From a virus (lineage: Duplodnaviria; Caudoviricetes): 64,000 bases of DNA. Shown piece after piece: positions 1 through 64,000 of this stretch. How positions within the stretch are numbered: the first letter of the stretch is position 1; each line of letters starts with the position of its first letter. The stretch lies in the IMG/VR virus record IMGVR_UViG_3300033121_001619, positions 62,320 to 126,319 of that record; one strand, given 5' to 3'. The translations under genes were made by a program, and so were the position numbers. The notes under the pieces were generated by a model. The model had not been told where the DNA came from. It saw only the letters and a program-made list of their open reading frames with translations, and ran no database searches.

Positions 1-445
1 CGGCGAGATTCTTCGTCGAACCATAGACGTTGATGGGATCGACGGCCTTGTCGGTCGACACGTGGACGACCTTCTTGACTCCCATCTCTACGGCAGCGTT
101 GCACACGTTCATGGAGCCGAGGACGTTCGTCTTGATAGCCTCTTGTGGATTGTACTCACACACGGGAACGTGCTTCAACGCAGCTGCATTGATCACGACG
201 TCGACCCCGATGAATGCAGTCTTAAGTCTATCCAGATCACGAATGTCTCCCACCAAGAAGTTGACCTTCGACGCCCTGTCTCCCAGGACGGTTCGAAGCT
301 CCCTCTTCATGTTGAATTGCTTGAACTCATCGCGACTGAAGACGACGAGCTTGTCGAACTCGTCTATGTTACGCACGATGAATTCCCTACCGAACGTCCC
401 CGTTCCACCCGTTACGAGGACCGTCTTCTCACGATGTCCGCCCAT
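1..445 (-). CDS. pseB: UDP-N-acetylglucosamine 4,6-dehydratase (PseB/CapD-like), runs off window edge
   Basis: Not in ORF track; translated by hand from ATG at 445: KTVLVTGGTGTFG (Rossmann), VFSRDEFKQ, AAALKHVPVCEYNP, STDKAVDPINVYGSTK (YxxxK). Confidence 0.85.
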   Translation of the reverse strand, partial: MGGHREKTVLVTGGTGTFGREFIVRNIDEFDKLVVFSRDEFKQFNMKRELRTVLGDRASKVNFLVGDIRDLDRLKTAFIGVDVVINAAALKHVPVCEYNPQEAIKTNVLGSMNVCNAAVEMGVKKVVHVSTDKAVDPINVYGSTKNLA

Positions 446-1374
446 GTCTCCCTCACAAATGAATCGATCGTCGATTGATCGAACGGAGTCGATTCAATGG
501 TAGTGAGACTCAGACCTCCCATACAAATGAAGTCGACGAATTGATCGACCTTCGACGTCTCCCATCGCGTATACCGATCAGACCAGACAGGCTTGGTGTA
601 GGACGATGAGTACGAGGGCGCCGTGATATCGTGAAAATCTCTGACGTGAATGAGATCGGTGTAAGCAGAAGTCCCAAAACCAACGCATGCAGTCGAGGCT
701 GCTGGTAGGAATATGGACTCACTCGGATACCAGACGTCGTCATAGTACGAAGCCGACACGTCACTCGGAATGGATTGATTCTTTCGGCGCTGTTTCACGT
801 ACGTTGGCTGACCCGTCGACCTCACGGCCTCATAGACTCGACGAAACAGCGACTCATGCCCCTCTTCTGGATAGAAAAGCGTGATGCCGGGCTGAATCGT
901 CAATCCTCGTCTTTCAGCGTACGTCACCGAGTCGGACCACTCCCATATCGAGGGAGGGATAGGAGAACACACTCCCTTGACCCCGATCGTTTTTCCGGCG
1001 GCGAGGTGATCAGCATCAGTGAAGACGTACGTGGTCCTGTCGTCGGAGTTCCTTGCCAGCGTGAGATAGTCGTATCCATGCTGGATGCTGACTCGCATGT
1101 CGTAATCGGGTTGCGAGACACACTCGACGCAGAAGACCTTTGAGACTCTTCTGACGTGTCGCGTGTCGATCCGCGTGAGATCGTTCTCAGCGCATATCTC
1201 TTCGAAACGTCGACGATGACGATCGATCGAGTTGTATTTGGTCGACCTAGCGTCGAAAGTGATGGGAACATCGACGTCGAATACCCGACGTATCGTCTTG
1301 ACGACAGGAACGGCGTATCGGAGACTAGTCATGTCTCCGACGTGAAAAGCTACGTCAAGACTTACGTTTGCCAT
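412..1374 (-). CDS. Hypothetical protein in glycosylation cluster
   Basis: 320 aa ORF overlapping both neighbours; no motif recognised. Confidence 0.6.
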   Translation of the reverse strand: MANVSLDVAFHVGDMTSLRYAVPVVKTIRRVFDVDVPITFDARSTKYNSIDRHRRRFEEICAENDLTRIDTRHVRRVSKVFCVECVSQPDYDMRVSIQHGYDYLTLARNSDDRTTYVFTDADHLAAGKTIGVKGVCSPIPPSIWEWSDSVTYAERRGLTIQPGITLFYPEEGHESLFRRVYEAVRSTGQPTYVKQRRKNQSIPSDVSASYYDDVWYPSESIFLPAASTACVGFGTSAYTDLIHVRDFHDITAPSYSSSYTKPVWSDRYTRWETSKVDQFVDFICMGGLSLTTIESTPFDQSTIDSFVRETWADIVRRRSS

Positions 1375-1978
1375 TTAGGAAGCAGTATTTGTACGACCGT
1401 TCGCCCCAGAGTTCGAGATCGAATCGTCTCGTCAGCATGTTGATCGCGTAATCGATGTTCATGTTGGGAACGTGCTCGTTATGGACTTCCATCACGAAGG
1501 ACTCCACTTTGTCGAAGAACCCGGTGTCGATGAGCTCGTACTCACCTCCCTCGATGTTCACCTTCGCGAAATCTATCATGACGGGAAGCACGGATCGATG
1601 ATCGTACGTCTTCACGGGTGTCGGGATCGAAGGCCCATACCGACCGGATCGATCGCTGAAGAGGTTTCCTGATTGGTCATCGTCGTCGTCGAGCAAGTGA
1701 AACATGCGCGTTCCCGACTTAGACGTGAGGGCTCCGTCGAGGATGTGGGTGATGATGTCTGATCTAGAGAATCTCTCCATGGCCTCGATCACGTGAGGAA
1801 AACATCGAGGTGAGGGTTCGATCATGTAGTAGACGGATCCGCTGGGGAGAGAACTAGCGAATGCTTCGAGTCCCTCTCCGTGCCGGGCTCCTAGGTCGAC
1901 GACGAGACTCGGAGTCAAGAGGCGATCCTTCGTCATCTCCCTGCACGCGTGATAGATGTCCGAGTATTTACGCATCAC
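1355..1978 (-). CDS. FkbM-family SAM-dependent methyltransferase
   Basis: VVDLGARHG, IEPSP, DFAKVNIEGGEY, MEVH match the FkbM pattern. Confidence 0.8.
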   Translation of the reverse strand: MMRKYSDIYHACREMTKDRLLTPSLVVDLGARHGEGLEAFASSLPSGSVYYMIEPSPRCFPHVIEAMERFSRSDIITHILDGALTSKSGTRMFHLLDDDDDQSGNLFSDRSGRYGPSIPTPVKTYDHRSVLPVMIDFAKVNIEGGEYELIDTGFFDKVESFVMEVHNEHVPNMNIDYAINMLTRRFDLELWGERSYKYCFLNGKRKS

Positions 1979-2630
1979 TCTTTTCTTTTGGTCCTACTAT
2001 CGTCAGAGTGTAAAGCTGTGGACTGTCTTCCCATAGGGTCACGTGTTCGATGTCCAAGCAGTCGTAATTGACTATACAGGGCACTTCCCTCGACACGACG
2101 TCGGAGAGGGAATCGCGAGCATATGATGCTCGCGTCGACTTCACGCGATCCCAAAAGAGAGACACGACGGGATCTGACTCCCATTCGTCACGCCACATGC
2201 ACGACCACAGGAAGTTTTCATCATCGTAGGCATTCTCGTGCTCCTCGGTCTCGATGTCGAACCAGCCGACCCTGTACGTCGGATATCGCCAGTGATCTCC
2301 CAGACCCCAGTCGACCAGGGCGACTCCGCCGGCACGAAGGCTCTTCCTGATCCTACCGATGAAATTCCCTGGGCTAGCTGAGAAGTACGCACAGCGTGTG
2401 CACACGATGACGTCGACGCTAGCCTTCTCCAGAGGCCAATCTTCACTGTTGATGTCCCAATTTCCTAGCGATCGATCGAAGAACGCGTAGTTGCGTCCAG
2501 GAATACTCCTCGACACAGCATTATGGTCAGGCTGTCCTAGACACACAACATTCTCTATCGACGTCCTGGGTAGGTTGCGCCTTAGGATGTCGATGTACTT
2601 GGGCATGATGAGGGGATCGGATCTGCCCAT
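1968..2630 (-). CDS. Class I SAM-dependent methyltransferase-like protein
   Basis: WPLEKASVDVIVC...KSLRAGG, typical post-motif-I/II methyltransferase segments. Confidence 0.6.
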   Translation of the reverse strand: MGRSDPLIMPKYIDILRRNLPRTSIENVVCLGQPDHNAVSRSIPGRNYAFFDRSLGNWDINSEDWPLEKASVDVIVCTRCAYFSASPGNFIGRIRKSLRAGGVALVDWGLGDHWRYPTYRVGWFDIETEEHENAYDDENFLWSCMWRDEWESDPVVSLFWDRVKSTRASYARDSLSDVVSREVPCIVNYDCLDIEHVTLWEDSPQLYTLTIVGPKEKSDA

Positions 2631-2631
2631 C

Positions 2632-3339
2632 TTACGTCATCTCCATCATGTGACCGAAACTCACGTTCGGGATCCTCTTCAGCCACTGGACCAACTCGCG
2701 AGCCTTGTCGAGATCGAAGTGATTCTTGTCCCACTCGCATGCATGATAGACCACGACGACGTCGCCTTCCGGGACGTCGTTCAAAGGATCGAAGGGCGGA
2801 TTGTGAGTGTATTTGACGACGTCTGATCCGACGTCCTCTCCGTCGTACGTCTTGACCGCGTAGTCCTTTGGAGAGAGCGCGAGTACTCGAAATCCTAGAC
2901 GCCTAGCAACCCGGATAGAATCACGGGACATCCTCCACGCAGGCGGTCTGAATATGGGCCTGAAGACCCCCGATAGTCCGGCCTCACTCACTTCGACACC
3001 CATCGTCAGGAATTTCTCTTGAGCCTGATCCGCCGTCAGGTCTCGAAACTCGTCGTTGTCGCTCATACCTGGGATACCGTGGTAGTGACCGTGATATCCC
3101 ACCTCGAATCTCGTCGCAGAGAGTGCCCGAAGCTCATCACAAAACTGAGAGTGATGAGTCAAGTAAAGTGGGTGGGACGTCGTGGTGTCAGGTTTGATGG
3201 TCCGCCAGTATGCCGTGGGAACGAATAGAGTGAATTTCGCGTCGGGAAACGATCGAATCACCTCGGCGCACGACGCTAGGATGGCCAGAGACGATCTAGG
3301 GTGAGGAGAGACGTCATCTATGCTGATGTTTACTCTCAT
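2632..3339 (-). CDS. Polysaccharide deacetylase (NodB/CE4-like)
   Basis: NISIDD, YHGHYH, FRPPAW motifs; ATG at 3339 overlaps the upstream stop (ATGA). Confidence 0.75.
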   Translation of the reverse strand: MRVNISIDDVSPHPRSSLAILASCAEVIRSFPDAKFTLFVPTAYWRTIKPDTTTSHPLYLTHHSQFCDELRALSATRFEVGYHGHYHGIPGMSDNDEFRDLTADQAQEKFLTMGVEVSEAGLSGVFRPIFRPPAWRMSRDSIRVARRLGFRVLALSPKDYAVKTYDGEDVGSDVVKYTHNPPFDPLNDVPEGDVVVVYHACEWDKNHFDLDKARELVQWLKRIPNVSFGHMMEMT

Positions 3340-4307
3340 GCCGTCACCATCCACTCGAAACGGTCCACGTAGTCTCGTGCGAGATCGATCGTGGATCTGG
3401 TCACCTGATTCCATTCGCCAGGAGACATCGATGATGCTAGCTGGAATAGTCGTTCTCGGCAGTGCATCAAGATATCGTGAGCGTCCTGTTCGTTGTCACA
3501 CATCACACCGCGTCCTAGACAGTACTCCTCGATGCTTCCTCCGTTAGCGATGTGGATGACAGGAAGACCTATCGCCATGGCTTCAAGGACGTGATTAGCA
3601 CCGGCCTCTGCTTCCGATGCAGTCAAGTAGACGTCGTGTTTTGGAAGCTCTCGACAGAGTCCTTCGACGTCGAGAGGCTGGACGTGGTTTCTCAAGACGC
3701 ATTCACTTGGTTTCCTTCCTATGAAAGTGAATTCCACGCCCAAGGATCGACTGATCGTGTCGATCATCTGGTAGGACCTGAATCCCTTGCGATGATTGTC
3801 TGACCAGTGGTGAGTGACCACGCGGAGTTCGTCGGCATTCCTGAAATCTCGCGTCCTCCTGCACGCTGAGAGGAAACGCGGATCAGCCTCGTTTCTAATC
3901 ACCACTGAGTGAATGCTCTCGAAGAGTGAACCAGGAGAGATTGGATGAAAAGCCAAACTCATGTACTTCTTCGCCCAGGTGCTCGGATATATCACCAGAT
4001 CGACTCGCTGAATGACGTCGTTCACCATCCATGTCAGATCAGGTTTACCGTGAGATCCCACGTCTCCGACGCGAAGAACGATCCGAGCGGCGTCAAAGCG
4101 AGCTCTCTCGATGAAATAATCGGCGGCAAGTCCATCCTTCGGTCGCGGATCGACGATGTACATGAGATCGATCTTTCCACCCGAATCATCTCCCTCGAAA
4201 GTCACCGAATGACCACGACGCTGCGCCTCGTCGACGACGGCCCTAAGGACCTTCGATCCTCCTCCCCACGGACCGTCGACCGGTCGTCTATTGAAGTGAA
4301 ATCTCAT
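3336..4307 (-). CDS. Glycosyltransferase, GT4-like
   Basis: PWGGG near N-terminus; DVYLTASEAEAGANHVLEAMAIGLPVI (EX7E). Confidence 0.85.
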   Translation of the reverse strand: MRFHFNRRPVDGPWGGGSKVLRAVVDEAQRRGHSVTFEGDDSGGKIDLMYIVDPRPKDGLAADYFIERARFDAARIVLRVGDVGSHGKPDLTWMVNDVIQRVDLVIYPSTWAKKYMSLAFHPISPGSLFESIHSVVIRNEADPRFLSACRRTRDFRNADELRVVTHHWSDNHRKGFRSYQMIDTISRSLGVEFTFIGRKPSECVLRNHVQPLDVEGLCRELPKHDVYLTASEAEAGANHVLEAMAIGLPVIHIANGGSIEEYCLGRGVMCDNEQDAHDILMHCRERLFQLASSMSPGEWNQVTRSTIDLARDYVDRFEWMVTA

Positions 4308-4537
4308 CACTGACCACCGAACCAAAAACCACGACCTAGGTCGTTCACCCAAGTCGATGACATGCGACCCATGATGAGATAATGGGACGGAACTTCCCTA
4401 AATCTCCACGATTCGATCTCCTCGTAGTCCTTGACGTCTTCGCCCATCCCTTCGCACCACACCACTAGCGCGTCTTTCTCGTCGCATGCTATCACGTAGT
4501 CGTGGTCATCGTTGCGATACATCTTCATTTCTATCAC
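4307..4537 (-). CDS. Small hypothetical protein
   Basis: 76 aa ORF with stop/start overlaps on both sides. Confidence 0.55.
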   Translation of the reverse strand: MIEMKMYRNDDHDYVIACDEKDALVVWCEGMGEDVKDYEEIESWRFREVPSHYLIMGRMSSTWVNDLGRGFWFGGQ

Positions 4538-5232
4538 CGCATGATGAGGACCTGACCGTAGTCGATGTCGTCGTCTGACAGCCTACGATCATCTACGAAC
4601 ACACGACGATCCATGATGACCAATTCCTTCTCCATGTCGATTCGATCGATGACAGCGGCGCACTCGATATCTTTCTCTCTCTTCGTCGGGAGATGGTAGT
4701 CGTCGAACAGGATCACCTTGTTGAAGCGATCCTTGCATAGTTGCCAATCCGATTCGACGCCCAGCTCGGTGTGATCACCATCAACGTAGATCATGTCGTA
4801 CGATCCCAGCGTCGGGAGGACGTCGGATGACTTTCCCTCCACGAGATTGATGCGACTCGTGATCGCACCGGGAAAGATGTATCGTATCCTCTTCCAGTGC
4901 TCGACGTCTTGTTTCACGTCGATGGACGTGACATGACTCCACGGATCTTGTTTTTCAGACATGGCCCAGGCTGCACACAGCGCCGAGTAGCCTCGTCCTG
5001 TTCCGATCTCGAGATACGACGATATGTTGAGGGAGCGTATCAACGCGTAGATTAGCAGCCCTCTCTCGTAATTCGGTCGATAGTAGCGTCCGGCGGTGGC
5101 GTAAAGAGCGGACCCCAGATGACGTTCTTTCTTGGCAGTCATCTCTCCTATCGAGTCGAAATCTCCCAGCTTGAGAGACTCGACGGGATATCCTAGATCC
5201 TTCAGTTTTTGGACGATGTGAACTTTCTTCAT
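4534..5232 (-). CDS. Class I SAM-dependent methyltransferase (Methyltransf_24-like)
   Basis: YLEIGTGRGYSA, YDMIYVDGDH, ILFDDY. Confidence 0.85.
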   Translation of the reverse strand: MKKVHIVQKLKDLGYPVESLKLGDFDSIGEMTAKKERHLGSALYATAGRYYRPNYERGLLIYALIRSLNISSYLEIGTGRGYSALCAAWAMSEKQDPWSHVTSIDVKQDVEHWKRIRYIFPGAITSRINLVEGKSSDVLPTLGSYDMIYVDGDHTELGVESDWQLCKDRFNKVILFDDYHLPTKREKDIECAAVIDRIDMEKELVIMDRRVFVDDRRLSDDDIDYGQVLIMR

Positions 5233-6116
5233 CGGATGAAAAATCTCCTGTAGGGAGAGAAACCTGGATCGATCTTCATGTGATTGACGTCTGGTATGCT
5301 GGGAGTGGCCAAGGTCAAGTCGTCATTGATCGACTTCGGTGGCAAGACATTGCGAGCTATGCCGACATCACGAGATACTACCGGTGTCGATGTCAGGCCA
5401 CACTCGATCAGTGACTGTGGACCGCCCTCGTGTCGTGACGATACGACGTAGAGATCGCACGCCTGATACAGATCATTGACGACGTCCAACGAGGGCCTCT
5501 CGAAATACGTGTAAGGGATGGAAGCGGATATCAGTCTAGACAAGACGTACTGACGACGCCAACCTGCTAGGAGGACGTGCACATCCTTTCCAGAAGACCT
5601 CAACCACTCGACGTGATCGGCGAAAAGATCCGGTCCCTTCTCTAGCTTCGGGGATCGACCGTCACTTCCCTCGGTGTCTCTCTGGAAGCTTCCGACCACG
5701 TACGAATTCGTCGGTAGACCGTATTTGACTTTTGCTTCGTTCACGGACATGGAACGCTTGAACAGATCTCCATTTGCCCAATAAGGCAGTGCCGTCACGG
5801 GTTTGGACGTCCACTTCCTCATGAAGTTCGCGGTGTCGTCCCCGTACGTGAGATACTCCGATGCAATGGCATCGCGTCTCATGAATTCTTGGGGATCGAA
5901 TTTCTCGGGGACTATGTGGTGGACCGTCACGACGACACGTTTCCAAGACAACTTCTCGCGAGGTATGGAATTCCACTTCCAGCCAGCCAGGATCCAGACT
6001 GTATCTGCAGCGTCCAAGTCGCTCGTGGTGATGTCGGGATTCCAGACATTCCACTCAGAGACTAGTCGATCGACTATCCAATCCTCGCCGGCAGGAAGAG
6101 TGTATACCTTCGTCAC
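5229..6116 (-). CDS. Glycosyltransferase, GT4-like
   Basis: KGPDLF, DLYVVSSRHEGGPQSLIE; probable GTG start at 6116 overlaps the upstream TGA. Confidence 0.85.
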   Translation of the reverse strand: MTKVYTLPAGEDWIVDRLVSEWNVWNPDITTSDLDAADTVWILAGWKWNSIPREKLSWKRVVVTVHHIVPEKFDPQEFMRRDAIASEYLTYGDDTANFMRKWTSKPVTALPYWANGDLFKRSMSVNEAKVKYGLPTNSYVVGSFQRDTEGSDGRSPKLEKGPDLFADHVEWLRSSGKDVHVLLAGWRRQYVLSRLISASIPYTYFERPSLDVVNDLYQACDLYVVSSRHEGGPQSLIECGLTSTPVVSRDVGIARNVLPPKSINDDLTLATPSIPDVNHMKIDPGFSPYRRFFIR

Positions 6117-6472
6117 GATCGCTTCTTTACCGTCGCAGCGTACGCTCTTCCGAGAGGAGAATCCTTGAAGATGATGGCCAATAGAGCTAGCTCCTTCGTC
6201 TCCACGCACTCCGGCCAGATCCGTTTCGTGAAAATGTCACCAGGAACTTCCTGACCAGGAACTTCGATGCAATCGTACATCATCTGAGCTGCCATATTCA
6301 GTGCGTCATTCGTGAGAGTGACTCCCGATTGTGACATGACCTCAGCGAGAGAGGAATAGATCGTCGTGTACATACTCATGGCAGTATGACGATCCATCTT
6401 CTCACCGATGAACACACGAAGCCTCTCATTCAAAAGCTTCTTGATCGCCTCGCCGGAATCTGACATCTTCAT
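6113..6472 (-). CDS. Hypothetical protein
   Basis: 119 aa ORF within the operon. Confidence 0.6.
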   Translation of the reverse strand: MKMSDSGEAIKKLLNERLRVFIGEKMDRHTAMSMYTTIYSSLAEVMSQSGVTLTNDALNMAAQMMYDCIEVPGQEVPGDIFTKRIWPECVETKELALLAIIFKDSPLGRAYAATVKKRS

Positions 6473-6482
6473 GTGAGCAATC

Positions 6483-7403
6483 TTATGACGTCATCGCGTC
6501 GACGTATTTACTAGCTGCAACGATCACGTCGACTGACGAATCGATCACGTTGACGGATCGACGAGAGAAATCCATCTTCGGGGGTGAGTAGAGGTCGATC
6601 GGACGAAAATCCCACTCATCCTCTTCGATGAGGATCGCACCTCTTCCTGCCACTTCCTTCGTCCCTCCCGTGGAAGAGACGACGATCTTGCAACCAGAAG
6701 CACGAGCATCGACCACGACGTTGGGACAGTGATCGAGATACGCCAGATGGACGAACGTATCGCAGGACTTGTAGATGGATATGCATTCCTTCCACGAGAG
6801 ATCACCAGAGAAGGCGACACGTTTACCGACAGGTGACGACTTGACGAAGGACACGACGTCGTCGGAGGTTTTTCCCAAAACGATCATGTAGTGATCGTCA
6901 GGTGCGAATTCGTGGAAATAACTGATGTCATCCAGGAGTCTCTTGTGAGGACGCCAGTGGCTCGAACAGCACCAGATCTTCTTGCCGAGGTGTCTGAGTG
7001 CCTCGTGAGGCTGTATGGCACGAATCGTCTCGAGATCGGTCCCGTTGTTGATGACTCGAACGTCGCGATGAGAACCAAAGTACGCCTCTGTTAGACGCTT
7101 GTTGAATTCCGTCTGACACACGACTGTGTCGCATTCGTTGTACGTCTTCTCGATCAACGAATTCTGTGATCTCCAGTCTGACTTCGAGTTGAAATAGATG
7201 CCGTCTAGACGCAGGACGTGCTTTTTGGCAGTCGACAACATGTTGTTGGTCTGGATGAACGTCAGTTGGGCATCGACTCCGTGTGTCGGCGGAGATGTGT
7301 GCACCGTGTGACCTAGACGTCCTAGCTCGCGACACAAGTTTCTGGCGAAGCTGTTGGGTCCAGAAGAAGACGTCAGGTTGACGTTGTCGACGTATACGTT
7401 CAT
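6483..7403 (-). CDS. Glycosyltransferase, GT4-like
   Basis: SGPNSFA, WRPHKRL, DHCPNVVVDARASG; ATG at 7403 overlaps the upstream TGA. Confidence 0.85.
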   Translation of the reverse strand: MNVYVDNVNLTSSSGPNSFARNLCRELGRLGHTVHTSPPTHGVDAQLTFIQTNNMLSTAKKHVLRLDGIYFNSKSDWRSQNSLIEKTYNECDTVVCQTEFNKRLTEAYFGSHRDVRVINNGTDLETIRAIQPHEALRHLGKKIWCCSSHWRPHKRLLDDISYFHEFAPDDHYMIVLGKTSDDVVSFVKSSPVGKRVAFSGDLSWKECISIYKSCDTFVHLAYLDHCPNVVVDARASGCKIVVSSTGGTKEVAGRGAILIEEDEWDFRPIDLYSPPKMDFSRRSVNVIDSSVDVIVAASKYVDAMTS

Positions 7404-8134
7404 TCCACGTAACCTCGCTCCCTGATCCACTCCGCTGAAGTCTTCTGTCGAATCGATCGATCGTTCGTGAATAGATCCGGTCGGGCGAGGTCGATGTCGT
7501 AGTGGTACGCTACCACGGGAACGAAAACTAGCGATCTTCCGAGCGAAGAGGCGCGATGCATCATGGGCAAGAAGACGGCTTGATCACATGCGATGGTGAT
7601 GTATTCTCCGTTCTCATCCTTGAAATTCCCATCGGGAATGTCTCGTAGATTGCATGCACGAAACGTCTTCAAGTGACTCGATACCCAAGGATGCTGATAC
7701 ACGGTCTGGTGTGGATTCAGACGCATGGGTCCGGATATGTTGTTTGACGTGTATCCCCACCGGTGGGCAGTCCATGCTACCGCGACGTTGCGATCGGAAT
7801 AGACCCGTTTCAGGAGAACGAGGAGATCGTTCTCCACGAGCCAGTCGCCGCCATCGAGACGACAGACGACGTCGTCATCGTCGATCGATCTCAGACTGAC
7901 CAGCGTGTTTCGAACTTCTCCGTGTTTCTCCGTGTTCCTCACGTGAGTGAATTTCGACCGATATCGATCGGGTAGTGTCGTGACGACCTGATCGACGATA
8001 TCCGGCGTGGAATCGGTGGACATGTCATCGATGACGATGGCTCGCCAGTCGTCGCTAGACTGTGCCAACATCGAGAACAACGTCTTCTCGATGTTTGAGC
8101 CGGTGTTGTAGTACGGTACCACGAAAGTGAACAT
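7400..8134 (-). CDS. Glycosyltransferase family 2
   Basis: FVVPYYN, IDDMSTDST, LDGGD. Confidence 0.85.
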   Translation of the reverse strand: MFTFVVPYYNTGSNIEKTLFSMLAQSSDDWRAIVIDDMSTDSTPDIVDQVVTTLPDRYRSKFTHVRNTEKHGEVRNTLVSLRSIDDDDVVCRLDGGDWLVENDLLVLLKRVYSDRNVAVAWTAHRWGYTSNNISGPMRLNPHQTVYQHPWVSSHLKTFRACNLRDIPDGNFKDENGEYITIACDQAVFLPMMHRASSLGRSLVFVPVVAYHYDIDLARPDLFTNDRSIRQKTSAEWIRERGYVE

Positions 8135-10083
8135 CAAGTTCTCCACGTCGACATGACTGCCGGCTGCTCTCTATCCACTCTCAGATGAGGAACACACGTA
8201 CCGTTCCACTTCTTGTGCCAAACCCATCCACCGGTCTTGCTGACAATCTCATTCGCCCGCTGTTCGATCATGTCGTCGGTTACTTCAGACCATGGGAGGT
8301 CGAACATCATGTTCGTGTCCGCGGTGTCTCTCATGTCGGTATCGTAAAGGGAATTCCAGTGGCGCGTCCAGTAATCCCTGTACGTTTTCATCTTCCTCTT
8401 CATGTCATACCAAGAGTAGTGATGAACGCCCGGTATGTGGTTCACGACTTCGTTGAACCACCGCTGATAGACTTCCAGGGCCTGTCTATTTCCCGCTATG
8501 GCGTGAAGACGTGCGGACTCCATCTGGGGCGTGTGGAACGTGACGTGCATGCAGGGATTGCCAGAATCGGCATAGATCATGTCACATCCATCAGTGCCGG
8601 GATGGGCACAGAGACGTCCAGAGGAGTCTGTCTTCCTGAGACTCATCGGTATTCCGTGCGTGATGTTCTCTTTGTTCCGTGAGAGACGCCACTTCCAAGG
8701 CTGGATGTCTGCCCGGACCTTGTCAGGGCCACCCCAGTACTCGATGACAGGTAGACAGAGAACGTCGACGTCGTTCGGGATCTTCTCGCAGAGGTTTCGA
8801 ATCATGTCGTAGTCGTCCTCATGGACTACTTCGTCGGAATCCATCTGCCAACAGAACTCTGACGTACACATGGAACGTGCTTCTGCCTTCTGCATGCCGT
8901 CAAAGACAGCGAAGCGCGGATCATCCCAGTCACGTTTGACTTGTTTGACCCTGATCTTGAGGACAGGCTCACCTGTCTTAGGATCCTGGACAGCTGTCTC
9001 CGCAGCTAGCTTGAGCAGCGTCTCGTACGTACCATCCGTCGATCCTCCATCGACGACGCAGATCTCGTCACAGAATCCTAGCATCGACTCGATGCTTTGC
9101 ACAAATGGATAATTCTGCTTGATGCAGTTGTACGTCGTGGTGTAACCACTGATGGTCCGACGTTTGGCGATGACCGTCGACATGACCTTCCAGAAGTATC
9201 CCGGCGCAGCCAAGAGATATTCGAAGATGTTCTCGATGTTAGGATCGGTGAACCAATCTTCGTCTTTGTGCTGGACGTTGTCGTTCAGCACTAGCTCGCA
9301 ACCAAGAAGCTTCGCTTCTATGACTAGTCGCGGGCATGTATCACCGCCGGCAGGAAGATACACCAGACCACGACTCTTCGACAAAAGTTGCAACGTCTGG
9401 TCGTACGACATCCCGGCGATCGATCGTGCTTTCAATCCGTGCTTCTCGATGTATTCCTTCGCGAGTGACGTCCCCTTCACCCAGGAATTGGATTCGAGAT
9501 ACACCCAGTCGGATCGACTGGGATCATTGGGTGGGAGTGACAACTGACGAATCTTCTCCAACGTCGACTTCGAGAAGACACTGGAGAGAACGAGGGAGTC
9601 CTTCGACGCTAGGGATGGAAACTTCTGGAGGTAGTGATTCTTCTGCTTCTCTGACATCCACCAGATGAAGGACGCTCCGGCGAAGAATGACGACACGATG
9701 TGGCCCGTCGTTTGCGACGCACAGTTGCACTGTCCTTGAGAAAGAGCATGCTTCTCTGGGGATCTCATGGTGCAATACTTGTAGTCGTACTCAACGATCG
9801 AGTACCTCAGATTTGAGATGATCGTTGGGATCAGGTTTGCCTTGAGCATCGAGAAATTCCCAAATATCCAGAATTTCTCGACCCCCTGCGAGAGGCATGC
9901 CAGATCGACTTCTGACGATCTGAGTCTCTGGACCTTGAGTGGAGATTCATCGATGATTGCATCCGTTGTGAGCTCAGCTCCTCCTATGACGTCTTCTGAA
10001 AAGAAGTCAGCGACGAAAATCACGTCAGCGCTCGGATCGATCTTGATCTTTGGGTCTATGAAGATCTTTTCGTTGAATTCCAT
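8134..10083 (-). CDS. Two-domain glycosyltransferase (GT4-like N-terminal + GT2 C-terminal)
   Basis: DTCPRLVIEAKLLG in the N-half; VVDGGSTDGT and QMDSDE in the C-half. Confidence 0.8.
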   Translation of the reverse strand: MEFNEKIFIDPKIKIDPSADVIFVADFFSEDVIGGAELTTDAIIDESPLKVQRLRSSEVDLACLSQGVEKFWIFGNFSMLKANLIPTIISNLRYSIVEYDYKYCTMRSPEKHALSQGQCNCASQTTGHIVSSFFAGASFIWWMSEKQKNHYLQKFPSLASKDSLVLSSVFSKSTLEKIRQLSLPPNDPSRSDWVYLESNSWVKGTSLAKEYIEKHGLKARSIAGMSYDQTLQLLSKSRGLVYLPAGGDTCPRLVIEAKLLGCELVLNDNVQHKDEDWFTDPNIENIFEYLLAAPGYFWKVMSTVIAKRRTISGYTTTYNCIKQNYPFVQSIESMLGFCDEICVVDGGSTDGTYETLLKLAAETAVQDPKTGEPVLKIRVKQVKRDWDDPRFAVFDGMQKAEARSMCTSEFCWQMDSDEVVHEDDYDMIRNLCEKIPNDVDVLCLPVIEYWGGPDKVRADIQPWKWRLSRNKENITHGIPMSLRKTDSSGRLCAHPGTDGCDMIYADSGNPCMHVTFHTPQMESARLHAIAGNRQALEVYQRWFNEVVNHIPGVHHYSWYDMKRKMKTYRDYWTRHWNSLYDTDMRDTADTNMMFDLPWSEVTDDMIEQRANEIVSKTGGWVWHKKWNGTCVPHLRVDREQPAVMSTWRT

Positions 10084-10174
10084 TCGTATCTTCTTTCTTA
10101 GCTCTTCTTAGCTCAATTGTCTAGTCGTTTTTAGACTATTTACAGTGAAGCCACCTTCGTTCAAGGCATAGATC

Positions 10175-10678
10175 ATGGTGATGAAAAAAAGATTGCTTGA
10201 CATACATCGTGAGTCAGACGACCAGCTGGACGTGATACACAGGAAGGTGTCCGATGCTAGCGTGTTGAACGGCGGATTCGATAGACTCATGTTCAAGATC
10301 GATCGCATCGAAGCTGGACAGGAACAGCTGGTGTCGAAGGTGGACAAGATCCACGATGCGATCTACGATCCTGCCGAGGGACTCTTCGCGAAGATGTCAG
10401 AACACAAGCTATCATCTACGATGAAGATAAACGAAGTCCAGCAACACGTAGCGTCTCTCACTGAGTGGAAGTCAGCGAAGGAAGACAGTGAAGCTCAGTC
10501 AGTCAAGACTCATGACGAATACGACGAACGTCTAGAGAAAGTCAAGCAAGATCTTGGCATACTCCAGGCAGACAGGGCGTTCGTCGTTTCCTTCCTGAAG
10601 TGGGTCGGAGTCGCGATCGGAGGCGGAATCGTGACGATCCTGATAGGACTGATTCAGTCGAAGCTAAACATCAAGTGA
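10175..10678 (+). CDS. Coiled-coil protein with C-terminal transmembrane helix
   Basis: Charged helical body followed by FLKWVGVAIGGGIVTILIGLI. Confidence 0.65.
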   Translation: MVMKKRLLDIHRESDDQLDVIHRKVSDASVLNGGFDRLMFKIDRIEAGQEQLVSKVDKIHDAIYDPAEGLFAKMSEHKLSSTMKINEVQQHVASLTEWKSAKEDSEAQSVKTHDEYDERLEKVKQDLGILQADRAFVVSFLKWVGVAIGGGIVTILIGLIQSKLNIK

Positions 10679-10710
10679 ACGATGTGATGTCATGACTGTA
10701 ATGTCATGAC

Positions 10711-11853
10711 ATGTCTCTCAATGCCGTCTTGCCAATTCTTCGCAAGAATCTCCAGATTGATACGTCAGTGGCTCAAGGACCAGAGCGGATCATGACCCTC
10801 GACTGGTTGAGCCACATGAGTCTGATCAAACCTAGGGATAGTTCCACAAGAGACGTGTACGAGAGAATCATGACTCTTTCTTCACGTGCCGAGAAAGAAT
10901 GCCCCCGCGCCGGCAGACATCTCATCGATCTCATCGTCAACGATGGGAGGTCTAGTCTTCCTAGACCACGTGTGATTCGAAATCGAAGTGATTTCGTCGC
11001 CATCGTGAGGGATCACGTTAGATCCTCACGATCTATCGACGTCATCATGCAAATACTCGATGAGTGCGATGACACGACCCGAATAATCATGCGACGGACT
11101 AGTGGAAGCCTGGTTCGAATCGAAACGGAATTGGGCTGCAGGATACAGGGAAACTCGATCACGTCGGACGTCATCGATGACGATGACACGTACGTTGCGT
11201 GCATCGATGGATTCATAGAGACGGTCGCCGAGATACATGACGTCCTGAGCTTCCTGTCTTCCGATGTTTCGGAAAGCGGTAGTCCAAAACCGTGTCTCAT
11301 TCTTGCGAGAGGCGCGTCTCAAGACGTAGCTTCGACTCTTCATGCCAACTTTTTGAATGGGCGTCTTCGGACCGTGTGCTTCATCATTGAGTGGAAACCT
11401 GAGACTGTCAACGGGCTGTCGGACGCATGCATCATTTCTGGCGCCGACATGATATCACTTCTCAGGGGAGACGTGGTATCGTCATTGACACCGACACGTT
11501 TGGGAAGAGTGGCTCACTGTAGGACGACACGCTCCGACGTTGTTTTGACCCCAAGCGATGATCGTCTAGGAATCGTGACGAAGAAGTCGTCGATCTTGGC
11601 CGAAGAGGCGTCAACTTTCGCTCAGGATCGATCATATGCTCTGTCGACTAGGAACATCGTCGTGGACATCCCAGATTCTCACACCCACGACGCCATGGCA
11701 TGCGACGTGGATTTCGGCATCAGATGCTTGCTAGCCGCCATGAGAGGAGACGTCGATCCTCTAGAATCTGCTCGCCGGCAATATGAGACGTATCGTTCGA
11801 TCATAGCGGGGTCCATTTACGTCGGTCAGACAGGTGTTACGTTCGATACATGA
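10711..11853 (+). CDS. Divergent, truncated GroEL/Cpn60-like chaperonin
   Basis: KPCLILARGASQDVASTLHAN and LSDACIISGADMIS...LGRV resemble the GroEL apical domain; no GDGTTT motif. Confidence 0.55.
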   Translation: MSLNAVLPILRKNLQIDTSVAQGPERIMTLDWLSHMSLIKPRDSSTRDVYERIMTLSSRAEKECPRAGRHLIDLIVNDGRSSLPRPRVIRNRSDFVAIVRDHVRSSRSIDVIMQILDECDDTTRIIMRRTSGSLVRIETELGCRIQGNSITSDVIDDDDTYVACIDGFIETVAEIHDVLSFLSSDVSESGSPKPCLILARGASQDVASTLHANFLNGRLRTVCFIIEWKPETVNGLSDACIISGADMISLLRGDVVSSLTPTRLGRVAHCRTTRSDVVLTPSDDRLGIVTKKSSILAEEASTFAQDRSYALSTRNIVVDIPDSHTHDAMACDVDFGIRCLLAAMRGDVDPLESARRQYETYRSIIAGSIYVGQTGVTFDT

Positions 11854-12074
11854 ACAAGATCGATACCACCACCAAGCAAGTCAAGGATGCATTCGAGTAC
11901 GCCAAGTCAAAGACGATATCGATGATCGTCAGCGCCGCACCGCCTCAGACCCCGGACGAGGAGAGGCGTCTCAAGACAGTGATCGATTGCGTCACTAGCG
12001 GAATCGACGAGGCGTTCCTAAAGACCGCACCATCACTCCAGAAGTCGTTTGCTGCGCTGCTCGCGGGGAAGTTA
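11850..12074 (+). CDS. Hypothetical protein (ends at TTA)
   Basis: In-frame TTA 12072-12074 lies 2 nt before the next ATG (12077); standard-code end 12104 overlaps the next gene. Confidence 0.65.
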
Positions 12075-12076
12075 GC

Positions 12077-12538
12077 ATGTCCACAGTCGGACACATCCAC
12101 CTGATCGCGTGCAGGTGTGTCCTTCCTCACTTGAAGTCTTCGAAGGATCCTCCGCCTCACAGATTTCGAGTTTTCACGCGGCTGGTGGACGACGTCCCGG
12201 TCGTGAAATACGCTCAGTGCAACAATTGTGGGCTAGTTCATCGTGTGACTGACTTGGGTAGGTCGGAGATCACAGGAAAGGATGAGGGAAGATCGGTGAA
12301 GACGATCTCCGACATCAAGCCGCTCTTGCCTGAAAAACTCGTGAGCATCCTGGAGTCTAACGATGCTGATCTCGCATCTTACGAGCTATGCGAGCACGTA
12401 CTCAACCATCAGGAGTGGGGAAGATTCGTAGTCCTCTCGTCCGAACCTGACGGATCGATCACTCACGTGAAGATCTTGGAGATGATGGGTCCCAACTTTT
12501 TCCGTGTAGAGACAGAAGAGAGACAAGATACATTCTAG
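12077..12538 (+). CDS. Hypothetical protein with Cys motifs
   Basis: CRC ... CNNCG, possibly Zn-binding. Confidence 0.7.
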   Translation: MSTVGHIHLIACRCVLPHLKSSKDPPPHRFRVFTRLVDDVPVVKYAQCNNCGLVHRVTDLGRSEITGKDEGRSVKTISDIKPLLPEKLVSILESNDADLASYELCEHVLNHQEWGRFVVLSSEPDGSITHVKILEMMGPNFFRVETEERQDTF

Positions 12539-12549
12539 ACGAGGTGTCC

Positions 12550-12783
12550 ATGTCGAAGACAGTCACGAAGAAGCAACTCGAAGACTTGAACAACGACTCA
12601 CTAGCTGCTAGAGAAGTGGTTCGTGAGATCATGAATTTCGGCGTAAATGAGCGTCAGAAAGTCATAATCATCCAAAGCCTCGCCATGACGCTAGAGGACA
12701 ATGAACTCATGCGAGCTTTGCTTGATTGCATCTCTGACATTGCTGGAGACAAGGTCTTCATCTCGAAGATGTTTGGAGAATGA
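12550..12783 (+). CDS. Hypothetical protein
   Basis: GAGGTG RBS before ATG 12550; packed in operon. Confidence 0.65.
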   Translation: MSKTVTKKQLEDLNNDSLAAREVVREIMNFGVNERQKVIIIQSLAMTLEDNELMRALLDCISDIAGDKVFISKMFGE

Positions 12784-12784
12784 C

Positions 12785-13426
12785 ATGGGACGTCAATCAA
12801 ATTCCAGGCTATCGAATTCGTCTCGCCAAGATTCACGACATCCCAGTGCCGATGCCGAATTCGGAGGAATGGCTCTCTCTGCCGGCGATGCTAGCAGGAT
12901 CGTCGTCTTGCATGGCGAGGTCAACGAGACGTCTGTCTCGGTCGTTGTCGCCAATCTCTTGCATATGGCTTCGGTCGACTTGAGTCCCATCTACCTTGTC
13001 ATCTCGACGTACGGTGGATCTGTCGATGAGATGTTCACGTTGTACGACACCATCAAATTCCTCCCATGCCCAGTCCACACGATCGCTTTGGGAAAGGTCA
13101 TGTCAGCTGGAGTGTTGCTGTTGGCTTCTGGGACGAAGGGTAAACGCATGATCGGAAAGTCTGCGAGGATCATGATACACCCGGTTTCGGGCGGAGCGAC
13201 GGGAAATGTGTTTCAGGTCGTTGCAGAAGCCGACGAACACGTCAGACTCCAGGACCAAATGGCGGACGCGATCGCCAATGAGACGAAGATGACACGTCAG
13301 AAGGTCAGGAAGATCATGTCGACCGGTCACGACGTCTACATCACGCCCGATGACGCTGTGAAGTACGGCATCGTGGACAAAATCATCGGAGCTTCCGTCA
13401 GGGACGTCATGAAAAGTTCGGAGTTA
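12785..13426 (+). CDS. clpP: ClpP-family protease proteolytic subunit (ends at TTA; standard-code TAG at 13432)
   Basis: YLVISTYGGSV, GKVMSAG (catalytic Ser), IMIHP (His), AVKYGIVDKII. Confidence 0.9.
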
Positions 13427-13445
13427 GTGTAGTACAACATAGATC

Positions 13446-15074
13446 ATGCCACGTCATGACTATCGACCCTTCTTTCCGTTCGATGACGTGCGTTCGGAGC
13501 AGGATGAGGCGATAAGATTTGCAATCGATGCATTCGAGTCTGGGAAGAAGTACGTAGTTCTCGAGCTTCCGACCGGGATTGGAAAATCAGCCATAGGACT
13601 CACGGTAGCACGCTACATGAATCAGCACGGAGACGACGTGCTTGATGCGGAAGGTCTACCTGTTCAGCGCACGTCATACGTGCTGACAACACAAAAGATA
13701 CTCCAGGATCAGTATGTCAAGGATTTCGGAGAGGCGTCCGGAAGAGACGTCCTGAGATCCATCAAGTCATCGTCGAATTATTCGTGTGGATTCTACTCAG
13801 GATCGACGTGTGCTGACTCGCGAAGACTCATGCGACTCATGTCAAAGGAAGTCGCAGGAACAGAATTCGAGAGACACTGTAAGTCATCGAAATGCCCGTA
13901 CGCGTCTGCCAAGGCAGAGTTCGAGGCGTCTCTGGTGTCGTTGACGAATTTTCCGTTCTTCCTCGCTAGCAAGAATCTGTCTACACGCTCAACGCTGGTG
14001 ATCGATGAGTGTCACAATGCTGAGTCGGAATTGGCTAAATTCGTGGAAGTCTCCTTTTCGGAGAGATTCGCGAAGGACATACTGAAGTGCAAGGTCCCGA
14101 AGATAGACTCGCAGCAAGCAGCCTTCGATTGGGTGTGTGCTTCTTATAAGCGTGCGCTTCTCAAGCATCAAAAGTCGATCAATGAGCGTCTGAAGTCAGG
14201 AGATCGTGGAGAGAACTCCAGACAAGCCGAGATGCTGGAGAAGCACGTGGAGAAAGTCCTGAAGTTCATCCAGATATACGATGAATCTAACTGGGTGATG
14301 AACGTCGTGTACCCGAAAGATGGAGCCAAGAGAGGATTTCGACGCTTCGAATTCAAGCCGGTCGACGTGTCCCACTTCGGTGGAGAACTTTTCGGGAACG
14401 CGGGAAGGATTCTAATGATGTCTGCCACAATAGTGGACAAGGACGTCTTTTGTCGATCGATTGGAATTCCCGTTGACGACGCGGCCTACCTGAGGCTAGC
14501 TTCCCCTTTCTCCGTCGAGAATCGTCCCGTCCTCTTCATGCCCGTGGGATCGATGTCGAAATCGAATATCGACAGAACGCTTCCGAAGATGGTCGAGACC
14601 ATAAAAGAGATCTTGGCGATCCACCCCGACTCAAAGGGAATCATACACACGGCCAATTACAGGATAGCCAAGCACATCCAAGACTCGATACCGTCGGATC
14701 GATTCGTCTTCCACGAAGCTAGCAACAGAGAGGAAGCTCTCAAGTTTCACCTTGCGTCGAAGGATCCGACGGTCATAGTGTCTCCCTCGATGATGGAGGG
14801 AGTCGACTTGTCAGACGACGCGTCACGTTTTCAAGTGATCTGCAAGATACCGTTCCCGTATTTGGGAGACCTCATGGTGAAGCGGCGCATGGAGAGGGAT
14901 TCAACGTGGTATCCTTACGTCACCGCGAAATCGATCATTCAGTCACTCGGAAGATCCATCAGGAACAAGGACGACCACGCGATGTCGTACATCCTCGACA
15001 GCGACTGGACCAACTTCTACGCCAGGAATGAGAGAATGTTCACTGACGACTTTCGTTTGGCACTTCACAGTTTA
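13446..15074 (+). CDS. DinG/Rad3-like SF2 helicase (ends at TTA; standard-code TGA at 15083)
   Basis: ELPTGIGKS, IDECH, MSAT, EGVDL, QSLGRSIR; Cys cluster compatible with Fe-S. Confidence 0.9.
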
Positions 15075-15121
15075 CTGCGGTGACGAACCACGTAGTATCT
15101 CGTCCACGAGGTGACACACAG

Positions 15122-15409
15122 ATGAGTATGAGCCAGACACTAGAAAAGTGGGATTCGATCAAGAACGCCATGACCGAGCTGGAGGATGACTTCACAAAGT
15201 TCGGGAAGGGTTCGCTAGCAGCCAGCGTTCGTCTCAGGCACGGTCTTCGTTCCTTGCAGAAGCTGGCTTCGGAGGCGGTGAAGGCCTCCAAGGAGTCGGA
15301 CAAGTTGATCAAGGAGGAGCGCAAAAAGGAGCGTGCCGCCGCGCCCCCGGATCAGAAGAAGAGGGGAGGCTTCAAGAAGAAGACCCCGGAGAATCCCGCG
15401 GGGAACTGA
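15122..15409 (+). CDS. Histone H1-like (Hc1-type) basic nucleoid protein
   Basis: KFGKGSLAASVRLRHGL with Lys-rich tail; GAGGTG RBS. Confidence 0.55.
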   Translation: MSMSQTLEKWDSIKNAMTELEDDFTKFGKGSLAASVRLRHGLRSLQKLASEAVKASKESDKLIKEERKKERAAAPPDQKKRGGFKKKTPENPAGN

Positions 15410-15419
15410 TGCGATACGA

Positions 15420-15455
15420 TTCGAGGACGCCTAGGCGTCCTCGAACGTTTTCGTT
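15420..15455 (+). terminator. Intrinsic terminator
   Basis: Perfect hairpin TTCGAGGACGC-CTAG-GCGTCCTCGAA followed by a T-rich tail. Confidence 0.7.
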
Positions 15456-15476
15456 CCTTTGCATAGGTAGGGTTAC

Positions 15477-15995
15477 ATGAAGACAGCCATTCACAGGAAG
15501 TTGTTCGAACAGGGACTCGATCCACGATGCACATACGTGTCTGACAAGAAAGGGAACCTGATTCAGAAGTCAGACTCTGTGACGACTATCGTTCCTTTCC
15601 TTGAGGAGCCCAAAGTCGTAGTCTCGAATGAGACACATTGGGAGATCGATCAACCGGTTCAAGTTTCAGTCGACACCGTTGTCTCTTTGGAACACCCGAT
15701 CTTTGAGATCAGCTCCTCGACGAAAGGAAACGACGACGTCGCCCTCGTTCGAGAGACTGTGATCGAGCCGCCGCCAGAGAGAGACGAAGTGAAAAATGAA
15801 GTCGTCGAATCGTCAGAGAACATAACCGACTCCTCGGAGCCCCCCGCCGAGCTCGACGATCTTCGTCCGAGTGAGACGTCGATGCCTTCCGATCCGAAGT
15901 CATCGCTGGTCGATCACAAAGATTCCGGAGAATTCAAGAAAGAAGCACCGACGGTCAAGGACGTCAAGGGATCTCCCGGGCGTCGCAAGAAGTGA
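15477..15995 (+). CDS. Acidic low-complexity hypothetical protein
   Basis: 172 aa ORF; upstream TAGGTA motif. Confidence 0.6.
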   Translation: MKTAIHRKLFEQGLDPRCTYVSDKKGNLIQKSDSVTTIVPFLEEPKVVVSNETHWEIDQPVQVSVDTVVSLEHPIFEISSSTKGNDDVALVRETVIEPPPERDEVKNEVVESSENITDSSEPPAELDDLRPSETSMPSDPKSSLVDHKDSGEFKKEAPTVKDVKGSPGRRKK

Positions 15996-16251
15996 TCGGA
16001 TCGAACGTCTCTCTTAGCTTCTCGAAGATGGATCTCTCGATCTGACAGATCCTCATTCGGGTCAGTCCGTAGATCTCACCGACGTCGTTGAGAGTGAGCG
16101 CACCTCCTCTCGTGGTCGCCACTATGCAATTTTTGCCTCGTGGATGATTGATCCATTGGCGGCACGTCTTCTTGTGACATCCGTCGGTAAGATCATTGAC
16201 GACGTCGTAGCATTTCACCACAGGTAGATGTTTTTCCCGCTTTGCGCTCAT
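15964..16251 (-). CDS. Sigma-70 region 4-like HTH protein with Cys-rich N-terminus
   Basis: LTLNDVGEIYGLTRMRICQIERSIFEKLR matches sigma70 region 4. Confidence 0.75.
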   Translation of the reverse strand: MSAKREKHLPVVKCYDVVNDLTDGCHKKTCRQWINHPRGKNCIVATTRGGALTLNDVGEIYGLTRMRICQIERSIFEKLRETFDPITSCDAREIP

Positions 16252-16300
16252 TTCGATGTACGATCCTTAGCAGGATCGACTAACACGTTCAAGGCTAAGC

Positions 16301-17665
16301 ATGAAGAAGACATATGTCCTCGACACCAACGTCCTCATTAGTGACCCGGGAAGTCTCGAGGCTTTCGACAACAACGACGTCATTGTCCCACTTCTTGTCG
16401 TCGAAGAGCTCGACAGGCTCAAGACGAGGAACGACGACGTCGGTAGGAATTCGAGAGAAGTGAATCGACGCTTGTCAGCGCTATGCGACAAGGGCGACGT
16501 TCGATTGGGAGTCCCGACGACATCGGGAGGTACTATTCGAATATCGTCGATCTCATCGACGCCTCGGAGATATCTTCCACCCGAGATGAGCACGACGTCG
16601 GTCGACAACATGATCGTAGAGTTCATGTTGAATCAGACCGAGGGTACCGTGCTAGTCTCTCGGGACGTGAACATCCGCGTCAAGTGTGCGTCGCTAGGAA
16701 TCAAGGCTGAAGATTATCGACGCGATCGCGTCATGTCGAAGGCAGACGAACTGTATACTGGCGTCGCAGTTGTCACGACGAACAAGGATGAGGTCTTCGA
16801 TCGTCTCAGGGAGACGGGGATCATTCATGCGAGAGAGATCCCCGAGATCGACAAGAAGATATACCCCAACCAGATCGTCGTCTTGAAGAACGGCAATCGA
16901 GAGAGTCAGTCGATGATCTCGCGCGTCCGGAGAGGTTCTGACGGAACCGTGCTCAAGCTCATCAATAAAATCGACGACGTGTATGGAGTGAAACCAAGGA
17001 ACAAGGAACAGATATTCTCTCTCGACCTCCTGCTCGACCCAGAAGTCAAACTCGTGACACTGGGCGGTACCGCCGGATGTGGGAAGACCCTGTTGGCATT
17101 GGCGGCAGCCCTAGACCAACTGGAGGGTCTCGGATCCAGACCGCTATACCAGAAGATAGTGGTGTCTAGACCCGTGCAGCCGATTGGTAAGGACATCGGC
17201 TTCTTGCCTGGAACGCTCGAGGAGAAGCTAGATCCATGGATCGCACCCATTCGTGACAATCTCGAGCAACTCACCGAGAAGAAGAAGACAGGCAAGGGAA
17301 ACAAGCCGGCCAAGGGAACGTTGAGCGATCCATACATCGACATCATGAGAGAGAACGGAAAGATCGAGATCGAGGCCATCACTTTCATTCGAGGTCGGTC
17401 CATCCCGAATTCCTTCATCATCATCGACGAGTCTCAGAACTTGTCGATACACGAACTCAAGACCATCCTGACGAGGGTCGGTGATGGAACGAAGATCGTG
17501 TTGACGGGTGACGTGGAACAGATCGACAACGTTCACGTCGATGCTTTGACGAACGGATTGACACACGCCGTCGAGAAATTCAAGGACTACGACATAGCGG
17601 GTCACATCACGTTGATCAAGGGAGAGCGATCCGCTCTGGCGACGTTGGCTTCTCAGATCCTGTGA
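16301..17665 (+). CDS. phoH: PIN-domain PhoH-family protein (PhoH2-like)
   Basis: YVLDTNVL (PIN), GTAGCGKT, GFLPG, RGRS, IIDESQN, TGDVEQID. Confidence 0.92.
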   Translation: MKKTYVLDTNVLISDPGSLEAFDNNDVIVPLLVVEELDRLKTRNDDVGRNSREVNRRLSALCDKGDVRLGVPTTSGGTIRISSISSTPRRYLPPEMSTTSVDNMIVEFMLNQTEGTVLVSRDVNIRVKCASLGIKAEDYRRDRVMSKADELYTGVAVVTTNKDEVFDRLRETGIIHAREIPEIDKKIYPNQIVVLKNGNRESQSMISRVRRGSDGTVLKLINKIDDVYGVKPRNKEQIFSLDLLLDPEVKLVTLGGTAGCGKTLLALAAALDQLEGLGSRPLYQKIVVSRPVQPIGKDIGFLPGTLEEKLDPWIAPIRDNLEQLTEKKKTGKGNKPAKGTLSDPYIDIMRENGKIEIEAITFIRGRSIPNSFIIIDESQNLSIHELKTILTRVGDGTKIVLTGDVEQIDNVHVDALTNGLTHAVEKFKDYDIAGHITLIKGERSALATLASQIL

Positions 17666-17703
17666 CGTGAGCGTATCGACGCTCCTGCATATTTGAGTCT
17701 GAC

Positions 17704-19110
17704 ATGGGGATTCTCGACAGCAAGTCTCGCGTGATGGACGCTATCACGACGGTCGAAGGAAGGAGACAGCTAGCAGCTGGAACTTTCGAAGTGTCGTACG
17801 TCACATTCACGGACGCAGGGGTCTCCTATGAGTCTGACGCAGTCGATGGACACGTCGATCCGACGGGAAGGATCTATCTCGAAGCTGCGAGTCTTCCTCA
17901 AGATCAGATAGTCTTCGAGGCGAACGATGAGGGATACTTGAATCCCGTTCGCGAATACCAGGCCTCCGGGTCCTTCCTGTCGTCGTCGATGGGAAGGGCT
18001 TCGTTGGCCAATGGACGTCTTTTTGTGTACGAAGTCCATCACGGTCGAACGGTCAAGGTCGACGACATTCGACAGGTCACGAGTGACAGCGGCAAGGGAT
18101 TCGTGTACTCCGACACGACAGGTCTTACGGGAAGCATACTGATCGATCCCACGTCACGTGGTGGGAACGTGTCTGGCGGAGGACCACCCTGGATAGCTCG
18201 AGTTGGAACACGTGGTGGACTCGATGGATCTCAGTTCGCTCGATCCATAGTCTCAGCCGTCAATAGCCTGAAGACTCTGGGGGGTCCGAACGTCGTAGTC
18301 TCGTGCGTCGGAAGGAGGGTCTATTTCGACACTGGAGAGGTATACGCTCAGACGTTCATTCGGACGACTGGTAGTCTCTCGACGCCCATGCAGGTGACGC
18401 AGGGATCGATGGGAGGATCCATCGTCGGCGAGGAGGTCGAGGAGGCCAACTTTTCGTCGCAAATAACTGGCATACTCACGTCGTCGTTCGACAATTTCTC
18501 AGACCTTCAGACGATATCGACCGTCAACAGGACGTTCCGTGACGACGCTTTCGAGCTGTCGACCAATCGACTCGAGTTCGACTTGACGTCCATACCGCGT
18601 GATTTGTCGACGTCCATCAATCGAGCTCCTTCGTTGAACTCAGTGGATTCGCTATTCAGCGATAAGAGGGCGAGTCGACTCGAGAACTTCATGTATCTCC
18701 CGCCGATCCTGAAGACGTCCGATTCGTTGGCTCCCAACAAGAGAGACGTCACGTCCCTGAGAGCAAGGAGATTGGGAAGCTATCCGTCGTGGGGAGACAA
18801 CGAAAAGCCGGCATCATACTCTCAGATAATGCGTCGCAATGCCAGGCTTCCCCACAAGGAAGTAGTTTTCACGAGATCGTCAAGAGCGAACAACGTCATG
18901 TTGCAGTTCTTCGAGGTGTCCGGGAATTCGGTATCGAAACTGGACGTGTTGCGCTTTGGGAGGGGACAGGACTCACTCGATCCTGGTGACGTCTACTTCA
19001 TTGGAAAGGTCTACCAAGACGGGAGAGGAACGACGTGTTTTCTCAGTATTTTCACGGTGGTCTTCACTCGCCCGCGAGCGGGGTCTCTTCACGACGGTGA
19101 CGGAAGATGA
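17704..19110 (+). CDS. Putative virion structural protein
   Basis: N-terminus MGILDSKSRVMDAITTVEGRRQLA resembles that of the 27328 gene; lies in the structural block. Confidence 0.6.
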   Translation: MGILDSKSRVMDAITTVEGRRQLAAGTFEVSYVTFTDAGVSYESDAVDGHVDPTGRIYLEAASLPQDQIVFEANDEGYLNPVREYQASGSFLSSSMGRASLANGRLFVYEVHHGRTVKVDDIRQVTSDSGKGFVYSDTTGLTGSILIDPTSRGGNVSGGGPPWIARVGTRGGLDGSQFARSIVSAVNSLKTLGGPNVVVSCVGRRVYFDTGEVYAQTFIRTTGSLSTPMQVTQGSMGGSIVGEEVEEANFSSQITGILTSSFDNFSDLQTISTVNRTFRDDAFELSTNRLEFDLTSIPRDLSTSINRAPSLNSVDSLFSDKRASRLENFMYLPPILKTSDSLAPNKRDVTSLRARRLGSYPSWGDNEKPASYSQIMRRNARLPHKEVVFTRSSRANNVMLQFFEVSGNSVSKLDVLRFGRGQDSLDPGDVYFIGKVYQDGRGTTCFLSIFTVVFTRPRAGSLHDGDGR

Positions 19111-21539
19111 CGATATCAATCAAGACATCGACCACTACCTCGAAGCCGGCTGGCGTCTCCAAGGTGGGAACGTCGATATTGAGCGTCAATCCTCTCACGT
19201 ACGCGGAGCTGACCGACCTCCGCAACGGAGGAAAGACCTTGAGGTTCGATCTGACGTTCTCCCTATCTCTCCTGGATTACAAAGTCCTCCAGTACGAAAA
19301 GGTGGAAGTCACGGTCAAACGACCCACAGATTTCGACTCATCCGCAAAGGACGTCAAGAGAGGAGTCAAGTCGACGACCAATTCCCCATCAAAGAAGACG
19401 GTTGCGGAGAAGCTGTACTCTGGCATCAACTCATCGTTCGATGCTTCACAGACGGAGAAATTCGCGTACAAGACTTCCACGGTCGTCTCCGACGACGTCA
19501 AGGACGCACTATCGTCTCATCATTACGTCGCCGAACTAAGGCAAGGACAGACGATCAAGTTCTTTCCGGAGAAGTCCAAGATCGATCGCTTCAATCTGGT
19601 CCAATCCGTCAACGATTTGGGGATCGATCCATCCGAGGTCGCGACTCGAGATTGGACGAAGATCGGCCGCCGCGCCGCTTTCCTGAAGGACATAGAGTCA
19701 TTCTTCCTGAGGACAGTCCCAGCACGAGTCACCTACGACAACGTCTTGAGATACGATAGGGTCCCGAAGCGACCGACTTACGTCGACGTCACTGTGCCCG
19801 TCTACGTCGATTCGTCGGATCGCTCTTCGATCATGACGATCAGGTTCGATCTCATCAATTCCAAGACGAACAAGATCGACGAGACGGTGTCGGTACAGCT
19901 CGACGTGTCCGGACACGTCGAAGCATACGGACAGTTGCGAGACGACCCGATGATAACCGCGCAGCGGGTCGCGGCTCCCTCGTCCAGGACGTCTCATGAG
20001 CGCTACGTCGTGTCCATCTCCGAGAAGAACAAGACTTCTGGCGTCAAGAAGTATGCTGTGTACACCAAGGGGATTGATCGGTTTGGATCGACCACCGGGT
20101 ATTCGCTGTATGGAACGTTCGAGAAGACGCACGACATCGTCGAAGTAGTGATCGATCCGAAGTACAGAGTGGAGGTAGTTCGTGTCGTTCCCATCGATGC
20201 GCAGAATCGTCTATCTCACAGATTCGGATCTGTCGTGCTGGGACACGGCCACGAAGACATCGGAAATGTCGTCTCGATAGTCTCTACGACGGGCAATTCC
20301 GTGCGCCTCGAGGTCAAGAACATACCCGAAACGTGTTCGATAGTCACGATCATGAAGCGTGACTGCACGATATCACCTGAGATTCACTTCTCTCGCGTGC
20401 ACTCCGAGCGATCGTCGGGTGCCGATTCTTACACGTACGTCGATCGAGACGTATTGGCCGGCAGGACGTACGAGTACTACGTCTCTTGTCAGTGCCACTC
20501 GAAGACCACGCCTGAGTTCGTGATAAACTCGAACTCGGTCATGTACAGGCATCGAACATCAGCCCTATCACGCGAGGGTACCAAACCCATCGACGTGGCG
20601 CTGACGTCTCCGACAACGTCCCTGGACTCCCAGGGAGCTCCCAGAGTATCTTTCTCCCTGAGTACGACGACTACCCAGGGCGAGAATGAGAAAATTACGA
20701 CAATCCTGAAGGAGACGCTGGGGGAGCTCTACAACCAATACTTGAATCCTGCTAACAATCCGTCGTCTCCTCTCGGGAGTCAAGTCTATCGTGACATCTT
20801 CTTCCACGAAGTCGTGCGCACTAATCTGTCGACGGGCGAACGGGAGACATTCGACCCGGTCGGTGATGGACAGTTCGTTGATGACGAGACTAGTCGAAGA
20901 AAGTCGAACATCTCGCCACTGAATCCCCAACATCGTTATCTCTATCAGGTCCACACGTTTCGCAAGAATCCCATCGAGCTCTTCAAGGGATACGTCGCCA
21001 GAGGATTGACGCGATCCGGAGCCGAATGGTTCTTCAGTCCCTACAAGTGGAGGAATTCCCAAGCCATCCAGGGTCAGCTATACGGAGAGGACGAAGATGG
21101 GCCCGTCATAGAAGCTTGGGAGTCGTTCACGTCTGAATCGTACGGTGTCACGAATTCCTACACGTCGAATGGAAGCACTGAATTCACTTCAGTGTCTTCG
21201 ATCACAGTCGTGCGTCTAGACGTCAACACGATTCGTCTCTCTTGGACGATACCGAAAGGATCTGCTCCCCTGTACGATTCCTTCGTGGTCATGAAAGTCG
21301 TCAATGGCGTCAGGTCATTCGTTGGAAGGACTCACACGACGCGGTTCTATCATGAACTGACCGAAAAGGACGTCGGGAATGTCCACTACATCGTCTGTCC
21401 CATCATGTCCGAATTCGACATTGATGACCCAGCGTACTCTTCCACGATCACCGTAACACCGACCGGCATAATCAAACAGACCAAGGCTCCTTCGGGCTCG
21501 GTGGCGACTCCCACGAAAGTCCCCCAGCAGAATCTCTGA
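19107..21539 (+). CDS. Putative virion protein with FN3/Ig-like segments
   Basis: YTYVDRDVLAGRTYEYYV and IRLSW are FN3-like. Confidence 0.6.
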   Translation: MTISIKTSTTTSKPAGVSKVGTSILSVNPLTYAELTDLRNGGKTLRFDLTFSLSLLDYKVLQYEKVEVTVKRPTDFDSSAKDVKRGVKSTTNSPSKKTVAEKLYSGINSSFDASQTEKFAYKTSTVVSDDVKDALSSHHYVAELRQGQTIKFFPEKSKIDRFNLVQSVNDLGIDPSEVATRDWTKIGRRAAFLKDIESFFLRTVPARVTYDNVLRYDRVPKRPTYVDVTVPVYVDSSDRSSIMTIRFDLINSKTNKIDETVSVQLDVSGHVEAYGQLRDDPMITAQRVAAPSSRTSHERYVVSISEKNKTSGVKKYAVYTKGIDRFGSTTGYSLYGTFEKTHDIVEVVIDPKYRVEVVRVVPIDAQNRLSHRFGSVVLGHGHEDIGNVVSIVSTTGNSVRLEVKNIPETCSIVTIMKRDCTISPEIHFSRVHSERSSGADSYTYVDRDVLAGRTYEYYVSCQCHSKTTPEFVINSNSVMYRHRTSALSREGTKPIDVALTSPTTSLDSQGAPRVSFSLSTTTTQGENEKITTILKETLGELYNQYLNPANNPSSPLGSQVYRDIFFHEVVRTNLSTGERETFDPVGDGQFVDDETSRRKSNISPLNPQHRYLYQVHTFRKNPIELFKGYVARGLTRSGAEWFFSPYKWRNSQAIQGQLYGEDEDGPVIEAWESFTSESYGVTNSYTSNGSTEFTSVSSITVVRLDVNTIRLSWTIPKGSAPLYDSFVVMKVVNGVRSFVGRTHTTRFYHELTEKDVGNVHYIVCPIMSEFDIDDPAYSSTITVTPTGIIKQTKAPSGSVATPTKVPQQNL

Positions 21540-21545
21540 GGAGAA

Positions 21546-24500
21546 ATGACGTTCATACCTGCCAAGAAGAAATCTCAAGCCGCCGCCGGCGGATCTATCG
21601 GACAAGCTCAAGTCTCCGGGATCGTGGTCGAGAATTACGAGAAGGGATCCGGATCGACGATAGTCAAGTCGGTGACGTCGCCCAAGCCCATCCTTCCAAA
21701 GAAGGTCTTCGATGAAATGGCATCAGATGCCACCGAAGAAGTCGTAGTTGGTGACTCGTATTCACACGACATACAAGCCAAGATAGATCCGGTCGCAAAG
21801 GCATACGAGTCTTTCGTCGGAACGCCCATGACGGCTCCCGTCATAGTCATGACGTCTGAGTTCGTTCCTCTCGTCGGTAGAGTTGAGGAGAAGATATCGA
21901 TCGACGAAACATCGAGCGTCGTGTCTGCGGTCACGGCTCTCTCCGCCCTGGAGGAATTCGACGAGGTAGTCGACGAAATCATCGCCACTAAGAAGTCGAT
22001 CAAGGAGCGTCTCGTCGGTCTCGAAGAGTCCCTTTCAGGCATCGATGCTCGCCTCGCTGACGTCGATACAGCTCTCAACGTCCGGACTCTTTCACTGGGT
22101 CGATCGGTCGGAAGCTTGAGTGACGTCCTAGTGAAGTCGGGCTATCCGCAGTCCTCGGTGGCGAAATTTGCCAACACGAAATTGTGGATGCAAGCGACGA
22201 TAGAGCTCAAACGAGCACTCCTCGCCGGAAGTCCCGTCCTCTTTTCGTCCACGGCCAATCGACAACCAGATCAAGCTGACACCGACGATAGTGAGAGGAT
22301 ATTGTCAGATGTCACGCGAACACCGAGCGATTACGCACGCGTCTGGATAAACCCGTACTCCAACTTCGACCTGCCGTCGATAGCGTCGTTTTCTTCTACA
22401 TCGACATTGAAGACAGCCCGAGACCAATTGATAGCTCGATCGTCGAAATTGTACGTCAGTTTGGCCATTGCCAACATGACCAAAAAGTCTCCGGACTCTC
22501 CTCAGACGCAGGTCTTCGACGCCGGCGGCATCTTGAGTGCCTATTCAGGCGACATGCTCAATCAGTACGTGTCGTCTGGACGAGACATCTCCATCTTGTC
22601 GTCCATCTTGCGAAAAGAGGTCACGTACTCGACCTTCATGTCGTCTCAAGCGAACAGGACGTGGTTGGCTTCCGTCGTCGGCTATAGCGTTTCATCCAAC
22701 GATAACTTCACCGTCCTCGATCATCTATTGGGACGATTTCCTCGCTCGATTGACGAGTTTTCGGACACTCCGATAGGTCTCGGTAACTCTCTCTCGAGTT
22801 TCTCGCAGGAGTCGCCGGTGGTCGATGGAATTCGTCGACGCGTGATGACGTTCGAAAAGAGAGTCCCTGACGGCACAACTTCCGGACGTTCTTACTACGT
22901 CGATGGGACTTTGACGACCGCAGATGGATTGAAATTCGATACGTCGAGGATCAATGCACTCATAACACGTGTTTCTCGCGTCAGTGACGTCATATCGAAG
23001 ATAGCGCTCATGGCTGGACTGTCCTCGTCGACGGACAAGTCGGGTCGTCTGACGATTTTCCGCGACTCTGAGTTCGGAGAGTTCGACATAGACACCATAG
23101 CGACTCATCTCGAGCCCTTGCGCCAGATATACGACAAGGTCATCACGACAGGGAACGTGTACGATCAAACGACGGGTGAGTCGTATGATGGTCTCAAGGT
23201 AGACGTCGAGGAATTCAAGGGGTTGACCCAAGACGAACGCGACTCATTCAGATGGCCGGCCATGTTGTGCAAGGCATGCGTTCAGCCTGTGACATCGGGT
23301 TATGACGTCGACGATCTCAAGACGCATGTCTTCGCATGGATGATGAATTTGGTGCTGTCGAGGGCCGACGGAGCGCAGAATCTCGACGTGACACGAAAGG
23401 CACGTCTAGACGTCGACAACTTCGTGGCGACACGCGTCCTGAACAAGAAGATTCCTCTTAGCGACCTCGCGTATCTCTTCTCCGAGGCTCACGGTCTGAC
23501 ATTCGTCACCAAGATCACGACGACTCTTGGAGGAGACTATGCCGAGGCGTCGGAGGCTATGAAGTTTGGAGATAAGGCGTCGGATGTCGAGACGAGATCG
23601 CTTCTCGGATCCGATGGTCAACCCGTGGGCCTGTGGAAGATCATAAGAGACCTGATGATTCAGGCGTACACGAACAAGAGCGCGTACTCGGGCGACGTGA
23701 CAAGCTTTAGCGGGATCGGAAAAACGGCATACATGTATGCGTACTTCGATCTATTGATGAGATGCGTCGCAGCTCTCACGCCCGAGAGCCTAGAAGGAAA
23801 GTTCCAGCACACGTCGAAGACGTCTTCCACCACCACGACCACGCTGGAGGGATACGCCGTGTACATGCTCACCGACGATGCGGTGAATGACACGTACGTT
23901 CGATCACCCGATGGTCTCAACTCGAAGCGTCTCAAGTCTGCCATTGACGTGAGAGACGCCGACGATGAATTCGTCGCCGACACGTTGGCGATCTTCTGGA
24001 CGATCGTCGACACGATAGGAAAGACGTCGAAATCTCTGGTGAGATACGTCGAGAAGGATTTCTCAACTTACCTCCAGACGATCAGAGGAGTCATCTCGTC
24101 TCTTAACGCCCGGGCGGAGACGAGACTGGCAGTGGAGAATTTGGCTTTCACTGAGGGTCAGGTCTCCCTGACACGACACGCGATATCAGAGATGATAGAT
24201 CGCATCGATCTCGAGGAGCAGTCCCACGACGTCGTCAGATCGAGTCCCATCATGTCGGACGTCAGTGACGTAGCGATGCTATTCATGCCCGTGAGCATGT
24301 CGGACCTCCTCTCTTACGAGACGTTCTCATCGTATTTCCGATCACAGCAATTCTCTCCCAAGTCCGGATGGAACAAGAGGATCATGTCCGTCGGAATACC
24401 TCCACGCGCCGTGAGGTCTCTCTCCGGAGCTGTTTCTAGAGAGAACAAGACAGGACAGTCGGTGATTCGAGTCAAGGTCTACATGAAGGACCTCCTGCAT

Positions 24501-25340
24501 CCTGACGTTGTGTACCTTCCTCGCTCCTATCTTTTTGATATGCGTCGTTATCCCACGCGGTGCCCAGCACATTGGGGAGACGCGATGAGGGATGACGACG
24601 AGATCAACATCTTGTCAATTCCCAGCAAGCTGGTGTCGAACGGTGAGGTGACGGTCTGTCGTGACTACAACAGCGGCTATCCTGGTTCGATGTATCCGTC
24701 CGGTCTCTTCGACGAATCCGAACGTTTGGAGATGTACGCCAACTGCTCCATCAGTTTTCTCGTCGAGGAATACATGCGATGGTTCACACGATGTCGATTT
24801 GACGAATCGACATACACTCGATTCGGAGACACTGATAGCGTCCTAGAAAATGTCAAGATTCAGACTCCACGACTCTCCTCTCCACCCAAGAAGTCTAGAC
24901 AGACTTCACCGGCGGACACATCGATCAAGTACACCGATCCAGCGAGCGGAGTCACCTATCACGTTCCTACGACGAAGAAGAAGAATTCGATCCAACAAGA
25001 CGTCATCGATGCCAAACGTTATGACATCCCGATGACGCAGACGTTGCACGAATATCTGAAGAATCTCACCTTCATGGCTGGCTCCGACGTAGTTTTGGAA
25101 AGGGTCGTGCATCCTCGTAAGTTCGACAGGGTGTTCAATCTCATCGTCGATCCTGATGATTTCCTCGTCGACGTTGACGCCACCGGGCAAGAGACGTGTC
25201 GACGTCTCACGCGATTCGGCGTGTTGACCGACCTAGGAGGATCTTATCGCTCGAAGGAGCGTACTTCAGGTGACGTCACGTTCGAAGAGTACTTTGTCAC
25301 CATGGAACCGTATGACTACGTCGATGAGGCTCCGGTATGA
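21546..25340 (+). CDS. Large hypothetical protein, probably virion
   Basis: 1264 aa ORF, GAGGAG RBS, coupled to neighbours. Confidence 0.65.
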   Translation: MTFIPAKKKSQAAAGGSIGQAQVSGIVVENYEKGSGSTIVKSVTSPKPILPKKVFDEMASDATEEVVVGDSYSHDIQAKIDPVAKAYESFVGTPMTAPVIVMTSEFVPLVGRVEEKISIDETSSVVSAVTALSALEEFDEVVDEIIATKKSIKERLVGLEESLSGIDARLADVDTALNVRTLSLGRSVGSLSDVLVKSGYPQSSVAKFANTKLWMQATIELKRALLAGSPVLFSSTANRQPDQADTDDSERILSDVTRTPSDYARVWINPYSNFDLPSIASFSSTSTLKTARDQLIARSSKLYVSLAIANMTKKSPDSPQTQVFDAGGILSAYSGDMLNQYVSSGRDISILSSILRKEVTYSTFMSSQANRTWLASVVGYSVSSNDNFTVLDHLLGRFPRSIDEFSDTPIGLGNSLSSFSQESPVVDGIRRRVMTFEKRVPDGTTSGRSYYVDGTLTTADGLKFDTSRINALITRVSRVSDVISKIALMAGLSSSTDKSGRLTIFRDSEFGEFDIDTIATHLEPLRQIYDKVITTGNVYDQTTGESYDGLKVDVEEFKGLTQDERDSFRWPAMLCKACVQPVTSGYDVDDLKTHVFAWMMNLVLSRADGAQNLDVTRKARLDVDNFVATRVLNKKIPLSDLAYLFSEAHGLTFVTKITTTLGGDYAEASEAMKFGDKASDVETRSLLGSDGQPVGLWKIIRDLMIQAYTNKSAYSGDVTSFSGIGKTAYMYAYFDLLMRCVAALTPESLEGKFQHTSKTSSTTTTTLEGYAVYMLTDDAVNDTYVRSPDGLNSKRLKSAIDVRDADDEFVADTLAIFWTIVDTIGKTSKSLVRYVEKDFSTYLQTIRGVISSLNARAETRLAVENLAFTEGQVSLTRHAISEMIDRIDLEEQSHDVVRSSPIMSDVSDVAMLFMPVSMSDLLSYETFSSYFRSQQFSPKSGWNKRIMSVGIPPRAVRSLSGAVSRENKTGQSVIRVKVYMKDLLHPDVVYLPRSYLFDMRRYPTRCPAHWGDAMRDDDEINILSIPSKLVSNGEVTVCRDYNSGYPGSMYPSGLFDESERLEMYANCSISFLVEEYMRWFTRCRFDESTYTRFGDTDSVLENVKIQTPRLSSPPKKSRQTSPADTSIKYTDPASGVTYHVPTTKKKNSIQQDVIDAKRYDIPMTQTLHEYLKNLTFMAGSDVVLERVVHPRKFDRVFNLIVDPDDFLVDVDATGQETCRRLTRFGVLTDLGGSYRSKERTSGDVTFEEYFVTMEPYDYVDEAPV

Positions 25341-27313
25341 CGCAAGGATTCAATACAAAACCCCTCGGTAGCACCTCATCGGGCGTCAAGTCTCAACCGT
25401 CCAAGACGAAATCTTCGTCATCGGTCGCTGGAGTCTCCAAGACGGGAGTGACCGAGTCGTCTCCCATAGACTACGTCGGGACACTTTCGCCCACCAAGAG
25501 CGAGCAATCTGACCCATCCAGGTCCATCGATCTGATCAACATACCCGAGATCAAGTCGATACTGTGCACATTCACGTACAACCACTTCACACGTGACGAG
25601 AGGATAACACCTCCTAGAACTGTGTTCAGTGGAGGTGAGGAGAAACCTCGAGACAAGATAGCGCGATACGTGACGGTGTCGTGGCAGCCTCCTGCTAGAA
25701 AGTCGATGGGATCCTCAACGACGAAGTCGAGGATTGGTACGATATACGAGAACAGGGACGTAATCGTATCAGAAGACGATTCGTTGAACCCGGATTACGT
25801 CGATCACACGTATTCAGACGATGAAGCAATAACGCGTGCCGCGACCGATCTCGAGCTATACGACAAGATGGTGGGTAGAGGCAACGAAAGTCTGACGTCC
25901 ATGGCGGTCGATCGTTTGACCTCCCTTGGGTCTCATGCCGGTGAGAGAGACGTCGCAAAGCTGGATCGATTGTCGAAAACTCTCATGAGAGTCATCGATG
26001 ATCCTCAGGAAAATCTCGGTCTGACGGTGACACCAAGCGACCCCGCCAGAGTCCTAGAATCCGGCGACGACGACGTCACGCTTCACGTCAAGGTCCACGG
26101 ATCCGTCGTCTCGGACGTCTTCGCCAATTCCCACCTGAAGTCGTCCGACTCTTCGTTGGCTTCAATCAGGAGATCTTCGTCGAGAGTCAGATCTGGTACG
26201 TCACGTCCTGAGAGACAAGCCTTGAGCGTAGTGGAGATACTCACTTCTCAGGCAGAGAAGGAGAGGCTAACTCGCCCTGTCGAAATGATCGGTTACATCG
26301 TGTCTCGCTACGTTCAGACGCGCAACGGGTTCGTACCGGACGACGTCTTCTACGTCGAGGATCCATCAACGACGTCGATCATCGATCCTGGCGTCATGTA
26401 CGGGAAGACATACTTGTATGCCGTTCGAGTCGTGTTTGCCGTGGAGATGTTGGCACGCGATGGTGATCGGGTGGTACCAGCGTGCGTGTATGTCTCGTCT
26501 CGCTCCGTGACGAAAGTAATGAAGACCGAGGAGTCCACGCCGCCCCCGGAACCGACGTCGCCCAGATTCACTTACGACTTCATCGATAGACGTCTGACGA
26601 TCCACTGGGACATGCCCGTGAATCCCCAAGACGACGTCAAGCAATTCCAGGTCTTTCGACGAAAGACGATCGGAGAGCCTTTCGAACTCATCTGTCAGTA
26701 TTGCTTCGACGACACAATCGTCTCGGGCGATGCATCGCGTGCACTCACGGGCGAGAGAGTCGATGGCAACTCGTCGACCATGACCGACGAAGAGAGATCC
26801 CATGTGAAATACTCGCCAGTCCCAGTCTTCTCGCACACGGACGACGATTTCTATGTCGATCCTGAGACGCGGGAGTCGTCGAGGTACATCTACGCAATCG
26901 CTAGTGTGGATGCCCACGGTCTGATATCGAATTACTCCGCGCAGGTCGAGGTGTCGTACGATCAGTTCTCCAATCGCTTGACGTCTAAAGTGGTGGCGGA
27001 CTCCGGATCTCCAAGACAGTACCCTAACATGACGCTTGCTTTGGATGCCTTCAAGGACGCCGTCTTCATCGATGGTCCCGGATCTCGAAGGATGGACGTC
27101 TACATGGCACCTGACTTCTTGAAAGTCAAGGATCCTGCGAGGGGAGACGACATACAGGTCGTCGCCGGATCATCGCCCGATAGACCAGCTAGTTTCTACG
27201 TGTTTCAGATGATCAATCTCGACAACCAGAAGACGCAAATCTTGGAGGTCGAGATCAAGGATACCCACCGCCGCACGTCTCCTGTGAAATTGGGAGCCCC
27301 GCTGGATAGGTAG
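25337..27313 (+). CDS. Putative virion protein with FN3-like domains
   Basis: IIDPGVMYGKTYLYAVR, PPPEP, YIYAIASVDAHGLISNYS. Confidence 0.65.
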   Translation: MTQGFNTKPLGSTSSGVKSQPSKTKSSSSVAGVSKTGVTESSPIDYVGTLSPTKSEQSDPSRSIDLINIPEIKSILCTFTYNHFTRDERITPPRTVFSGGEEKPRDKIARYVTVSWQPPARKSMGSSTTKSRIGTIYENRDVIVSEDDSLNPDYVDHTYSDDEAITRAATDLELYDKMVGRGNESLTSMAVDRLTSLGSHAGERDVAKLDRLSKTLMRVIDDPQENLGLTVTPSDPARVLESGDDDVTLHVKVHGSVVSDVFANSHLKSSDSSLASIRRSSSRVRSGTSRPERQALSVVEILTSQAEKERLTRPVEMIGYIVSRYVQTRNGFVPDDVFYVEDPSTTSIIDPGVMYGKTYLYAVRVVFAVEMLARDGDRVVPACVYVSSRSVTKVMKTEESTPPPEPTSPRFTYDFIDRRLTIHWDMPVNPQDDVKQFQVFRRKTIGEPFELICQYCFDDTIVSGDASRALTGERVDGNSSTMTDEERSHVKYSPVPVFSHTDDDFYVDPETRESSRYIYAIASVDAHGLISNYSAQVEVSYDQFSNRLTSKVVADSGSPRQYPNMTLALDAFKDAVFIDGPGSRRMDVYMAPDFLKVKDPARGDDIQVVAGSSPDRPASFYVFQMINLDNQKTQILEVEIKDTHRRTSPVKLGAPLDR

Positions 27314-27327
27314 ACTGGAGGAAAGAC

Positions 27328-28071
27328 ATGGGATTTCTAGACAACTCGACGAACAACCTCATCATTGACGCAGTCCTGACGGATTATGGTCGTCAGCTCT
27401 TGGCTCAGGCGAACGGATCTTTCAACGTCAAGTACTACGCATTCGGTGACGATGAGGTCGATTACCGTCTGATCAAGCGATATGGGAGGACGGTCGGCAA
27501 GGAGAAGATCGAGAAGAACACTCCGATCCTCGAGGGCATCACGAACCCAGCTGTCGCCTTGAAGTACAAGCTTGTCGGTCGTGAGACGTCGGGAGAGACG
27601 TCGGCGGCATTCATGCCAATCCTTCAGACGACATCGACGCCAGCTCTGGTCAAGAACACCCAGTCGTCCTACACGGTGACGGTCGATCTCTACTACAACA
27701 ACTCGACGGGAGCCGCAGTACCAGTAGAACTCATCCAGCCCGTGTACAAGATAGCTGTGTCCGATAGGTTCTTCACCATAACGGATTCCGGGATGGGTAG
27801 GATAACAGCTCCTGCAGCTGGATCGTCGATGATAAATGCGGGAGATCCGAACAGGACGGTCACGTACACGTACACCGTGACGAACAATTCCACATCGATA
27901 TCTTTCGTCGTCACCGCCAAGAACATCGACAACACGACGCTGTCGGTGTATGGGAAGAGGATCAACTCCACTTCGTCGACCAGAGAGATCACAAGCTACA
28001 TCACGGTCACGGGGGAGAGACATGGATGCACCATCAACATACCCGTGACTTACAGGGCTTCTCTCACCTTA
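27328..28071 (+). CDS. Putative tail/baseplate structural protein (TTA-TAG at end)
   Basis: MGFLDN...DAVLTDYGRQLLA...FGDDEVDY; GGAGGA RBS; ends ACC TTA TAG. Confidence 0.7.
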
Positions 28072-28086
28072 TAGGATTGGAATCAC

Positions 28087-29361
28087 ATGTCGACCCAAAA
28101 GCAGCTACTTCCATCCGACAAGAAGGTGACTCGAACGTTCTTGACGCAGCTCATAGACGTCATCCAGGAGGACGTATCGTCGTCAGCTTCGCGCAGGAAG
28201 TATCAGTCGTTCGTGACTGGAGGCATCGGACCCGGGGTGACGTCGAGTCTGTTTCAGACCGTATACGACCAAGATTTCACCCTACAGACTGCCAACCCGG
28301 TCTTCGACATAACGTTCGGTCTCGCGCCACCCGACGTCAACGTCGATGGTATAGCCGCAACGACATCGACGGCTGTGGACGACGGTGGCAAGTATCTTTA
28401 TCCGAGCAGCTCTCTCATGATGAGAGAGAAGACGGACATTTACGGTCAATTCTCACAGATTCTCCTCGGAGACAGGGGAGAGACTTTCAAACTGCCAGTC
28501 GATCCAACGTTCACGACGTCTCAGACGACGACCGACATCGATGCCGCACTGTTCATCGCCTTCAAGCGTCTCTTCTCGCGCGATCAGATCAAGCGTGAGA
28601 CCTTCGCGATGAAGTTCTATCAGACCGCTTCCTACGTCAGCACCATCGCCGGACAGGACACGCCTCCGGCAGCCGATTCCAGCGGAGTGACGAACATCTA
28701 CCGGACTTCGACGACAGGCTCGGCGATCTACACCGACATAGGATCTTCGGATTCTCGCTTCTTCAGCGTGGGTGGACAGTACGGATACCTCGTCAACGCT
28801 GCCAACACGTCGAACGCCGTCGGCCTGATCTACTACGATCATGGCATCGTCGTCCTCGACATCGAGAAGGTCACGTCAGGATCTCAGTTCATATCGGGAA
28901 CCATCTCTGCCATGAACTCCCTGGGACAGACGGTCCTCGGAGGCGCTGGGACCGAGACAGCATACACGGCGAAGGTCGTCCCAGATCTCTTGACGTCCGG
29001 ATCGATCGACGACGTGATCGATCACTTCAGCTACGCTCGATTCGGAAGCGGCACTCAGACGGCGTTCACGTTCCAGAACTCGACGTACATCAACTCGTCA
29101 CTGATCTTCTGCAACGCCCTGCCAGACGATTTCAATTACTCTTCGAATCCCACGTACACCGAGGAGAGCGGAGACTTCAAGGGTAGACTGACGATATACG
29201 ATCCCGCCCTTCCAGAGGAGTCTCAGGAGCCTTTTGCCTTCATCACCACGATCGGCCTGTATGACAACACGGGAGGGTTGGTGGCTGTGGCGAAACTCAG
29301 CCGGCCCGTGGAAAAGAATCCTGGGCGAAACCTTTCATTTAGGGTCCGGACTGACTATTTA
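28087..29361 (+). CDS. Putative tail/baseplate structural protein (ends at TTA)
   Basis: C-terminal ITTIGLYD...VAKLSRPVEK...FRVRTDY, then TTA overlapping the next ATG (TTATG). Confidence 0.7.
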
Positions 29362-31835
29362 TGTCAGTCATACGTGTGACATCAGACGACGTGCAGCACA
29401 CCACGGTGATCACCACACCGAGGCGTTACTACGCGTCTTCGTCACACGGAACGACGGGATCTGTTCTGGTGAGACCTAGGGCATCATCGTACGAGAAGTC
29501 GACCGATGCTTTCGAGGACAGACACGAGGATTCATCGTACGATTCTCTCTTGAGATCGACGCTGTCGAGAGCGAAGTACTTCAGGGCGTCGTCACGCAAC
29601 ATCTTCACGACGATGCAGACGTATGTGTCGGGGGTCAATGTCCTGAGCGAAAAGGACGACGTCGTGATGGACGTCACCCGATTCACCCCCGGCACCAGTT
29701 TCACGAAGTATTTCTTGCGCAAGGGTATCGTGAAGGACACGCTGATGCGTTATTATCGCACGGCATATCCTCAGGCCACGTGGGCCTACACGAATTCGAA
29801 CGCCCTGAATTTCTTCACGGCGTTCTCCGGATCGACTCAGCTAGTTCCTACGGGATCGGTCCTGCTCTATCCCAACGTCGTGACGTCATCAGCTCCGGAG
29901 CACGTGGGTTACGTCTCTGGATCCTACTGTCTTTCCGGAGCCTTCACTTTCGATCTACACGTGAATCCTCGCTACGAGGACGACGGGATAGACGCAGGAC
30001 ACTTCAAGGACGGGACAATCCTTCACCTGTCTTCGTCGTATGCTCTCTCCTTGGTGACTGGGTCTCACAAGGACGCTAGGGGATTCCCGCTAGGATTTCG
30101 CCTCAAGCTTCAGCTGAGTCACAGCGCCGGTCTGGCACCGTCGTCCACGAATCCCGGGTCGTATCCGCACGATCTCACGTTCCTGTCCGACGATAATTCT
30201 TTGACGAGGAATCGATGGCATCACGTCATCGTCAGATGGGGAACGTCACTCGTGGACGCTGGGACGGGGTCCTTCGTCATCGATGGTCGCCGCTCGGGAA
30301 ATTTCGTGATACCGTCGGGAACGATATCACCAAGACCGTTCGTGAATTCTCTCAATCCCGACGTCCTGTGTCTGGGAAACTTCTACGAGGGAACGAATTA
30401 CGGCACGTCTGCCCAAAGCATATTCTTCTCTCCAGACAACGCTACGCGAGACGGCGTCGACCAGCTGACGTCCGAGAACTCCGTCGAGGATCCTGTCAAC
30501 TATCGATTCAATCATCCGCTCAAGGCCGAACTGCACGACGTCCTCATTCGACGTCATTATCTCACCGACAGTGAGATCGTCGCCTCTGGTTCCACGGGTC
30601 ACGGACGATCCGTCAGGGACCAGATGGACTTCGCCTTCTACGTTCCACCGTTCTTCGTCCAAGAGGGACCGATCTTGCGGTGGGTCGGTGACCGAGGCGG
30701 TGTGCTGCAAACACCGTTCTTCGAGGTGGATGGTACCACGGACGACCCGTTCAACGTGGCCATGTCGTTCGGGGTCGGCGGTCACATGATCAACCTGGAG
30801 AATTTCGTGAAGGACTTCTCGACAGGTAGGTTTCCTCGTCTATTTCGACTCACGGGATCGACAATCGATCACACGACCGATCTCCTCGATGCCAACGACG
30901 TGATCTATTCCGATCCCGGCGTCGTGAAGAGGAACTTGTCCATTTTGCCGTGCGACGACGGGACGTTTGATCCGTGTTACGAGCTTCTCGACGACGAGAA
31001 CTACACCAACAAATACGTGGACGCCGAGGGAGTGACGGACCTGAGTCTCATCAGCCTGTCTGGACTCTTGTCGACGTCATCCTTTCAGGCAGGAGGAATC
31101 CACGCGGAGTCGCCTGATGACTACGTCGAATTCCTCTACGGACCGTCTCCGGAGAAACCGGGTCTCGAGCCCGGGAAGTCGTTCTTGAAGTACATGAGTC
31201 TCCTGACAGCGTCCATAGGATCGGACGGTCAGATCGATCGTGGAGTTCAGCAGGGTGCCCCTCTCACGATTTATCAGCGTACGCAAGACTCCTCGTCGAA
31301 TCAAGTCACGTTCTTCAACGTGTCAAACATCTTCTACGGACGAAGGATCCTGCCCGGATCCGTCGTGTTGCGTGACTCATCGATGACAGGTAGCTCAGGA
31401 GTCGTGTCAATCACATTGAGAGACGACGCGATGGGAAGCCTCTATCGGGCAGACTCCGACACTCCCCATCACATCAAGAACACCGTTGGGAACGTCTTCT
31501 ACGACGAGGGAATAATCGTCGTCAAGAGTCCTCACTTGAATTTCTTTGGCAAGGATGGCTTCGAGCTCGAATTCAAGGGTGTACAGCACATCAATGTCAC
31601 ACGCTATGAGATCGTCGCACCTTCTGGCATGCTCAATTCCTCGTCCAATCCCACGCATCCAGGCTGGGATCTCCGACCATCGTCCAATCCGATCGACACG
31701 GAACCCTTCGTATACATCAGCGGCATCAATCTCCACGACTCCAACATGAATGTCGTCGCTCGTGTCAGACTGGCTCAGCCGGTCATGAAGAGAGAGGGAG
31801 ATCGTCTTCTCTTCCGCGTGGCCATGGATTCGTTA
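29361..31835 (+). CDS. Putative tail/baseplate protein with LamG/ConA-like domain (ends at TTA)
   Basis: RWHHVIVRW is LamG-like; C-terminus parallels the previous gene (RLAQPVMK...FRVAMDS), then TTATG overlap; standard-code end 32066. Confidence 0.7.
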
Positions 31836-32233
31836 TGTCGACTCGCAGGAGACGACGAACAAAGCGAAGATACCATCGCGGCGATCACGTCTCGACCAAG
31901 ACCGGTCTCACTTGCAGGTATCGAAGCGGCTGGGAGAAATCCTACATGGATCACTTGGACTCCGATCCCAGGGTCGTCGACTGGCTCTACGAGGCCCTAT
32001 CCATCGAGTACGTGTCCAACAAACGAACGGGCAAGATTCGTCGCTATTTCCCGGACTTCGTGGTGAGATACGTCGATGGACGGGTCGTGATCGTGGAAGT
32101 GAAGCCGTCACGAAAGGTCGGCAAGGCTGTCAACCTAAAGAAAGCCAATGCTGCTCGAACGTGGTGCGGTGACAACGGTTTTGACTACGTCATATTGACG
32201 GAGCACGAACTGGTGTCAATGGGCCTAATCTAG
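31835..32233 (+). CDS. TnsA N-terminal-like / T4 gp4-like head completion nuclease
   Basis: YRSGWE...RRYFPDF...IVEVKP (PD-(D/E)xK). Confidence 0.8.
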   Translation: MSTRRRRRTKRRYHRGDHVSTKTGLTCRYRSGWEKSYMDHLDSDPRVVDWLYEALSIEYVSNKRTGKIRRYFPDFVVRYVDGRVVIVEVKPSRKVGKAVNLKKANAARTWCGDNGFDYVILTEHELVSMGLI

Positions 32234-32265
32234 TTCGATTTGTCTCGGTCCTATGTAGTGTCACC

Positions 32266-32802
32266 ATGCCGGCAGCTACGACGTCCGACGCCGAACGAAA
32301 ATCCTTGGCCCTGTATGCTCCCAAGACGTTCTACATGGGCCAGAAGATGTACGTGTTGTACGACTGCAAGATGTTGATCGACTACTTCGAAGTAGGCGAA
32401 GCCGACGTCCAGGACGTCATCTATGGAATGATAGCCGTCGATGAGAACGGTAGTTGTCCAATAGTCAGGTCGTCAGCAGCCAGAAAAGGTTACGGGCCAC
32501 TTCTCTACGACATAGTGATGTGTGTGGAGGGTTGCCTGATACCCGATAGGAAATCCGTGTCTCCTAGCGCTAGAAGAGTTTGGGATTCGTACTCGAAACG
32601 TCCGGACGTGGAGAGACGATCGTTGAAGTCAGGAGACGCGTCGAACGATCCTCTCGATTATTCGTACTCGTTGAAGGGACATCCCAATTTCGACGCGCTC
32701 CTGAGAAATCACTCTCGATGTCTCTCGTCGCTGGACATCGATGAGACCGAGATCGAGAGACTCGCCGAGGAGTACTTCACTACACGACTGGACGTCGGCT
32801 GA
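32266..32802 (+). CDS. Hypothetical protein, possibly GNAT-like
   Basis: ARKGYGPLLY resembles the acetyl-CoA binding motif; SVSPSARRVW. Confidence 0.55.
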   Translation: MPAATTSDAERKSLALYAPKTFYMGQKMYVLYDCKMLIDYFEVGEADVQDVIYGMIAVDENGSCPIVRSSAARKGYGPLLYDIVMCVEGCLIPDRKSVSPSARRVWDSYSKRPDVERRSLKSGDASNDPLDYSYSLKGHPNFDALLRNHSRCLSSLDIDETEIERLAEEYFTTRLDVG

Positions 32803-32820
32803 CGTCGTACAATCTCGATC

Positions 32821-33381
32821 ATGATATTGGGCCTGGATGTCTCGACGTCGACCGTGGGTTATTGCGTCCTTGATCAGAACACGAAGAGATTCGATCGTGG
32901 TCGAGTGGTCTCCATTCACGCCATCGATCTGACGAAGGAAAAGGAATTTTGGTCGAAAGTCGACGAACTCGAGAGACGTCTCTCCTGTATCCGGGAAGAC
33001 CACGGGACGATGGACGCTGTGATAGTCGAGGAACCTCTCATGCGATTCGCCGCAGGAATGTCGTCAGCTTCCACGATATCGACCCTCATGAGATTCAATG
33101 GCATAACGTGTCACCTGGTGCGAAAGACGTTCGGAGTCGACCCAACTATGCTCTCAGCTGCCACGGCACGTAAGGCGTGCGGAGTTCGCCTACTGTCGAG
33201 ATCGAAGGCGGGATCACAGAAGGATCAAGTGTTCAACCACATGTGCGCAGCTGATCTGAAGGACGTCGTGTGGCCTCGCAAGCGAGGAGGTAATGTCGTC
33301 GATTGGGCCAAGGATGCCACCGATGCGTACGTCATCGCCACCGGTCACATCGAATTGAACACGACGCCGCCTGACGTGTAG
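32821..33381 (+). CDS. RuvC-like Holliday junction resolvase
   Basis: ILGLDVSTSTVGY, VIVEE, DATDAYVIA. Confidence 0.85.
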   Translation: MILGLDVSTSTVGYCVLDQNTKRFDRGRVVSIHAIDLTKEKEFWSKVDELERRLSCIREDHGTMDAVIVEEPLMRFAAGMSSASTISTLMRFNGITCHLVRKTFGVDPTMLSAATARKACGVRLLSRSKAGSQKDQVFNHMCAADLKDVVWPRKRGGNVVDWAKDATDAYVIATGHIELNTTPPDV

Positions 33382-33390
33382 GATCAATAG

Positions 33391-34353
33391 GTGTCACTGT
33401 ACACGCTCACCGAGAAGTTGACGTTCATCGAGTCAGTCTTGGGACGTGGTTCCCTGTCGAAGAACAGCAAGAATTTCGACGTCAGGTGTCCATACTGTGA
33501 TCCGTCATCCGCCGGAAAGAGGAAACTCTCGATAAAGACGACTGACGACAGGTGTCACTGTTGGGTGTGTGGATTCAAGGCCCGATCGCTCGCACCCATC
33601 ATACGAAAGTATGGAACTCGGTCGCAACTGTCAGAATACGTCTCGCGTTTTCGAAGCGACTTGAAGGCACAGGTCACGGGAGACGAACCTCTCGAGCGAT
33701 CGCTAGCGCTTCCTGACGATTTCAAGATCCTGTTCGATTGTCATAGACGAGATCCCGACACCAGAGACGCCTGGATGTACTTGTCTTCTCGTTCAATAAC
33801 CGAAGAAGATGCCTGGCGTTATCGATTGGGTCTATCTAACGATTTCAAGTGGCGGAGAAGGATCGTGTTCCCTTCCTTCGATGCTGCGGGAGACCTCAAC
33901 TATTTCGTCGGTAGAGCGATAGATCAGAAGAGGACACCGAAATACGACTCACCTGACGTCGACAAGAACCCAATCGTGTTCAACGAGATCGACGTGAATT
34001 GGAAGAAGGACGTCGTCATCGTCGAGGGACCCTTCGACGTCATCAAGTGTCCGGACAACACCATAGCCATACTCGGATCTGACTTGGACGAGCGTCACGA
34101 AGTCTTCAACAAGATAATCATGCACGACATTGGAGTCATCCTCATGCTCGACGGCGACATGTGGAATTCCAAGACACCCAAGTTGTACAAGAAGCTGTGT
34201 GAGTACGACGTCGATGTCAAGATTGCAGATGTCAGACCGTGGGGTGACCCGGGCGTCATGACCCGAAGTGAGATCGTGGACGTGCTGGGAAAGTCATCAC
34301 ACATGACGTGGAGGGACATGTTCGCCTCTCGTCTGGCGTGCATTAGATCATGA
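33391..34353 (+). CDS. DNA primase
   Basis: Zn finger CPYC...HCWVC; RIVFP, YFVGR; TOPRIM VEGPFD and LDGD. Confidence 0.9.
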   Translation: MSLYTLTEKLTFIESVLGRGSLSKNSKNFDVRCPYCDPSSAGKRKLSIKTTDDRCHCWVCGFKARSLAPIIRKYGTRSQLSEYVSRFRSDLKAQVTGDEPLERSLALPDDFKILFDCHRRDPDTRDAWMYLSSRSITEEDAWRYRLGLSNDFKWRRRIVFPSFDAAGDLNYFVGRAIDQKRTPKYDSPDVDKNPIVFNEIDVNWKKDVVIVEGPFDVIKCPDNTIAILGSDLDERHEVFNKIIMHDIGVILMLDGDMWNSKTPKLYKKLCEYDVDVKIADVRPWGDPGVMTRSEIVDVLGKSSHMTWRDMFASRLACIRS

Positions 34354-34379
34354 TCAGCATCAGGGGATAGTTACGGATC

Positions 34380-35348
34380 ATGAGATCCGCAAAGCGTCAA
34401 ACTGTCACCGAATCGACTCTACGCAGGATAGTCCTCGAAGAAGTAGAGCGACGTCGGCGCCTAGAGGAGGGTTTCCTCGACACGATCAAGCAGGCCATGT
34501 CGAAACTTTCTTCGAAGGCCAAGGGAAAGGTCGCTGATAAGTCGAAGGCGGCAGCGGAACGTCTCAAGTCCGACCTCAAAAAGCTTACGTCGACCGTCGA
34601 CATGGATCAGTTGAAGAAATTCAGGTCTGCGTATGAGAAACAAAAGGGAGCGGTACCCCTCTCAAAACTAGCCAGCACACCAGAGATTCAAGACCTGGTC
34701 AAATCCCTCAAAGCGATCGAGTCGTTCGATGCCGTTGAGGGTTCCGGAACCGGAGACACGAAGGTCGAGTCCGCGTCGATCGATATCGACCTCTTCCTGA
34801 TAGAAGAGGGAATCGATCAAAAGATCGAGGAATCTCAACTCAACGAGATAGTCGGATCACTGGCCACCATCGCTGGTGCTTGGTGGACTGCACAGAAGAC
34901 GGTCGTCGGTATGTGCGGACTGGGATTCTGGGCATCAAAGCTCATTGCATCCGTCATGAACAAGGCTGGGAAGCCTGAGACGGCGAAGAAATTCGAGAAT
35001 TTGGGTCATCACCTACACCATCTCGAGGACGCCTGGCTCAAGAAGACGGCATTCCCACTACCCGTTCAGTATGCTGCATATGCTGCCTTGAATTCGACGA
35101 TCGCAGGCAAGCAACCGGCTTCTTACGAGGAATTCAAGGGAAACAAGGAGATGCAGGAGCAGGGTTTCCACGCTCTCAAGTTCGCCCTGCTCATACCCAT
35201 GGCGATCAGCGCCGTCACTCATCTGGTGCATGCTTTCAGCAATGCTTTCTCAGCGCTGTATGGCGTCTCTCACGCCGGCGCCGAGGTCGCATCTACGGCC
35301 AAGGCCGGCACAGCAGCTGCCAAAGTGGCCACACGCGGAATTGGTTGA
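34380..35348 (+). CDS. Hypothetical protein, possibly internal head protein
   Basis: Leader TESTLRRIVLEEV...LEE resembles leaders of other head-region proteins. Confidence 0.6.
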   Translation: MRSAKRQTVTESTLRRIVLEEVERRRRLEEGFLDTIKQAMSKLSSKAKGKVADKSKAAAERLKSDLKKLTSTVDMDQLKKFRSAYEKQKGAVPLSKLASTPEIQDLVKSLKAIESFDAVEGSGTGDTKVESASIDIDLFLIEEGIDQKIEESQLNEIVGSLATIAGAWWTAQKTVVGMCGLGFWASKLIASVMNKAGKPETAKKFENLGHHLHHLEDAWLKKTAFPLPVQYAAYAALNSTIAGKQPASYEEFKGNKEMQEQGFHALKFALLIPMAISAVTHLVHAFSNAFSALYGVSHAGAEVASTAKAGTAAAKVATRGIG

Positions 35349-35382
35349 ACACTGAGTTCAGGAGTCAGTATGTTAGGAATGA

Positions 35383-38300
35383 ATGACTCGTATTGCTCAT
35401 ACAGCTGACGTTCACATTCGTTCCTTGTCCCGACACGATGAGTATCGGGAAGTACTGACAAGCTTCATAGAGAAGTCTCGAGATCTTGGAGTAGATCACT
35501 TCTTCATCGTGGGAGACGTCTTTCACACCAAGACGTCAGGGATATCTCCCGAGTACATTGACATGCTCACGTGGTGGCTTCGATCCATGGCGTCGCATGC
35601 ATGCGTGCACATCATGCTGGGAAACCACGACGGAAATCTGAGCAACCTGTCTAGACAGGATGCCGTGAGTCCCATCGTCAATGCACTCAACGATGACAGG
35701 ATTCGTCTCTACAAGAAGAGCGGCACGTACCCGGTCGATGACCTGATCGACCTCGTGATATTCTCTCCTTTCGATGAGCATGGATGGAAGGACGTCAGAC
35801 CGACAGTTGGCAAGGTCAACGTCGCCGGTTATCACGGCGCGGTGAGGAATTCACTGACGGAATCGGAGTGGAATTTGACCGACGGTGTCGAGTGTTCGTT
35901 CTTCGACGACTACGACATCGTCATGTTGGGAGACATACACAAGTCTCAAGTCCTACGACGTACGTCGGGGAGACCGTCGATGGTCTATCCTGGGACGCCC
36001 ATCCAGCAGAATTACGGCGAAGACGTCGTGAGGTCGTTCACGTTTTGGGACATACGTGGGAAGGACGACTGGGACGTCAAATTCGTCGATCTTCCTAATC
36101 CCAAGCCCTTCGTCACGGTCGACTGGTCAGGAAGTCCTCAAGAGACGTTCAAGAAATTGGAATGTCTCACTCCTGGAACGCGCATCAGGATCAGATCAGA
36201 CGACGCTCTTTCTCACGACGACGTTCACGTGATATCGGAGTTGGCGAGGACACGTGCGGTCGCCTCCGAGGTCGTCTTCAAGACCGAGAACGAGAAGATC
36301 GACACGACGAAGCTCACCGCCGGAGACATCGTCGTGTCGAAGTCCGACGTGAAATCTCCCGATGTCATCGTGTCGCTAGTGTCCGAATTCCACAAGGGAA
36401 TACCAGACGACGAGGTGACCTCTATCAAGGAGAGGGTGTCTTCGTATCTCGTAGGATCGAGAAACAACGACGATGTGACGAGAGGGACGTCTTGGTCGAT
36501 CGACACTCTAGAGTGGGACAACCTGTTCTCGTACGGAGAGGGAAACAGGATAGACTTCAAGAAGCTGTCTGGCATCGTCGGAATCTTTGGTCCCAACAGG
36601 ATTGGGAAGTCGTCGTTCGTGGGATCGATCATGTATACGTTCTTCAACACCTCCGACAGAGGATCGATGAAGAATTCGCTCATCTGTAACGTCAGGAAGG
36701 ACATGTGTCGATCTGCGGCGACGTTTGCCGTCGATGGATCCGAGCATCTCATCGAACGACAGACCGTGAAGACGGTCAACAGAAAAGGCGTCCAGAACGC
36801 CGTCACATCACTCAACCTCTTTCGCAGCGATGACGGGAATTTCACCGACATGTGCGGTGAGCAGAGGAACGACACCGAGAAATCACTCAGGAATTTGATC
36901 GGTACCTCCGAGGACTTCCTCGTCACTTCCGTCTCGTCGCAACGTGATCCAAACGACTTCATATCCCTGGGACCGTCGAAGAGACGCTCACTCTTGTCGA
37001 GATTCCTCCATCTCGACGTCTTCGATTCCCTGTACGACGCCGCGTCGAAGGACCTCGCGTCCGTCAAGGCTCGTCTGAAGACCTACCCGGAGATCGATTG
37101 GGATGCTGAGCAAGAGAGGCTGTCTCTATCGATACGTGAACGAACCATCGAAATAGCTCGTATCAAGGAGAGGATCGAGGAGACCCGATCGGAGATGTCC
37201 GACAAGACTTCGCTATTGAAGGACTTGTGCATCGACGACGTCGACATCGAATCCCTGGAGACCAGGGTCGCCGAATTGACGTCGCACCTCCAAAAAGCTC
37301 GATCCACCAGGAATAAGATCGAATCCGACCTGAGGTCAGCTGAGGAGGACATGTCGTCCATCGCGTCGAAATTGCTCGACGATGAGGCCCTGGGCGCTCT
37401 GGAGGAGTTGAGAGACTCATTCGAGTCATTGACGACGGAATTGAAGACGTTCACGCATCAGCGCGACATCAAGGCGAGTGAGGACAAGCGACGTCTCAAG
37501 ACCATCGGAATACTAGACGAGGTTCCTTGCGGTGACGAGTATCCGACGTGCAAGTTCATCAAGGACGCCATGGCTCTGAGGGAGACGAACGACGCATGGA
37601 GGAGATCCATGGGCGATCTCGAGTCGTCCATCGTCGACTTGACAAAAAGACTGGACGATTTCAGGCGTACGCACGGAGACGTCGCGGAGAGGATATCCGC
37701 GAACGGAAAGAACTCCGTGCTTTACGAGAGACGACGCGCCGACGTTTCGTCTCTTGAGTCCAAGGTCGAGAAGGCCGCGTCACTCATCGCGACCCTCAGC
37801 GCTGACTTGAGAGACGTCGTCTCCCAATTGGAGAAGGCCCGATCGACCCAGGACAAATCCGTCGCGGTTAGACGTAAGAATCTCCAGGGAGAGATACAGA
37901 GATTGTCTGACGATGACCGGCGTCTCATGTCTTCACTCACGTCTCATGCTTCATCGTTGGGAAAAGACGAGAGGGATCTCGAAGACATTCGTCGTCGTCA
38001 CGTCGAGAGAGACGTGCTGCTGGAAGAGGCTCGGATGCTCAGTCGCCTCACTTCCGCGTTCTCCAAGAAAGGTGTGCCGCTCTTGGTCACGCGCTCTCAG
38101 CTCCCGGCGATAAACGCCGCCATATCGTCAGTCCTCAACGGCATCGTCGACTTCGACGTCTCTCTCGAAGTCGACGATGACACGGACACCCTGGAGATAG
38201 TGGTCGACTATGGAGACTCTCGACGGTACATCGAGATGTGTAGCGGGATGGAGAAAACGATGGCGTCATTGGCGGTCCGAGTGGGTCTGTCGAAAGTGAC

Positions 38301-38514
38301 GTCCCTCCCCAAGCCTGACTTCTTCGTCATAGACGAGGGATTTGGTACGCTAGACGCGGGAGCGGTCGAATCATGCAATCGATTCTTGACGTCCCTCAAG
38401 CGTCACTTCAAGACGGTCTTCGTCATAACGCATGTCGATGGAATCAAGGACTGTGCCGATCACGTCCTCGAGATAACGAGAAACGAGAAGGACTCATGCC
38501 TAGTGGCGATCTGA
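35383..38514 (+). CDS. Fused SbcD/Mre11 nuclease and SbcC/Rad50 ATPase (T4 gp47-gp46-like)
   Basis: HTADVH, GDVFH, GNHD, GDIH; Walker A GPNRIGKS; coiled coil; CSGMEK signature, IDEGFGTLD, VITH. Confidence 0.9.
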   Translation: MTRIAHTADVHIRSLSRHDEYREVLTSFIEKSRDLGVDHFFIVGDVFHTKTSGISPEYIDMLTWWLRSMASHACVHIMLGNHDGNLSNLSRQDAVSPIVNALNDDRIRLYKKSGTYPVDDLIDLVIFSPFDEHGWKDVRPTVGKVNVAGYHGAVRNSLTESEWNLTDGVECSFFDDYDIVMLGDIHKSQVLRRTSGRPSMVYPGTPIQQNYGEDVVRSFTFWDIRGKDDWDVKFVDLPNPKPFVTVDWSGSPQETFKKLECLTPGTRIRIRSDDALSHDDVHVISELARTRAVASEVVFKTENEKIDTTKLTAGDIVVSKSDVKSPDVIVSLVSEFHKGIPDDEVTSIKERVSSYLVGSRNNDDVTRGTSWSIDTLEWDNLFSYGEGNRIDFKKLSGIVGIFGPNRIGKSSFVGSIMYTFFNTSDRGSMKNSLICNVRKDMCRSAATFAVDGSEHLIERQTVKTVNRKGVQNAVTSLNLFRSDDGNFTDMCGEQRNDTEKSLRNLIGTSEDFLVTSVSSQRDPNDFISLGPSKRRSLLSRFLHLDVFDSLYDAASKDLASVKARLKTYPEIDWDAEQERLSLSIRERTIEIARIKERIEETRSEMSDKTSLLKDLCIDDVDIESLETRVAELTSHLQKARSTRNKIESDLRSAEEDMSSIASKLLDDEALGALEELRDSFESLTTELKTFTHQRDIKASEDKRRLKTIGILDEVPCGDEYPTCKFIKDAMALRETNDAWRRSMGDLESSIVDLTKRLDDFRRTHGDVAERISANGKNSVLYERRRADVSSLESKVEKAASLIATLSADLRDVVSQLEKARSTQDKSVAVRRKNLQGEIQRLSDDDRRLMSSLTSHASSLGKDERDLEDIRRRHVERDVLLEEARMLSRLTSAFSKKGVPLLVTRSQLPAINAAISSVLNGIVDFDVSLEVDDDTDTLEIVVDYGDSRRYIEMCSGMEKTMASLAVRVGLSKVTSLPKPDFFVIDEGFGTLDAGAVESCNRFLTSLKRHFKTVFVITHVDGIKDCADHVLEITRNEKDSCLVAI

Positions 38515-38783
38515 CTTGGAGGGTCTCCGGAGACAAGGAGTACGCGACGGGAAGAGGATGGATCCGCGTGAGGCCGAAGGGGATGCACAGCGGCCGGCCC
38601 GTGTTTTGTCCTGTTTGTTCGCACTTCATGGTGAGTCACTACGACTCATCGGCCTATGACGAGTTCAAATGCTGTGAGGCGTGTTCAACCCGTTGGGCCA
38701 GAAGACGTCGCGAGGAGTGGACGGACGGATGGAGACCCACGATTGAGGAGCTAGGGCAGGAACTGATCCGACGCAATGCGTTA
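38496..38783 (+). CDS. Small Zn-finger protein (ends at TTA)
   Basis: CPVC...CCEAC...WRP; in-frame TTA at 38781; standard-code end 38816 runs into the next gene. Confidence 0.65.
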
Positions 38784-38808
38784 TACTTAGACCTCGTGAG
38801 AGGTCACG

Positions 38809-39192
38809 ATGAATAACGTAGACATCAATGCGCTCGGTGAGGCGATGGACACGACTTGGGGGAGATCCTCGACTCCCGTGGTGTCCGACCGATCCGTGAA
38901 GTTCAAGTTCGCGGGTGACGATAGGGTCTCCGTCACTTTCTCCATGCTCGTCAACTTCTCCTCGGAACGGGAGATGATACAGACGAAGAAGGCGTGCATG
39001 GAGGAATCCAGCACCGTCATCAACGAGTACGTCAAGTCGGTCAAGGGGTCCTACAAGGACAGGACCGGAGAGACCCTGAAGTTCAAGGAAGTGTCGTCGA
39101 ACGACTCGATCGAGATCGTCTCCTTCAACGTCCACAATCCGAAGAGGACTGGGCTCTTGCGGAGGGTCGTCACGTACGAGGTGTCGACTTGA
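38809..39192 (+). CDS. Hypothetical protein upstream of terminase
   Basis: 127 aa ORF, GAGGT RBS, upstream TACTTA motif. Confidence 0.7.
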   Translation: MNNVDINALGEAMDTTWGRSSTPVVSDRSVKFKFAGDDRVSVTFSMLVNFSSEREMIQTKKACMEESSTVINEYVKSVKGSYKDRTGETLKFKEVSSNDSIEIVSFNVHNPKRTGLLRRVVTYEVST

Positions 39193-40778
39193 ACGACACG
39201 TCTCGGGCTGCCCGCGTCGCGGAGATAGTCAAGTGCGGTAAGGATCCCGTGTACTTCATGAAGAAGTACTGCAAGATCCAGCACCAGCTTCGCGGCATGA
39301 TACCGTTCGAGACGTACCCGTTCCAGGACGATTGCGTGAAGCAATTCCAGGAGAATCGCTTCAACATAGTCCTCAAGTCCAGACAGTTGGGCCTATCGAC
39401 CGTCACGGCCGCCTACGCACTCTGGTTCGCGCTGTTCAAGAAGGACAAGAACATCCTGGTCATCGCGACGAAGATGAAGACGGCCATGAACTTCATCAAG
39501 AAGGTCCACGTCATGCTCGACAACCTACCGACGTGGATACTCCTCGCCAAGTTCGAGAAGACGAAGCAGAGCGCCCGATTCGACAACGGATCCTCGATCA
39601 CGGCCATACCGACGTCTCCCGACGCGGGAAGGTCGGAGGCCCTCGCCCTCCTCATCATCGACGAGGCAGCGTGGATCAAGGACTTCGACGAGATCTGGAC
39701 CGGTCTCAAGCCCACCATGTCGACCGGCGGATCGGCCATCCTCCTGTCGACGCCCAACGGCGTCGGTGGACAATACCATCAGATCTGGGTCGACGCCGAG
39801 GCGAGGCTCAACGAATTCAACCCGATACGTCTCCCGTGGAACGTCCATCCTGAGCACGACGAGGCATGGTTCATCAAGGAATCGAAGAGCCTCGACAAGA
39901 AGAAGATCGCCCAGGAGTTCGAGTGCAATTTCAACGCCAGCGGAGACACGTTCCTGTCACAAGAGGTACTGGGCCGGCTCAGGGAGGCCATCGAGCAACC
40001 GTCCAGGAGAGAGGGAAACCAGTCCCAGATCTGGATCTGGAAGGATCCTCGACCAGGTGCTCGATACATCCTCACGGCCGACGTGTCTCGCGGGGACTCC
40101 GACGACTTCTCGACATTTCACGTCGTCGACTACGACACGGCCGAGATGGTATGCGAGTTCATGGGAAGGTCACCGCCGGACAAATTGGCGGACCTGATGA
40201 TCGAGTACGGGACGAGGTACAACGGGGCACTCCTGGCTCCGGAGCTCAACTCGTTCGGCTACTTCACGTCGTCAAGGCTGAGGGACTCCGGTTACTCTCC
40301 CCTCTACTACGCTAGCTGTCGTGACGATCACTTCACGTATAAGCCATCCAATCCCAAGGAGAACCCGGGCTTCACGACCAACCTCAAGACCCGACCCCAG
40401 ATGCTGGGCTCCCTGGAGGAGATGACTCGAAACGGTCAATTCCTGTCCAGGTCGCAACGCCTGTTCGAGCAACTACAGACGTTCACCTGGCACGGCAACA
40501 AGGCGACGGCCATGGTGGGATACCACGACGACCTCGTGATGAGCGCCGCGGCGGCGTGTTGGCTGTCCAGGCCCACTCGATCGGTCGAGAGGGTCGACGA
40601 CGTCGAGGCAACGACGGCCATGCTGAGGGCGACGTCCAAGGAGACGCGCTCGTCGGAGGGACTACCGCTCAGCGTCACCGGTCTGGGGACGGACAAGGTG
40701 ATCATGACCACCGACAGGCGGATGGGACGCCCACTCGGTCCGGGTATGTCCATGGACTATAGATGGCTTCTCACGTTA
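39189..40778 (+). CDS. terL: Terminase large subunit, T4 gp17-like (ends at TTA)
   Basis: KSRQLGLST (Walker A), IIDEAA (Walker B), STPNG, nuclease ADVSRG and HDDLVMS; probable TTG start overlapping the upstream TGA; ends DYRWLLT-TTA. Confidence 0.93.
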
Positions 40779-40821
40779 CGACAGTCACGTTCGATATGTA
40801 CAGGTTTCGCCGGAGGACACA

Positions 40822-41196
40822 ATGAAGAGGAAGATCGACATCAACCGCGTCAGGAAGATCGTCAAGGAGGAGCTGAGTGCCCTCCACGAGGGCGAGCAAC
40901 ACAAGTTGGCCCTCGACCACGCCGACGCCGCGGTCAAGTGCTTGGACGCGCTGGAGAAGTACAAGGAGGTGGCGTCGGAGAAGGCCAAGGCGGAGTTCGG
41001 CGACGCCCTGGACAGGGTGGAGCAGATCCTCAACAGGATCGCGGAGTCGCCCCTGCAGTACGTCGACGCCGTCCCGACGGACGTCGAAGACTCCACGGAC
41101 GGCGACCTGCTCGACCCGGAACCCGCCTCGACTCCCGCTCCCGCCAAGTCAGACACCACTCGAGTCATCAAGCCGCAGGTTGTCAAGGGTAAGTTA
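40822..41196 (+). CDS. Small acidic head-region protein (ends at TTA)
   Basis: GGAGG RBS; leader RKIVKEELSALHE; in-frame TTA 41194 separates it from the portal ATG at 41227. Confidence 0.7.
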
Positions 41197-41226
41197 CGCG
41201 GTGTACCATCACCCCGAGGTGTGAGA

Positions 41227-44200
41227 ATGTCAAGCGGTAGGACTTCGAGGTCGCTGTTCCAGCGGCTCACGACCCTTTTCAGGTCGGGAAACGTCGCGAA
41301 GCAGAAGATCAGGACGCTCGACACGTCGGTCGCGTCGCCCGATAAGACGAAGAGCAGCGGCGCCATCATGTTCCAGAAGTCCGCGTCGCCGACGTACGCC
41401 AACATCACGGCGAACGCGTACAACCTCTCCGAGCGCCTGATGAGGTATCAGGATTTTTGCTTTGGGCGAGAGACTCTCGTGTACACGCTCGACGGTGTCT
41501 TTACGATCGAAGAACTGTCGAAGATGTATCCGAAGGGAGAACAGTTCTTCGTTTACTCTTACGATCACGAGAAGAAGACGCCCACGATCGGTACGGCTTT
41601 TTTCCCAAGAGTCGCAAACGGAGGTGCACCTTCGAAAGTCTGCAAGGTGACGTTTGACGACGGAGGTCACGTCTTCCTCACACCCGATCACAGAGTGATT
41701 CTACGTGATGGTACTGCCAAGGAGGTACGTGACCTTCGCGTAGGGGACAGTCTCATGCCGCTATACGTGAAAGACATCACGGGGCATGGATACAACTGGA
41801 TCTACATGCTTGGGAAGAAGACGAACTTCAAGAGCGGGTGGCTTCAGGAGCACGTATTTGTTGCGTCTCATTTCGATAGAGAGCCGCGCTCAGGTGAATG
41901 CGTTCATCACAAGGATTTCAACAGGAAGAACAATCATCCATCCAATCTCGTGGTGATGAATGAATCAGATCACCAAAAATATCACGCCCAGCTCAACAAC
42001 AAGAACAAGCGTGGAATACCGAATCAACGTCATTCTGATTGGATGCGTACCAACGGCAATCGACGACGTGACGTAACCTTTCAGTCGATCGTGTCGGCGT
42101 GTCTTGCTCAGGATACGTTGACGCTGGCAGACATCGTGAGTCACTTCGATACTGATGTCAATGCGATCAAATTGCGTCTCAAAGAAGCCGGATTTCGGAA
42201 TTGGGAAGACTTCGAGAGTAGATTCGATGAAGCTCAGAGAATCGCCACGCACGAAATCGTGGTGAAGGAGACGAGGACTCCCACGGTAGACGAAATCGTC
42301 GAGGTGGCAAAAGTCGCAGAGACTGTCGAAGAAGCTGCCAGTCGCCTATCGTGCACACGCAATGCCATTGGACGACGATTGCAATCGTTGGGTTACAAGA
42401 ATTGGACAGAGTACAAGACTGGAATCCCGTATTCAGGAAAGAAGCGCGGTCCCAAATACGACGGTCCGTCTTTTCAGGTCATCTGTTCCGAATATAAGCC
42501 CGGAATGACCAAGCTGGAATTGGCAGCTGCGTGCGGAACGTCACACAATAAGGTGATGACATGTATTCGTGCGAACGGCTATCACAATTACTCCGATTGG
42601 GTCAATTCATTCAATAACCACAAGGTCAGCTCGATCGAAGAGTGCGGAGAAGACGTCGTCTATACCGTGACTGTTGAAAAACATCACAACCTTGCTGTTG
42701 GTTCGATATCACCAAATGACGATGGTCGTCGCCCACACTCAATGATATTCTGTCATCAGTGCGAGATGGAGTATACGCCCGAGATAGCTAGCGCCCTCGA
42801 CATATACGCGGATGAGGCGTGTCTGTCGGGAGACTCCGTCATACCCCTCTTGAATGGGACGCGTCGAACCATCGCCGACCTATACGCAAACGATGCGAAG
42901 GATTTCTGGGTCTATTCCTACGACCTCGAGAGGAACGCGATCGTACCCGGGAAAGCCACTAGCGTCGTTCGAACGGGGACCAAGCAGCTGTTTCGAATCG
43001 AAATGGATGATGGGACTTTCGTCAGACTGACGGACAACCATCGAGTCCTGTTGAGTTCGGGTGAGTACGTCTTCGTCAGAGACCTGAGGGAGGACGACAG
43101 CATTCGTTCTCTGTACACCTCGACGTCGAGCAAGAAGGTCGGCGATAAGATTGACGGGTACGAAAAAGTCCTGACTAGCGAGGGCTGGAAGTTCACACAT
43201 CGTCTGATTGCCGAATTCGATGATCCGAATTCGTCGGGAATCGTTCATCACGTCGACTTCGACAAGCGCAACAACTCACCGGAGAACCTGAGGTTCATGA
43301 CGTGGAAGGATCACCTAGACCTTCACGGATCTGCCAACGTAGAGAGGTGGAAAGACGACTCCTACTCTCAAAAGATGCGCGACGTATTCCGCGATAGGGC
43401 AAAAAGGTTGCATATGCAACCTGGATTCACGCGACATCTCCTCGCCATGAGAGATGCGAAATTTTCATCGTACGACGCTGATGAACGTCGTCGTCTGTTT
43501 GCACGATCAGGTGCGCACAACGGCATGCATGGCAATGGTTGGAAGATTTCGGGCATCAAAAATGGGCGCTGGGATGAGAGATTCGTAAGAAGGGTGACAC
43601 GCGAACAGATCATCGAATGGATCGAATCGGGAAAATCCAAGCGTCAGGTGTGTGACGAATTGCCAATGCGCCACGACGACATGACGCGCCATCTAAGGCA
43701 GTATGGGATAAAGAAGTGGACGAAGAAAAATGTCATAGATCAGTCTGACGTCATGCAGAAGCTGGGTTCATGGAGAGGACGCCAGCCGTGTGGATTGGAT
43801 CTACGACGTCATTTGAAGAGGGCGTGCGCTGATATCGACATAGACGTCGACGTTGCATATCGTGCATTGAAACTAACGGGATATCGCAATTGGAGCGATT
43901 TTCTGGAGAGAACGAATCACAGGGTGAAATCCATCGTTCCGGACGGTGTCGAGGACGTGTACGATATCACTGTCGATCGTTGGCATAACTTCGCTGTGAC
44001 GGGAAGTCCCATTGCCGATTCCTTCGTGTTCGTTCACAACTGCTCAGTCGACGAGAAGGGCCAGGTGCTGCACGTCTACTCCGACAACCCGAAGATCAAG
44101 GACGCGCTCGAGCATCTCTTCTACGACAACCTGAACGTCGGATTCAACCTCCGGTCGTGGACTCGTAACACGGTCAAGTACGGCGACCTGTGTCTCTACA

Positions 44201-45762
44201 ACGACGTGTCGCCCGAGTACGGCGTCATCAACGCCGTCCCGATCCCCATCAACGAGATCGAGCGCGAGGAGAACTACGACCCCAACGATCCTCTCGCCCA
44301 TCGATTCAGGTGGGTGACCAACGGAAACAGGGTCCTGGAGAACTGGGAGGTGTCGCACTTCCGCCTCCTGGGCAACGACATGTTCCTGCCGTACGGCTCG
44401 TCGGTCATCGAGGCCGCGAGGCGCATCTGGAGGCAGCTCATCCTGGTCGAGGACGCCATGCTCGTCTACAGGATCGTCAGGGCTCCGGAGCGCAGGGTCT
44501 ACTACATCGACGTGGGCAACATACCTCCGGCCGACGTGGAGCTCTACATGGAGGAGCAGAAGAAGCGACTCCGATCGTCTCAAGTCGTCGATAGGACGTC
44601 GTCGAGGGTCGACCTGAGGTACAACCCGCTGTCGATCGACGAGGACATCTTCGTCCCCGTCAGGGGACAGGACACCGGGACGAAGATCGAGACGCTGGCC
44701 GGCGGACAGAACGCCGCGGCGGTCGAGGACGTCGCCTACATCCAGAAGAAGCTGTTCGCGGCCCTCAAGGTGCCACGGGCCTACCTGGGATACGACGAGA
44801 GCCTCAGCTCGAAGTCGACGTTGGCCCAGGAGGACATACGTTTTTCTCGCACCATCAACACCATCCAGCGCACGATGATAGCCGAGCTGAATAAACTGGC
44901 CATCATCCACCTGTACGTCCACGGGTTCGACGACGACGACCTCCAGAACTTCGTCCTCCGGATGTGCAACCCGTCGACCATAGCCCAGCAACAGAAGCTC
45001 GAGCTGTGGCGCGCCAAGTTCGAGTTGGCCGGTTCGGCCCCCGAGGGATACGCCAGCAAGGACTTCGTTCGAAAGGAGCTGTGGGGACTCAACGACGAGC
45101 AGTGCAAGATGATCGACGAGCAGCGTCTGAAGGAGAAGATGGTCGATGCTGCCATCGAAGGGGCCACGTCGGGAGAGTCCGAAGGCGGCGACATGGGCCT
45201 AGGCGACCTGGGAGGCGAAGAGACTGAGGAGCCCGCCGGTGGAGAGGAAGCAGGCGGAGAGGAGCTGACGGCCGGCGACGACGTCGACGAGAAGGACGGC
45301 AAGGACCTCCTGACCGCCGGCGACGACGTCGGAGACGACGACGAGATTCCCATCAAGTTCGACCTCGACGACGTCACGGTCCCCGTGAAGGCTCAGCGTC
45401 AGCTCGACAAGGCCCTGTACGATCGAGCCAGGATCAAGCACGGCGGACCTGCGAAGACTCACATGCCCGATTTCGCGAAGATGACGGGCGCCGGCAGCAA
45501 GCGTGACTCCGACCCGTTCGACAGCGAGTTCCTGTCGTCGTTCGCCAGGAATCAGTTGGGAGAGTCCGAGTCCAGGACGACTCACAGGACGTCGGTCAGC
45601 CTCGACACGGTGCACATGCTTCGTAAGATGGCCGAGTCGCCCAAGTTCGCCAAGAGTCCGGGCAGGTCGATCTCGTCTCCTCGCGTCATCGTCGAGGAGG
45701 TCGAGGACGTCCCTGATCAGCGAGAGTTCGACGAAGTCTACGTCATAGACGAGGACGAGTTA
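41227..45762 (+). CDS. Portal protein, T4 gp20-like, with two inteins (ends at TTA)
   Basis: PEIASALDIYADE, EDAMLVYRIVRAPERRVYYIDVGNIP, TKIETLAGG, KKLFAALKVP; GAGGTG RBS; about 670 aa after splicing. Confidence 0.93.
41458..42759 (+). mobile_element. Portal intein 1 (434 aa), HNH endonuclease, ends His-Gln
   Basis: Starts CFGRET; block B TPDHRV; HHKDFNRKNNHPSNL; block F VYTVTVEKHHNL; ends FCHQ|C. Confidence 0.9.
42820..44040 (+). mobile_element. Portal intein 2 (407 aa), HNH endonuclease
   Basis: Starts CLSGDS; TDNHRV; HHVDFDKRNNSPENL; VYDITVDRWHNF; ends VHN|C. Confidence 0.92.
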
Positions 45763-45811
45763 TGTATCCCAGGGACTCGTGAACCGAGTCCCATCGAGAG
45801 GAATGGTCGAG

Positions 45812-48412
45812 ATGAGACACAACAAGAAGAGAAACGCGCTCCTGGTCTATGAGTTCCTCGTCAAGACGATATCCCGCGGGATAGTCGAGGGAGACGAGAA
45901 GATGAGCGCCACGGCCCTCAAGGTGCTCAAGCGTTTCTATAGACCGGGTACGGAGCTCTACAAGGAGTTCCGCATCATGCGAGCCATCGCCAAGACGACC
46001 GTGAGGTCGGAGCGAGCCGCGTCGACGATCCTCACGGAGGCCCGGAAGGCCTTGTCGGAGATCGACGCCGCGATCGTCGATCGTCAGAAGTCGAACCTGG
46101 TGTCCCAGATCAATCGGACGATCGGCGACCCAGACTTCTACGATCAAGAGGTCCCGGGATACCGTGACTACGCGTCCATTCAGTCGATGGTCAACGAGTG
46201 GAGACACGAGACTCCCGACATCGGACGCATGGGCCAGCACGAGGACGACGTCGTGAAACTTCTCATGACGGAGAAGGTCGATCACGACGTCGAGGTCGAC
46301 ACCGAGGGACTGGGTACGACGAGGCTCGTCATGAAGGTCATGACGAGGAAGCTGAACGAGAAGTACGGGACGGCCTTGACGGAGCACCAGAGGGGGATCG
46401 TTCGAGCGTACGCCTACTCGACGGCCGTGCACTCCGACGACACCCTGAGGATGAAGTTGGACAACGTCAGGGGAGAATTGACGACAGAGATCGACAAGAC
46501 GCTCTCGTCCGACGTCCCGGGAGGTGACTTCGTCGGAAGGAAGCTGGTCGAGGTTCGGTCCATCGTCTCGTCCGACTCCTCGCTAGGATCCGACGACGCG
46601 GTCATGAGGCACATGACGTACGCGAAGTTGCTCAATGAGCTGCGTTCGTCCGACGTCTCGATCGTCACAGAGTCGACCGGTCACAAGCTTCCTCCGCCGG
46701 CTTTCACCGACCCGAGTCTTCTCACCTCCTACGACGTGTTCGAGTACAGCGTCGATCAGGTGAGGGAGTCGAAGGAGAGGAACGCAGGAAAGATCATCCT
46801 GAAGGGAATCCTCCAGAAGGCCGACACCCTCAATCAGAACGGCAGGATATACCCGCTGGCCGTCCTCGAGAGGGAGGTCCGAAACTACCAGAAATTCATA
46901 AGCGAGTCTCGCGCCCTGGGTGAGTGCGTCCCTCCCGGAACTGAGATCTATACACGCGATGGGTGGAAGAGGATCGAGGACATCGCGGAAGACGAGGTGA
47001 TCTTCACTCTCAACACCGAGAGCAATGAGACACAGCTCCAGAGGATCTCTCGCAAGGTCGTCCTTCCCTATGATGGTAAGATGTACCGGTTCCGGAACCA
47101 TCGGTCGTACGACATGTGTCTGACCGCAAACCACAAGATGCTCATGTGGGACAGGAACAACAAGCCATACACGCTCACAGCAGAGGAATTCTACGAGAAG
47201 AACAGCAAGAGAGACTCACGCGTGTCCCATTCGTCTCTTCGAAGGGCCGGTGGGACCTGGCGAGGCGAGGAGCCGGAGTTCTTCACGCAGCTCTCTCCGA
47301 AGTATCCCAATATCGACACGCGACTTTGGGCTGCATTCTTGGGCATCTATCTGGCTGATGGGTGCGCCTCTGGTGTCAACAATCCGGAGATGAGCAAACT
47401 CAAGACGATCCAGATCACGCAGAAAGATCCCGACGTCAAGGCGTGCATCGAAGACCTCCTGTCGAAACTACCCTTCGAGTACCAGGCGACACCTCGTGCT
47501 GATGGTGAGACATTCGATTACAAGATAAAGTGTGACGTCTTGCACTCACACCTATTGCCCCTGGGAAACTCGAGAAGCAAACACGTCCCACTCTACACGA
47601 AGGGGTGGACTTCAGAGATCCAAGGAATCATGCTCGAGTGGATGCTGATGGGTGACGGTCGTCACAGGAAGACTGGCGACGGTGAGATCATACCGGAGTA
47701 CACGACAACCTCGAAAAAGCTTGCAGCGGACGTCGAGGAGATAATGTTCAAGCTGGGTCACGGCGCGACCATCCACGTCTGGGATCGTTCGGAGGATAGG
47801 CCAAGCCCCGATCCGGGAAGGATGATCCTGGGAGAGAATTGCGCCGACATGAACATCGTGTATCAGCACTCCTCGAAGAACATCGGGCTTGACATGAGAT
47901 TCATGAAATCCGAAGTCTTCGATTACAAGGGAGACGTTTTCTGCGTCACCGTGCCGAACGGTACGTGGCTCATGAAGTACAACGGTAAAGTCTGTTGGAC
48001 TCATAACTGCGACCACCCAGATAGTTCCGTCGTGTCCCTCAAGAATGCCTCGCACCTCATCAGGGAGGCCTACATCGACGACGGTGTCGTGTATGGAACT
48101 GTGGAGATCCTCCATCGCGTGCCGTCGGGAGCCATCTTGGCGGGACTGATTGAGTCGGGCGTGAAGTTGGGTATATCCTCGAGAGGAGTGGGATCGACGA
48201 AGAGCAAGGACGGCTATCAAGTCGTCTCCGACGACTTCCAGTTGATATGCTGGGACTTCGTGAGCGAGCCCTCGACACCGGGAGCGTTCATGATACCCGA
48301 GGGCAAGAAGCTGGACGGAACTCGCCTGGCAGAGGAACTCAGCGTCATTTTCAACAAGTCCGATAGGATCGACAGGGTCCTGAACGAGATCCTGTACACC
48401 GGGAGAGTCTGA
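45812..48412 (+). CDS. Prohead protease, T4 gp21-like, with long N-terminal domain and one intein
   Basis: GILQKADTLNQNGRIYP, RALGE|CDHP, LGISSRGVGS, WDFVSEPSTPGA. Confidence 0.9.
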   Translation: MRHNKKRNALLVYEFLVKTISRGIVEGDEKMSATALKVLKRFYRPGTELYKEFRIMRAIAKTTVRSERAASTILTEARKALSEIDAAIVDRQKSNLVSQINRTIGDPDFYDQEVPGYRDYASIQSMVNEWRHETPDIGRMGQHEDDVVKLLMTEKVDHDVEVDTEGLGTTRLVMKVMTRKLNEKYGTALTEHQRGIVRAYAYSTAVHSDDTLRMKLDNVRGELTTEIDKTLSSDVPGGDFVGRKLVEVRSIVSSDSSLGSDDAVMRHMTYAKLLNELRSSDVSIVTESTGHKLPPPAFTDPSLLTSYDVFEYSVDQVRESKERNAGKIILKGILQKADTLNQNGRIYPLAVLEREVRNYQKFISESRALGECVPPGTEIYTRDGWKRIEDIAEDEVIFTLNTESNETQLQRISRKVVLPYDGKMYRFRNHRSYDMCLTANHKMLMWDRNNKPYTLTAEEFYEKNSKRDSRVSHSSLRRAGGTWRGEEPEFFTQLSPKYPNIDTRLWAAFLGIYLADGCASGVNNPEMSKLKTIQITQKDPDVKACIEDLLSKLPFEYQATPRADGETFDYKIKCDVLHSHLLPLGNSRSKHVPLYTKGWTSEIQGIMLEWMLMGDGRHRKTGDGEIIPEYTTTSKKLAADVEEIMFKLGHGATIHVWDRSEDRPSPDPGRMILGENCADMNIVYQHSSKNIGLDMRFMKSEVFDYKGDVFCVTVPNGTWLMKYNGKVCWTHNCDHPDSSVVSLKNASHLIREAYIDDGVVYGTVEILHRVPSGAILAGLIESGVKLGISSRGVGSTKSKDGYQVVSDDFQLICWDFVSEPSTPGAFMIPEGKKLDGTRLAEELSVIFNKSDRIDRVLNEILYTGRV
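46925..48007 (+). mobile_element. Intein (361 aa) with LAGLIDADG homing endonuclease
   Basis: Starts CVPPGTEI; TANHKM; FLGIYLADG and WMLMGDG; VFCVTVPNG; ends THN|C. Confidence 0.92.
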
Positions 48413-48413
48413 G

Positions 48414-48839
48414 ATGAAGATCACGAAATCGTACCTCAAGGACGTAGTGAAGGAGTGTCTCCTGGAGATACTCCAAGATGGTCTGGTTGAGACCCAGAGA
48501 ATGCAGGAGTCGAGGAGAGGTCAACACACGGGTCTAGGGAATAGACCTATTTCGACGTCCTCGCCTAGACCCGTTCCGACTAGACGACAGGCTCCTCCTC
48601 CTCAGCCGTCTCCCGTCAAGTTCACGGGACCCATGGCTGACATCTTCGAGGACACGGCGAGAACTACTCTCGTGGAACAGATGAATGCTGGAGACCCGAT
48701 GTCTCATCGTCCCTCCTTGCAAAATCAAGCCATGCCTCAGGTCGAGCAGATTCGCGGGAATCCCGAGGACATCTTCGGCGACGCAGCCGTCGAGCGATGG
48801 GAGAGCTTGGCGTTCATGGGGCCTCCCGGTCAATCGTGA
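48414..48839 (+). CDS. Hypothetical head-region protein
   Basis: Leader MKITKSYLKDVVKECLLEIL. Confidence 0.7.
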   Translation: MKITKSYLKDVVKECLLEILQDGLVETQRMQESRRGQHTGLGNRPISTSSPRPVPTRRQAPPPQPSPVKFTGPMADIFEDTARTTLVEQMNAGDPMSHRPSLQNQAMPQVEQIRGNPEDIFGDAAVERWESLAFMGPPGQS

Positions 48840-48888
48840 CGACTGTTTTCGCGGGATTTGATACGTAAGGGTCAGAGAGGAAGAAGAG

Positions 48889-49131
48889 ATGAAGCTCACC
48901 GACAGACTCCTGAAGAAGATGATCGAAGAGGAGTTGACCAAGCTCACCGAGACCGATGAAGTCGACGCCGAGGCCGAGGAGGTCGAGGCGGGCGATGAGG
49001 CCTCGACCCTCGAGAAGAAGATCGACTTCATCAAGGCGCTCAAGATCGAGGAGGCACGCCTCAATAAGCGCAAGCGCAAGATCAACGAGGCGCTTCTCAA
49101 GCTGGGTGCTCGTGGAAGGAGCCGTAGATGA
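48889..49131 (+). CDS. Small head-region protein
   Basis: Leader MKLTDRLLKKMIEEELTKLTE. Confidence 0.7.
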   Translation: MKLTDRLLKKMIEEELTKLTETDEVDAEAEEVEAGDEASTLEKKIDFIKALKIEEARLNKRKRKINEALLKLGARGRSRR

Positions 49132-49730
49132 GCGGTCCTGGCAAGGGAAGGTACACGACGTACGTCCCGAAGGCCTCGGCGCGTAACGCTCGTCTCAGCA
49201 AGCTCTTCAACGAGCAGGCCGAGAACGACGCCGGCGTCCTGTACGGTGCTCCTGGGCAGACGAACAACTCGGACGCTGCCAAGGCGGCTGTCGCTCGAGC
49301 CGTCGCGCCTGTCGTGAACGGTGTGGGTGGTCTCATTCCGTCGGACGGACGTCAAGTCGGCGATCCGGACATGTTTCCGGCCGGCGTCAACTTGGCCTAT
49401 GGAGACGCCCCTGACGTGTCGAAGGTCGAGTGGAAGCAGAACTCCGACGCGATTCGCGTCAACATCTACGGCGACGCCGCGGTGGAGGCAGGAGGACCTG
49501 CCAACGCTTACTCTCCCGATCCCACTTCGCCTGGCGCGGGGCCTGCCGGATCGATCAACGTCGATCCGCTCTCCAAGGACGCCGATCCCGGGATATCGAT
49601 CGACGACATGAAGCCAGGATACATCCCGGGCGCCCCCGGCACCGGCACGACCAATCCCTCGGTGACCAGCAAGGGTCTGGGAACGTCACCTTTCGCGAAG
49701 GACTTGATTCCCGGCAAGTCGTCGGTCTTA
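49128..49730 (+). CDS. Gly/Pro-rich hypothetical virion protein (ends at TTA)
   Basis: TTA at 49728 is followed by the AGGAG RBS and ATG 49745 of the next gene. Confidence 0.7.
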
Positions 49731-49744
49731 TCAGGAGAATGTGA

Positions 49745-51499
49745 ATGCCTAAGGAGCTTTACGAGGAGGCGATCGCCGACGTCAGGAGACTGAAGGAGGT
49801 CGCCGAGAACAACGCGAAGAAGGCGGTCATCGAGGCCGTCACTCCACGGATCAGGGAGTTCATCGAAGCCCAGCTCATGGGAGTCGAACAGCCTGTCGAT
49901 GACGAAGACGACATGCTGCTAGACGCGGATCCCGTCGCTCCGGTGACGGAGCCTGGCGACTCGGAGTCGATCGATTCGGTCTCCATGCCCGACGAACAGG
50001 GAAAGGTCACGCTCGATCTTGACGGACTCACTTCGGGTGATCCGGAGGACGAGATAGAGCTCAGTCTCGAGTCGTCCAATTCCCTATCGACGTCCAAGAG
50101 GGACGTCATCGCCGAAGTTGAAGCGAGAGTCAAGGACCTGACACGTGCGACGAATAAGCTCGTCGATGCGACGCGTTCGATCGGACTCACTCGCGGTCTC
50201 AAAGAGGACGTCGAGAAGGTCGTTTCAGAAGTCAGGGATACGTATGGACAAGTTCAAGACAACGTGCGACCCTCCGCAAGGAGGTCCGTTGTCGAGGAAC
50301 GTCTGGAGAGACTTTACAGGACGCTGAATGAGCTTTCGGAGCGAAGAGACATGAAGAACAAGAAGCGGATCGCCGAGGCCGATGTGAATCTCAAGTTGTC
50401 CGGTCTCCCGGACGAAGTCGAGCTAGATGACCTCGGCGTGCAGCTCTCGTCCGACGAGGGTGGAGACGAGGACCTCGATCTCGATGGTGATGAAGGCGGC
50501 GAGGACGCGAGCGGAGACGAGGACCTCGATCTCGACGTCGACCTCGATGACGAGTCCGGCAGCGACGCCGAAGCCGAAGGCGAAGACGACGAGGTCGTCG
50601 AGATCGATGAGTCGGCACTCCGTAGAGAGCTCTCGCGCATCAAGAAGGTTCGCGAGGGAGTCGAGGGGACGAAGCCGGCGTCGTGGGGTCACGGTCCTGG
50701 CGACGTGTCGGACGACTTCGAGGACGAGGACCTGGGTGATCCACTGGAGGACGTCAAGCTCAACGAGGCCGACGACGAGGACGATGAGTCGTGTCTCGAG
50801 GACGCTCCGGCCGGCGATGACGAGAGTGAGACCCAGATGGAGTCTCAGATCAGGCGCGAGAAGCGCTTCGTCGAGGCGGCCAAGCGGCGTCTCGTCAATC
50901 TGAAGGCACGCTACGTGGAGGCTGCTCGCAAGATGAAGCACTTCACCGAAGCGAAGAAGCGTGCTCGCAAGTCGGCCGAGGTGAAGGAAGCCGAGGCGGC
51001 CATGCGCAAGGCCAACAAGATGCAGAAGGAGCTGCAGGAGTCGTTCGGACGAACCCAGGAGCTCCTGCGAGAGTCGGTCTCTCGCGTGAATAAGATGCAA
51101 CGCCTCGTCGAGGCGAAGAAGAGCGGACTCGTGAACGAGGCTCGCAATGGGAAAGCGGATGACTCCCAGAAACTCCGCCAGAAGTTGACGGAAACGAACC
51201 TGTTCAACACGAAGCTCATCTACACGAACAAGCTCCTCCAGAACGAGTCTCTCACCTCGAAGCAGAAGTCTGAGGTGGTGAAGAGGCTCGACGAGGCGAA
51301 GTCGCAGCGTGAGGTGAGGCTAGTCTACGAGGCCCTGGTCAACTCCTTCAAGGCGACGTCCGCACCTCTGCGGGAGTCGACCGACAGGGGTGTTGCTGGT
51401 TCCTCGTCGCGTACAACGAGACCTGCCGGATCGAATGCTCCCGTCAACGAGGGCATCGACACGGATCGCTGGGGTCTCCTGGCTGGCATAACGAAGTGA
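49745..51499 (+). CDS. Prohead core/scaffold protein
   Basis: Very acidic, coiled-coil, directly upstream of the capsid gene; ends RWGLLAGITK. Confidence 0.75.
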   Translation: MPKELYEEAIADVRRLKEVAENNAKKAVIEAVTPRIREFIEAQLMGVEQPVDDEDDMLLDADPVAPVTEPGDSESIDSVSMPDEQGKVTLDLDGLTSGDPEDEIELSLESSNSLSTSKRDVIAEVEARVKDLTRATNKLVDATRSIGLTRGLKEDVEKVVSEVRDTYGQVQDNVRPSARRSVVEERLERLYRTLNELSERRDMKNKKRIAEADVNLKLSGLPDEVELDDLGVQLSSDEGGDEDLDLDGDEGGEDASGDEDLDLDVDLDDESGSDAEAEGEDDEVVEIDESALRRELSRIKKVREGVEGTKPASWGHGPGDVSDDFEDEDLGDPLEDVKLNEADDEDDESCLEDAPAGDDESETQMESQIRREKRFVEAAKRRLVNLKARYVEAARKMKHFTEAKKRARKSAEVKEAEAAMRKANKMQKELQESFGRTQELLRESVSRVNKMQRLVEAKKSGLVNEARNGKADDSQKLRQKLTETNLFNTKLIYTNKLLQNESLTSKQKSEVVKRLDEAKSQREVRLVYEALVNSFKATSAPLRESTDRGVAGSSSRTTRPAGSNAPVNEGIDTDRWGLLAGITK

Positions 51500-51530
51500 A
51501 CGTGGACAGGATCGAAACGGAGAACGTCAG

Positions 51531-53390
51531 ATGAAGAATTTCAGTCTAGAGAAGCTCACGGAAGGCATCCGTGCGCGTCATGTGGGTGCGGAGAGGGCTC
51601 GTCTCACCGAGAAGTGGGGCAAGAGCGGTCTGCTCAGGGGACTCGATGGCACACGTCGAGAGGTGATGGCCCAGCTCCTGGAGAACCAGGCGGCTCAGGT
51701 CATCAAGGAGTCGAACGCCCTGTCGACGGGCGGCGGCGGCCTCACCTCGAGCGGCCAGGTCCAGGGCTTCAGCAACATCGCCTTCCCGATCGTCCGTAGG
51801 GCGTTCGGAGGTCTCGTGTCGAACGAGCTGGTCTCGATGCAGCCCATGAGCCTCCCGTCGGGGTTCGTGTACTACCTCGACTACACCTACGGTAACAACG
51901 TGGGTACCCCCGCCGGTTCGACCGCCGCGAGCGCGTCGACCTACTCGCGTGGGCAGAGCATCTATAACAACCCGACGGGCAAGGGTGTGCAGAGCGGATC
52001 GCTTGCTGCCGGCGGTATGTACGACCTGGTGAACACCGGCTACAGCCGCGTCACCGGATCGGCGACAGGTCTGACCCTCACCGCCTTCGGTGCTTGGGGC
52101 GGATCGAACGGCGACACCTGGGTCGACGGTCTCATCCTGACCAACTCCGCGATGTTCAGCGGCACCAACGCTCGCTTCGCCGACTTCGACTCGCAGGTCG
52201 AGACCGCCCTGGGGTCGAACAGCCTCGACGCCGCCTTCGCGGTGGTCCCGCTGTCGTCGCTGTCGAACATGGACAAGCTGGCCGCGAACCAGCTGGCCCT
52301 CTTCGCGGGCTTCACGAACTGCACGGCCTGGGGTGAGGCCTATCAGGGAGGCGCCGGAGTCCTGAACCTCCGTCGTCTCAACAAGCGTGGCAACTACTCG
52401 GCGGGCGTCTTCACACCCGACGCGCTGAACGGGACCCACGTCCTGACCCTGGTGAAGGGTGCCAACGCCGCGGCGATCACAGGTTCGACAGGCGTGGCGT
52501 GTTCGTACGCCATCTCGTCGGCCCTGGCGATCGATTCGACGGTCGGAACCACGCTGACCGTGCCCTCGTTCGAGTCGGACTTCGGTGCGACTCCCTCGCC
52601 GGTGATCCCCGAGATCGAGATCAAGATCGAGGCCATCAGCATCGTCACCGACACCCGGAAGCTCCGCGCGAAGTGGACTCCCGAGCTGGCGCAGGACATC
52701 AACGCGTATCACTCGATCGACATCGAGGTCGAGATGACCTCGATCCTCTCGCAGAACATCGCCCTCGAGGTCGACCGTGAGATCCTCAGCGACCTACTGC
52801 AGTCGGCGAACGGGGCGAACTTCTACTGGTCGCGTACGCCCGGTAGGTTCGTCAACAAGCAGACCGGTCAGCGTATCGCCCTGAGCGACTCGCTTCAGAT
52901 CGGCCCGAACTTCACGGGCACCGTGGACGAGTGGTACCGCACCCTGATCGAGACGATCATCGACGTGGCGAACACCATCCACCGCAAGACCCTCCGCGGC
53001 TCGGCCAACTTCCTGGTCACGTCGCCCGACGTCTGCACCATGCTGGAGAGCTCGGTCCTCTACAAGCCGAAGTTCTCGATCGACGGCGAGGGCCAGGTGG
53101 CTTCTCCCTTCTCGATCGGCGCCGAGGCGATCGGCACGCTGAGCAATCGCTTCACCGTGTACAAGGATCCGTATTTCCCGGTCAACAAGGTGCTTGTTGG
53201 CTATAAGGGCGGGTCGTACTTGGAGACGGGATACGTCTACGCGCCGTACATCCCTCTCATCACTACCCCGACCATCTTCGGGACCGAGGACTTCACTCCC
53301 CGCAAGGGCATGATGACTCGGTACGGCAAGAAGGTGATCAGGAGTGATTTTTACGGGACCGTAACTGTGACCGACATGAACGTGATATAG
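51531..53390 (+). CDS. Major capsid protein, T4 gp23-like
   Basis: MQPMSLPSG, TRKLRAKWTPELAQD, EVDREIL, YAPYIPL, FTPRKGMMTRYG. Confidence 0.95.
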   Translation: MKNFSLEKLTEGIRARHVGAERARLTEKWGKSGLLRGLDGTRREVMAQLLENQAAQVIKESNALSTGGGGLTSSGQVQGFSNIAFPIVRRAFGGLVSNELVSMQPMSLPSGFVYYLDYTYGNNVGTPAGSTAASASTYSRGQSIYNNPTGKGVQSGSLAAGGMYDLVNTGYSRVTGSATGLTLTAFGAWGGSNGDTWVDGLILTNSAMFSGTNARFADFDSQVETALGSNSLDAAFAVVPLSSLSNMDKLAANQLALFAGFTNCTAWGEAYQGGAGVLNLRRLNKRGNYSAGVFTPDALNGTHVLTLVKGANAAAITGSTGVACSYAISSALAIDSTVGTTLTVPSFESDFGATPSPVIPEIEIKIEAISIVTDTRKLRAKWTPELAQDINAYHSIDIEVEMTSILSQNIALEVDREILSDLLQSANGANFYWSRTPGRFVNKQTGQRIALSDSLQIGPNFTGTVDEWYRTLIETIIDVANTIHRKTLRGSANFLVTSPDVCTMLESSVLYKPKFSIDGEGQVASPFSIGAEAIGTLSNRFTVYKDPYFPVNKVLVGYKGGSYLETGYVYAPYIPLITTPTIFGTEDFTPRKGMMTRYGKKVIRSDFYGTVTVTDMNVI

Positions 53391-53455
53391 TTGAAAGTCA
53401 ACTGAGTCACGTTTGACGAAGCTGGAGACCGCCGTGAGGCGGTCTCCTTCTTTTT
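53386..53455 (+). repeat. 70-bp direct repeat, copy 1, containing a terminator
   Basis: Identical to 54437-54506 except one loop base. Confidence 0.95.
53424..53455 (+). terminator. Intrinsic terminator after the capsid gene
   Basis: GGAGACCGCC-GTGA-GGCGGTCTCC-TTCTTTTT. Confidence 0.9.
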
Positions 53456-53486
53456 ACGTTTCAGTTGACACTCATATAGTAGACAC

Positions 53487-54425
53487 ATGGAAACTTGTCT
53501 AGAGTGCGGAAAGCAATTCGAGTCGCTGGAATCGGTACATCGTCATCAGAGAATCCACGGTCAGACTTCACAGGCGTACGTCCTCAAGTGGACACACGGA
53601 GGCACAGTCCCCACATGTGCGTGTGGATGTCGTCAGGAGACGTCTTGGTCGGTGGGCAGGAGGGACTACGCAAAATACATCAGAGGACACTCCGCGAAAG
53701 GACGCGTCAAATCGGAAGACGAGAAGCGTCGCATCGGAGAGAAGAACCGCGTCAACATGAAGGAGTGGATGAGTAGACATCCGGACATCGTCGCACGTCA
53801 CATGGTCATGATGCGCTCCACAAGCCAGACGGAAGAATCCAGAAAGAAGAGGAGTGAATCCGTTCGTGCGACGTACGACGCAATGTCGCCAGAAGACAAG
53901 CAGAAATTCTCAGACCACACACGGGGCCTGTGGAGTGACGGAACTCTCGTCGAGGCACGAACTAAGGCTGCAGAGACCTTCAAGCAGAGATACGCTTCGG
54001 GAGAGTACGATTTCACCGAACGCAACGCCAAGATCTCAGAGACGATAACCCAGAGATACTTGGACGGTGGTTTCGAGTGGGCCATAGGAACTTACCACTC
54101 TCGAAAGATCGATCGAACGTTCTCCTACAGGTCGTCGTGGGAATTGCAATTCATGCAACTCCTCGACGCCGACGACGAGGTCGAGACGTGGACGTTCGAA
54201 CCCTTCTCCATCCCATACGAATTCGACGGCGAGAAGAGGAGGTACGTCCCAGACTTTCACGTCGTCACTCGATCCGGATCTTCCATCGTCGTCGAGGTGA
54301 AACCTCACGAGTTGCGAGAGACGCCAATGAACTCCGCCAAGCGAGAGGCGACGAAGGACTTCTGTCAGAGAAGCGGATGGACGTACGCCGAGTGGCATCC
54401 AGGCTCTTCTCTGGCGTGGAAATAG
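53487..54425 (+). CDS. Putative free-standing homing endonuclease (Zn finger, NUMOD3-like, TnsA_N-like nuclease)
   Basis: CLEC..H..H, CACGC, KSEDEKRRIG, YRSSWE...YVPDF...VEVKP. Confidence 0.8.
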   Translation: METCLECGKQFESLESVHRHQRIHGQTSQAYVLKWTHGGTVPTCACGCRQETSWSVGRRDYAKYIRGHSAKGRVKSEDEKRRIGEKNRVNMKEWMSRHPDIVARHMVMMRSTSQTEESRKKRSESVRATYDAMSPEDKQKFSDHTRGLWSDGTLVEARTKAAETFKQRYASGEYDFTERNAKISETITQRYLDGGFEWAIGTYHSRKIDRTFSYRSSWELQFMQLLDADDEVETWTFEPFSIPYEFDGEKRRYVPDFHVVTRSGSSIVVEVKPHELRETPMNSAKREATKDFCQRSGWTYAEWHPGSSLAWK

Positions 54426-54436
54426 TGACGACTCGT

Positions 54437-54506
54437 TATAGTTGAAAGTCAACTGAGTCACGTTTGACGAAGCTGGAGACCGCCGCGAGGCGGTCTCCTT
54501 CTTTTT
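54437..54506 (+). repeat. 70-bp direct repeat, copy 2, containing a terminator
   Basis: GGAGACCGCC-GCGA-GGCGGTCTCC-TTCTTTTT within a copy of 53386-53455. Confidence 0.95.
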
Positions 54507-54574
54507 GCATCTCATTCGATGACTCAGGCTTATCCCTGGCTACGATGAGAATTCGATCCTATTTACGTGACGTC

Positions 54575-54868
54575 ATGACCAACGCAGACATATCCGATGA
54601 ATTGGCGGAGAAGCTGGGACATGGTTACATGTCACCTCAGCATCCCATCCACTACGCCTCTCACGAGTTCCGGAATCGTTTGTTGACAAGAGTCGAGCCG
54701 AATCGTCGAGATCAAGCCAAGAAGGATCTGGCCAGAGTCTTCGATTCACTCTTGGCCGCCTGGTCCCAGAGGAACTCCGACGACGACGATCTCGTGGAGG
54801 ACTCCATGGAGACGTACGAGGAGACGCTGGCCATGGGTCGTGAGTGGTGCCGAGAGTACGTACGTTGA
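54575..54868 (+). CDS. Hypothetical protein
   Basis: ATG 54575 follows a TATTTA motif; the longer ORF-track extension contains two in-frame TTA. Confidence 0.6.
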   Translation: MTNADISDELAEKLGHGYMSPQHPIHYASHEFRNRLLTRVEPNRRDQAKKDLARVFDSLLAAWSQRNSDDDDLVEDSMETYEETLAMGREWCREYVR

Positions 54869-54959
54869 CACCAGACAAATCGAGAACGTCGTCGTGTTGA
54901 TTCGTCGAGTGACGCCACTCGACGTTGTTGTGTGATACGTAGAGGAACGGAGGCTTGAC

Positions 54960-55388
54960 ATGAAGATAGTGATAGATGACGTCGTTGGCGTCAAGTGTGT
55001 GGCTGATGGCAACGGCGTCGAGGTCAACACGACCCTCACGAACGTGAAGACGAACGCCCTCACCGCTGCGACGACCCTCACCGCGGGAGGCGTCTATCTG
55101 GCGTCGAGCTCGTCGGGCGCATTGACCATGACGATGCCGCTAGCCTCGTCGTGTCCCGGTTCGACCTTTGTGTTTCGTTCGACTTCGGCCCACGCGCATG
55201 CGCTGACCGGCTCGGCCGAGTCGAATGGGACGAAGGTCTTCTGTGGCCTCCCGGGCGGGACGGTTGAGAACAACGGATCCAAGGTCGCGCTCTCCGCGAC
55301 CCAGGGTTCGTCGGTCGTCCTGGTCTCCGACGGCCTCTCGTTCCTCGTCAGCGCGATGTCGGGAACTTGCACAATCTCCGGGACCTGA
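54960..55388 (+). CDS. Small Thr/Ser/Gly-rich virion protein (decoration-like)
   Basis: GGAGG RBS; composition typical of beta-rich structural proteins; near the capsid gene. Confidence 0.6.
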   Translation: MKIVIDDVVGVKCVADGNGVEVNTTLTNVKTNALTAATTLTAGGVYLASSSSGALTMTMPLASSCPGSTFVFRSTSAHAHALTGSAESNGTKVFCGLPGGTVENNGSKVALSATQGSSVVLVSDGLSFLVSAMSGTCTISGT

Positions 55389-55412
55389 TTCTGACCAGAT
55401 AGGAGTCGTGAC

Positions 55413-56357
55413 ATGGTGAGGATGAAGATGAGCAGCCTCCGACGCATGATCGAGTCGGAGGTGAGGAGATCGCTTCGTGAGGACGCGAATCCCGCGAAGA
55501 TCAACGACATGCTCTACCCGAAACGCCTGAGGGCCGTGAAGGATCCTGAGGTGGCGAAGGCCCTCTCCTCCGGCGGGAAGGACGACGGCGTGGTCGACGA
55601 CGACACGGCCGGGACGGGTAGGACGTCGGCTGCCGCCAACACCTTGAAGGCCAGCCAGACGACGATGGACTTCCAGAAATTCGTCGCCATGTCCATCCTC
55701 ATGTTGACTCGACACGGAGCCTTCTCCAGTGGTCCTGGTGGTGACCTAGGCGCCATCGTGTCGTCCGACGGACACATCATGGACGGCCATCACCGCTGGG
55801 CCGCCACTCTCATGGTCGATCCCACCGCCGACGTGGGAGGCATCAAGGTCGACATCCCTGGAGAGAAACTGGTCGGAGTCCTGAACGTGTGGACGGTCGC
55901 GAAGGGTCAGAAGGGCAAACCTTCCACGGCGAACATGAGCGACCTCACGCCTGACGCCGTCGCCGACAAGTTCAAGGAGATGGCCACCAGCGGCATCAGC
56001 GGGATGGACTCGAAGGCCATCGCCGCCGGACTCAGCAAGAACGGATTCGAGTCGATCGACGCCGCCGCCGAGCACGTCAAGAAGAACTGGGAGTCCACGT
56101 CGAAGAACCGAGCGATCAAGGCGTGGATGCCCGAGAAGGTCGACATGCCGGCCATCGAGCCGGAGCAACTCGCCCAGGTCGCGAAGGACATCGCGTCGGG
56201 CGACATGGACATCAATCCTCCCTATTCCGACAAGGTGAAGTCCCTCCTGAAGATGTCGACGAAGAAGGAGAAGTCGCCCCCGGAGAACGCAGGGAGACGA
56301 ATCTCGGGCGATCCTCTCGTGGAACGCTGGCAGCGCCTGGCCGGAATCATCAAGTTA
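55413..56357 (+). CDS. ParB/Srx-like domain protein (ends at TTA)
   Basis: IVSSDGHIMDGHHRWAA; ends RWQRLAGIIK-TTA, matching the scaffold end RWGLLAGITK-TGA. Confidence 0.75.
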
Positions 56358-56373
56358 GATCTGGAGAAATCGT

Positions 56374-56410
56374 GAGAGGACGGACGAGTTATCCGTCCTC
56401 TCTTCGTTTT
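56374..56410 (+). terminator. Intrinsic terminator
   Basis: GAGAGGACGGA-7 nt-TCCGTCCTCTC-TTCGTTTT. Confidence 0.75.
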
Positions 56411-56493
56411 CGATTTGACGGATTGAAACGTCGTGTCCGGACGACGTACAGTCTCATCACGAGGTAGGAACACCTCACGAGGAGACCTGAGAA

Positions 56494-56757
56494 ATGGCGA
56501 AGAACAAGAGGAATGGGCGCGTTCGTGGTGAGATTCACACACGTTATGACAGGAATGGGTGCCTGAGGACGGAGACGACACGTCGGAATCCTGACTTCCA
56601 AGTGAAAATCGCCGCGAGACAGGATCCGACGACCGGTCGACTGTCGGTCTTCATCGACACTCCTGATGAGGAGTCGATCGAGCTTGATGGGAAGTCGGCA
56701 CGCACCCTCTACAGGGTGCTTCGTCAGCACTACGTCGCGACCGGGAGGTCGGCGTGA
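56494..56757 (+). CDS. Small basic hypothetical protein
   Basis: GAGGAG RBS; upstream TTGAAA-N18-TACAGT. Confidence 0.65.
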   Translation: MAKNKRNGRVRGEIHTRYDRNGCLRTETTRRNPDFQVKIAARQDPTTGRLSVFIDTPDEESIELDGKSARTLYRVLRQHYVATGRSA

Positions 56758-57374
56758 GCGAGACTTACGTCGACGTGAAGCTGACCCCGAGTCAGCTCAT
56801 GCTCGTCGTGGGCATGGTCCATGCCTCCCTGGAACGTGGGGTCAGCAGTGACCTCCTTCGGGGAGACATGGAGGCATTCTACGATCACCTCGTCGAATAC
56901 CTGACGACAACCTCTTCGGAGGCTTCCGAAGAGGAAGCTTCGAACGATGAAGACTCGTCGTCCGTCGAGGAGGAAAACTCCGACGACGAGGATGAGAATG
57001 AGGAGACCGAGGAGGAAGCTTCCGAGGAAGACGAGGAAGAAGACGATTATCGTTCCATCTCGATGGACAATTTTGTGTCGCTTCCATGGTTCACGACCGT
57101 GAATAAGAAGCGCTTCACGTTCAAGTGCCATCATCGAGAGCGTCGTTCTGACGTACTGTCTCTGGAGGACACGAGCGGAAATTGCTACGTCATCAAGCAA
57201 TTGATCATCTCATGTCCCGATCTCGATAGCCTCGAGATGGAGGCACTGATCGAAGAGGACGACGAAGGTCGAACGGATCTCTTCCTCGAGATCCCGCGTG
57301 CGAAGAATTCCAAGTTCTTGAAAGCCATCGAGGACATCATGGAGTTCGACGTCACCTATTCGATCAGACCGTGA
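56754..57374 (+). CDS. Acidic hypothetical protein
   Basis: GTGA coupling; long D/E tract. Confidence 0.65.
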   Translation: MSETYVDVKLTPSQLMLVVGMVHASLERGVSSDLLRGDMEAFYDHLVEYLTTTSSEASEEEASNDEDSSSVEEENSDDEDENEETEEEASEEDEEEDDYRSISMDNFVSLPWFTTVNKKRFTFKCHHRERRSDVLSLEDTSGNCYVIKQLIISCPDLDSLEMEALIEEDDEGRTDLFLEIPRAKNSKFLKAIEDIMEFDVTYSIRP

Positions 57375-57406
57375 TCCTTGACGAAGGGCGCGAGTCCCTT
57401 CGTCTT

Positions 57407-57784
57407 GGGGCATAAATGGCTTCGACGTCGTCGAAGATCGTAGGAGTGCAGGACCGGGTGCACGAGGGTCCCGGATGAAACCCATGTGAAACACGACCGA
57501 CGTCAGCAATGATTCGGCTCCTCTCGCCCTCGCGGCCTTAGGGACGGGTCCCGTCGACCTAGGAAAAGAATAGACGGAAGCAAGGATGTCACGTCTTGAC
57601 GTGAAGGGTGACGCATCATCGGGTGGGTGGTGATGCAACGGCCATGCGACACGAAGGTACGACCAGCCGACACGCGGTGAGAACCTTCTAGGGCGGACGA
57701 TCCCGATGAAAATCGTCCCAATCCTGTGAACGACTCCTACGATCGACGTCGGCGGACCCGGGTTCGATTCCCGGATGCTCCACC
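57407..57784 (+). ncRNA. ssrA: tmRNA
   Basis: 5' GGGGCAT...TTCGAC pairs with 3' ATGCTCC-ACC (G3:U Ala identity pair); T-arm CCGGG-TTCGATT-CCCGG; tag frame 57499-57540 reads DVSNDSAPLALAA then TTA. Confidence 0.93.
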
Positions 57785-57806
57785 GTCTATACTTAGGGTG
57801 AATAGC

Positions 57807-57880
57807 GCGCCCATGTTTCAACGGGAAGAATACTCCTACGCGTGTGAGGAGAAGTCCAGGTTCGAATCCTGGTGGGCGCT
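57807..57880 (+). tRNA. tRNA-like gene with atypical 9-nt anticodon loop; identity not assignable
   Basis: Acceptor GCGCCCA/TGGGCGC; T-arm CCAGG-TTCGAAT-CCTGG; anticodon stem CTCCT/AGGAG around ACGCGTGTG. Confidence 0.7.
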
Positions 57881-57895
57881 CGAAGGAGGAGACAC

Positions 57896-58069
57896 ATGTC
57901 AGCCACGTCGACGATCATACTCGAAGAGATCCGATCACTTGAGGAGGAGCTCAAGACAGCAACGGGAGACGCGCTCGAAGTCAAGAGGACACGTCTAGAG
58001 GAGCTCAAGAGGAATTTCAACTCCGCGACCCAGGCTCTGACGGAGGGTCGCTCCCTCCTCAAGGGATGA
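57896..58069 (+). CDS. Small coiled-coil protein
   Basis: AAGGAGG RBS before ATG 57896. Confidence 0.65.
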   Translation: MSATSTIILEEIRSLEEELKTATGDALEVKRTRLEELKRNFNSATQALTEGRSLLKG

Positions 58070-58070
58070 C

Positions 58071-58301
58071 GTGAGCGACGGTCAACAGGTGGTCGACCTC
58101 ATGCGTCCGCTGAGGTCAGCCGTCGATGGTTTGGCACCCAACATCATAGACGTTTTCGTCTCAGATCCACCTAGCGCAGTAGAGGGAGGAATACCGAGAC
58201 GAATCGTACGTCATCACAAGTACGTCAACGTCGGGATACTCTCTAGGGAGCTTCAGGAGAAGATCCTAGCCGCCATTCACTTCAATTCGTCTGGTTTTTT
58301 A
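58071..58301 (+). CDS. Hypothetical protein (ends at TTA)
   Basis: In-frame TTA at 58299; standard-code end 58361 also gives a plausible ATGA overlap, so this end is less certain. Confidence 0.55.
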
Positions 58302-58357
58302 CGACACGTAGCGCGCCACATGGTGCGAGACCATAAGGTGTCTGGCAAGGTCGATGG

Positions 58358-58813
58358 ATGACGGCTGTCGGTGTCATAGATCATCATGATGATTTGGATG
58401 GCGTCGGGAGTCTGACGCACACAGCGATAGACGAGTATTTCGTCAGCGGATCGTTTGTTTTTGTGTCCGGATCTCCGGGTCCGATCCCACAGGCAGCCAG
58501 GATACTCAAGGCAGGCTCGGGAGTCTCCATCGTTGACGGTGGCCCCGGAGGATTCCTGACGATATCGTCAGGAAATTCTGGGACGTCGATATCGTGGAAT
58601 GAGATTCCCGTTGGCGCCAACGACGGAGTGAACATGACCTTCGTGTTGGCCAATTCTCCTTTGTCGGCCAATTCCGTGATGCTGTTCATCAATGGTGTGA
58701 AGCAACGCTTGGGAATAGACAGCGACTTCACGTTGACTGGCAGCATCGTCAATTTGACGCCGTCTAACACCTATAGGAGCGGTAGTAACATCGACGCGAC
58801 GTATCCGTACTAA
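58358..58813 (+). CDS. Putative virion/tail-associated protein
   Basis: NEIPVGANDGVNMTFVL...LFINGVKQ; ends in TAA. Confidence 0.65.
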   Translation: MTAVGVIDHHDDLDGVGSLTHTAIDEYFVSGSFVFVSGSPGPIPQAARILKAGSGVSIVDGGPGGFLTISSGNSGTSISWNEIPVGANDGVNMTFVLANSPLSANSVMLFINGVKQRLGIDSDFTLTGSIVNLTPSNTYRSGSNIDATYPY

Positions 58814-58866
58814 TCGACGCTGCGTGGTATCGCGAGGTTCTCTCTATTTAGTACCATAGGTGATCG

Positions 58867-59835
58867 ATGCCACGTACGCTTATCTCGCAACCGTCACAAG
58901 TTCATTCCTCTGAGACGTATGACGATGCGCTGTCTGTGGGCTCCGGCTTGCAGACTGGGTCGACGTCGCTCGAATACGACCTCAATGCTCTCCGGACGCA
59001 GGTCAAGAGAATCCTGTGGGGTGCGGCATCAGGCTCTTGGTTCGATTCCGTCTCGGAGCCTTCTGGCTCTGGATCGGGGCGCGGTCTCAACACTGTCAAC
59101 TATGATTTGACAGACGTGGAGCAGAAGCGCCTGCTCTTTCGTCGTCAAGTCATCAGCATGGTAGACGTCGCCACGGGATCGAACGTCGCTCTACTCAGCT
59201 CTTCTCTGGGCACGGCACCTGTCGGTCTAGCAGTCGTATATCACCCGTTGCTGACGTCATCCACAGCTGTCGGGACAATCGTGTCTCTCCTCTCTGGTTC
59301 GGAGGGATCATATGGCACGGCCAGTCTCTCGTTGGTCTCTGGTAGCACCAGGATCACCCCAAAGAATCTGTGCGTGATCAGGGATGCATACACCCTCAAT
59401 GCACTCACGACTTCCGCCGGCAGTCACCAGATATACGGTCTCCTCCAGGTCGAATCTGGGACGAATACCGGAGATGCTTTCGGTGACGTCTCGACGCGTT
59501 CGCAGATATCGTTCGTATACCCACTCGTGTCAAACGGGACCGCGTCTCTCACCCTAGCGTCATCTCAAGACGTCGGAGGACGTTCGATCAATTGCGCTTA
59601 TGTCGAGAGGACAGCGTTCGACGACATCTCCGAGGAAGCTTTCCTGTTTGACGACGTCTTCGTTGGTAAGAGCTCATCGACGATATCGACGACGACAGGG
59701 TCATTGACAGCCACGCAAGTGGGTCAAGTACTGTACTCCATCGATGGAGCGACTTTTTCTGCGCAGATGCCTATTACGTCTCCCAGCACTGGCTGGCTCA
59801 TACAAGACGACGGCCTACATATCGTCGCGGGATGA
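58867..59835 (+). CDS. Ser/Thr/Gly-rich virion protein
   Basis: 322 aa ORF after a TATTTA motif; composition. Confidence 0.65.
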   Translation: MPRTLISQPSQVHSSETYDDALSVGSGLQTGSTSLEYDLNALRTQVKRILWGAASGSWFDSVSEPSGSGSGRGLNTVNYDLTDVEQKRLLFRRQVISMVDVATGSNVALLSSSLGTAPVGLAVVYHPLLTSSTAVGTIVSLLSGSEGSYGTASLSLVSGSTRITPKNLCVIRDAYTLNALTTSAGSHQIYGLLQVESGTNTGDAFGDVSTRSQISFVYPLVSNGTASLTLASSQDVGGRSINCAYVERTAFDDISEEAFLFDDVFVGKSSSTISTTTGSLTATQVGQVLYSIDGATFSAQMPITSPSTGWLIQDDGLHIVAG

Positions 59836-59841
59836 CATGAC

Positions 59842-61377
59842 ATGGCCAACGCATTGCACAGCAGACAGACAACAGATGATGGGATTCACATCCCGTATGC
59901 GTTCACGTATGCCGATGCTGCTGCCAGGACGAGCGATTCTAGTCGAACATCCGTAGACATAGGGAAGTTCGCTCGTCAACTCGACGACAACTCCATTTGG
60001 ATGCTCGTGTCGATCGCACCGACCTGGGCCACCGTGGGTAGCGCTTCAGGTTCATATGCACCCCTCAGTCGATCCATCAACGCTGGGTCCGGACTGACGG
60101 GAGGCGGTGACCTTAGTGCTGATAGGACGTTGTCAGTCGTCGTCGATCCAAGTGGATCAATATCGGTAGTGTCTGGTGCCTTGCAGGTGGGTATTCTCAC
60201 CGCGGATTCGCAACATGGAATTCTAGGCGGTGGATCTCTACACGCGGTCGCGACCACGGGTAGTTCTGGCTTCTTGTCGTTTAGCGATAAGATAAAACTC
60301 GACGGGATAGCTTCGGGATCGACCAACACTCCTCTGACGAACACGTCACCTGTAGACGTCACTCGATCGACGTCTCAGGTGGGCGTCTCCACCGAAGCAG
60401 CACGTTCAGATCACAAGCACGATGTCTCCACAGCCGCCCCTGTCATCCTAGTCATAGGAGGTTCGAATTCGGAGGGCGTCAGTTCCTCTCTCTCAAGATC
60501 GGATCACGTGCATGCTTTGCCTCCTTTTGGTAGCGTCACTGGCTCCATAGCGGAGGGAAACGACACCAGGCTCACCGACGATAGGATTGCATATGCCATC
60601 CGCACTGCCACGTCGGTGGTATACGTGTCAAGCTCGGCGGCGCCCTCTAGCGGATCTATCCTCGTTGGAGTCTCGTCCACACAGGCACAGTGGGAACCGA
60701 GAATATACCTGTCCGATGTTGCTGCTCAGAACTTGATCAAGTCGAGTTCCACAGCCGGTACTTCATCCACGGCGGCTAGATCCGATCATAAGCACGACAT
60801 CGTCACTGACGTAGGTGGAACGTGGACGATTGGATCCTCAGCCGCCGAGGGTACGTCCACCTCTCTGGCAAGAGCAGATCACGTTCACCTCGTCGCATCT
60901 CCATCAGCTCCTGCAGACGTCACCAAGGCAGCGGCGAGTGCAGGAGTTTCGACAGCCCCAGCGCGTTCTGATCACAAACATGACATTTCTACGAGCACAC
61001 CGGTGGCCGTTGGAACGGGTAGCATCGAAGGAACGTCGACTTCGCTCGCGAGAGCTGATCACGTCCATGATCATGCCTCCGTCAGACAACTCATACACTT
61101 CATCAATGACGGGCCGGCTGAGGGTTACGCGACCGGTCCCTACCGCGAGGCGCTGCCGGCTGGATCTCCCTTCCCGACGTCTATTACGTGGTGGACATCT
61201 GCAACCAAGCTTCACAAGATTGTGGAGAAGACGATAACGCGTGCAACCAACAAGTTTCCTACGTCTATCTCGTGGATGATGTACGATTCTGGCGACGTCG
61301 TCACCGTCACCGTGACGGATACGTATGACTACTCTTCCGGGATATTGACTCCCACCGTAACGAGAACAATCACATGA
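59842..61377 (+). CDS. Tail-fibre-like protein with six (A/S)R(S/A)DH(K/V)H repeats
   Basis: ARSDHKHD x3 alternating with SRSDHVH/ARADHVH x3; INAGSGLTGGGDLSADRTL fibre motif. Confidence 0.75.
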   Translation: MANALHSRQTTDDGIHIPYAFTYADAAARTSDSSRTSVDIGKFARQLDDNSIWMLVSIAPTWATVGSASGSYAPLSRSINAGSGLTGGGDLSADRTLSVVVDPSGSISVVSGALQVGILTADSQHGILGGGSLHAVATTGSSGFLSFSDKIKLDGIASGSTNTPLTNTSPVDVTRSTSQVGVSTEAARSDHKHDVSTAAPVILVIGGSNSEGVSSSLSRSDHVHALPPFGSVTGSIAEGNDTRLTDDRIAYAIRTATSVVYVSSSAAPSSGSILVGVSSTQAQWEPRIYLSDVAAQNLIKSSSTAGTSSTAARSDHKHDIVTDVGGTWTIGSSAAEGTSTSLARADHVHLVASPSAPADVTKAAASAGVSTAPARSDHKHDISTSTPVAVGTGSIEGTSTSLARADHVHDHASVRQLIHFINDGPAEGYATGPYREALPAGSPFPTSITWWTSATKLHKIVEKTITRATNKFPTSISWMMYDSGDVVTVTVTDTYDYSSGILTPTVTRTIT

Positions 61378-62822
61378 GTGATTCCCCAGCAGTCATCATA
61401 TACGGCACCGATCTAACCGGGAGCATCGTCGAGAAGGGAACCGAAGCGAATCCTTTGGGCGTGAGAGAGCACATCGTTTCGACCGGTGGTTTCTATCCGG
61501 ACTATTTCGATGCGATGTTTTCGAATGCTTACGGGGTTCTTAGCACCACGGCGCAAGACTCTGCCGGAAATTTGAAGGCCCGTTCAGCCGTCCTCACCGA
61601 CGAGGGATCGTTTAGAGACGATTTCGGCGGAAGCTCGTTGGATATCTCTACCATCACTGGAACAGCGATCTTCACGAACGGTAGTCAAGACGTCACCGGA
61701 ATCGGTACACTCTTTACGACTGAGCTGAGTCGCTACTACAACATTAGGCTCAGTACGGATCCATCTCCGACGCAGGCTCTCATCGCTGCGATCGTCGATG
61801 ACACCACGATAATTCTCAGGTATCCGTACGAAGGTTCGACCGGAACGGGTAGCATCGTCGCATCGACTTTTGCTTACGTGACCGGCAGCGGCGGTTCGAT
61901 CACCGTGGGTAGCTCAAACGTCACGCTGACGTCTGGTATCACGTCGGGTACGCACACGTACATAGTCAGGTCTGTCGACTACGGCCCACTCGTGTTGAAT
62001 GCTTATGTCTCGACGTCGACGAGACAAGCAAATCAGGAGTATCGAATCGGACTGGTCGATGATCCTGCTGCTCTCACGAATTTCGCGTACATCGTTTTCG
62101 ATGGAACCGACAACACGAAGGGCTATCTTCAGACCGGCGGTAACGCCGGCGACGTGGAGACGTCCTCCGTTTTTACGATACCAAACTCTGGATCGACCGA
62201 TGCTGGTATACTTTGTCGCATAGAGCTGTCGGGTGACCTGGTCACAGCTTACGTCAACAACATAGCTCTAGCATCGAACAGAAGGCACATCCCCGGCTAT
62301 TACGAGTCGTTGAGCTCTTACGCCGGCATCGTCAATACGGGAGTCCCGGCAGGTAGCTCAGACTTCGTCATAGATTCCATCTCCGTCAACAACCTCAACA
62401 TAGTCCAAGTCGGCGGAGGAGCTGCCAATCAGCCGCTCAATGTTTCGATCGGCGGCCCAGACGAACTGGGTGTGTACAAGATACCGACCATTCGAAACAC
62501 TAAGCCGTCATCGACAGACTACTCGATCGTCACGCGTCCGTTTCTACCGGCTGTCAATTCGGTCTCTCACGGTTCAGAAGTCTCCAGCGGAACCGGATCA
62601 TCGTGGACAGTGTTGACATCTTCAGCTGCGACGCAACTTACAATTCTCAACACCAGCAACGCTGACATTGAAGTGAGAAGATCAGGAGCCGGTGTCGGTC
62701 TTCCTGTCGTGGCCAACTCTTACTGGGTGTTTAGAGGAATCTCTAACGCCAATGAGCTGAGCTTCAGGAGAATCGATCAGAGTAACACTCAGGTCACGAT
62801 TTACTACGAGACGGAGAGCTGA
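61374..62822 (+). CDS. Putative tail/fibre-associated protein
   Basis: 482 aa; FTNGSQDVTGIGTLFT is tail-fibre-like. Confidence 0.6.
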   Translation: MSDSPAVIIYGTDLTGSIVEKGTEANPLGVREHIVSTGGFYPDYFDAMFSNAYGVLSTTAQDSAGNLKARSAVLTDEGSFRDDFGGSSLDISTITGTAIFTNGSQDVTGIGTLFTTELSRYYNIRLSTDPSPTQALIAAIVDDTTIILRYPYEGSTGTGSIVASTFAYVTGSGGSITVGSSNVTLTSGITSGTHTYIVRSVDYGPLVLNAYVSTSTRQANQEYRIGLVDDPAALTNFAYIVFDGTDNTKGYLQTGGNAGDVETSSVFTIPNSGSTDAGILCRIELSGDLVTAYVNNIALASNRRHIPGYYESLSSYAGIVNTGVPAGSSDFVIDSISVNNLNIVQVGGGAANQPLNVSIGGPDELGVYKIPTIRNTKPSSTDYSIVTRPFLPAVNSVSHGSEVSSGTGSSWTVLTSSAATQLTILNTSNADIEVRRSGAGVGLPVVANSYWVFRGISNANELSFRRIDQSNTQVTIYYETES

Positions 62823-62827
62823 TCTAA

Positions 62828-64000
62828 ATGGAAGTCAAGGGCGGACCACTAAGAGGAGTTACTGGACCAACTGGTCCAGTAGGCGCCACTGGCGTCGCCG
62901 GCCCCCAGGGTGTGACTGGTGTGACCGGTCCACAAGGAGTGACAGGCGTCCAGGGCGCCACCGGGGTCCAAGGAGCGACAGGCGTCCAAGGCGTCACTGG
63001 TCCCACAGGACCTCAAGGTGCCACAGGACCTCAAGGTGCTACTGGTGTCCAGGGTGCTACTGGTGTCCAGGGCGCCACCGGGGTCCAAGGCGTTACTGGC
63101 TCCACAGGACCTCAAGGTGCCACCGGAGTCCAAGGCGTGACCGGTTCTACCGGTCCTCAAGGTGCCACCGGGGTCCAAGGCGTTACTGGCTCCACAGGAC
63201 CTCAAGGTGCCACCGGGGTCCAAGGCGTTACTGGCTCCACAGGACCTCAAGGTGCCACAGGCGTCCAAGGAGCGACAGGTCCTCAGGGTTCCACAGGACC
63301 TCAAGGTGTCACCGGAGTCCAAGGCGTCACTGGCTCCACAGGGCCTCAGGGTGCTACTGGGGTCCAAGGCGTCACCGGGGTCCAGGGAGCGACAGGTGTC
63401 CAAGGCGTCACTGGTTCCACAGGGCCTCAAGGAGCGACAGGACCTCAAGGAGCGACAGGTGTACAGGGTGCCACCGGAGTCCAAGGCGTCACTGGCTCCA
63501 CAGGGCCTCAGGGTGCTACTGGGGTCCAAGGCGTCACCGGGGTCCAGGGAGCGACGGGAGTTCAAGGCGTCACTGGTTCCACAGGTCCTCAAGGAGCGAC
63601 AGGACTTCAGGGTGCTACTGGCGTTCAGGGTGCTACTGGTGTCCAGGGTGCCACTGGGCCTTCTATCTTCATTGATCGTGCTTCGTGGGGCGGCGCGACA
63701 TACGTCATGTATGGTCCGTCTTCTGCAGTCTTTACAGCAGCGACGTTTGGTTACAGCGGCAACTATGTCATATGGGACGTGAGTAACGGCGTATACACGG
63801 GAGGAATCGGACACACTTCCGTCGGAACGCTAGCTGGTTCTTTCTTCCTGTATCGTGAAGGAACTTGGGAGGTCAATTACTCGTTGCAAGCCACGGGCGT
63901 GCCGAGCGGGAAGTCTCTGGAGTCGTTCTGGCGGTTGTCATCGAACGGATCCATAACGGGAGGCACGGCTGTCGACCCTTCGTACGTCATTTCGGAGATC
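62828..64000 (+). CDS. Collagen-like fibre protein with probable globular C-terminal domain, runs off window edge
   Basis: Not in ORF track; ATG 62828, about 90 Gly-X-Y triplets ([15 protein letters not shown]) at 62855-63664, then non-repetitive sequence. Confidence 0.88.

Follow-up and report, generated by a model that had tools for sequence, protein, structure and literature searches.

Translation termination at UUA, a codon that ordinarily specifies leucine, has been described in labyrinthulean (Thraustochytrium) mitochondria (NCBI table 23), in pedinoflagellate plastids (with UUA/UCA as stops) and in the mitochondria of Marsupiomonadales and Pseudoscourfieldia (with UUA/UUG as stops), and has been tied to replacement of the serine in the SPF motif of release factor RF2 with alanine, glycine or cysteine, or to a reshaped RF1 (PMC12574857). 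An earlier note on the phage DNA studied here, made from sequence alone, had rightly named table 23 as precedent, but more organelles are known than that table covers (PMC12574857). The change from leucine to stop at UUA has so far been published for mitochondria and plastids only, and our literature search found no paper describing such a pattern in a phage. Like these organelles, the phage appears to have moved the codon from leucine to stop, lacks it inside genes, carries it where homologues stop, retains the standard stops and relies on a bacterial-type translation apparatus; unlike them, it is a bacterial virus with a genome well over 126 kb (as opposed to a few dozen genes) and, in contrast to the organelles with UCA or UUG stops, still uses TCA (434 times) and TTG (527 times) as ordinary sense codons. 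With stop-recoded phages (TAG to Gln, TGA to Trp) it shares a code that departs from that of its relatives and translation parts of its own (that is, a suppressor-type tRNA, a tmRNA and a PTH2-like gene), whereas the proposed change runs in the opposite direction, from sense to stop, and its suppressor tRNA reads UAA rather than UAG or UGA. In Streptomyces, TTA is a rare, regulated codon decoded by the single bldA tRNA; it still means leucine, is present inside genes and is rare because of a GC content of 70% or more. The phage likewise has TTA nearly absent from genes, but at 55% GC, with A/T-rich codons freely used and TTA placed at stop positions. Because TTA never occurs inside genes, lies at relatives' stop positions and ends the tmRNA tag, we regard it as very probable, on sequence evidence, that UUA (TTA) ends translation in this phage alongside UGA, UAG and UAA, as the earlier note had proposed.

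The source is a large uncultured T4-like phage known from a 126,319-base IMG/VR contig, which CheckV estimates to be 38% complete and of which the window (that is, the whole 64,000-nucleotide stretch analysed, from whose first letter positions are counted unless given as contig positions) makes up about half. Gene tiling of the whole contig with four stop codons (TTA added) yielded 132 genes and 38,763 codons with no internal TTA, against approximately 296 expected from position-specific base frequencies; in the same tiling, CTA, ATA and TTG were used at 1.00, 1.11 and 0.87 of expectation. The earlier claims that TTA is missing from gene bodies while TTG, CTA and ATA are freely used hold for the whole contig, although the count of roughly 19,000 codons attached to the first of them fits the entire window (20,078) and not the range 11850-58301, which holds at most about 15,500. 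Within genes, the sense strand has 21 TTA triplets in frame 0, 57 in frame 1 and 186 in frame 2; every one of the 21 closes a gene, 12 of them in the window by tiling or 13 with site 38781, the gene of which was dropped by the tiling and is counted separately. The tiling assigns 32 genes in the window to TGA, 12 to TTA, 6 to TAG and 5 to TAA, which reproduces an earlier hand tally for TAG and TAA but lowers its TGA count from 35. Each of the 21 TTA ends is followed by C, T or G, as had been reported. Among standard-code frames of at least 150 codons, real genes have in-frame TTA only in their last part or upstream of the start, and the internal TTAs in that list belong to off-frame, overlapping or antisense frames. 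From a TTA end, the median distance to the next in-frame standard stop is 19 codons, and from a TGA end 22, so that TTA is not specially backed up; 7 of the 21 TTA ends lie no more than five codons 5' of a standard stop and decide nothing when taken alone. The three standard codons continue to behave as stops: with TAA, TAG and TGA all terminating, 92% of the contig consists of full-length genes, and no standard stop was seen in frame inside conserved genes in the contig tiling.

All 13 TTAs listed in the earlier note, on the plus strand throughout, share the frame of the gene they close, although four of them (13424, 15072, 28069 and 56355) have a standard stop within the next 0-5 codons and are not decisive alone. 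TTA 12072..12074 closes a 74-residue gene (11850-12074), with the ATG of the next gene at 12077 (TTA GC ATG). The ClpP-like gene 12701-13426 (PF00574, E 5e-41) ends on TTA 13424..13426, one codon before TAG (TTA GTG TAG), and the helicase gene 13446-15074 (Helicase_C_2 and ResIII matches) ends on TTA 15072..15074, two codons before TGA. TTA 28069..28071 closes gene 27328-28071, is directly followed by TAG and aligns with the TGA of the single homologue. In the next gene, 28087-29361, TTA 29359..29361 overlaps the following ATG (TTATG), and 10 of 10 homologues carry TGA, TAG or TAA at exactly this position (homologue ...FRVRLDF stop, phage ...FRVRTDY TTA); where strains carry a 1,496-base insertion at this place, its ORF closes in frame on the same TTA. 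The other TTATG overlap occurs at TTA 31833..31835, which closes the 824-residue gene 29361-31835 and matches the homologue stop position in 14 of 14 cases. Of 1,093 homologues found for this gene, 120 were listed, nearly all of them 805-857 residues long and spanning 88-91% of the 901-residue standard-code frame; with TTA as leucine the gene would be 77 codons longer and run 232 bases into the next. Two in-frame TTAs (38781 and 38787; 38781..38789, TTA TAC TTA) close the small gene 38373-38783, the first of them aligning with stops at residue 137 in 9 of the 14 homologue loci listed, and both are kept in 10 of 10 strain contigs that cover them.

The structural genes provide similar cases. TTA 40776..40778 closes the large terminase gene (TerL; start at 38994 or 39189, end at 40778; PF03237 match), to which the T4 gp17 alignment extends as far as residue 536; in a multiple alignment the relatives end ...DFSWLFK stop and the phage ...DYRWLLT TTA. 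Read through as leucine, TerL would run on for 138 codons across the next gene and carry ...DYRWLLTLRQSR. TTA 41194..41196 closes a 124-residue gene (40822-41196), beyond which the portal gene lies in the same frame, preceded by an RBS-like GAGGTG and a start 3' of the TTA. The standard code joins the two into a single 1,676-residue product, and public gene calls show this fusion, as the earlier note had anticipated; in relatives, the portal match begins past 41194, and a separate, stop-ended stretch corresponds to the small protein. The intein-bearing portal gene itself (41221-45762; Portal_T4, E 2.5e-67) ends on TTA 45760..45762, 2-6 codons before the stops of its homologues and after the same acidic tail (...IDEDE), and the next gene starts at 45779. 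TTA 49728..49730 closes a 200-residue gene (49128-49730) at the exact stop position of 9 of 10 homologues (...PGKSSV stop), with AGGAG and then an ATG at 49745 downstream. In its two TTATG overlaps with the next start and in having RBS-like sequence 3' of it, TTA acts as a stop would. The remaining sites in the window are TTA 56355..56357, which closes a 314-residue gene (55413-56357) in frame, five codons before TGA, and TTA 58299..58301, which closes a 76-residue gene (58071-58301), also in frame; both are kept in a 98%-identical strain. On the minus strand and outside the window, the TTA that ends the gene at contig positions 49277-50740 coincides with the homologue stop in about 28 of 36 matched loci. 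Together with genes 28087-29361, 29361-31835, 49128-49730 and 38373-38783 and TerL, this gene makes up the discriminating loci, and wherever loci discriminate, homologue stops align with TTA, the outcome that the earlier note had named as support.

More generally, relatives 35-75% identical carry TGA, TAG or TAA exactly at the positions at which the phage ends in TTA, and the offsets between phage and homologue stops show the same spread in TTA-ended as in TGA/TAG-ended genes. The closest relatives (50-66% identity) read TTA as ordinary leucine. At 1,372 aligned positions with TTA in a relative, the phage has leucine at 515, spelled CTC, CTG, TTG, CTA or CTT, and TTAs in a real phage frame occur only at gene ends or before starts.

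The tmRNA supplies evidence of another kind. A full-length match to Rfam RF00023 (64.1 bits; gathering score, 47) places a phage tmRNA gene at 57407..57785 on the plus strand, which ARAGORN did not report. Its tag frame, read from the sequence (57499..57540, plus strand), is DVSNDSAPLALAA followed by TTA at 57538-57540; the tag ends ...PLALAA, with TTA in place of a standard stop. This TTA shares an alignment column with the TGA that follows ...DDVRLAA in two related phages' tmRNAs (CCTCGCGGCCTTA versus CCTCGCGGCCTGA), and with TTA as leucine the tag would be 11 codons longer and no longer end in ...LAA. We take the end of the tag as independent support for TTA as a stop. The contig's full set of tRNA-type genes comprises this tmRNA, a tRNA-Thr (anticodon CGU; 57807..57881, plus strand; ARAGORN), which is the only tRNA in the window, and an ochre-suppressor tRNA with anticodon UUA at contig 14662-14734, predicted by ARAGORN as a 73-base cloverleaf with U33 and A37. 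Adjoining the suppressor tRNA is a PTH2-like gene (Pfam E 0.08), for which the nearest 30 of 30 protein-atlas clusters are PTH2-type viral families, a family common in normal-code phages. A TAA at codon 4 of this gene, which may instead belong to a short upstream ORF, is the sole candidate for an internal stop.

Two readings would leave the genetic code unchanged. If TTA were simply a very rare leucine codon, then the C-terminal extensions, the long overlaps and the fusion of the 124-residue protein with the portal would be real; the standard code does leave open frames past every TTA, and public gene callers annotate the extended frames. We nevertheless consider this highly improbable, as no homologue conserves any of the C-terminal extensions and the stops of homologues coincide with TTA, all 21 in-frame TTAs are terminal whereas none of the approximately 296 expected internal ones is present, and the tmRNA tag would be deprived of its end. 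Nor did internal TTAs, which the earlier note had named as a sign against its proposal, turn up in the contig's other half, in flanks of approximately 25 kb from other samples or in any strain variant. That TAA or TGA was turned into TTA by a sequencing, assembly or base-modification artefact, or by RNA editing, deserves next to no credence. A skew between strands (TAA stops 8 of 38 minus-strand genes, TTA stops 18 of 93 plus-strand genes) does at first sight resemble strand-specific conversion, but TTA marks the homologue stop position in minus-strand genes too, and out of frame the two triplets occur equally often (TTA 160 and TAA 152 on the window's plus strand), so a frame-blind conversion could not have struck in-frame stops only. 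The bases are moreover identical in assemblies from many studies and years: the stretch was found in runs of 10 studies, RNA libraries among them; 13.7 kb recur with 100% identity in an independent assembly; and independent assemblies show TTA, not TAA or TGA, at the sites. An RNA-library contig, which may contain DNA, is unchanged at 28069, 29359 and 31833 among the differences listed, which would argue against editing. Variants 97.6-99.6% identical retain all TTA sites covered: 19 strain contigs keep every covered site among 28069, 29359, 31833, 38781 and 38787, and a strain 97.6-98% identical keeps four further sites. Strain variation includes one CTA that became TTG through two changes and not TTA, and a 46%-GC mobile insertion has two ORFs that likewise end in TTA.

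How UUA might be decoded is a separate matter. As the earlier note had stated for the window, a release factor and tRNA-Leu(UAA) are absent, and this extends to the rest of the contig (estimated 38% complete): the tRNA scan found no tRNA-Leu(UAA) in it, on-record Pfam hits to it include no RF-1 or PCRF domain, and the approximately 25-kb flanks hold no release-factor domain and no tRNA gene beyond one already known. A complete normal-code relative carries tRNA-Leu(UAA). A relative's short RF1-type release factor, used as a query, had no match in the contig, the flanks or other fetched sequence, and the locus syntenic to that of such a gene in a complete relative is occupied here by other genes. 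UUA could instead be an unassigned 'hungry' codon, at which ribosomes stall for want of a tRNA and the chain is released independently of the codon, by an ArfB-type factor or by peptidyl-tRNA drop-off and a peptidyl-tRNA hydrolase, a route that the phage PTH2-like protein would assist. Codon counts and homologue alignments fit this scheme equally well, no release factor was found in the contig and the PTH2-like gene adjoins the suppressor tRNA. We still judge it improbable, given that the structural proteins made in greatest quantity (terminase, portal and tail) end on TTA, as does the tmRNA tag, where a stall would recall tmRNA endlessly, that the TTATG overlaps resemble ordinary stop-start coupling, and that PTH2-like genes are also frequent in phages with the normal code. 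Drop-off of long chains is rare, and a ribosome stalled on intact mRNA provokes tagging and degradation, which further counts against an unassigned codon.

For true termination at UUA, the most likely mechanism, by analogy with organelles, is that no leucine tRNA competes for the codon and that a class-I release factor that has become less strict about the second codon base hydrolyses the peptidyl-tRNA; such a factor would come either from the host or from the remainder of the phage genome, beyond the contig. Among Armatimonadia there is a bacterial RF2 in which GPF replaces SPF, but a carrier genome still has TTA inside genes, and the substitution alone is therefore not predictive of UUA as a stop. 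We speculate that the ochre-suppressor tRNA may weaken UAA as a stop and so favour TTA. In vertebrate mitochondria, as cited in PMC12574857, AGA/AGG termination is performed by the release-factor paralogue mtRF1; as in the phage, sense codons serve as stops there, albeit other codons in another system, and mtRF1, as a specialised class-I release factor, would illustrate, as far as that citation goes, that a factor dedicated to sense-codon termination can evolve. In this phage, TTA has been purged from gene bodies and survives only at ancestral stop positions, in about one gene in six, and the comparison with its relatives' sequences suggests that the change is specific to its lineage.

The main reading of the earlier note, in which TTA serves this phage as a translation stop, is very likely on the combined evidence of codon counts, the stops of homologous genes and the tmRNA tag. 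The sites from which this reading started (12072, 13424, 15072, 28069, 29359, 31833, 38781, 40776, 41194, 45760, 49728, 56355 and 58299, each named by its first base) are all in-frame TTA codons. Among standard-code frames of at least 150 codons, the real genes of both contig halves carry TTA solely close to the 3' end or ahead of the start, and frames of this length with internal TTAs are off-frame or antisense. Greedy tiling of the contig with TTA as a fourth stop yielded 132 genes on 92% of its length, with TGA (84), TTA (21), TAG (14) and TAA (12) as gene stops. As had been claimed from the sequence alone, TTA is absent from inside genes: the 38,763 codons of the tiled genes hold no internal TTA, against approximately 296 expected from position-specific base frequencies, at observed-to-expected ratios of 1.00 for CTA, 1.11 for ATA and 0.87 for TTG. 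Counted on the sense strand within genes, TTA triplets number 21 in frame 0, all of them gene ends, 57 in frame 1 and 186 in frame 2. GC bias fails to explain this absence, again as proposed, because a relative of equal GC has 15 TTA in 5,015 codons, scattered through its genes. There is selection against TTA inside genes of the phage, and TTA is tolerated or selected at gene ends.

The positions of these TTA codons also correspond to those of ancestral stops. When genes were read through TTA and aligned to 118 related loci, the homologue stops coincided exactly with TTA, the outcome that the earlier note had named as support, in 10 of 10 loci for the gene at 28087-29361, 14 of 14 for 29361-31835, 9 of 10 for 49128-49730 and the single locus for 27328-28071. 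Homologues of the portal gene (41221-45762) have a standard stop within 2-6 codons of TTA, and the large terminase (TerL) of relatives stops after ...DFSWLFK at the same place at which that of the phage reads ...DYRWLLT followed by TTA (40776). For 29361-31835, 1,093 homologues were found, and of the 120 listed nearly all are 805-857 residues long, covering 88-91% of the 901-residue standard-code frame. The offsets of homologue stops show the same spread for genes closed by TGA or TAG, and TTA therefore behaves like the other stops. The same holds on the minus strand: for the gene at contig 49277-50740, outside the window, the homologue stop lies on TTA in approximately 28 of 36 matched loci. 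In the relatives, including the closest from the same sample type, TTA is an ordinary leucine codon; at 1,372 aligned positions at which relatives have TTA, the phage has leucine at 515, spelled by the other five leucine codons, and where TTA does occur in the frame of a real phage gene, it either closes the gene or precedes the start. TTA overlaps the next start as TTATG, and ordinary stops likewise overlap a following start. The median distance to a backup stop is 19 codons after TTA versus 22 after TGA, and the base following the 21 TTA stops of the whole contig is C (10), T (6) or G (5), never A. As a separate observation, TTAA is under-represented on the contig (13 seen versus approximately 30 expected).

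A further line of evidence comes from a full-length tmRNA at 57407-57785, which was detected with Rfam (64.1 bits; gathering score of 47) and was not reported by ARAGORN. Its tag frame reads DVSNDSAPLALAA and then TTA, with the next standard stop 11 codons beyond. Two related phages encode tmRNAs at the matching place with tags closing in ...DDVRLAA TGA, and in the alignment of these tmRNAs the TGA of the relatives and the TTA of the phage occupy the same columns. Given that a tmRNA tag works as a degradation signal only if it ends at the ...LAA terminus, the TTA of the tmRNA speaks for genuine termination and against a stall.

The possibility that these codons are artefacts was weighed against independent assemblies and strain variants. 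Contigs of four runs span 27000-46900; an independent assembly matches at 100% identity over 13.7 kb, covering 40776-49728, and 19 strain contigs (98.7-99.6% identical) retain every site that they cover among 28069, 29359, 31833, 38781 and 38787. A strain of 97.6-98% identity retains TTA at 56355, 57538 and 58299 and at one site in the other contig half. Across 704 variable positions, no internal TTA was found in strains, and one CTA codon was seen to change to TTG via two changes, not to TTA. Several strains carry a 1,496-base, 46%-GC insertion exactly between two tail-protein genes (29357/29358; 8502-9997 of the strain-variant locus L082) and close the upstream gene 10 codons later at TGA. 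The two ORFs of the insertion (approximately 221 and 110 amino acids) are closed by TTA, one of them reusing the TTATG of the next gene. TTA and TAA stops are unevenly spread, with 12 TTA and 1 TAA among the 43 genes of the right plus-strand arm and 3 TTA and 8 TAA among 38 minus-strand genes, TAA being commoner outside that arm. Conversion of TAA to TTA without regard to frame, including a strand-specific artefact in which plus-strand TAA was read as TTA, is nonetheless ruled out because TTA and TAA occur equally often out of frame and TTA-closed genes lie on both strands. An early-versus-late cause of the imbalance is unsupported, as the minus-strand block, with its large unknown proteins, fn3 protein and sugar-synthesis cluster, is without clearly early genes.

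The scarcity of TAA may be viewed together with a locus approximately 47.6 kb before the window start (contig 14312-14734; L101), in which a PTH2-like gene is followed directly by a tRNA with anticodon UUA (that is, of the ochre-suppressor type, reading UAA; contig 14662-14734). This tRNA(UUA) has 73 bases, A73 and a C-A mismatch atop the anticodon stem, and found no close match among the 56 tRNAs of one relative; the PTH2-like gene has TAA at codon 4 after its ATG. The near-absence of TAA from the right plus-strand arm and the ochre-suppressor tRNA hint that UAA may serve the phage poorly as a stop.

As for how UUA would be read as a stop, the best-supported mechanism, an inferred one, is a class-I release factor of altered specificity. 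In organelles, UUA as stop accompanies replacement of the serine of the RF2 SPF motif with alanine, glycine or cysteine, or a reshaped RF1 (PMC12574857). The contig itself carries no release-factor domain, as the earlier note had said of the window, and searches with PF00472 and PF03462 gave no match. Contigs of other samples added approximately 25 kb of flanks (approximately 19 kb on the right, where gp13-like and large structural genes are all closed by TGA or TAG; on the left 6 kb, with small ORFs and one further TTA-closed gene), in which neither a release factor nor an additional tRNA was found. A complete 369-kb relative (G001) encodes 56 tRNAs, including tRNA-Leu(UAA) and one with anticodon CUA, and a 196-amino-acid RF1-type factor with PPT and GGQ motifs beside a SLOG-domain gene (L171:1450-2037). 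At the syntenic place the phage has instead a 135-amino-acid ORF, the PTH2-like gene, tRNA(UUA), an 83-amino-acid ORF and a 144-amino-acid ORF, the last of which matched no family and gave a poor structure model. The short RF1 family (approximately 195 residues; 2,389 members at 90% clustering) lacks domain 1, carries GGHRWQR-P(P/E/L)(T/N)-E plus GGQ and is common in large phages. Such a factor was rejected as the decoder, as its PPT, PPN, PET and other variants do not track low TTA use across 80 IMG/VR loci.

A decoder on the host side was sought by scanning 185,579 species for RF2 with HRLVRx(A/G)PFD (that is, glycine or alanine for the SPF serine, SPF being present in the RF2 of nearly all bacteria), which gave 46 matches, approximately 35 being expected by chance. 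True RF2 with GPF was found in four Armatimonadia genomes (loci L195, L205, L218 and L226) and one Pseudomonas, and with APF in one Oscillospiraceae. The Armatimonadia with GPF are unsupported as hosts, given that 300 kb of one genome has TTA inside genes (37 in 78,110 codons) and that the tmRNA tags of two others close with TAA and TAG. The 192 ORFs of the same 300 kb stop at TAG (114), TGA (66) and TAA (12). A wider scenario, in which the phage rewires termination by weakening UAA with its own tRNA(UUA) and making UUA a stop through a putative phage-specified factor, seems to us improbable. If it were true, UUA and UAA, one base apart, would partly swap roles late in infection, with mistranslation of host genes and of competing phages but correct reading of the phage's genes and tmRNA.

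The contig is linear and 126,319 bases long, its bases 62,320-126,319 forming the window, with a GC content of 55% and a CheckV completeness estimate of 38%. Its gene products include a large terminase and an intein-containing portal, both of T4 type, an intein-bearing prohead protease, a gp23-type capsid protein, ClpP and a helicase. In IMG/VR and a collection of 5.8 billion proteins, identity to the nearest phages is only 55-66% in TerL and no more than 62% in a tail protein, values so low that the lineage must sit on a long branch. Twenty public runs from 10 studies, on wastewater, aquaculture and freshwater, contain the region 38000-46000, and four of these runs are RNA libraries; the phage is common in the wastewater and freshwater data of these studies. 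Internal repeats of 75-83% mutual identity in the last gene (62918-64000; contig 125237-126319), at which assemblies from several samples break or diverge, probably explain the end of the contig.

Strains differ elsewhere as well. The inteins of the portal gene contain HNH domains; a LAGLIDADG domain is found in the intein of the prohead protease gene (45779-48412). In contigs of two runs, 793 bases of the portal gene (43127-43921) are missing and 43 other bases occur instead, which is an intein-size polymorphism between strains. At 32208-32265, many strains have 56 bases swapped for 1,726 bases (L082:12849-14574) holding a 306-amino-acid ORF and a Methyltransf_21 gene; strains are approximately 99% identical downstream of 32265, and the 132-amino-acid gene beside the swap has many differences solely at its upstream edge (32062-32149) and solely in RNA-library contig X2. 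The sugar-synthesis cluster on the minus strand (contig 56.5-62.8 kb; window part 1-2445) comprises genes for Polysacc_synt_2 (PseB-like), a cytidylyltransferase, a GFO/IDH/MocA-type oxidoreductase, a formyltransferase and a PIG-L deacetylase, with a glycosyltransferase nearby (contig 53.4-54.6 kb), and its gene content suggests that the phage may make a nonulosonic-acid-type sugar.

Standard gene callers mis-annotate such genomes: here they make the terminase 138 residues too long, miss the tmRNA and fuse a small protein to the portal in a call of 1,676 residues, which is the gene fusion of the earlier note. To our knowledge, phage recoding has so far gone from stop to sense only, whereas the change proposed here is from sense to stop. 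A full-text literature search returned no case of UUA as stop in a phage or bacterium, in line with the earlier note, and the published code changes that it found for phages and free-living bacteria were all stop-to-sense or amino-acid swaps. UUA has changed from leucine to stop in the mitochondria of labyrinthuleans (NCBI table 23), in peDinoflagellate plastids and in the mitochondria of some green algae (PMC12574857); the reassignment proposed here is identical, yet the phage setting is wholly new. The finding implies a so-far-unfound way of chain release at UUA, in the phage or its host and, if true, would be the first case of a sense codon turned into a stop outside organelles.

Follow-up and report, generated by a model that had tools for sequence, protein, structure and literature searches.

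In the phage DNA analysed here, the codon TTA (UUA in the message) very probably marks the end of translation and not leucine, and would serve as a fourth stop beside TGA, TAG and TAA, as judged from the sequence and its relatives. The DNA comes from an uncultured T4-like wastewater phage. The available sequence of 126 kb corresponds to about 38% of the genome (CheckV), and the stretch of 64,000 nucleotides studied in detail is called the window below. Public sequencing runs in which the phage is found number 20; they belong to 9 studies and are mostly of wastewater. TTA lies at the ends of genes, at the positions where homologous genes have their stops. Peptide release at TTA, the factor responsible for it and translational coupling across it are what we infer. 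It is likely, with somewhat less assurance, that a release factor reads UUA as a true fourth stop, and that the bacterium-phage system in which it does so is common in wastewater. The features concerned are collected in Table 1.

Table 1. Positions of the TTA-ended genes, TTATG junctions and tmRNA in the window.
Feature	Position	Strand	Terminal TTA	Remarks
74-aa gene	11850..12074	+	TTA	next ATG 2 nt downstream
ClpP-like protease gene	12701..13426	+	TTA	2 codons before TAG
Helicase gene	13446..15074	+	TTA	3 codons before TGA
247-aa virion-module gene	27328..28071	+	28069-28071	then TAG 28072-28074
424-aa gene	28087..29361	+	29359-29361	table 11 adds 6 codons, to TGA 29377-29379
TTATG junction	29359..29363	+		424-aa gene terminator/824-aa gene ATG
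824-aa gene	29361..31835	+	31833-31835	table 11 adds 77 codons, to TGA 32064-32066
TTATG junction	31833..31837	+		824-aa gene terminator/endonuclease gene ATG
132-aa TnsA-N / endonuclease-I-like gene	31835..32233	+		Pfam PF08722, E 4.8e-17; PHROGs
Large terminase	38994..40778	+	40776-40778	Pfam Terminase_6N; table 11 adds 138 codons
124-aa small gene	40822..41196	+	41194-41196	
Portal gene with inteins	41221..45762	+	45760-45762	Pfam Portal_T4, Intein_splicing; table 11 adds 30 codons
200-aa gene	49128..49730	+	TTA	then AGGAGA motif and next gene's ATG
314-aa gene	55413..56357	+	TTA	6 codons before TGA
Phage tmRNA	57407..57785	+		Rfam RF00023, 64.1 bits (cut-off 47), E 1e-22; model positions 1-374, full length
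76-aa ORF	58071..58301	+	TTA	low confidence as gene

The region between 28 and 32 kb was examined because an earlier note on this DNA had described three consecutive genes there that end at TTA. Reading of the sequence confirmed that the ORFs opening at 27328, 28087 and 29361 meet an in-frame TTA at 28069, 29359 and 31833 respectively. At the latter two sites the TTA shares its A with the ATG of the next gene to give TTATG, and at 28069 it is directly backed by TAG (TTATAG, 28069-28074). The TGATG overlap used for comparison was found on the minus strand at 8136-8132. The 424-aa and 824-aa proteins have paralogous C-termini, as had been noticed (BLASTP E 2e-8), and their alignment reaches residue 423 of 424 in the one and 823 of 824 in the other. 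The description of the genes in this region as structural stood less well, since the gene after 31833 is TnsA/endonuclease-I-like and no function could be assigned to the 424-aa and 824-aa proteins. Searches of Pfam, PHROGs and PDB sequences gave no match for either of these two proteins. The AlphaFold2 model of the 424-aa protein was weak (mean pLDDT 63.7) and found no Foldseek match at E <=0.001, and its structure comparison by VIA-align reached a best Z of 4.0, on which no fold was assigned.

Both ATGs within the TTATG junctions are true starts of the downstream genes. At 29361, 18 of 18 aligned homologues begin in the same way (M-S/A-V/I/L-I/V/F). The ATG at 31835 is the earliest start codon in its frame, and the PHROG profiles align from residue 24-26 onward. 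An endonuclease homologue is present in 76 of 80 IMG/VR loci, mostly directly downstream of the 824-aa homologue. When the DNA is read with translation table 11, the ORF from 27328 runs one codon past TTA 28069 to the TAG, and the extension of the 824-aa gene overlaps the ORF at 31835-32233 by 232 nt. Past TTA 31833 the codon-usage score is -0.40 in the frame of this extension as against +0.26 in that of the endonuclease, and a switch of frame in these scores is seen directly after TTA 31833, 40776, 45760 and others. The bare TTATG motif is not enriched (30 occurrences in the window, with 40 +/- 6 expected); it is the frame and place of TTATG, not its count, that is unusual.

The same sites were compared in the homologues of these genes. 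The earlier note had asked whether they conserve the extensions that follow TTA. None does for the 824-aa gene, neither among 18 homologues in alignment A1 nor among 79 locus ORFs, and the only sequence with that extension is an almost identical strain variant of this DNA. At the codon aligned with TTA 31833, all 18 aligned database homologues and 79 of 79 IMG/VR locus ORFs (TGA 39, TAA 26, TAG 14) have a stop, and at the one aligned with TTA 29359, 59 of 69 homologous ORFs have TGA, TAA or TAG. Among the 79 or 69 locus ORFs, many are near-duplicates that come from separate samples, and these do not count independently. The remaining 424-aa homologues comprise 9/69 with a true 10-residue extension and 1/69 that aligns differently. 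The junction orthologous to that at 31833 is TGATG, with the same downstream endonuclease gene, in six loci (L004, L006, L032, L041, L042 and L057) that represent four distinct sequences. For the 247-aa gene, the C-termini of homologues vary by 0-3 residues around TTA 28069, and the TTA-TAG site therefore cannot separate leucine-stop from stop-stop. Relatives of the 824-aa protein were retrieved only by an alignment-based scan; tblastn with this protein against 50,697 GenBank phage records gave no match, and single-protein scans of viral contigs and genome contigs found no relatives of it.

A similar arrangement was found in the packaging genes. None of 31 terminase homologues aligns beyond TTA 40776, and four of them (L031, L071, L049 and L060) stop exactly there. 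The 124-aa small gene that follows lies in the frame of the portal gene, and there is no canonical stop between the two. In relatives the small gene is a separate ORF of 103-169 aa between terminase and portal, and its copy in L027 ends within one residue of the position aligned with TTA 41194. Likewise, the portal of L017 ends within 2 residues of the aligned TTA 45760. Pfam domain ends elsewhere fit TTA as the end of the gene: a DUF5131 domain ends at 237 with TTA at 262, GNAT domains end before TTA, and a NADAR domain begins beyond a TTA-GAC-ATG boundary and stops 7 residues short of the next TTA. One case is contrary or uninformative, namely an 801-aa tail-fibre-like TTA-ended gene outside the window, for which 3 distant homologues were found, 2 of them (37-43% identity) continuing past the aligned TTA.

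The distribution of TTA was then considered genome-wide. The 115 confident genes comprise 38,857 codons and contain 27 in-frame TTAs, of which 15 fall within the last 35 codons. This tail fraction of 0.56 sets TTA apart from the other 60 sense codons, none of which exceeds 0.14 (binomial P = 9e-9). These genes hold no confident internal TTA, the 8 apparent cases in gene bodies being gene ends or lying upstream of the true start. A four-stop gene model of the 126 kb gives 134 genes, which end in TGA (86), TTA (22), TAA (13) and TAG (13). The count of stop/start overlaps that the earlier note had proposed gives, under this model, a 1-nt overlap in 2/22 TTA-ended and 6/86 TGA-ended genes; TGATG overlaps number 6 in this phage and ATGA-type overlaps 35. 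The next canonical stop in frame comes no sooner after TTA than after a canonical stop (Mann-Whitney p 0.56), indicating that TTA does not depend on back-up stops. As controls, relatives were inspected: gene-body TTA occurs in 0/5395 codons of L080 and 0/7797 codons of L049, and terminal TTAs number 0 in 31 long ORFs. Since relatives with a GC content >=50% also have no gene-body TTA, such absence alone is ordinary. Stop-to-sense recoding is not seen: long ORFs cover 98.9% of the genome under table 11, and by frame arithmetic on the ORF coordinates the TAA-ended genes show no hint of read-through, two of them having the next gene in the same frame, roughly as expected by chance. A frameshift at TTA into an immediate stop seems unlikely from the contexts read by eye, most of which (TTAC, TTAG) have no stop in the shifted frames.

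The phage tmRNA extends the pattern to a reading frame of another kind. At the end of a tmRNA tag frame, translation has to terminate genuinely. Here the frame occupies 57499-57537, encodes the peptide DVSNDSAPLALAA, ending in APLALAA, and is closed by TTA at 57538-57540, so that the tag is closed by a stop only if TTA is one. The four orthologous phage tmRNAs of alignment A3 all have TGA in the column of this TTA. A G3-U pair was read in the acceptor stem. ARAGORN found stop-ended tags in the tmRNAs of 5 relatives and called no tmRNA in the window, because the APLALAA frame is closed by TTA and not by a canonical stop. The search of the whole window with Rfam at the gathering score returned the tmRNA only, and no frameshift or read-through element. 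The only tRNAs in the contig are one with anticodon UUA (reading UAA) and tRNA-Thr(CGU); tRNA-Leu(UAA) is absent from this contig of about 38% of the genome. The former is of suppressor type, has no orthologue among the 76 other tRNAs in the loci of relatives (77 including itself), and is counted against a simple picture of TTA as a stop.

If TTA terminates, the 247-, 424- and 824-aa proteins would end at 28068, 29358 and 31832 respectively. At TTATG the terminating ribosome would sit on the next ATG, as it does where genes overlap in the usual way by TGATG or TAATG, and from this position the downstream gene could be translated by termination-reinitiation. The proposal of the earlier note, that TTA works in coupling like a normal stop, agrees with the stops of the homologues and with the TGATG of the orthologous junctions, while termination and re-initiation at TTA are themselves deduced. 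The likeliest agent would be a class-I release factor that accepts U at the second codon position, acting together with the absence of tRNA-Leu(UAA); such a factor may come from the host or be encoded in the part of the phage genome outside the contig. No PF00472 or PF03462 domain and no RF-like GGQ protein was found in the contig, which holds about 38% of the genome. In a bolder form of the proposal, the phage would bring the factor or remove tRNA-Leu(UAA), so that TTA-holding genes of the host or of rivals would be cut short and the TTA-free genes of the phage spared. Attempts to extend the contig through the left-end exonuclease gene in metagenome contigs, and through the 584-aa gene beside the capsid gene in viral contigs, gave nothing usable.

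Termination by rescue and not by release is one alternative to be weighed. UUA might be an unassigned 'hungry' codon without a tRNA, on which ribosomes stall until the peptide is freed by a rescue system, for example by trans-translation with the phage tmRNA, which would add a tag. The missing tRNA-Leu(UAA), the tmRNA and ClpP-like protease encoded by the phage, and the release factor not found in the contig all agree with this. However, the tag of the tmRNA itself ends on TTA, so that a ribosome under rescue would stall a second time, on the tmRNA. The ribosomes on which tmRNA acts are those whose mRNA channel is empty, a state that a UUA in mid-message does not create unless the mRNA is cleaved. 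Tags of the ...ALAA type on 22 proteins, terminase and portal included, would be expected to send these proteins to proteolysis, and the TTATG and TTA-N2-ATG geometries are those of ordinary stop/start coupling. Rescue at UUA thus seems unlikely.

It is more improbable still that the standard code applies and TTA is a rare leucine codon, the genes running on to the next canonical stop and into their neighbours, with overlaps of 19, 232, 414 nt and others; TTA would then be kept only towards the C-terminus, where its slow decoding costs little. The frames are indeed open under table 11, relatives of similar GC avoid TTA as well, and an alternative start at GTG 29376 would give an ordinary GTGA overlap. 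Against this, homologues share the start of the 824-aa gene at ATG 29361, and the extensions are missing in all homologues and score as non-coding in stretches where another frame scores as coding. Every gene tested has TTA, and no other sense codon, aligned with the stop of its homologues. The standard code would also fuse the small gene to the portal and the 76-aa ORF to NADAR, and would give the tmRNA tag 10 extra residues that bury its conserved ending. The extension at 31833 differs in length between strains: a strain variant, on a separate contig, likewise reads Leu and an extension there but reaches a different canonical stop downstream. This variant bears also on the least probable explanation, that the true codon is TAA or TGA, each one substitution away from TTA, and that TTA arises from an assembly or base-calling error or is converted by U-to-A editing of the mRNA. 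Contigs from run X2, a DNA run of another study, keep TTA at 28069, 29359 and 31833. RNA-library contigs of run X4 read TTA at 28069 and 29359, one of them spanning the 29359-29363 junction unchanged, with the reservation that RNA libraries can hold DNA. The same TTAs in the strain variant and in independent runs show that those at these sites are not an artefact, and 13 genes still end in TAA.

TTA as a stop has one close parallel. In NCBI translation table 23 (Thraustochytrium mitochondria) the same codon, TTA, has changed from leucine to stop. That code, however, is organellar and serves a small gene set, whereas here it would operate in a double-stranded DNA phage of more than 126 kb, on ribosomes of bacterial type, alongside TGA, TAG and TAA, none of which has been given up. 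Among the results listed by literature searches, sense-to-stop changes were confined to organelles, and there was no bacterial or phage case. In another organellar case a sense codon vanishes and then becomes strictly a terminator, which its authors tie to changes in mtRF1a, the single release factor, and to a missing cognate tRNA (codon capture). The same codon-capture model is proposed here for a different codon and outside an organelle; release-factor changes were seen in the organellar case.

Among phages, the familiar departures from the code run in the other direction. In stop-recoded phages, which bring suppressor tRNAs and release factors of their own, TAG or TGA specifies an amino acid. 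The present phage resembles them in that table 11 miscalls its genes and in its suppressor-type tRNA; the change here would be from sense to stop, and no canonical stop interrupts its genes. Coupling through stop/start overlaps (ATGA, TGATG, TAATG) occurs in bacterial and phage operons, and the TTATG junctions share with it the one base common to terminator and next ATG, the terminator triplet being TTA. In Streptomyces, the bldA-dependent TTA codons, rare and read as leucine, lie inside coding regions and serve regulation. There, as here, TTA is very rare at moderate to high GC; here, in contrast, there is no confident internal TTA.

If this reading is right, a sense-to-stop change of the genetic code would for the first time be seen beyond organelles, and it would extend even to the tag frame of a phage tmRNA. 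Should UUA terminate here, the set of stop codons would not be fixed even in bacterial-type translation. In such phages, gene callers using table 11 would misplace the C-terminus of roughly one gene in six, with false fusions such as that of small gene and portal, false long overlaps, and tmRNAs missed by finders. The phage would offer a concrete system in which to ask how U at the second codon position could become readable to a release factor, and it would show whether phages use sense-to-stop code changes against hosts or competitors.

The three TTA sites are all present in the sequence, as TTATAG at the end of the 247-aa gene and as TTATG at the ends of the 424-aa and 824-aa genes, and each TTA is in frame with its ORF. 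When these ORFs are read with table 11 (the standard bacterial code), they run on past TTA, and the run-on of the 824-aa gene produces a 232-nt overlap with the next ORF, which encodes the TnsA-N / endonuclease-I-like protein. It was proposed in the earlier note that the 424-aa and 824-aa proteins have paralogous C-termini reaching TTA at the same position, with a geometry like that of TGATG coupling elsewhere in the window. The paralogy was recovered by BLASTP (E 2e-8), the alignment extends to the penultimate residue of both proteins, which puts TTA at the same aligned place, and the TGATG used for comparison is present.

Features of the window and of genome pieces of the same phage outside it (L081 to L084); positions are those of the window unless marked
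Feature	Position	Strand	Remark
247-aa gene	27328..28071	+	TTATAG at 28069; run-on 1 codon
424-aa gene	28087..29361	+	TTATG at 29359; run-on 6 codons
824-aa gene	29361..31835	+	TTATG at 31833; run-on 77 codons
Endonuclease-like gene	31835..32233	+	132 aa
TGATG comparison site	8136-8132	-	
Sugar genes	412-10083; genome 51-62 kb (L083, L084)	-	long block
Hc1-domain protein	15080-15409		109 aa; Pfam PF07432, E 1e-7
Small gene	40822-41196		between terminase and portal
Inteins of portal and prohead protease; Gp23 capsid ORF	40822-48412 and 51531-53390		inteins with HNH or LAGLIDADG domains
Portal stretch skipped in X13	43127-43921		793 nt; 43 other letters instead
Terminator-like hairpin	54474-54505		GC-rich, with T run
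tmRNA	57407-57785		full length; Rfam 64.1 bits, cut-off 47
Open-ended ORF	62828-64000		at contig end
Convergent gene ending on TTA	genome 19614-20519	+	
Convergent gene ending on TAA	genome 20517-21257	-	
Triplet shared by both	genome 20517-20519 (L082:1517-1519)		
tRNA with anticodon UUA	L081:14662-14734		73 nt

With the 824-aa form as database query, 1097 matches were obtained among 8000 scored candidates, and the 119 non-self matches listed are nearly all 805-857 aa long. Eighteen of the 119, picked across the identity range, were aligned. It can be seen that all 18 end one residue past a conserved Asp, which is the Ser-TTA position of the window, and that none carries the 77-residue extension, whose conservation the earlier note had named as evidence against termination at TTA. 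An alignment-based scan of IMG/VR gave 303 relatives, and 80 loci were kept. Opposite TTA 31833, all 79 of the homologous locus ORFs have a stop (TGA 39, TAA 26, TAG 14), and opposite the TTA of the 424-aa gene 59 of 69 homologous ORFs have a canonical stop; many of these loci are near-duplicates of one another recovered from different samples, and 79 and 69 are not independent counts. Among the exceptions, nine ORFs fall in a subgroup whose 10-residue extension is genuine, and one aligns differently. The sole sequence with the 824-aa extension is the near-identical strain variant P0001, on another contig. It has three residue differences from the window and has lost the downstream TGA, and the length of the 'extension' therefore differs there.

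The possibility that the endonuclease-like gene is an occasional mobile insert was rejected, since a homologue is found in 76 of the 80 IMG/VR loci, mostly directly 3' of the 824-aa homologue. At the orthologous junction, six loci (L004, L006, L032, L041, L042 and L057; four distinct sequences) have TGATG with the ATG in the endonuclease frame, and because of these the TTATG of the window is the TGATG arrangement with TTA replacing the stop. In the remaining loci listed, the endonuclease ATG lies mostly a few to about 30 nt past the stop, and several hundred nt past it in some. Both starts hold: the first four to seven residues from ATG 29361 are shared by all aligned 824-aa homologues at their N-termini, and the frame of ATG 31835 has no earlier start codon, with PHROG profiles aligning from residue 24-26. 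The bare TTATG motif is not enriched (30 found versus 40 ± 6 expected). Under a four-stop gene model, 1-nt overlaps were counted at 2/22 TTA, 6/86 TGA and 0/13 TAA ends, along with 35 ATGA-type overlaps.

Similar ends were observed in the terminase and portal region. None of 31 terminase homologues aligns beyond the last residue encoded ahead of TTA 40776, and the homologues in the related loci L031, L071, L049 and L060 stop exactly at the TTA position. Relatives have a separate 103-169-aa ORF between terminase and portal; in the window its homologue, the small gene, is joined to the portal gene in one reading frame by TTA 41194, past which come a GAGGTG motif and then ATG 41227. The small-gene copy of one related locus (L027) ends at most one residue from TTA 41194, and the portal of another (L017) at most two residues from TTA 45760. 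A contrary case lies outside the window: for an 801-aa tail-fibre-like protein, two distant homologues run past the aligned TTA.

In a greedy ORF set, 38 TTAs are in frame, against counts of 77 and 182 for the two remaining frames. Codon-usage score was used to pick 115 genes; of the 27 TTAs in frame in these, 15 fall within the last 35 codons, a tail fraction of 0.56, whereas that of every other sense codon is at most 0.14 (binomial P 9e-9). Some of the eight 'body' TTAs fall within the run-on of the 824-aa gene (77 codons) or of the terminase (138 codons); others mark the small-gene/portal boundary and a TTA-GAC-ATG boundary before a NADAR gene, the Pfam domain of which begins just past it. 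The rest are upstream of true starts, including two in a leader before ATG 54575. An intrinsic-terminator-like hairpin was found in this leader after the gene ending at 54425, and the ORF called at 54464 therefore really starts at ATG 54575. Directly past TTA 31833, 40776, 45760 and others, the codon-usage score falls in the TTA frame and rises in another, and with TTA as a stop the 27-46 kb gene map has no gaps and no overlaps. In lower-GC relatives TTA is a freely used leucine codon. Two relatives, of 52% and 64% GC, have TTA in 0/5395 and 0/7797 gene-body codons, and no terminal TTA was found in 31 long ORFs; avoiding TTA is therefore nothing unusual by itself, and what sets this phage apart is its terminal TTAs. 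TTA is shown to occupy stop positions and no sense positions. Outside the window, one triplet ends two convergent genes, being TTA on the plus strand and TAA on the minus strand.

At least half of the words sampled from 27300-33300 are present in each of twenty public sequencing runs, which come from nine studies of wastewater, freshwater and aquaculture and include four RNA libraries. For run X2, six differences are listed over 27000-32061; none of them touches TTA 28069, 29359 or 31833, which therefore stand in X2. The contigs of the RNA library X4 keep TTA 28069 and 29359 and span the first TTATG, although RNA libraries may also contain DNA. This recurrence indicates that these TTA codons are not an artefact. 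Strain differences are located at gene junctions: X2 has 1496 extra letters exactly at 29357/29358, immediately ahead of the TTATG that closes the 424-aa gene, and in X4 and another run, X7, 32208-32265 is replaced by 1726 letters.

We infer that peptide release takes place at UUA. It is less likely that UUA ends are made by rescue of stalled ribosomes rather than by a factor-read stop. A tmRNA lies directly before tRNA-Thr; ARAGORN did not call this window tmRNA. In six records of related phages a tmRNA scores above the cut-off, and for five of the six ARAGORN reads a stop-ended tag. When the window tmRNA was aligned with its four closest relatives (alignment A3), the tag frame was DVSNDSAPLALAA (compare ANDNGTAPLALVA in the related locus L095), and the triplet after the tag was TTA, as against TGA in 4/4 relatives. 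A TAG that overlaps in the +1 frame was rejected as the tag end, since that frame gives an unrelated peptide. The tag frame of a tmRNA has to end in real termination, and if rescue were the mechanism the rescuer tmRNA would stall on its own message. The TTA at the end of the tag frame therefore supports a factor-read stop and argues against rescue of stalled ribosomes.

Nearby canonical stops back up TTA ends no more often than other ends, and at two TTA ends the next gene follows in the same frame; the signal must therefore be efficient. Preferably, a class-I release factor would recognise UUA, together with a lack of tRNA-Leu(UAA). This would be like codon capture in green-algal mitochondria, for which UCA/UCG stops, mtRF1a changes and a codon-capture scenario are described (PMC6821328). 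No release-factor domain or RF-like GGQ protein was found in the contig, which covers less than half of the phage genome; the putative factor would come from the rest of that genome or from the host. ARAGORN and the Rfam tRNA model (51.8 bits) both detect a tRNA of ochre-suppressor type, whose UUA anticodon reads UAA. No match to it was seen among the other 76 tRNAs in the relatives' loci, and frame arithmetic on ORF coordinates gave no sign of read-through in the 13 TAA-ended genes.

A single IMG/VR virus record of 126,319 bp (55% GC; linear; completeness 38%, CheckV estimate) contains the window as its right half. Relatives reach up to 270-340 kb, and the record is therefore probably part of a jumbo phage. 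Judged by Pfam, it is a distant T4-like myovirus, with a Gp23-type capsid, T4-type portal with inteins, T4-type large terminase, intein-bearing prohead protease, PhoH, ClpP and an SbcCD-like nuclease. The Gp23 domain of the 619-aa capsid ORF begins only at residue 338, which suggests a large N-terminal insertion. The portal stretch that one X13 contig skips is consistent with an intein or HNH allele that only some strains carry. The sugar genes (NeuB, class-III aminotransferase, cytidylyltransferase, PIG-L deacetylase, GNAT, formyltransferase, methyltransferases and at least eight glycosyltransferases) look like a phage-borne nonulosonic-acid glycan pathway. The open-ended ORF has collagen-like Gly-X-Y repeats, and the TTAs there are in another frame. 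The protein with the histone H1-like Hc1 domain is unusual as phage cargo.

In NCBI table 23, TTA is labelled a stop in Thraustochytrium mitochondria; the codon is the same, but the setting there is an organelle and here a phage. Among the matches listed by full-text literature searching there was no phage or bacterial UUA stop, the one relevant match being on mitochondria. A UUA stop in a phage would be a sense-to-stop reassignment, a kind so far known only in organelles.

Follow-up and report, generated by a model that had tools for sequence, protein, structure and literature searches.

A probable fourth stop codon, UUA, at the end of the tmRNA tag and of protein genes in a wastewater giant phage

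The codon UUA is probably used as a real stop signal in the system formed by the phage described here and its host, in addition to the three standard stops UGA, UAG, and UAA (rough probability, 0.8, judged from sequence comparison). The DNA analyzed, called “the window” in the following, is a stretch of 64,000 nucleotides that makes up the latter half of an IMG/VR virus record of 126,319 bases with an estimated completeness of 38%. It contains a full tmRNA gene, and the reading frame of the tag encoded by this tmRNA runs directly into a TTA at positions 57538 to 57540, an observation that was confirmed. TTA occupies the position of the stop codon in the tag frame, and it behaves like a stop codon in the protein genes of the same record.

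The record has a G+C content of 55%; uses the codons CTA, ATA, and AGA freely; and encodes a T4-type portal protein, a prohead protease, and a major head protein. Inteins are present in two of these, the portal protein (window positions 41221 to 45762, with the Pfam domains Intein_splicing and HNH_3) and the prohead protease (45779 to 48412, with Intein_splicing and LAGLIDADG_3). The stretch was present in runs of 11 studies, mainly of wastewater and activated sludge, and the phage is a wastewater giant phage. Among the DNA runs containing it, the longest records measured 158 and 194 kb. Long open reading frames and a coding portion of 92% under table 11 argue against a wide recoding of stop codons into sense codons in this record. 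Two tRNAs only were found in the 38%-complete record. An intact tRNA for UAA and, through wobble, for UAG (anticodon UUA) is located outside the window in the same record (G000:C1:14662-14734); TAA still ends about 12 genes of the record despite the presence of this tRNA.

The tmRNA was the one RNA family found by Rfam in the window. Its parts are listed in Table 1, together with the genes that end at TTA. The structural features of a one-piece tmRNA were evaluated in an alignment with related phage tmRNAs. A G-U pair was present at the column pair 5-389 in 9 of 9 family members having this pair. The T-arm was intact in the copy of the window, the tRNA-like domain of which also has the 3' ACC end, and the T-stem covaried across the family. 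Three to four compensatory changes per pair supported the stem of pseudoknot 1 (columns 49 to 53 with 65 to 69). Altogether, RNAalifold assigned compensatory changes to 38 pairs in 10 family members, and the copy of the window retained these pairs. A helix that would accommodate the second base of the stop codon as a bulge (columns 132 to 138 with 158 to 163) was considered and rejected, with 75% of the cells paired and zero covariation.

Table 1. Features of the tmRNA gene and protein genes ending at TTA in the window
Feature	Position	Strand	Evidence or remark
One-piece phage tmRNA gene	57407..57785	+	Rfam RF00023, 64.1 bits (gathering threshold, 47), E 1e-22, model positions 1-374
Acceptor stem, 5' strand, with G3 of the alanine identity pair G3:U70	57407..57413	+	Partner strand at 57775-57781
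Conserved pseudoknot-1 block, used to gather the tmRNA family	57458..57491	+	Matches 11 IMG/VR and 17 metagenome stretches
Frame of the tag: 13 codons from the resume codon GAC on; LALAA at the peptide end	57499..57537	+	Codon-for-codon alignment with ARAGORN-called tags of relatives
TTA in the position of the tag stop	57538..57540	+	Aligned column: TGA in about 20 relatives; only the window and G004 have TTA
Would-be extension of 10 codons if TTA were Leu	57541..57573	+	Not conserved as coding; indel relative to G004 breaks the frame
tRNA-Thr (anticodon CGT)	57807..57881	+	ARAGORN; 22 nt downstream of the tmRNA
ClpP-like protease, ends at TTA	12701..13426	+	Pfam CLP_protease, E 5e-41; TTA 2 codons before TAG
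Helicase, ends at TTA	13446..15074	+	Pfam Helicase_C_2, ResIII
Gene with TTA directly followed by TAG	27328..28071	+	Homologues end 239/239 and 244/244, two residues before TTA
Tail-region gene, ends in TTATG with the next ATG	28087..29361	+	Last residue of three homologues opposite residue 424; TTA is codon 425
Tail-region gene, ends in TTATG	29361..31835	+	TTA is codon 825; first standard stop 77 codons further on
Gene ending at TTA, 138 codons ahead of the first standard stop	38994..40778	+	C-termini of three homologues at TTA
T4-type portal with inteins, TTA 30 codons before TGA	41221..45762	+	Pfam Portal_T4, E 2e-67
Gene ending at TTA, next gene 15 nt later	49128..49730	+	Gene calls with four stops
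Gene ending at TTA	55413..56357	+	Homologue ends 352/353 opposite residue 314; TTA is codon 315

An SmpB domain was found neither in the record of the window nor in the related genomes G001 to G003, so that the SmpB protein needed by the phage tmRNA presumably comes from the host, which is also the case for other tmRNAs of phages. A search of the window tmRNA against the GenBank phage collection returned no match. ARAGORN gave no call for the window tmRNA, and it missed also the TGA-closed copy of the related phage L074. The lack of a standard stop codon could be rejected as the cause because the program failed as well after the TTA had been replaced in silico by TGA and with other code options; its failure is uninformative on the function of TTA. 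An unusual T-loop, GGGGGCAGTACCC in place of GGGTTCGATTCCC, was seen in two related copies (L075:11977-12350 and L074:2742-3125), and both were missed by ARAGORN. The ClpP-like protease of the window shares its genome with a tmRNA whose tag carries a ClpXP-type degron.

Assignment of the tag frame needs to consider the quality of the alignment. The initial annotation had suggested fixing the resume codon with the Rfam tmRNA model. The model matched the gene over its full length, yet the alignment posterior was low across the tag and the model unreliable there for this purpose, so that the resume codon and the frame were fixed by aligning the tmRNAs of related phages instead. A search with the major head protein yielded 64 related IMG/VR loci, two of which contained a similar tmRNA, and a pattern search with the pseudoknot-1 block yielded 11 viral and 17 metagenome stretches, which gave about 20 distinct tmRNAs. 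The tags of these relatives, several of them called by ARAGORN, for instance ANDNGVAPLALAA, aligned codon for codon with that of the window. Two of the relatives, L069 and L074, encoded this same 13-residue tag with eight synonymous and zero other differences, indicating that the frame is translated and selected at the level of the peptide. In all relatives, the resume codon was located three codons past a conserved in-frame TGA; the window has GAC at this position, and the codon of the family is GCN. The frame named by the initial annotation is consequently the tag frame, by homology to about 20 tmRNAs and by the synonymous-only variation.

From GAC to GCC, the tag peptide of the window reads DVSNDSAPLALAA and is then followed by TTA, so that the sequence indeed contains the 13 tag codons and the TTA assigned to positions 57499 to 57540. 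If TTA were read as leucine, the frame would continue for 10 further codons to a TAG at 57571 to 57573, again in agreement with what had been stated before. TGA filled the column of the terminator throughout, apart from two phages with TTA, that of the window and G004 (L075/L208); a third codon was never seen. This comparison of tag stop codons had been recommended as a check, and it sets just these two phages apart. The tag of the window ends in LALAA like those of the relatives, with TTA as the next codon in place of TAA, TAG, or TGA, and it agrees with the short tag of one-piece tmRNAs, with its hydrophobic ...AA end and a stop codon directly behind, only if TTA is a stop. An indel just behind the TTA shifts the frame between the window and G004, and the two would-be extensions have neither frame nor length in common, indicating that an extension read through leucine is not conserved. 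A resume codon in another frame with a normal stop would have spoken against the whole assignment. The candidate, the +1 frame ending in TAG, was excluded because the relatives read CCT GAG at this site and have no stop there. A longer tag of 27 residues, which still ends in RLAA and is closed by TGA, was observed in L206:1030-1500; this contig of 1.5 kb closes with a second copy of the tmRNA start, so that its assembly may be circular or a repeat.

A tag must end at a stop codon to expose its degron, so that the tmRNA tests the code independently of protein gene calling. This independence had been claimed at the outset, and it held in the comparison: two phages close the tag with TTA, and in each of them TTA is found at the end of protein genes as well. 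The protein genes themselves were analyzed in 92 open reading frames of the record with at least 150 codons, with expectations derived from the position-specific base composition. In-frame TTA was found 23 times where 283 were expected, a depletion of about 12-fold (next rarest codon, 178), and TTA was common in the two other frames (169 and 57). The codons CTA, TTG, and ATA occurred in frame near expectation, and TCA and TTG were used normally. Moreover, 14 of the 23 in-frame TTA codons were located within the last 35 codons, compared to a baseline of 8.9% (p = 8e-10), and most of the remaining ones were upstream of the real gene start. When only non-overlapping reading frames were counted, TTA was at the C-terminus of the homologues in six cases and inside the alignment in one, which was in the variable tail of the portal protein. 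The same count for CTA, TTG, and ATA together gave 754 positions inside alignments (161, 305, and 288, respectively) and six at the C-terminus, and the difference to TTA was significant (Fisher p = 2e-11).

Calling of genes with TTA as a fourth stop resulted in 120 genes, 76 of them ending with TGA, 16 with TTA, 16 with TAG, and 12 with TAA, and the number of same-strand overlaps of more than 8 nt dropped from 22 to 14. The 11 scorable TTA ends are all followed by a gene on the same strand that starts between −1 and +29 nt later, twice in the arrangement TTATG. The base behind TTA is C, T, or G and never A, which excludes a +1 slip of the ribosome onto TAA or TAG.

The homologues of the individual genes agree with TTA as the end of the coding region (Table 1). 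For the helicase, they reach their ends at 563/564, 561/562, and 937/937, facing residues 540 to 542, with TTA being codon 543, and for the longer one of the two tail-region genes, at 837/838, 864/865, and 782/783 opposite residue 823. The L004 homologue of the portal protein extends to 1071/1074, which faces the second residue ahead of the TTA. A further 75 homologue alignments stop short of this TTA, and against the stop reading, three continue past it within the variable tail. Two homologues end opposite residue 491 of another gene of the record, in which TTA is codon 492. Also against the stop reading, a TTA end that is 25 residues short of the homologues in G002 and G003 was found in a gene on the minus strand outside the window (record positions 33245 to 35650). 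These two homologues share a conserved C-terminal tail, and the phage gene may have been truncated recently. Since the genes for the helicase, the ClpP-like protease, the portal, and tail proteins all end at TTA, the activity acting on this codon would be needed throughout infection.

The related phages show that TTA does not have one meaning in the family. G004, with the TTA-closed tag, has zero TTA codons inside alignments and three at the ends of homologues, including the capsid gene (58 homologues). The major capsid gene ends at TTA in G004 and in L013, at the position where 57 to 58 homologues end. In L074/L211, it is closed by TTA as well; 27 homologues stop one residue ahead of this codon, and for about 20 others the distance is three residues at most. 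L074 closes protein genes at TTA and nevertheless its tag at TGA, so that the tag alone is not diagnostic for the code of a phage. The closest sizeable relative, L004, has TTA at leucine positions in 11 of 14 aligned sites. In a tree of the capsid proteins, the phages with TTA as a stop are scattered among relatives with TTA as leucine, which means that the trait must have been gained repeatedly or follows the host. The distribution probably follows the translation system of the host.

Three other genomes, G001, G003, and G005, contain TTA at only 0.5 to 0.7 per 1,000 codons without using it as a stop. G003, which is 91% complete, carries 49 tRNAs, among them those for leucine with the anticodons CAG, TAG, and CAA, and Leu-UAA is absent. 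Its tRNA cluster (L078 to L093, at about 255 to 290 kb) covers most codon families, and TTA is the rarest codon of this genome at 0.65 per 1,000. One tRNA with the anticodon UUA and two with the anticodon CUA are also present in G003. The release-factor gene of G003 contains a TTA at a site that is leucine in 43 of 80 relatives, indicating that this phage still reads TTA as leucine. In G001 and G003, the TTA codons inside alignments are mostly at poorly conserved non-leucine positions, with a leucine majority at 4 of 18 sites compared to about two-thirds in G002. It looks like disappearance of the codon in some lineages and its capture as a stop in others.

These data need to be evaluated again under the assumption that UUA is not recognized by any factor. 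UUA may be a “hungry” codon without a decoding tRNA, at which the ribosome stalls until the chain is freed by a rescue system or by drop-off of the peptidyl-tRNA and its subsequent hydrolysis. Depletion from gene bodies and a missing reader tRNA would look identical in this case, with G003 and its absent Leu-UAA as an example, and the TTA-poor genomes G001, G003, and G005, which do not use the codon as a stop, resemble just such a stage of codon disappearance. We regard this explanation nevertheless as unlikely. Stalling on an intact mRNA leads to tagging by tmRNA and degradation of the protein. Tagging at UUA would destroy 13% of the phage proteins including the portal protein, and in three relatives the capsid protein. 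Ribosomes that merely stalled at UUA would depend on rescue, and since UUA also closes the frame of the rescue RNA, rescue would stall again at the same codon; on this reasoning, termination is preferred. The TTATG overlaps and the close spacing of the following genes look like ordinary termination with coupled reinitiation. Back-up stops just behind TTA, as a sign of leakiness, were not significantly enriched (p = 0.13 and 0.28). Release mediated by a factor at UUA, rather than stalling, is a reasonable interpretation of these points.

Alternatively, the tag stop may have mutated from TGA to TTA in a decaying or re-purposed tmRNA that lost its degron, the rarity of TTA in the protein genes being coincidental. 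A single transversion separates TTA from the TGA of the family, ARAGORN makes no call, and the resume codon is GAC and not GCN. All this would agree with decay, but ARAGORN fails even with the stop codon restored in silico, and the same sole substitution is present in G004, whose capsid gene also ends at TTA. The full-length match to the Rfam model, G3:U70, the T-arm, the pseudoknot-1 block, and the conserved tag are all intact, and the would-be extensions of the two phages are unlike each other in frame and length. Decay is consequently very improbable.

A false base at position 57539, introduced by sequencing or assembly or as an error specific to the strain, comes into question because the sequence stems from a single metagenome-assembled record, but it can practically be dismissed: the stretch is present in the runs of 11 studies, a frame-specific pattern over 120 genes with TTA common out of frame cannot be caused by base-calling errors, positions 57206 to 59000 were recovered with two differences in a contig from a DNA run of another study, and positions 56510 to 58371 with zero differences in an RNA-library contig of a 2024 wastewater study, the independence of which from the source sample is not proven. 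An assembly slip at the stop site of the tmRNA is unlikely in view of this identical contig, which, like all contigs from RNA-library runs, cannot show transcription. One RNA-library contig joined 57536 to 57754, and this joint is weak, with only 20 letters on its shorter side.

With UUA as a stop, trans-translation would resume at GAC 57499, 13 codons would be read, and the ribosome would terminate at UUA 57538 to 57540, releasing a protein with the usual LALAA degron at its end. The change from the ancestral TGA to TTA would have been a silent substitution of one stop for another. Release at UUA would be catalyzed by a release factor whose codon recognition has widened, and a tRNA-Leu(UAA) reading this codon would be absent from the system. 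The widened factor would most likely be that of the host, since TTA ends probable early genes, those for the helicase and ClpP, as well as structural genes. A host factor resembling the substituted RF2 or mtRF1a of organelles is the best guess.

An RF-1 domain was not found in the 38%-complete record. A short RF1-type factor with VPPTE and GGQ motifs but without domain 1 is encoded by relatives at about 80 IMG/VR loci (L077:1453-2120 on the minus strand, which belongs to G003, and L113 to L192). It is made only via a +1 frameshift like that of prfB, at which an SD-like AGGGG precedes CTT TGA or, in some relatives, CTT TAG or CTT TAA; CTT TTA was never seen as a frameshift site in G003 and the about 80 related release-factor loci. 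The VPPTE motif of this factor is the ordinary one, and its phages read TTA as leucine; the TTA-stop pattern was absent from all of the about 80 loci. In search of the host, contigs of bacterial genomes were screened for the pseudoknot-1 pattern, which gave two chance matches, neither of them a tmRNA.

A stop function of UUA is found in organelles. The code of Thraustochytrium mitochondria with UUA as a stop is NCBI table 23. These labyrinthulean mitochondria use UUA, the plastids of pedinoflagellates UUA and UCA, and the mitochondria of Marsupiomonadales and Pseudoscourfieldia UUA and UUG as stop codons, and the organellar UUA stop has been tied to substitutions in RF2 (Ser204; the Ser of the SPF motif) or in mtRF1a (PMC12574857). 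The phage resembles these organelles in the direction of the change, from leucine to stop at the same codon, which is absent within genes and sits at the stops of homologues. It differs from them by being a bacteriophage, which implies a bacterial translation system, and only UUA is affected here. For phages or bacteria, a UUA stop was unreported in the literature found, which names organelles only; the published bacterial and phage code changes found there turn a stop into a sense codon or swap amino acids, and changes from sense to stop are those of mitochondria and plastids.

In Lak, crAss-like, and huge phages, TAG or TGA is read as an amino acid (PMC7162821, PMC7886860, and PMC8346664). 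Like the phage of the window, they are large, carry tRNAs and translation factors, and have genes that are called incorrectly with table 11. The direction of the change is the opposite, sense to stop here and stop to sense there, and TTA ends replication-type and structural genes in the window and not late genes only. With a sense codon turned into a stop, table 11 yields C-terminal extensions and false overlaps instead of broken genes, so that a low coding density cannot serve as a flag.

Mycobacteriophages of cluster C encode tmRNAs. In huge phages, tmRNAs have been reported as well (PMC7162821). The tmRNA of the window shares with other phage tmRNAs the one-piece form, the tRNA-like domain, pseudoknot 1, a short tag with ...AA at its end, and the missing phage SmpB, and differs from them by a tag closed by a codon other than a standard stop. 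In Streptomyces, UUA is rare and under the control of the bldA tRNA, but it is still leucine and occurs inside regulatory genes (PMC10732093). The very low frequency of UUA and its special decoding are common to both systems; the TTA of the phage, in a genome of 55% G+C, is absent from gene bodies and located at gene ends.

Taken together, it is likely, with somewhat less confidence than for the stop function as such, that UUA is a fourth stop read by a factor in a wastewater bacterial host and its phages, rescue by tmRNA included, and that a T4-like family switches between TTA as leucine and TTA as a stop when moving between hosts. If this is true, annotation with table 11 falsely extends or fuses about one gene in eight in such phages, and in three relatives the capsid gene. 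Some bacterial host should then possess a release factor of widened specificity, and capture of a sense codon as a stop would become testable in a tractable system. The relatives in which TTA has nearly vanished but still means leucine would look like the codon-disappearance stage of such a codon capture.
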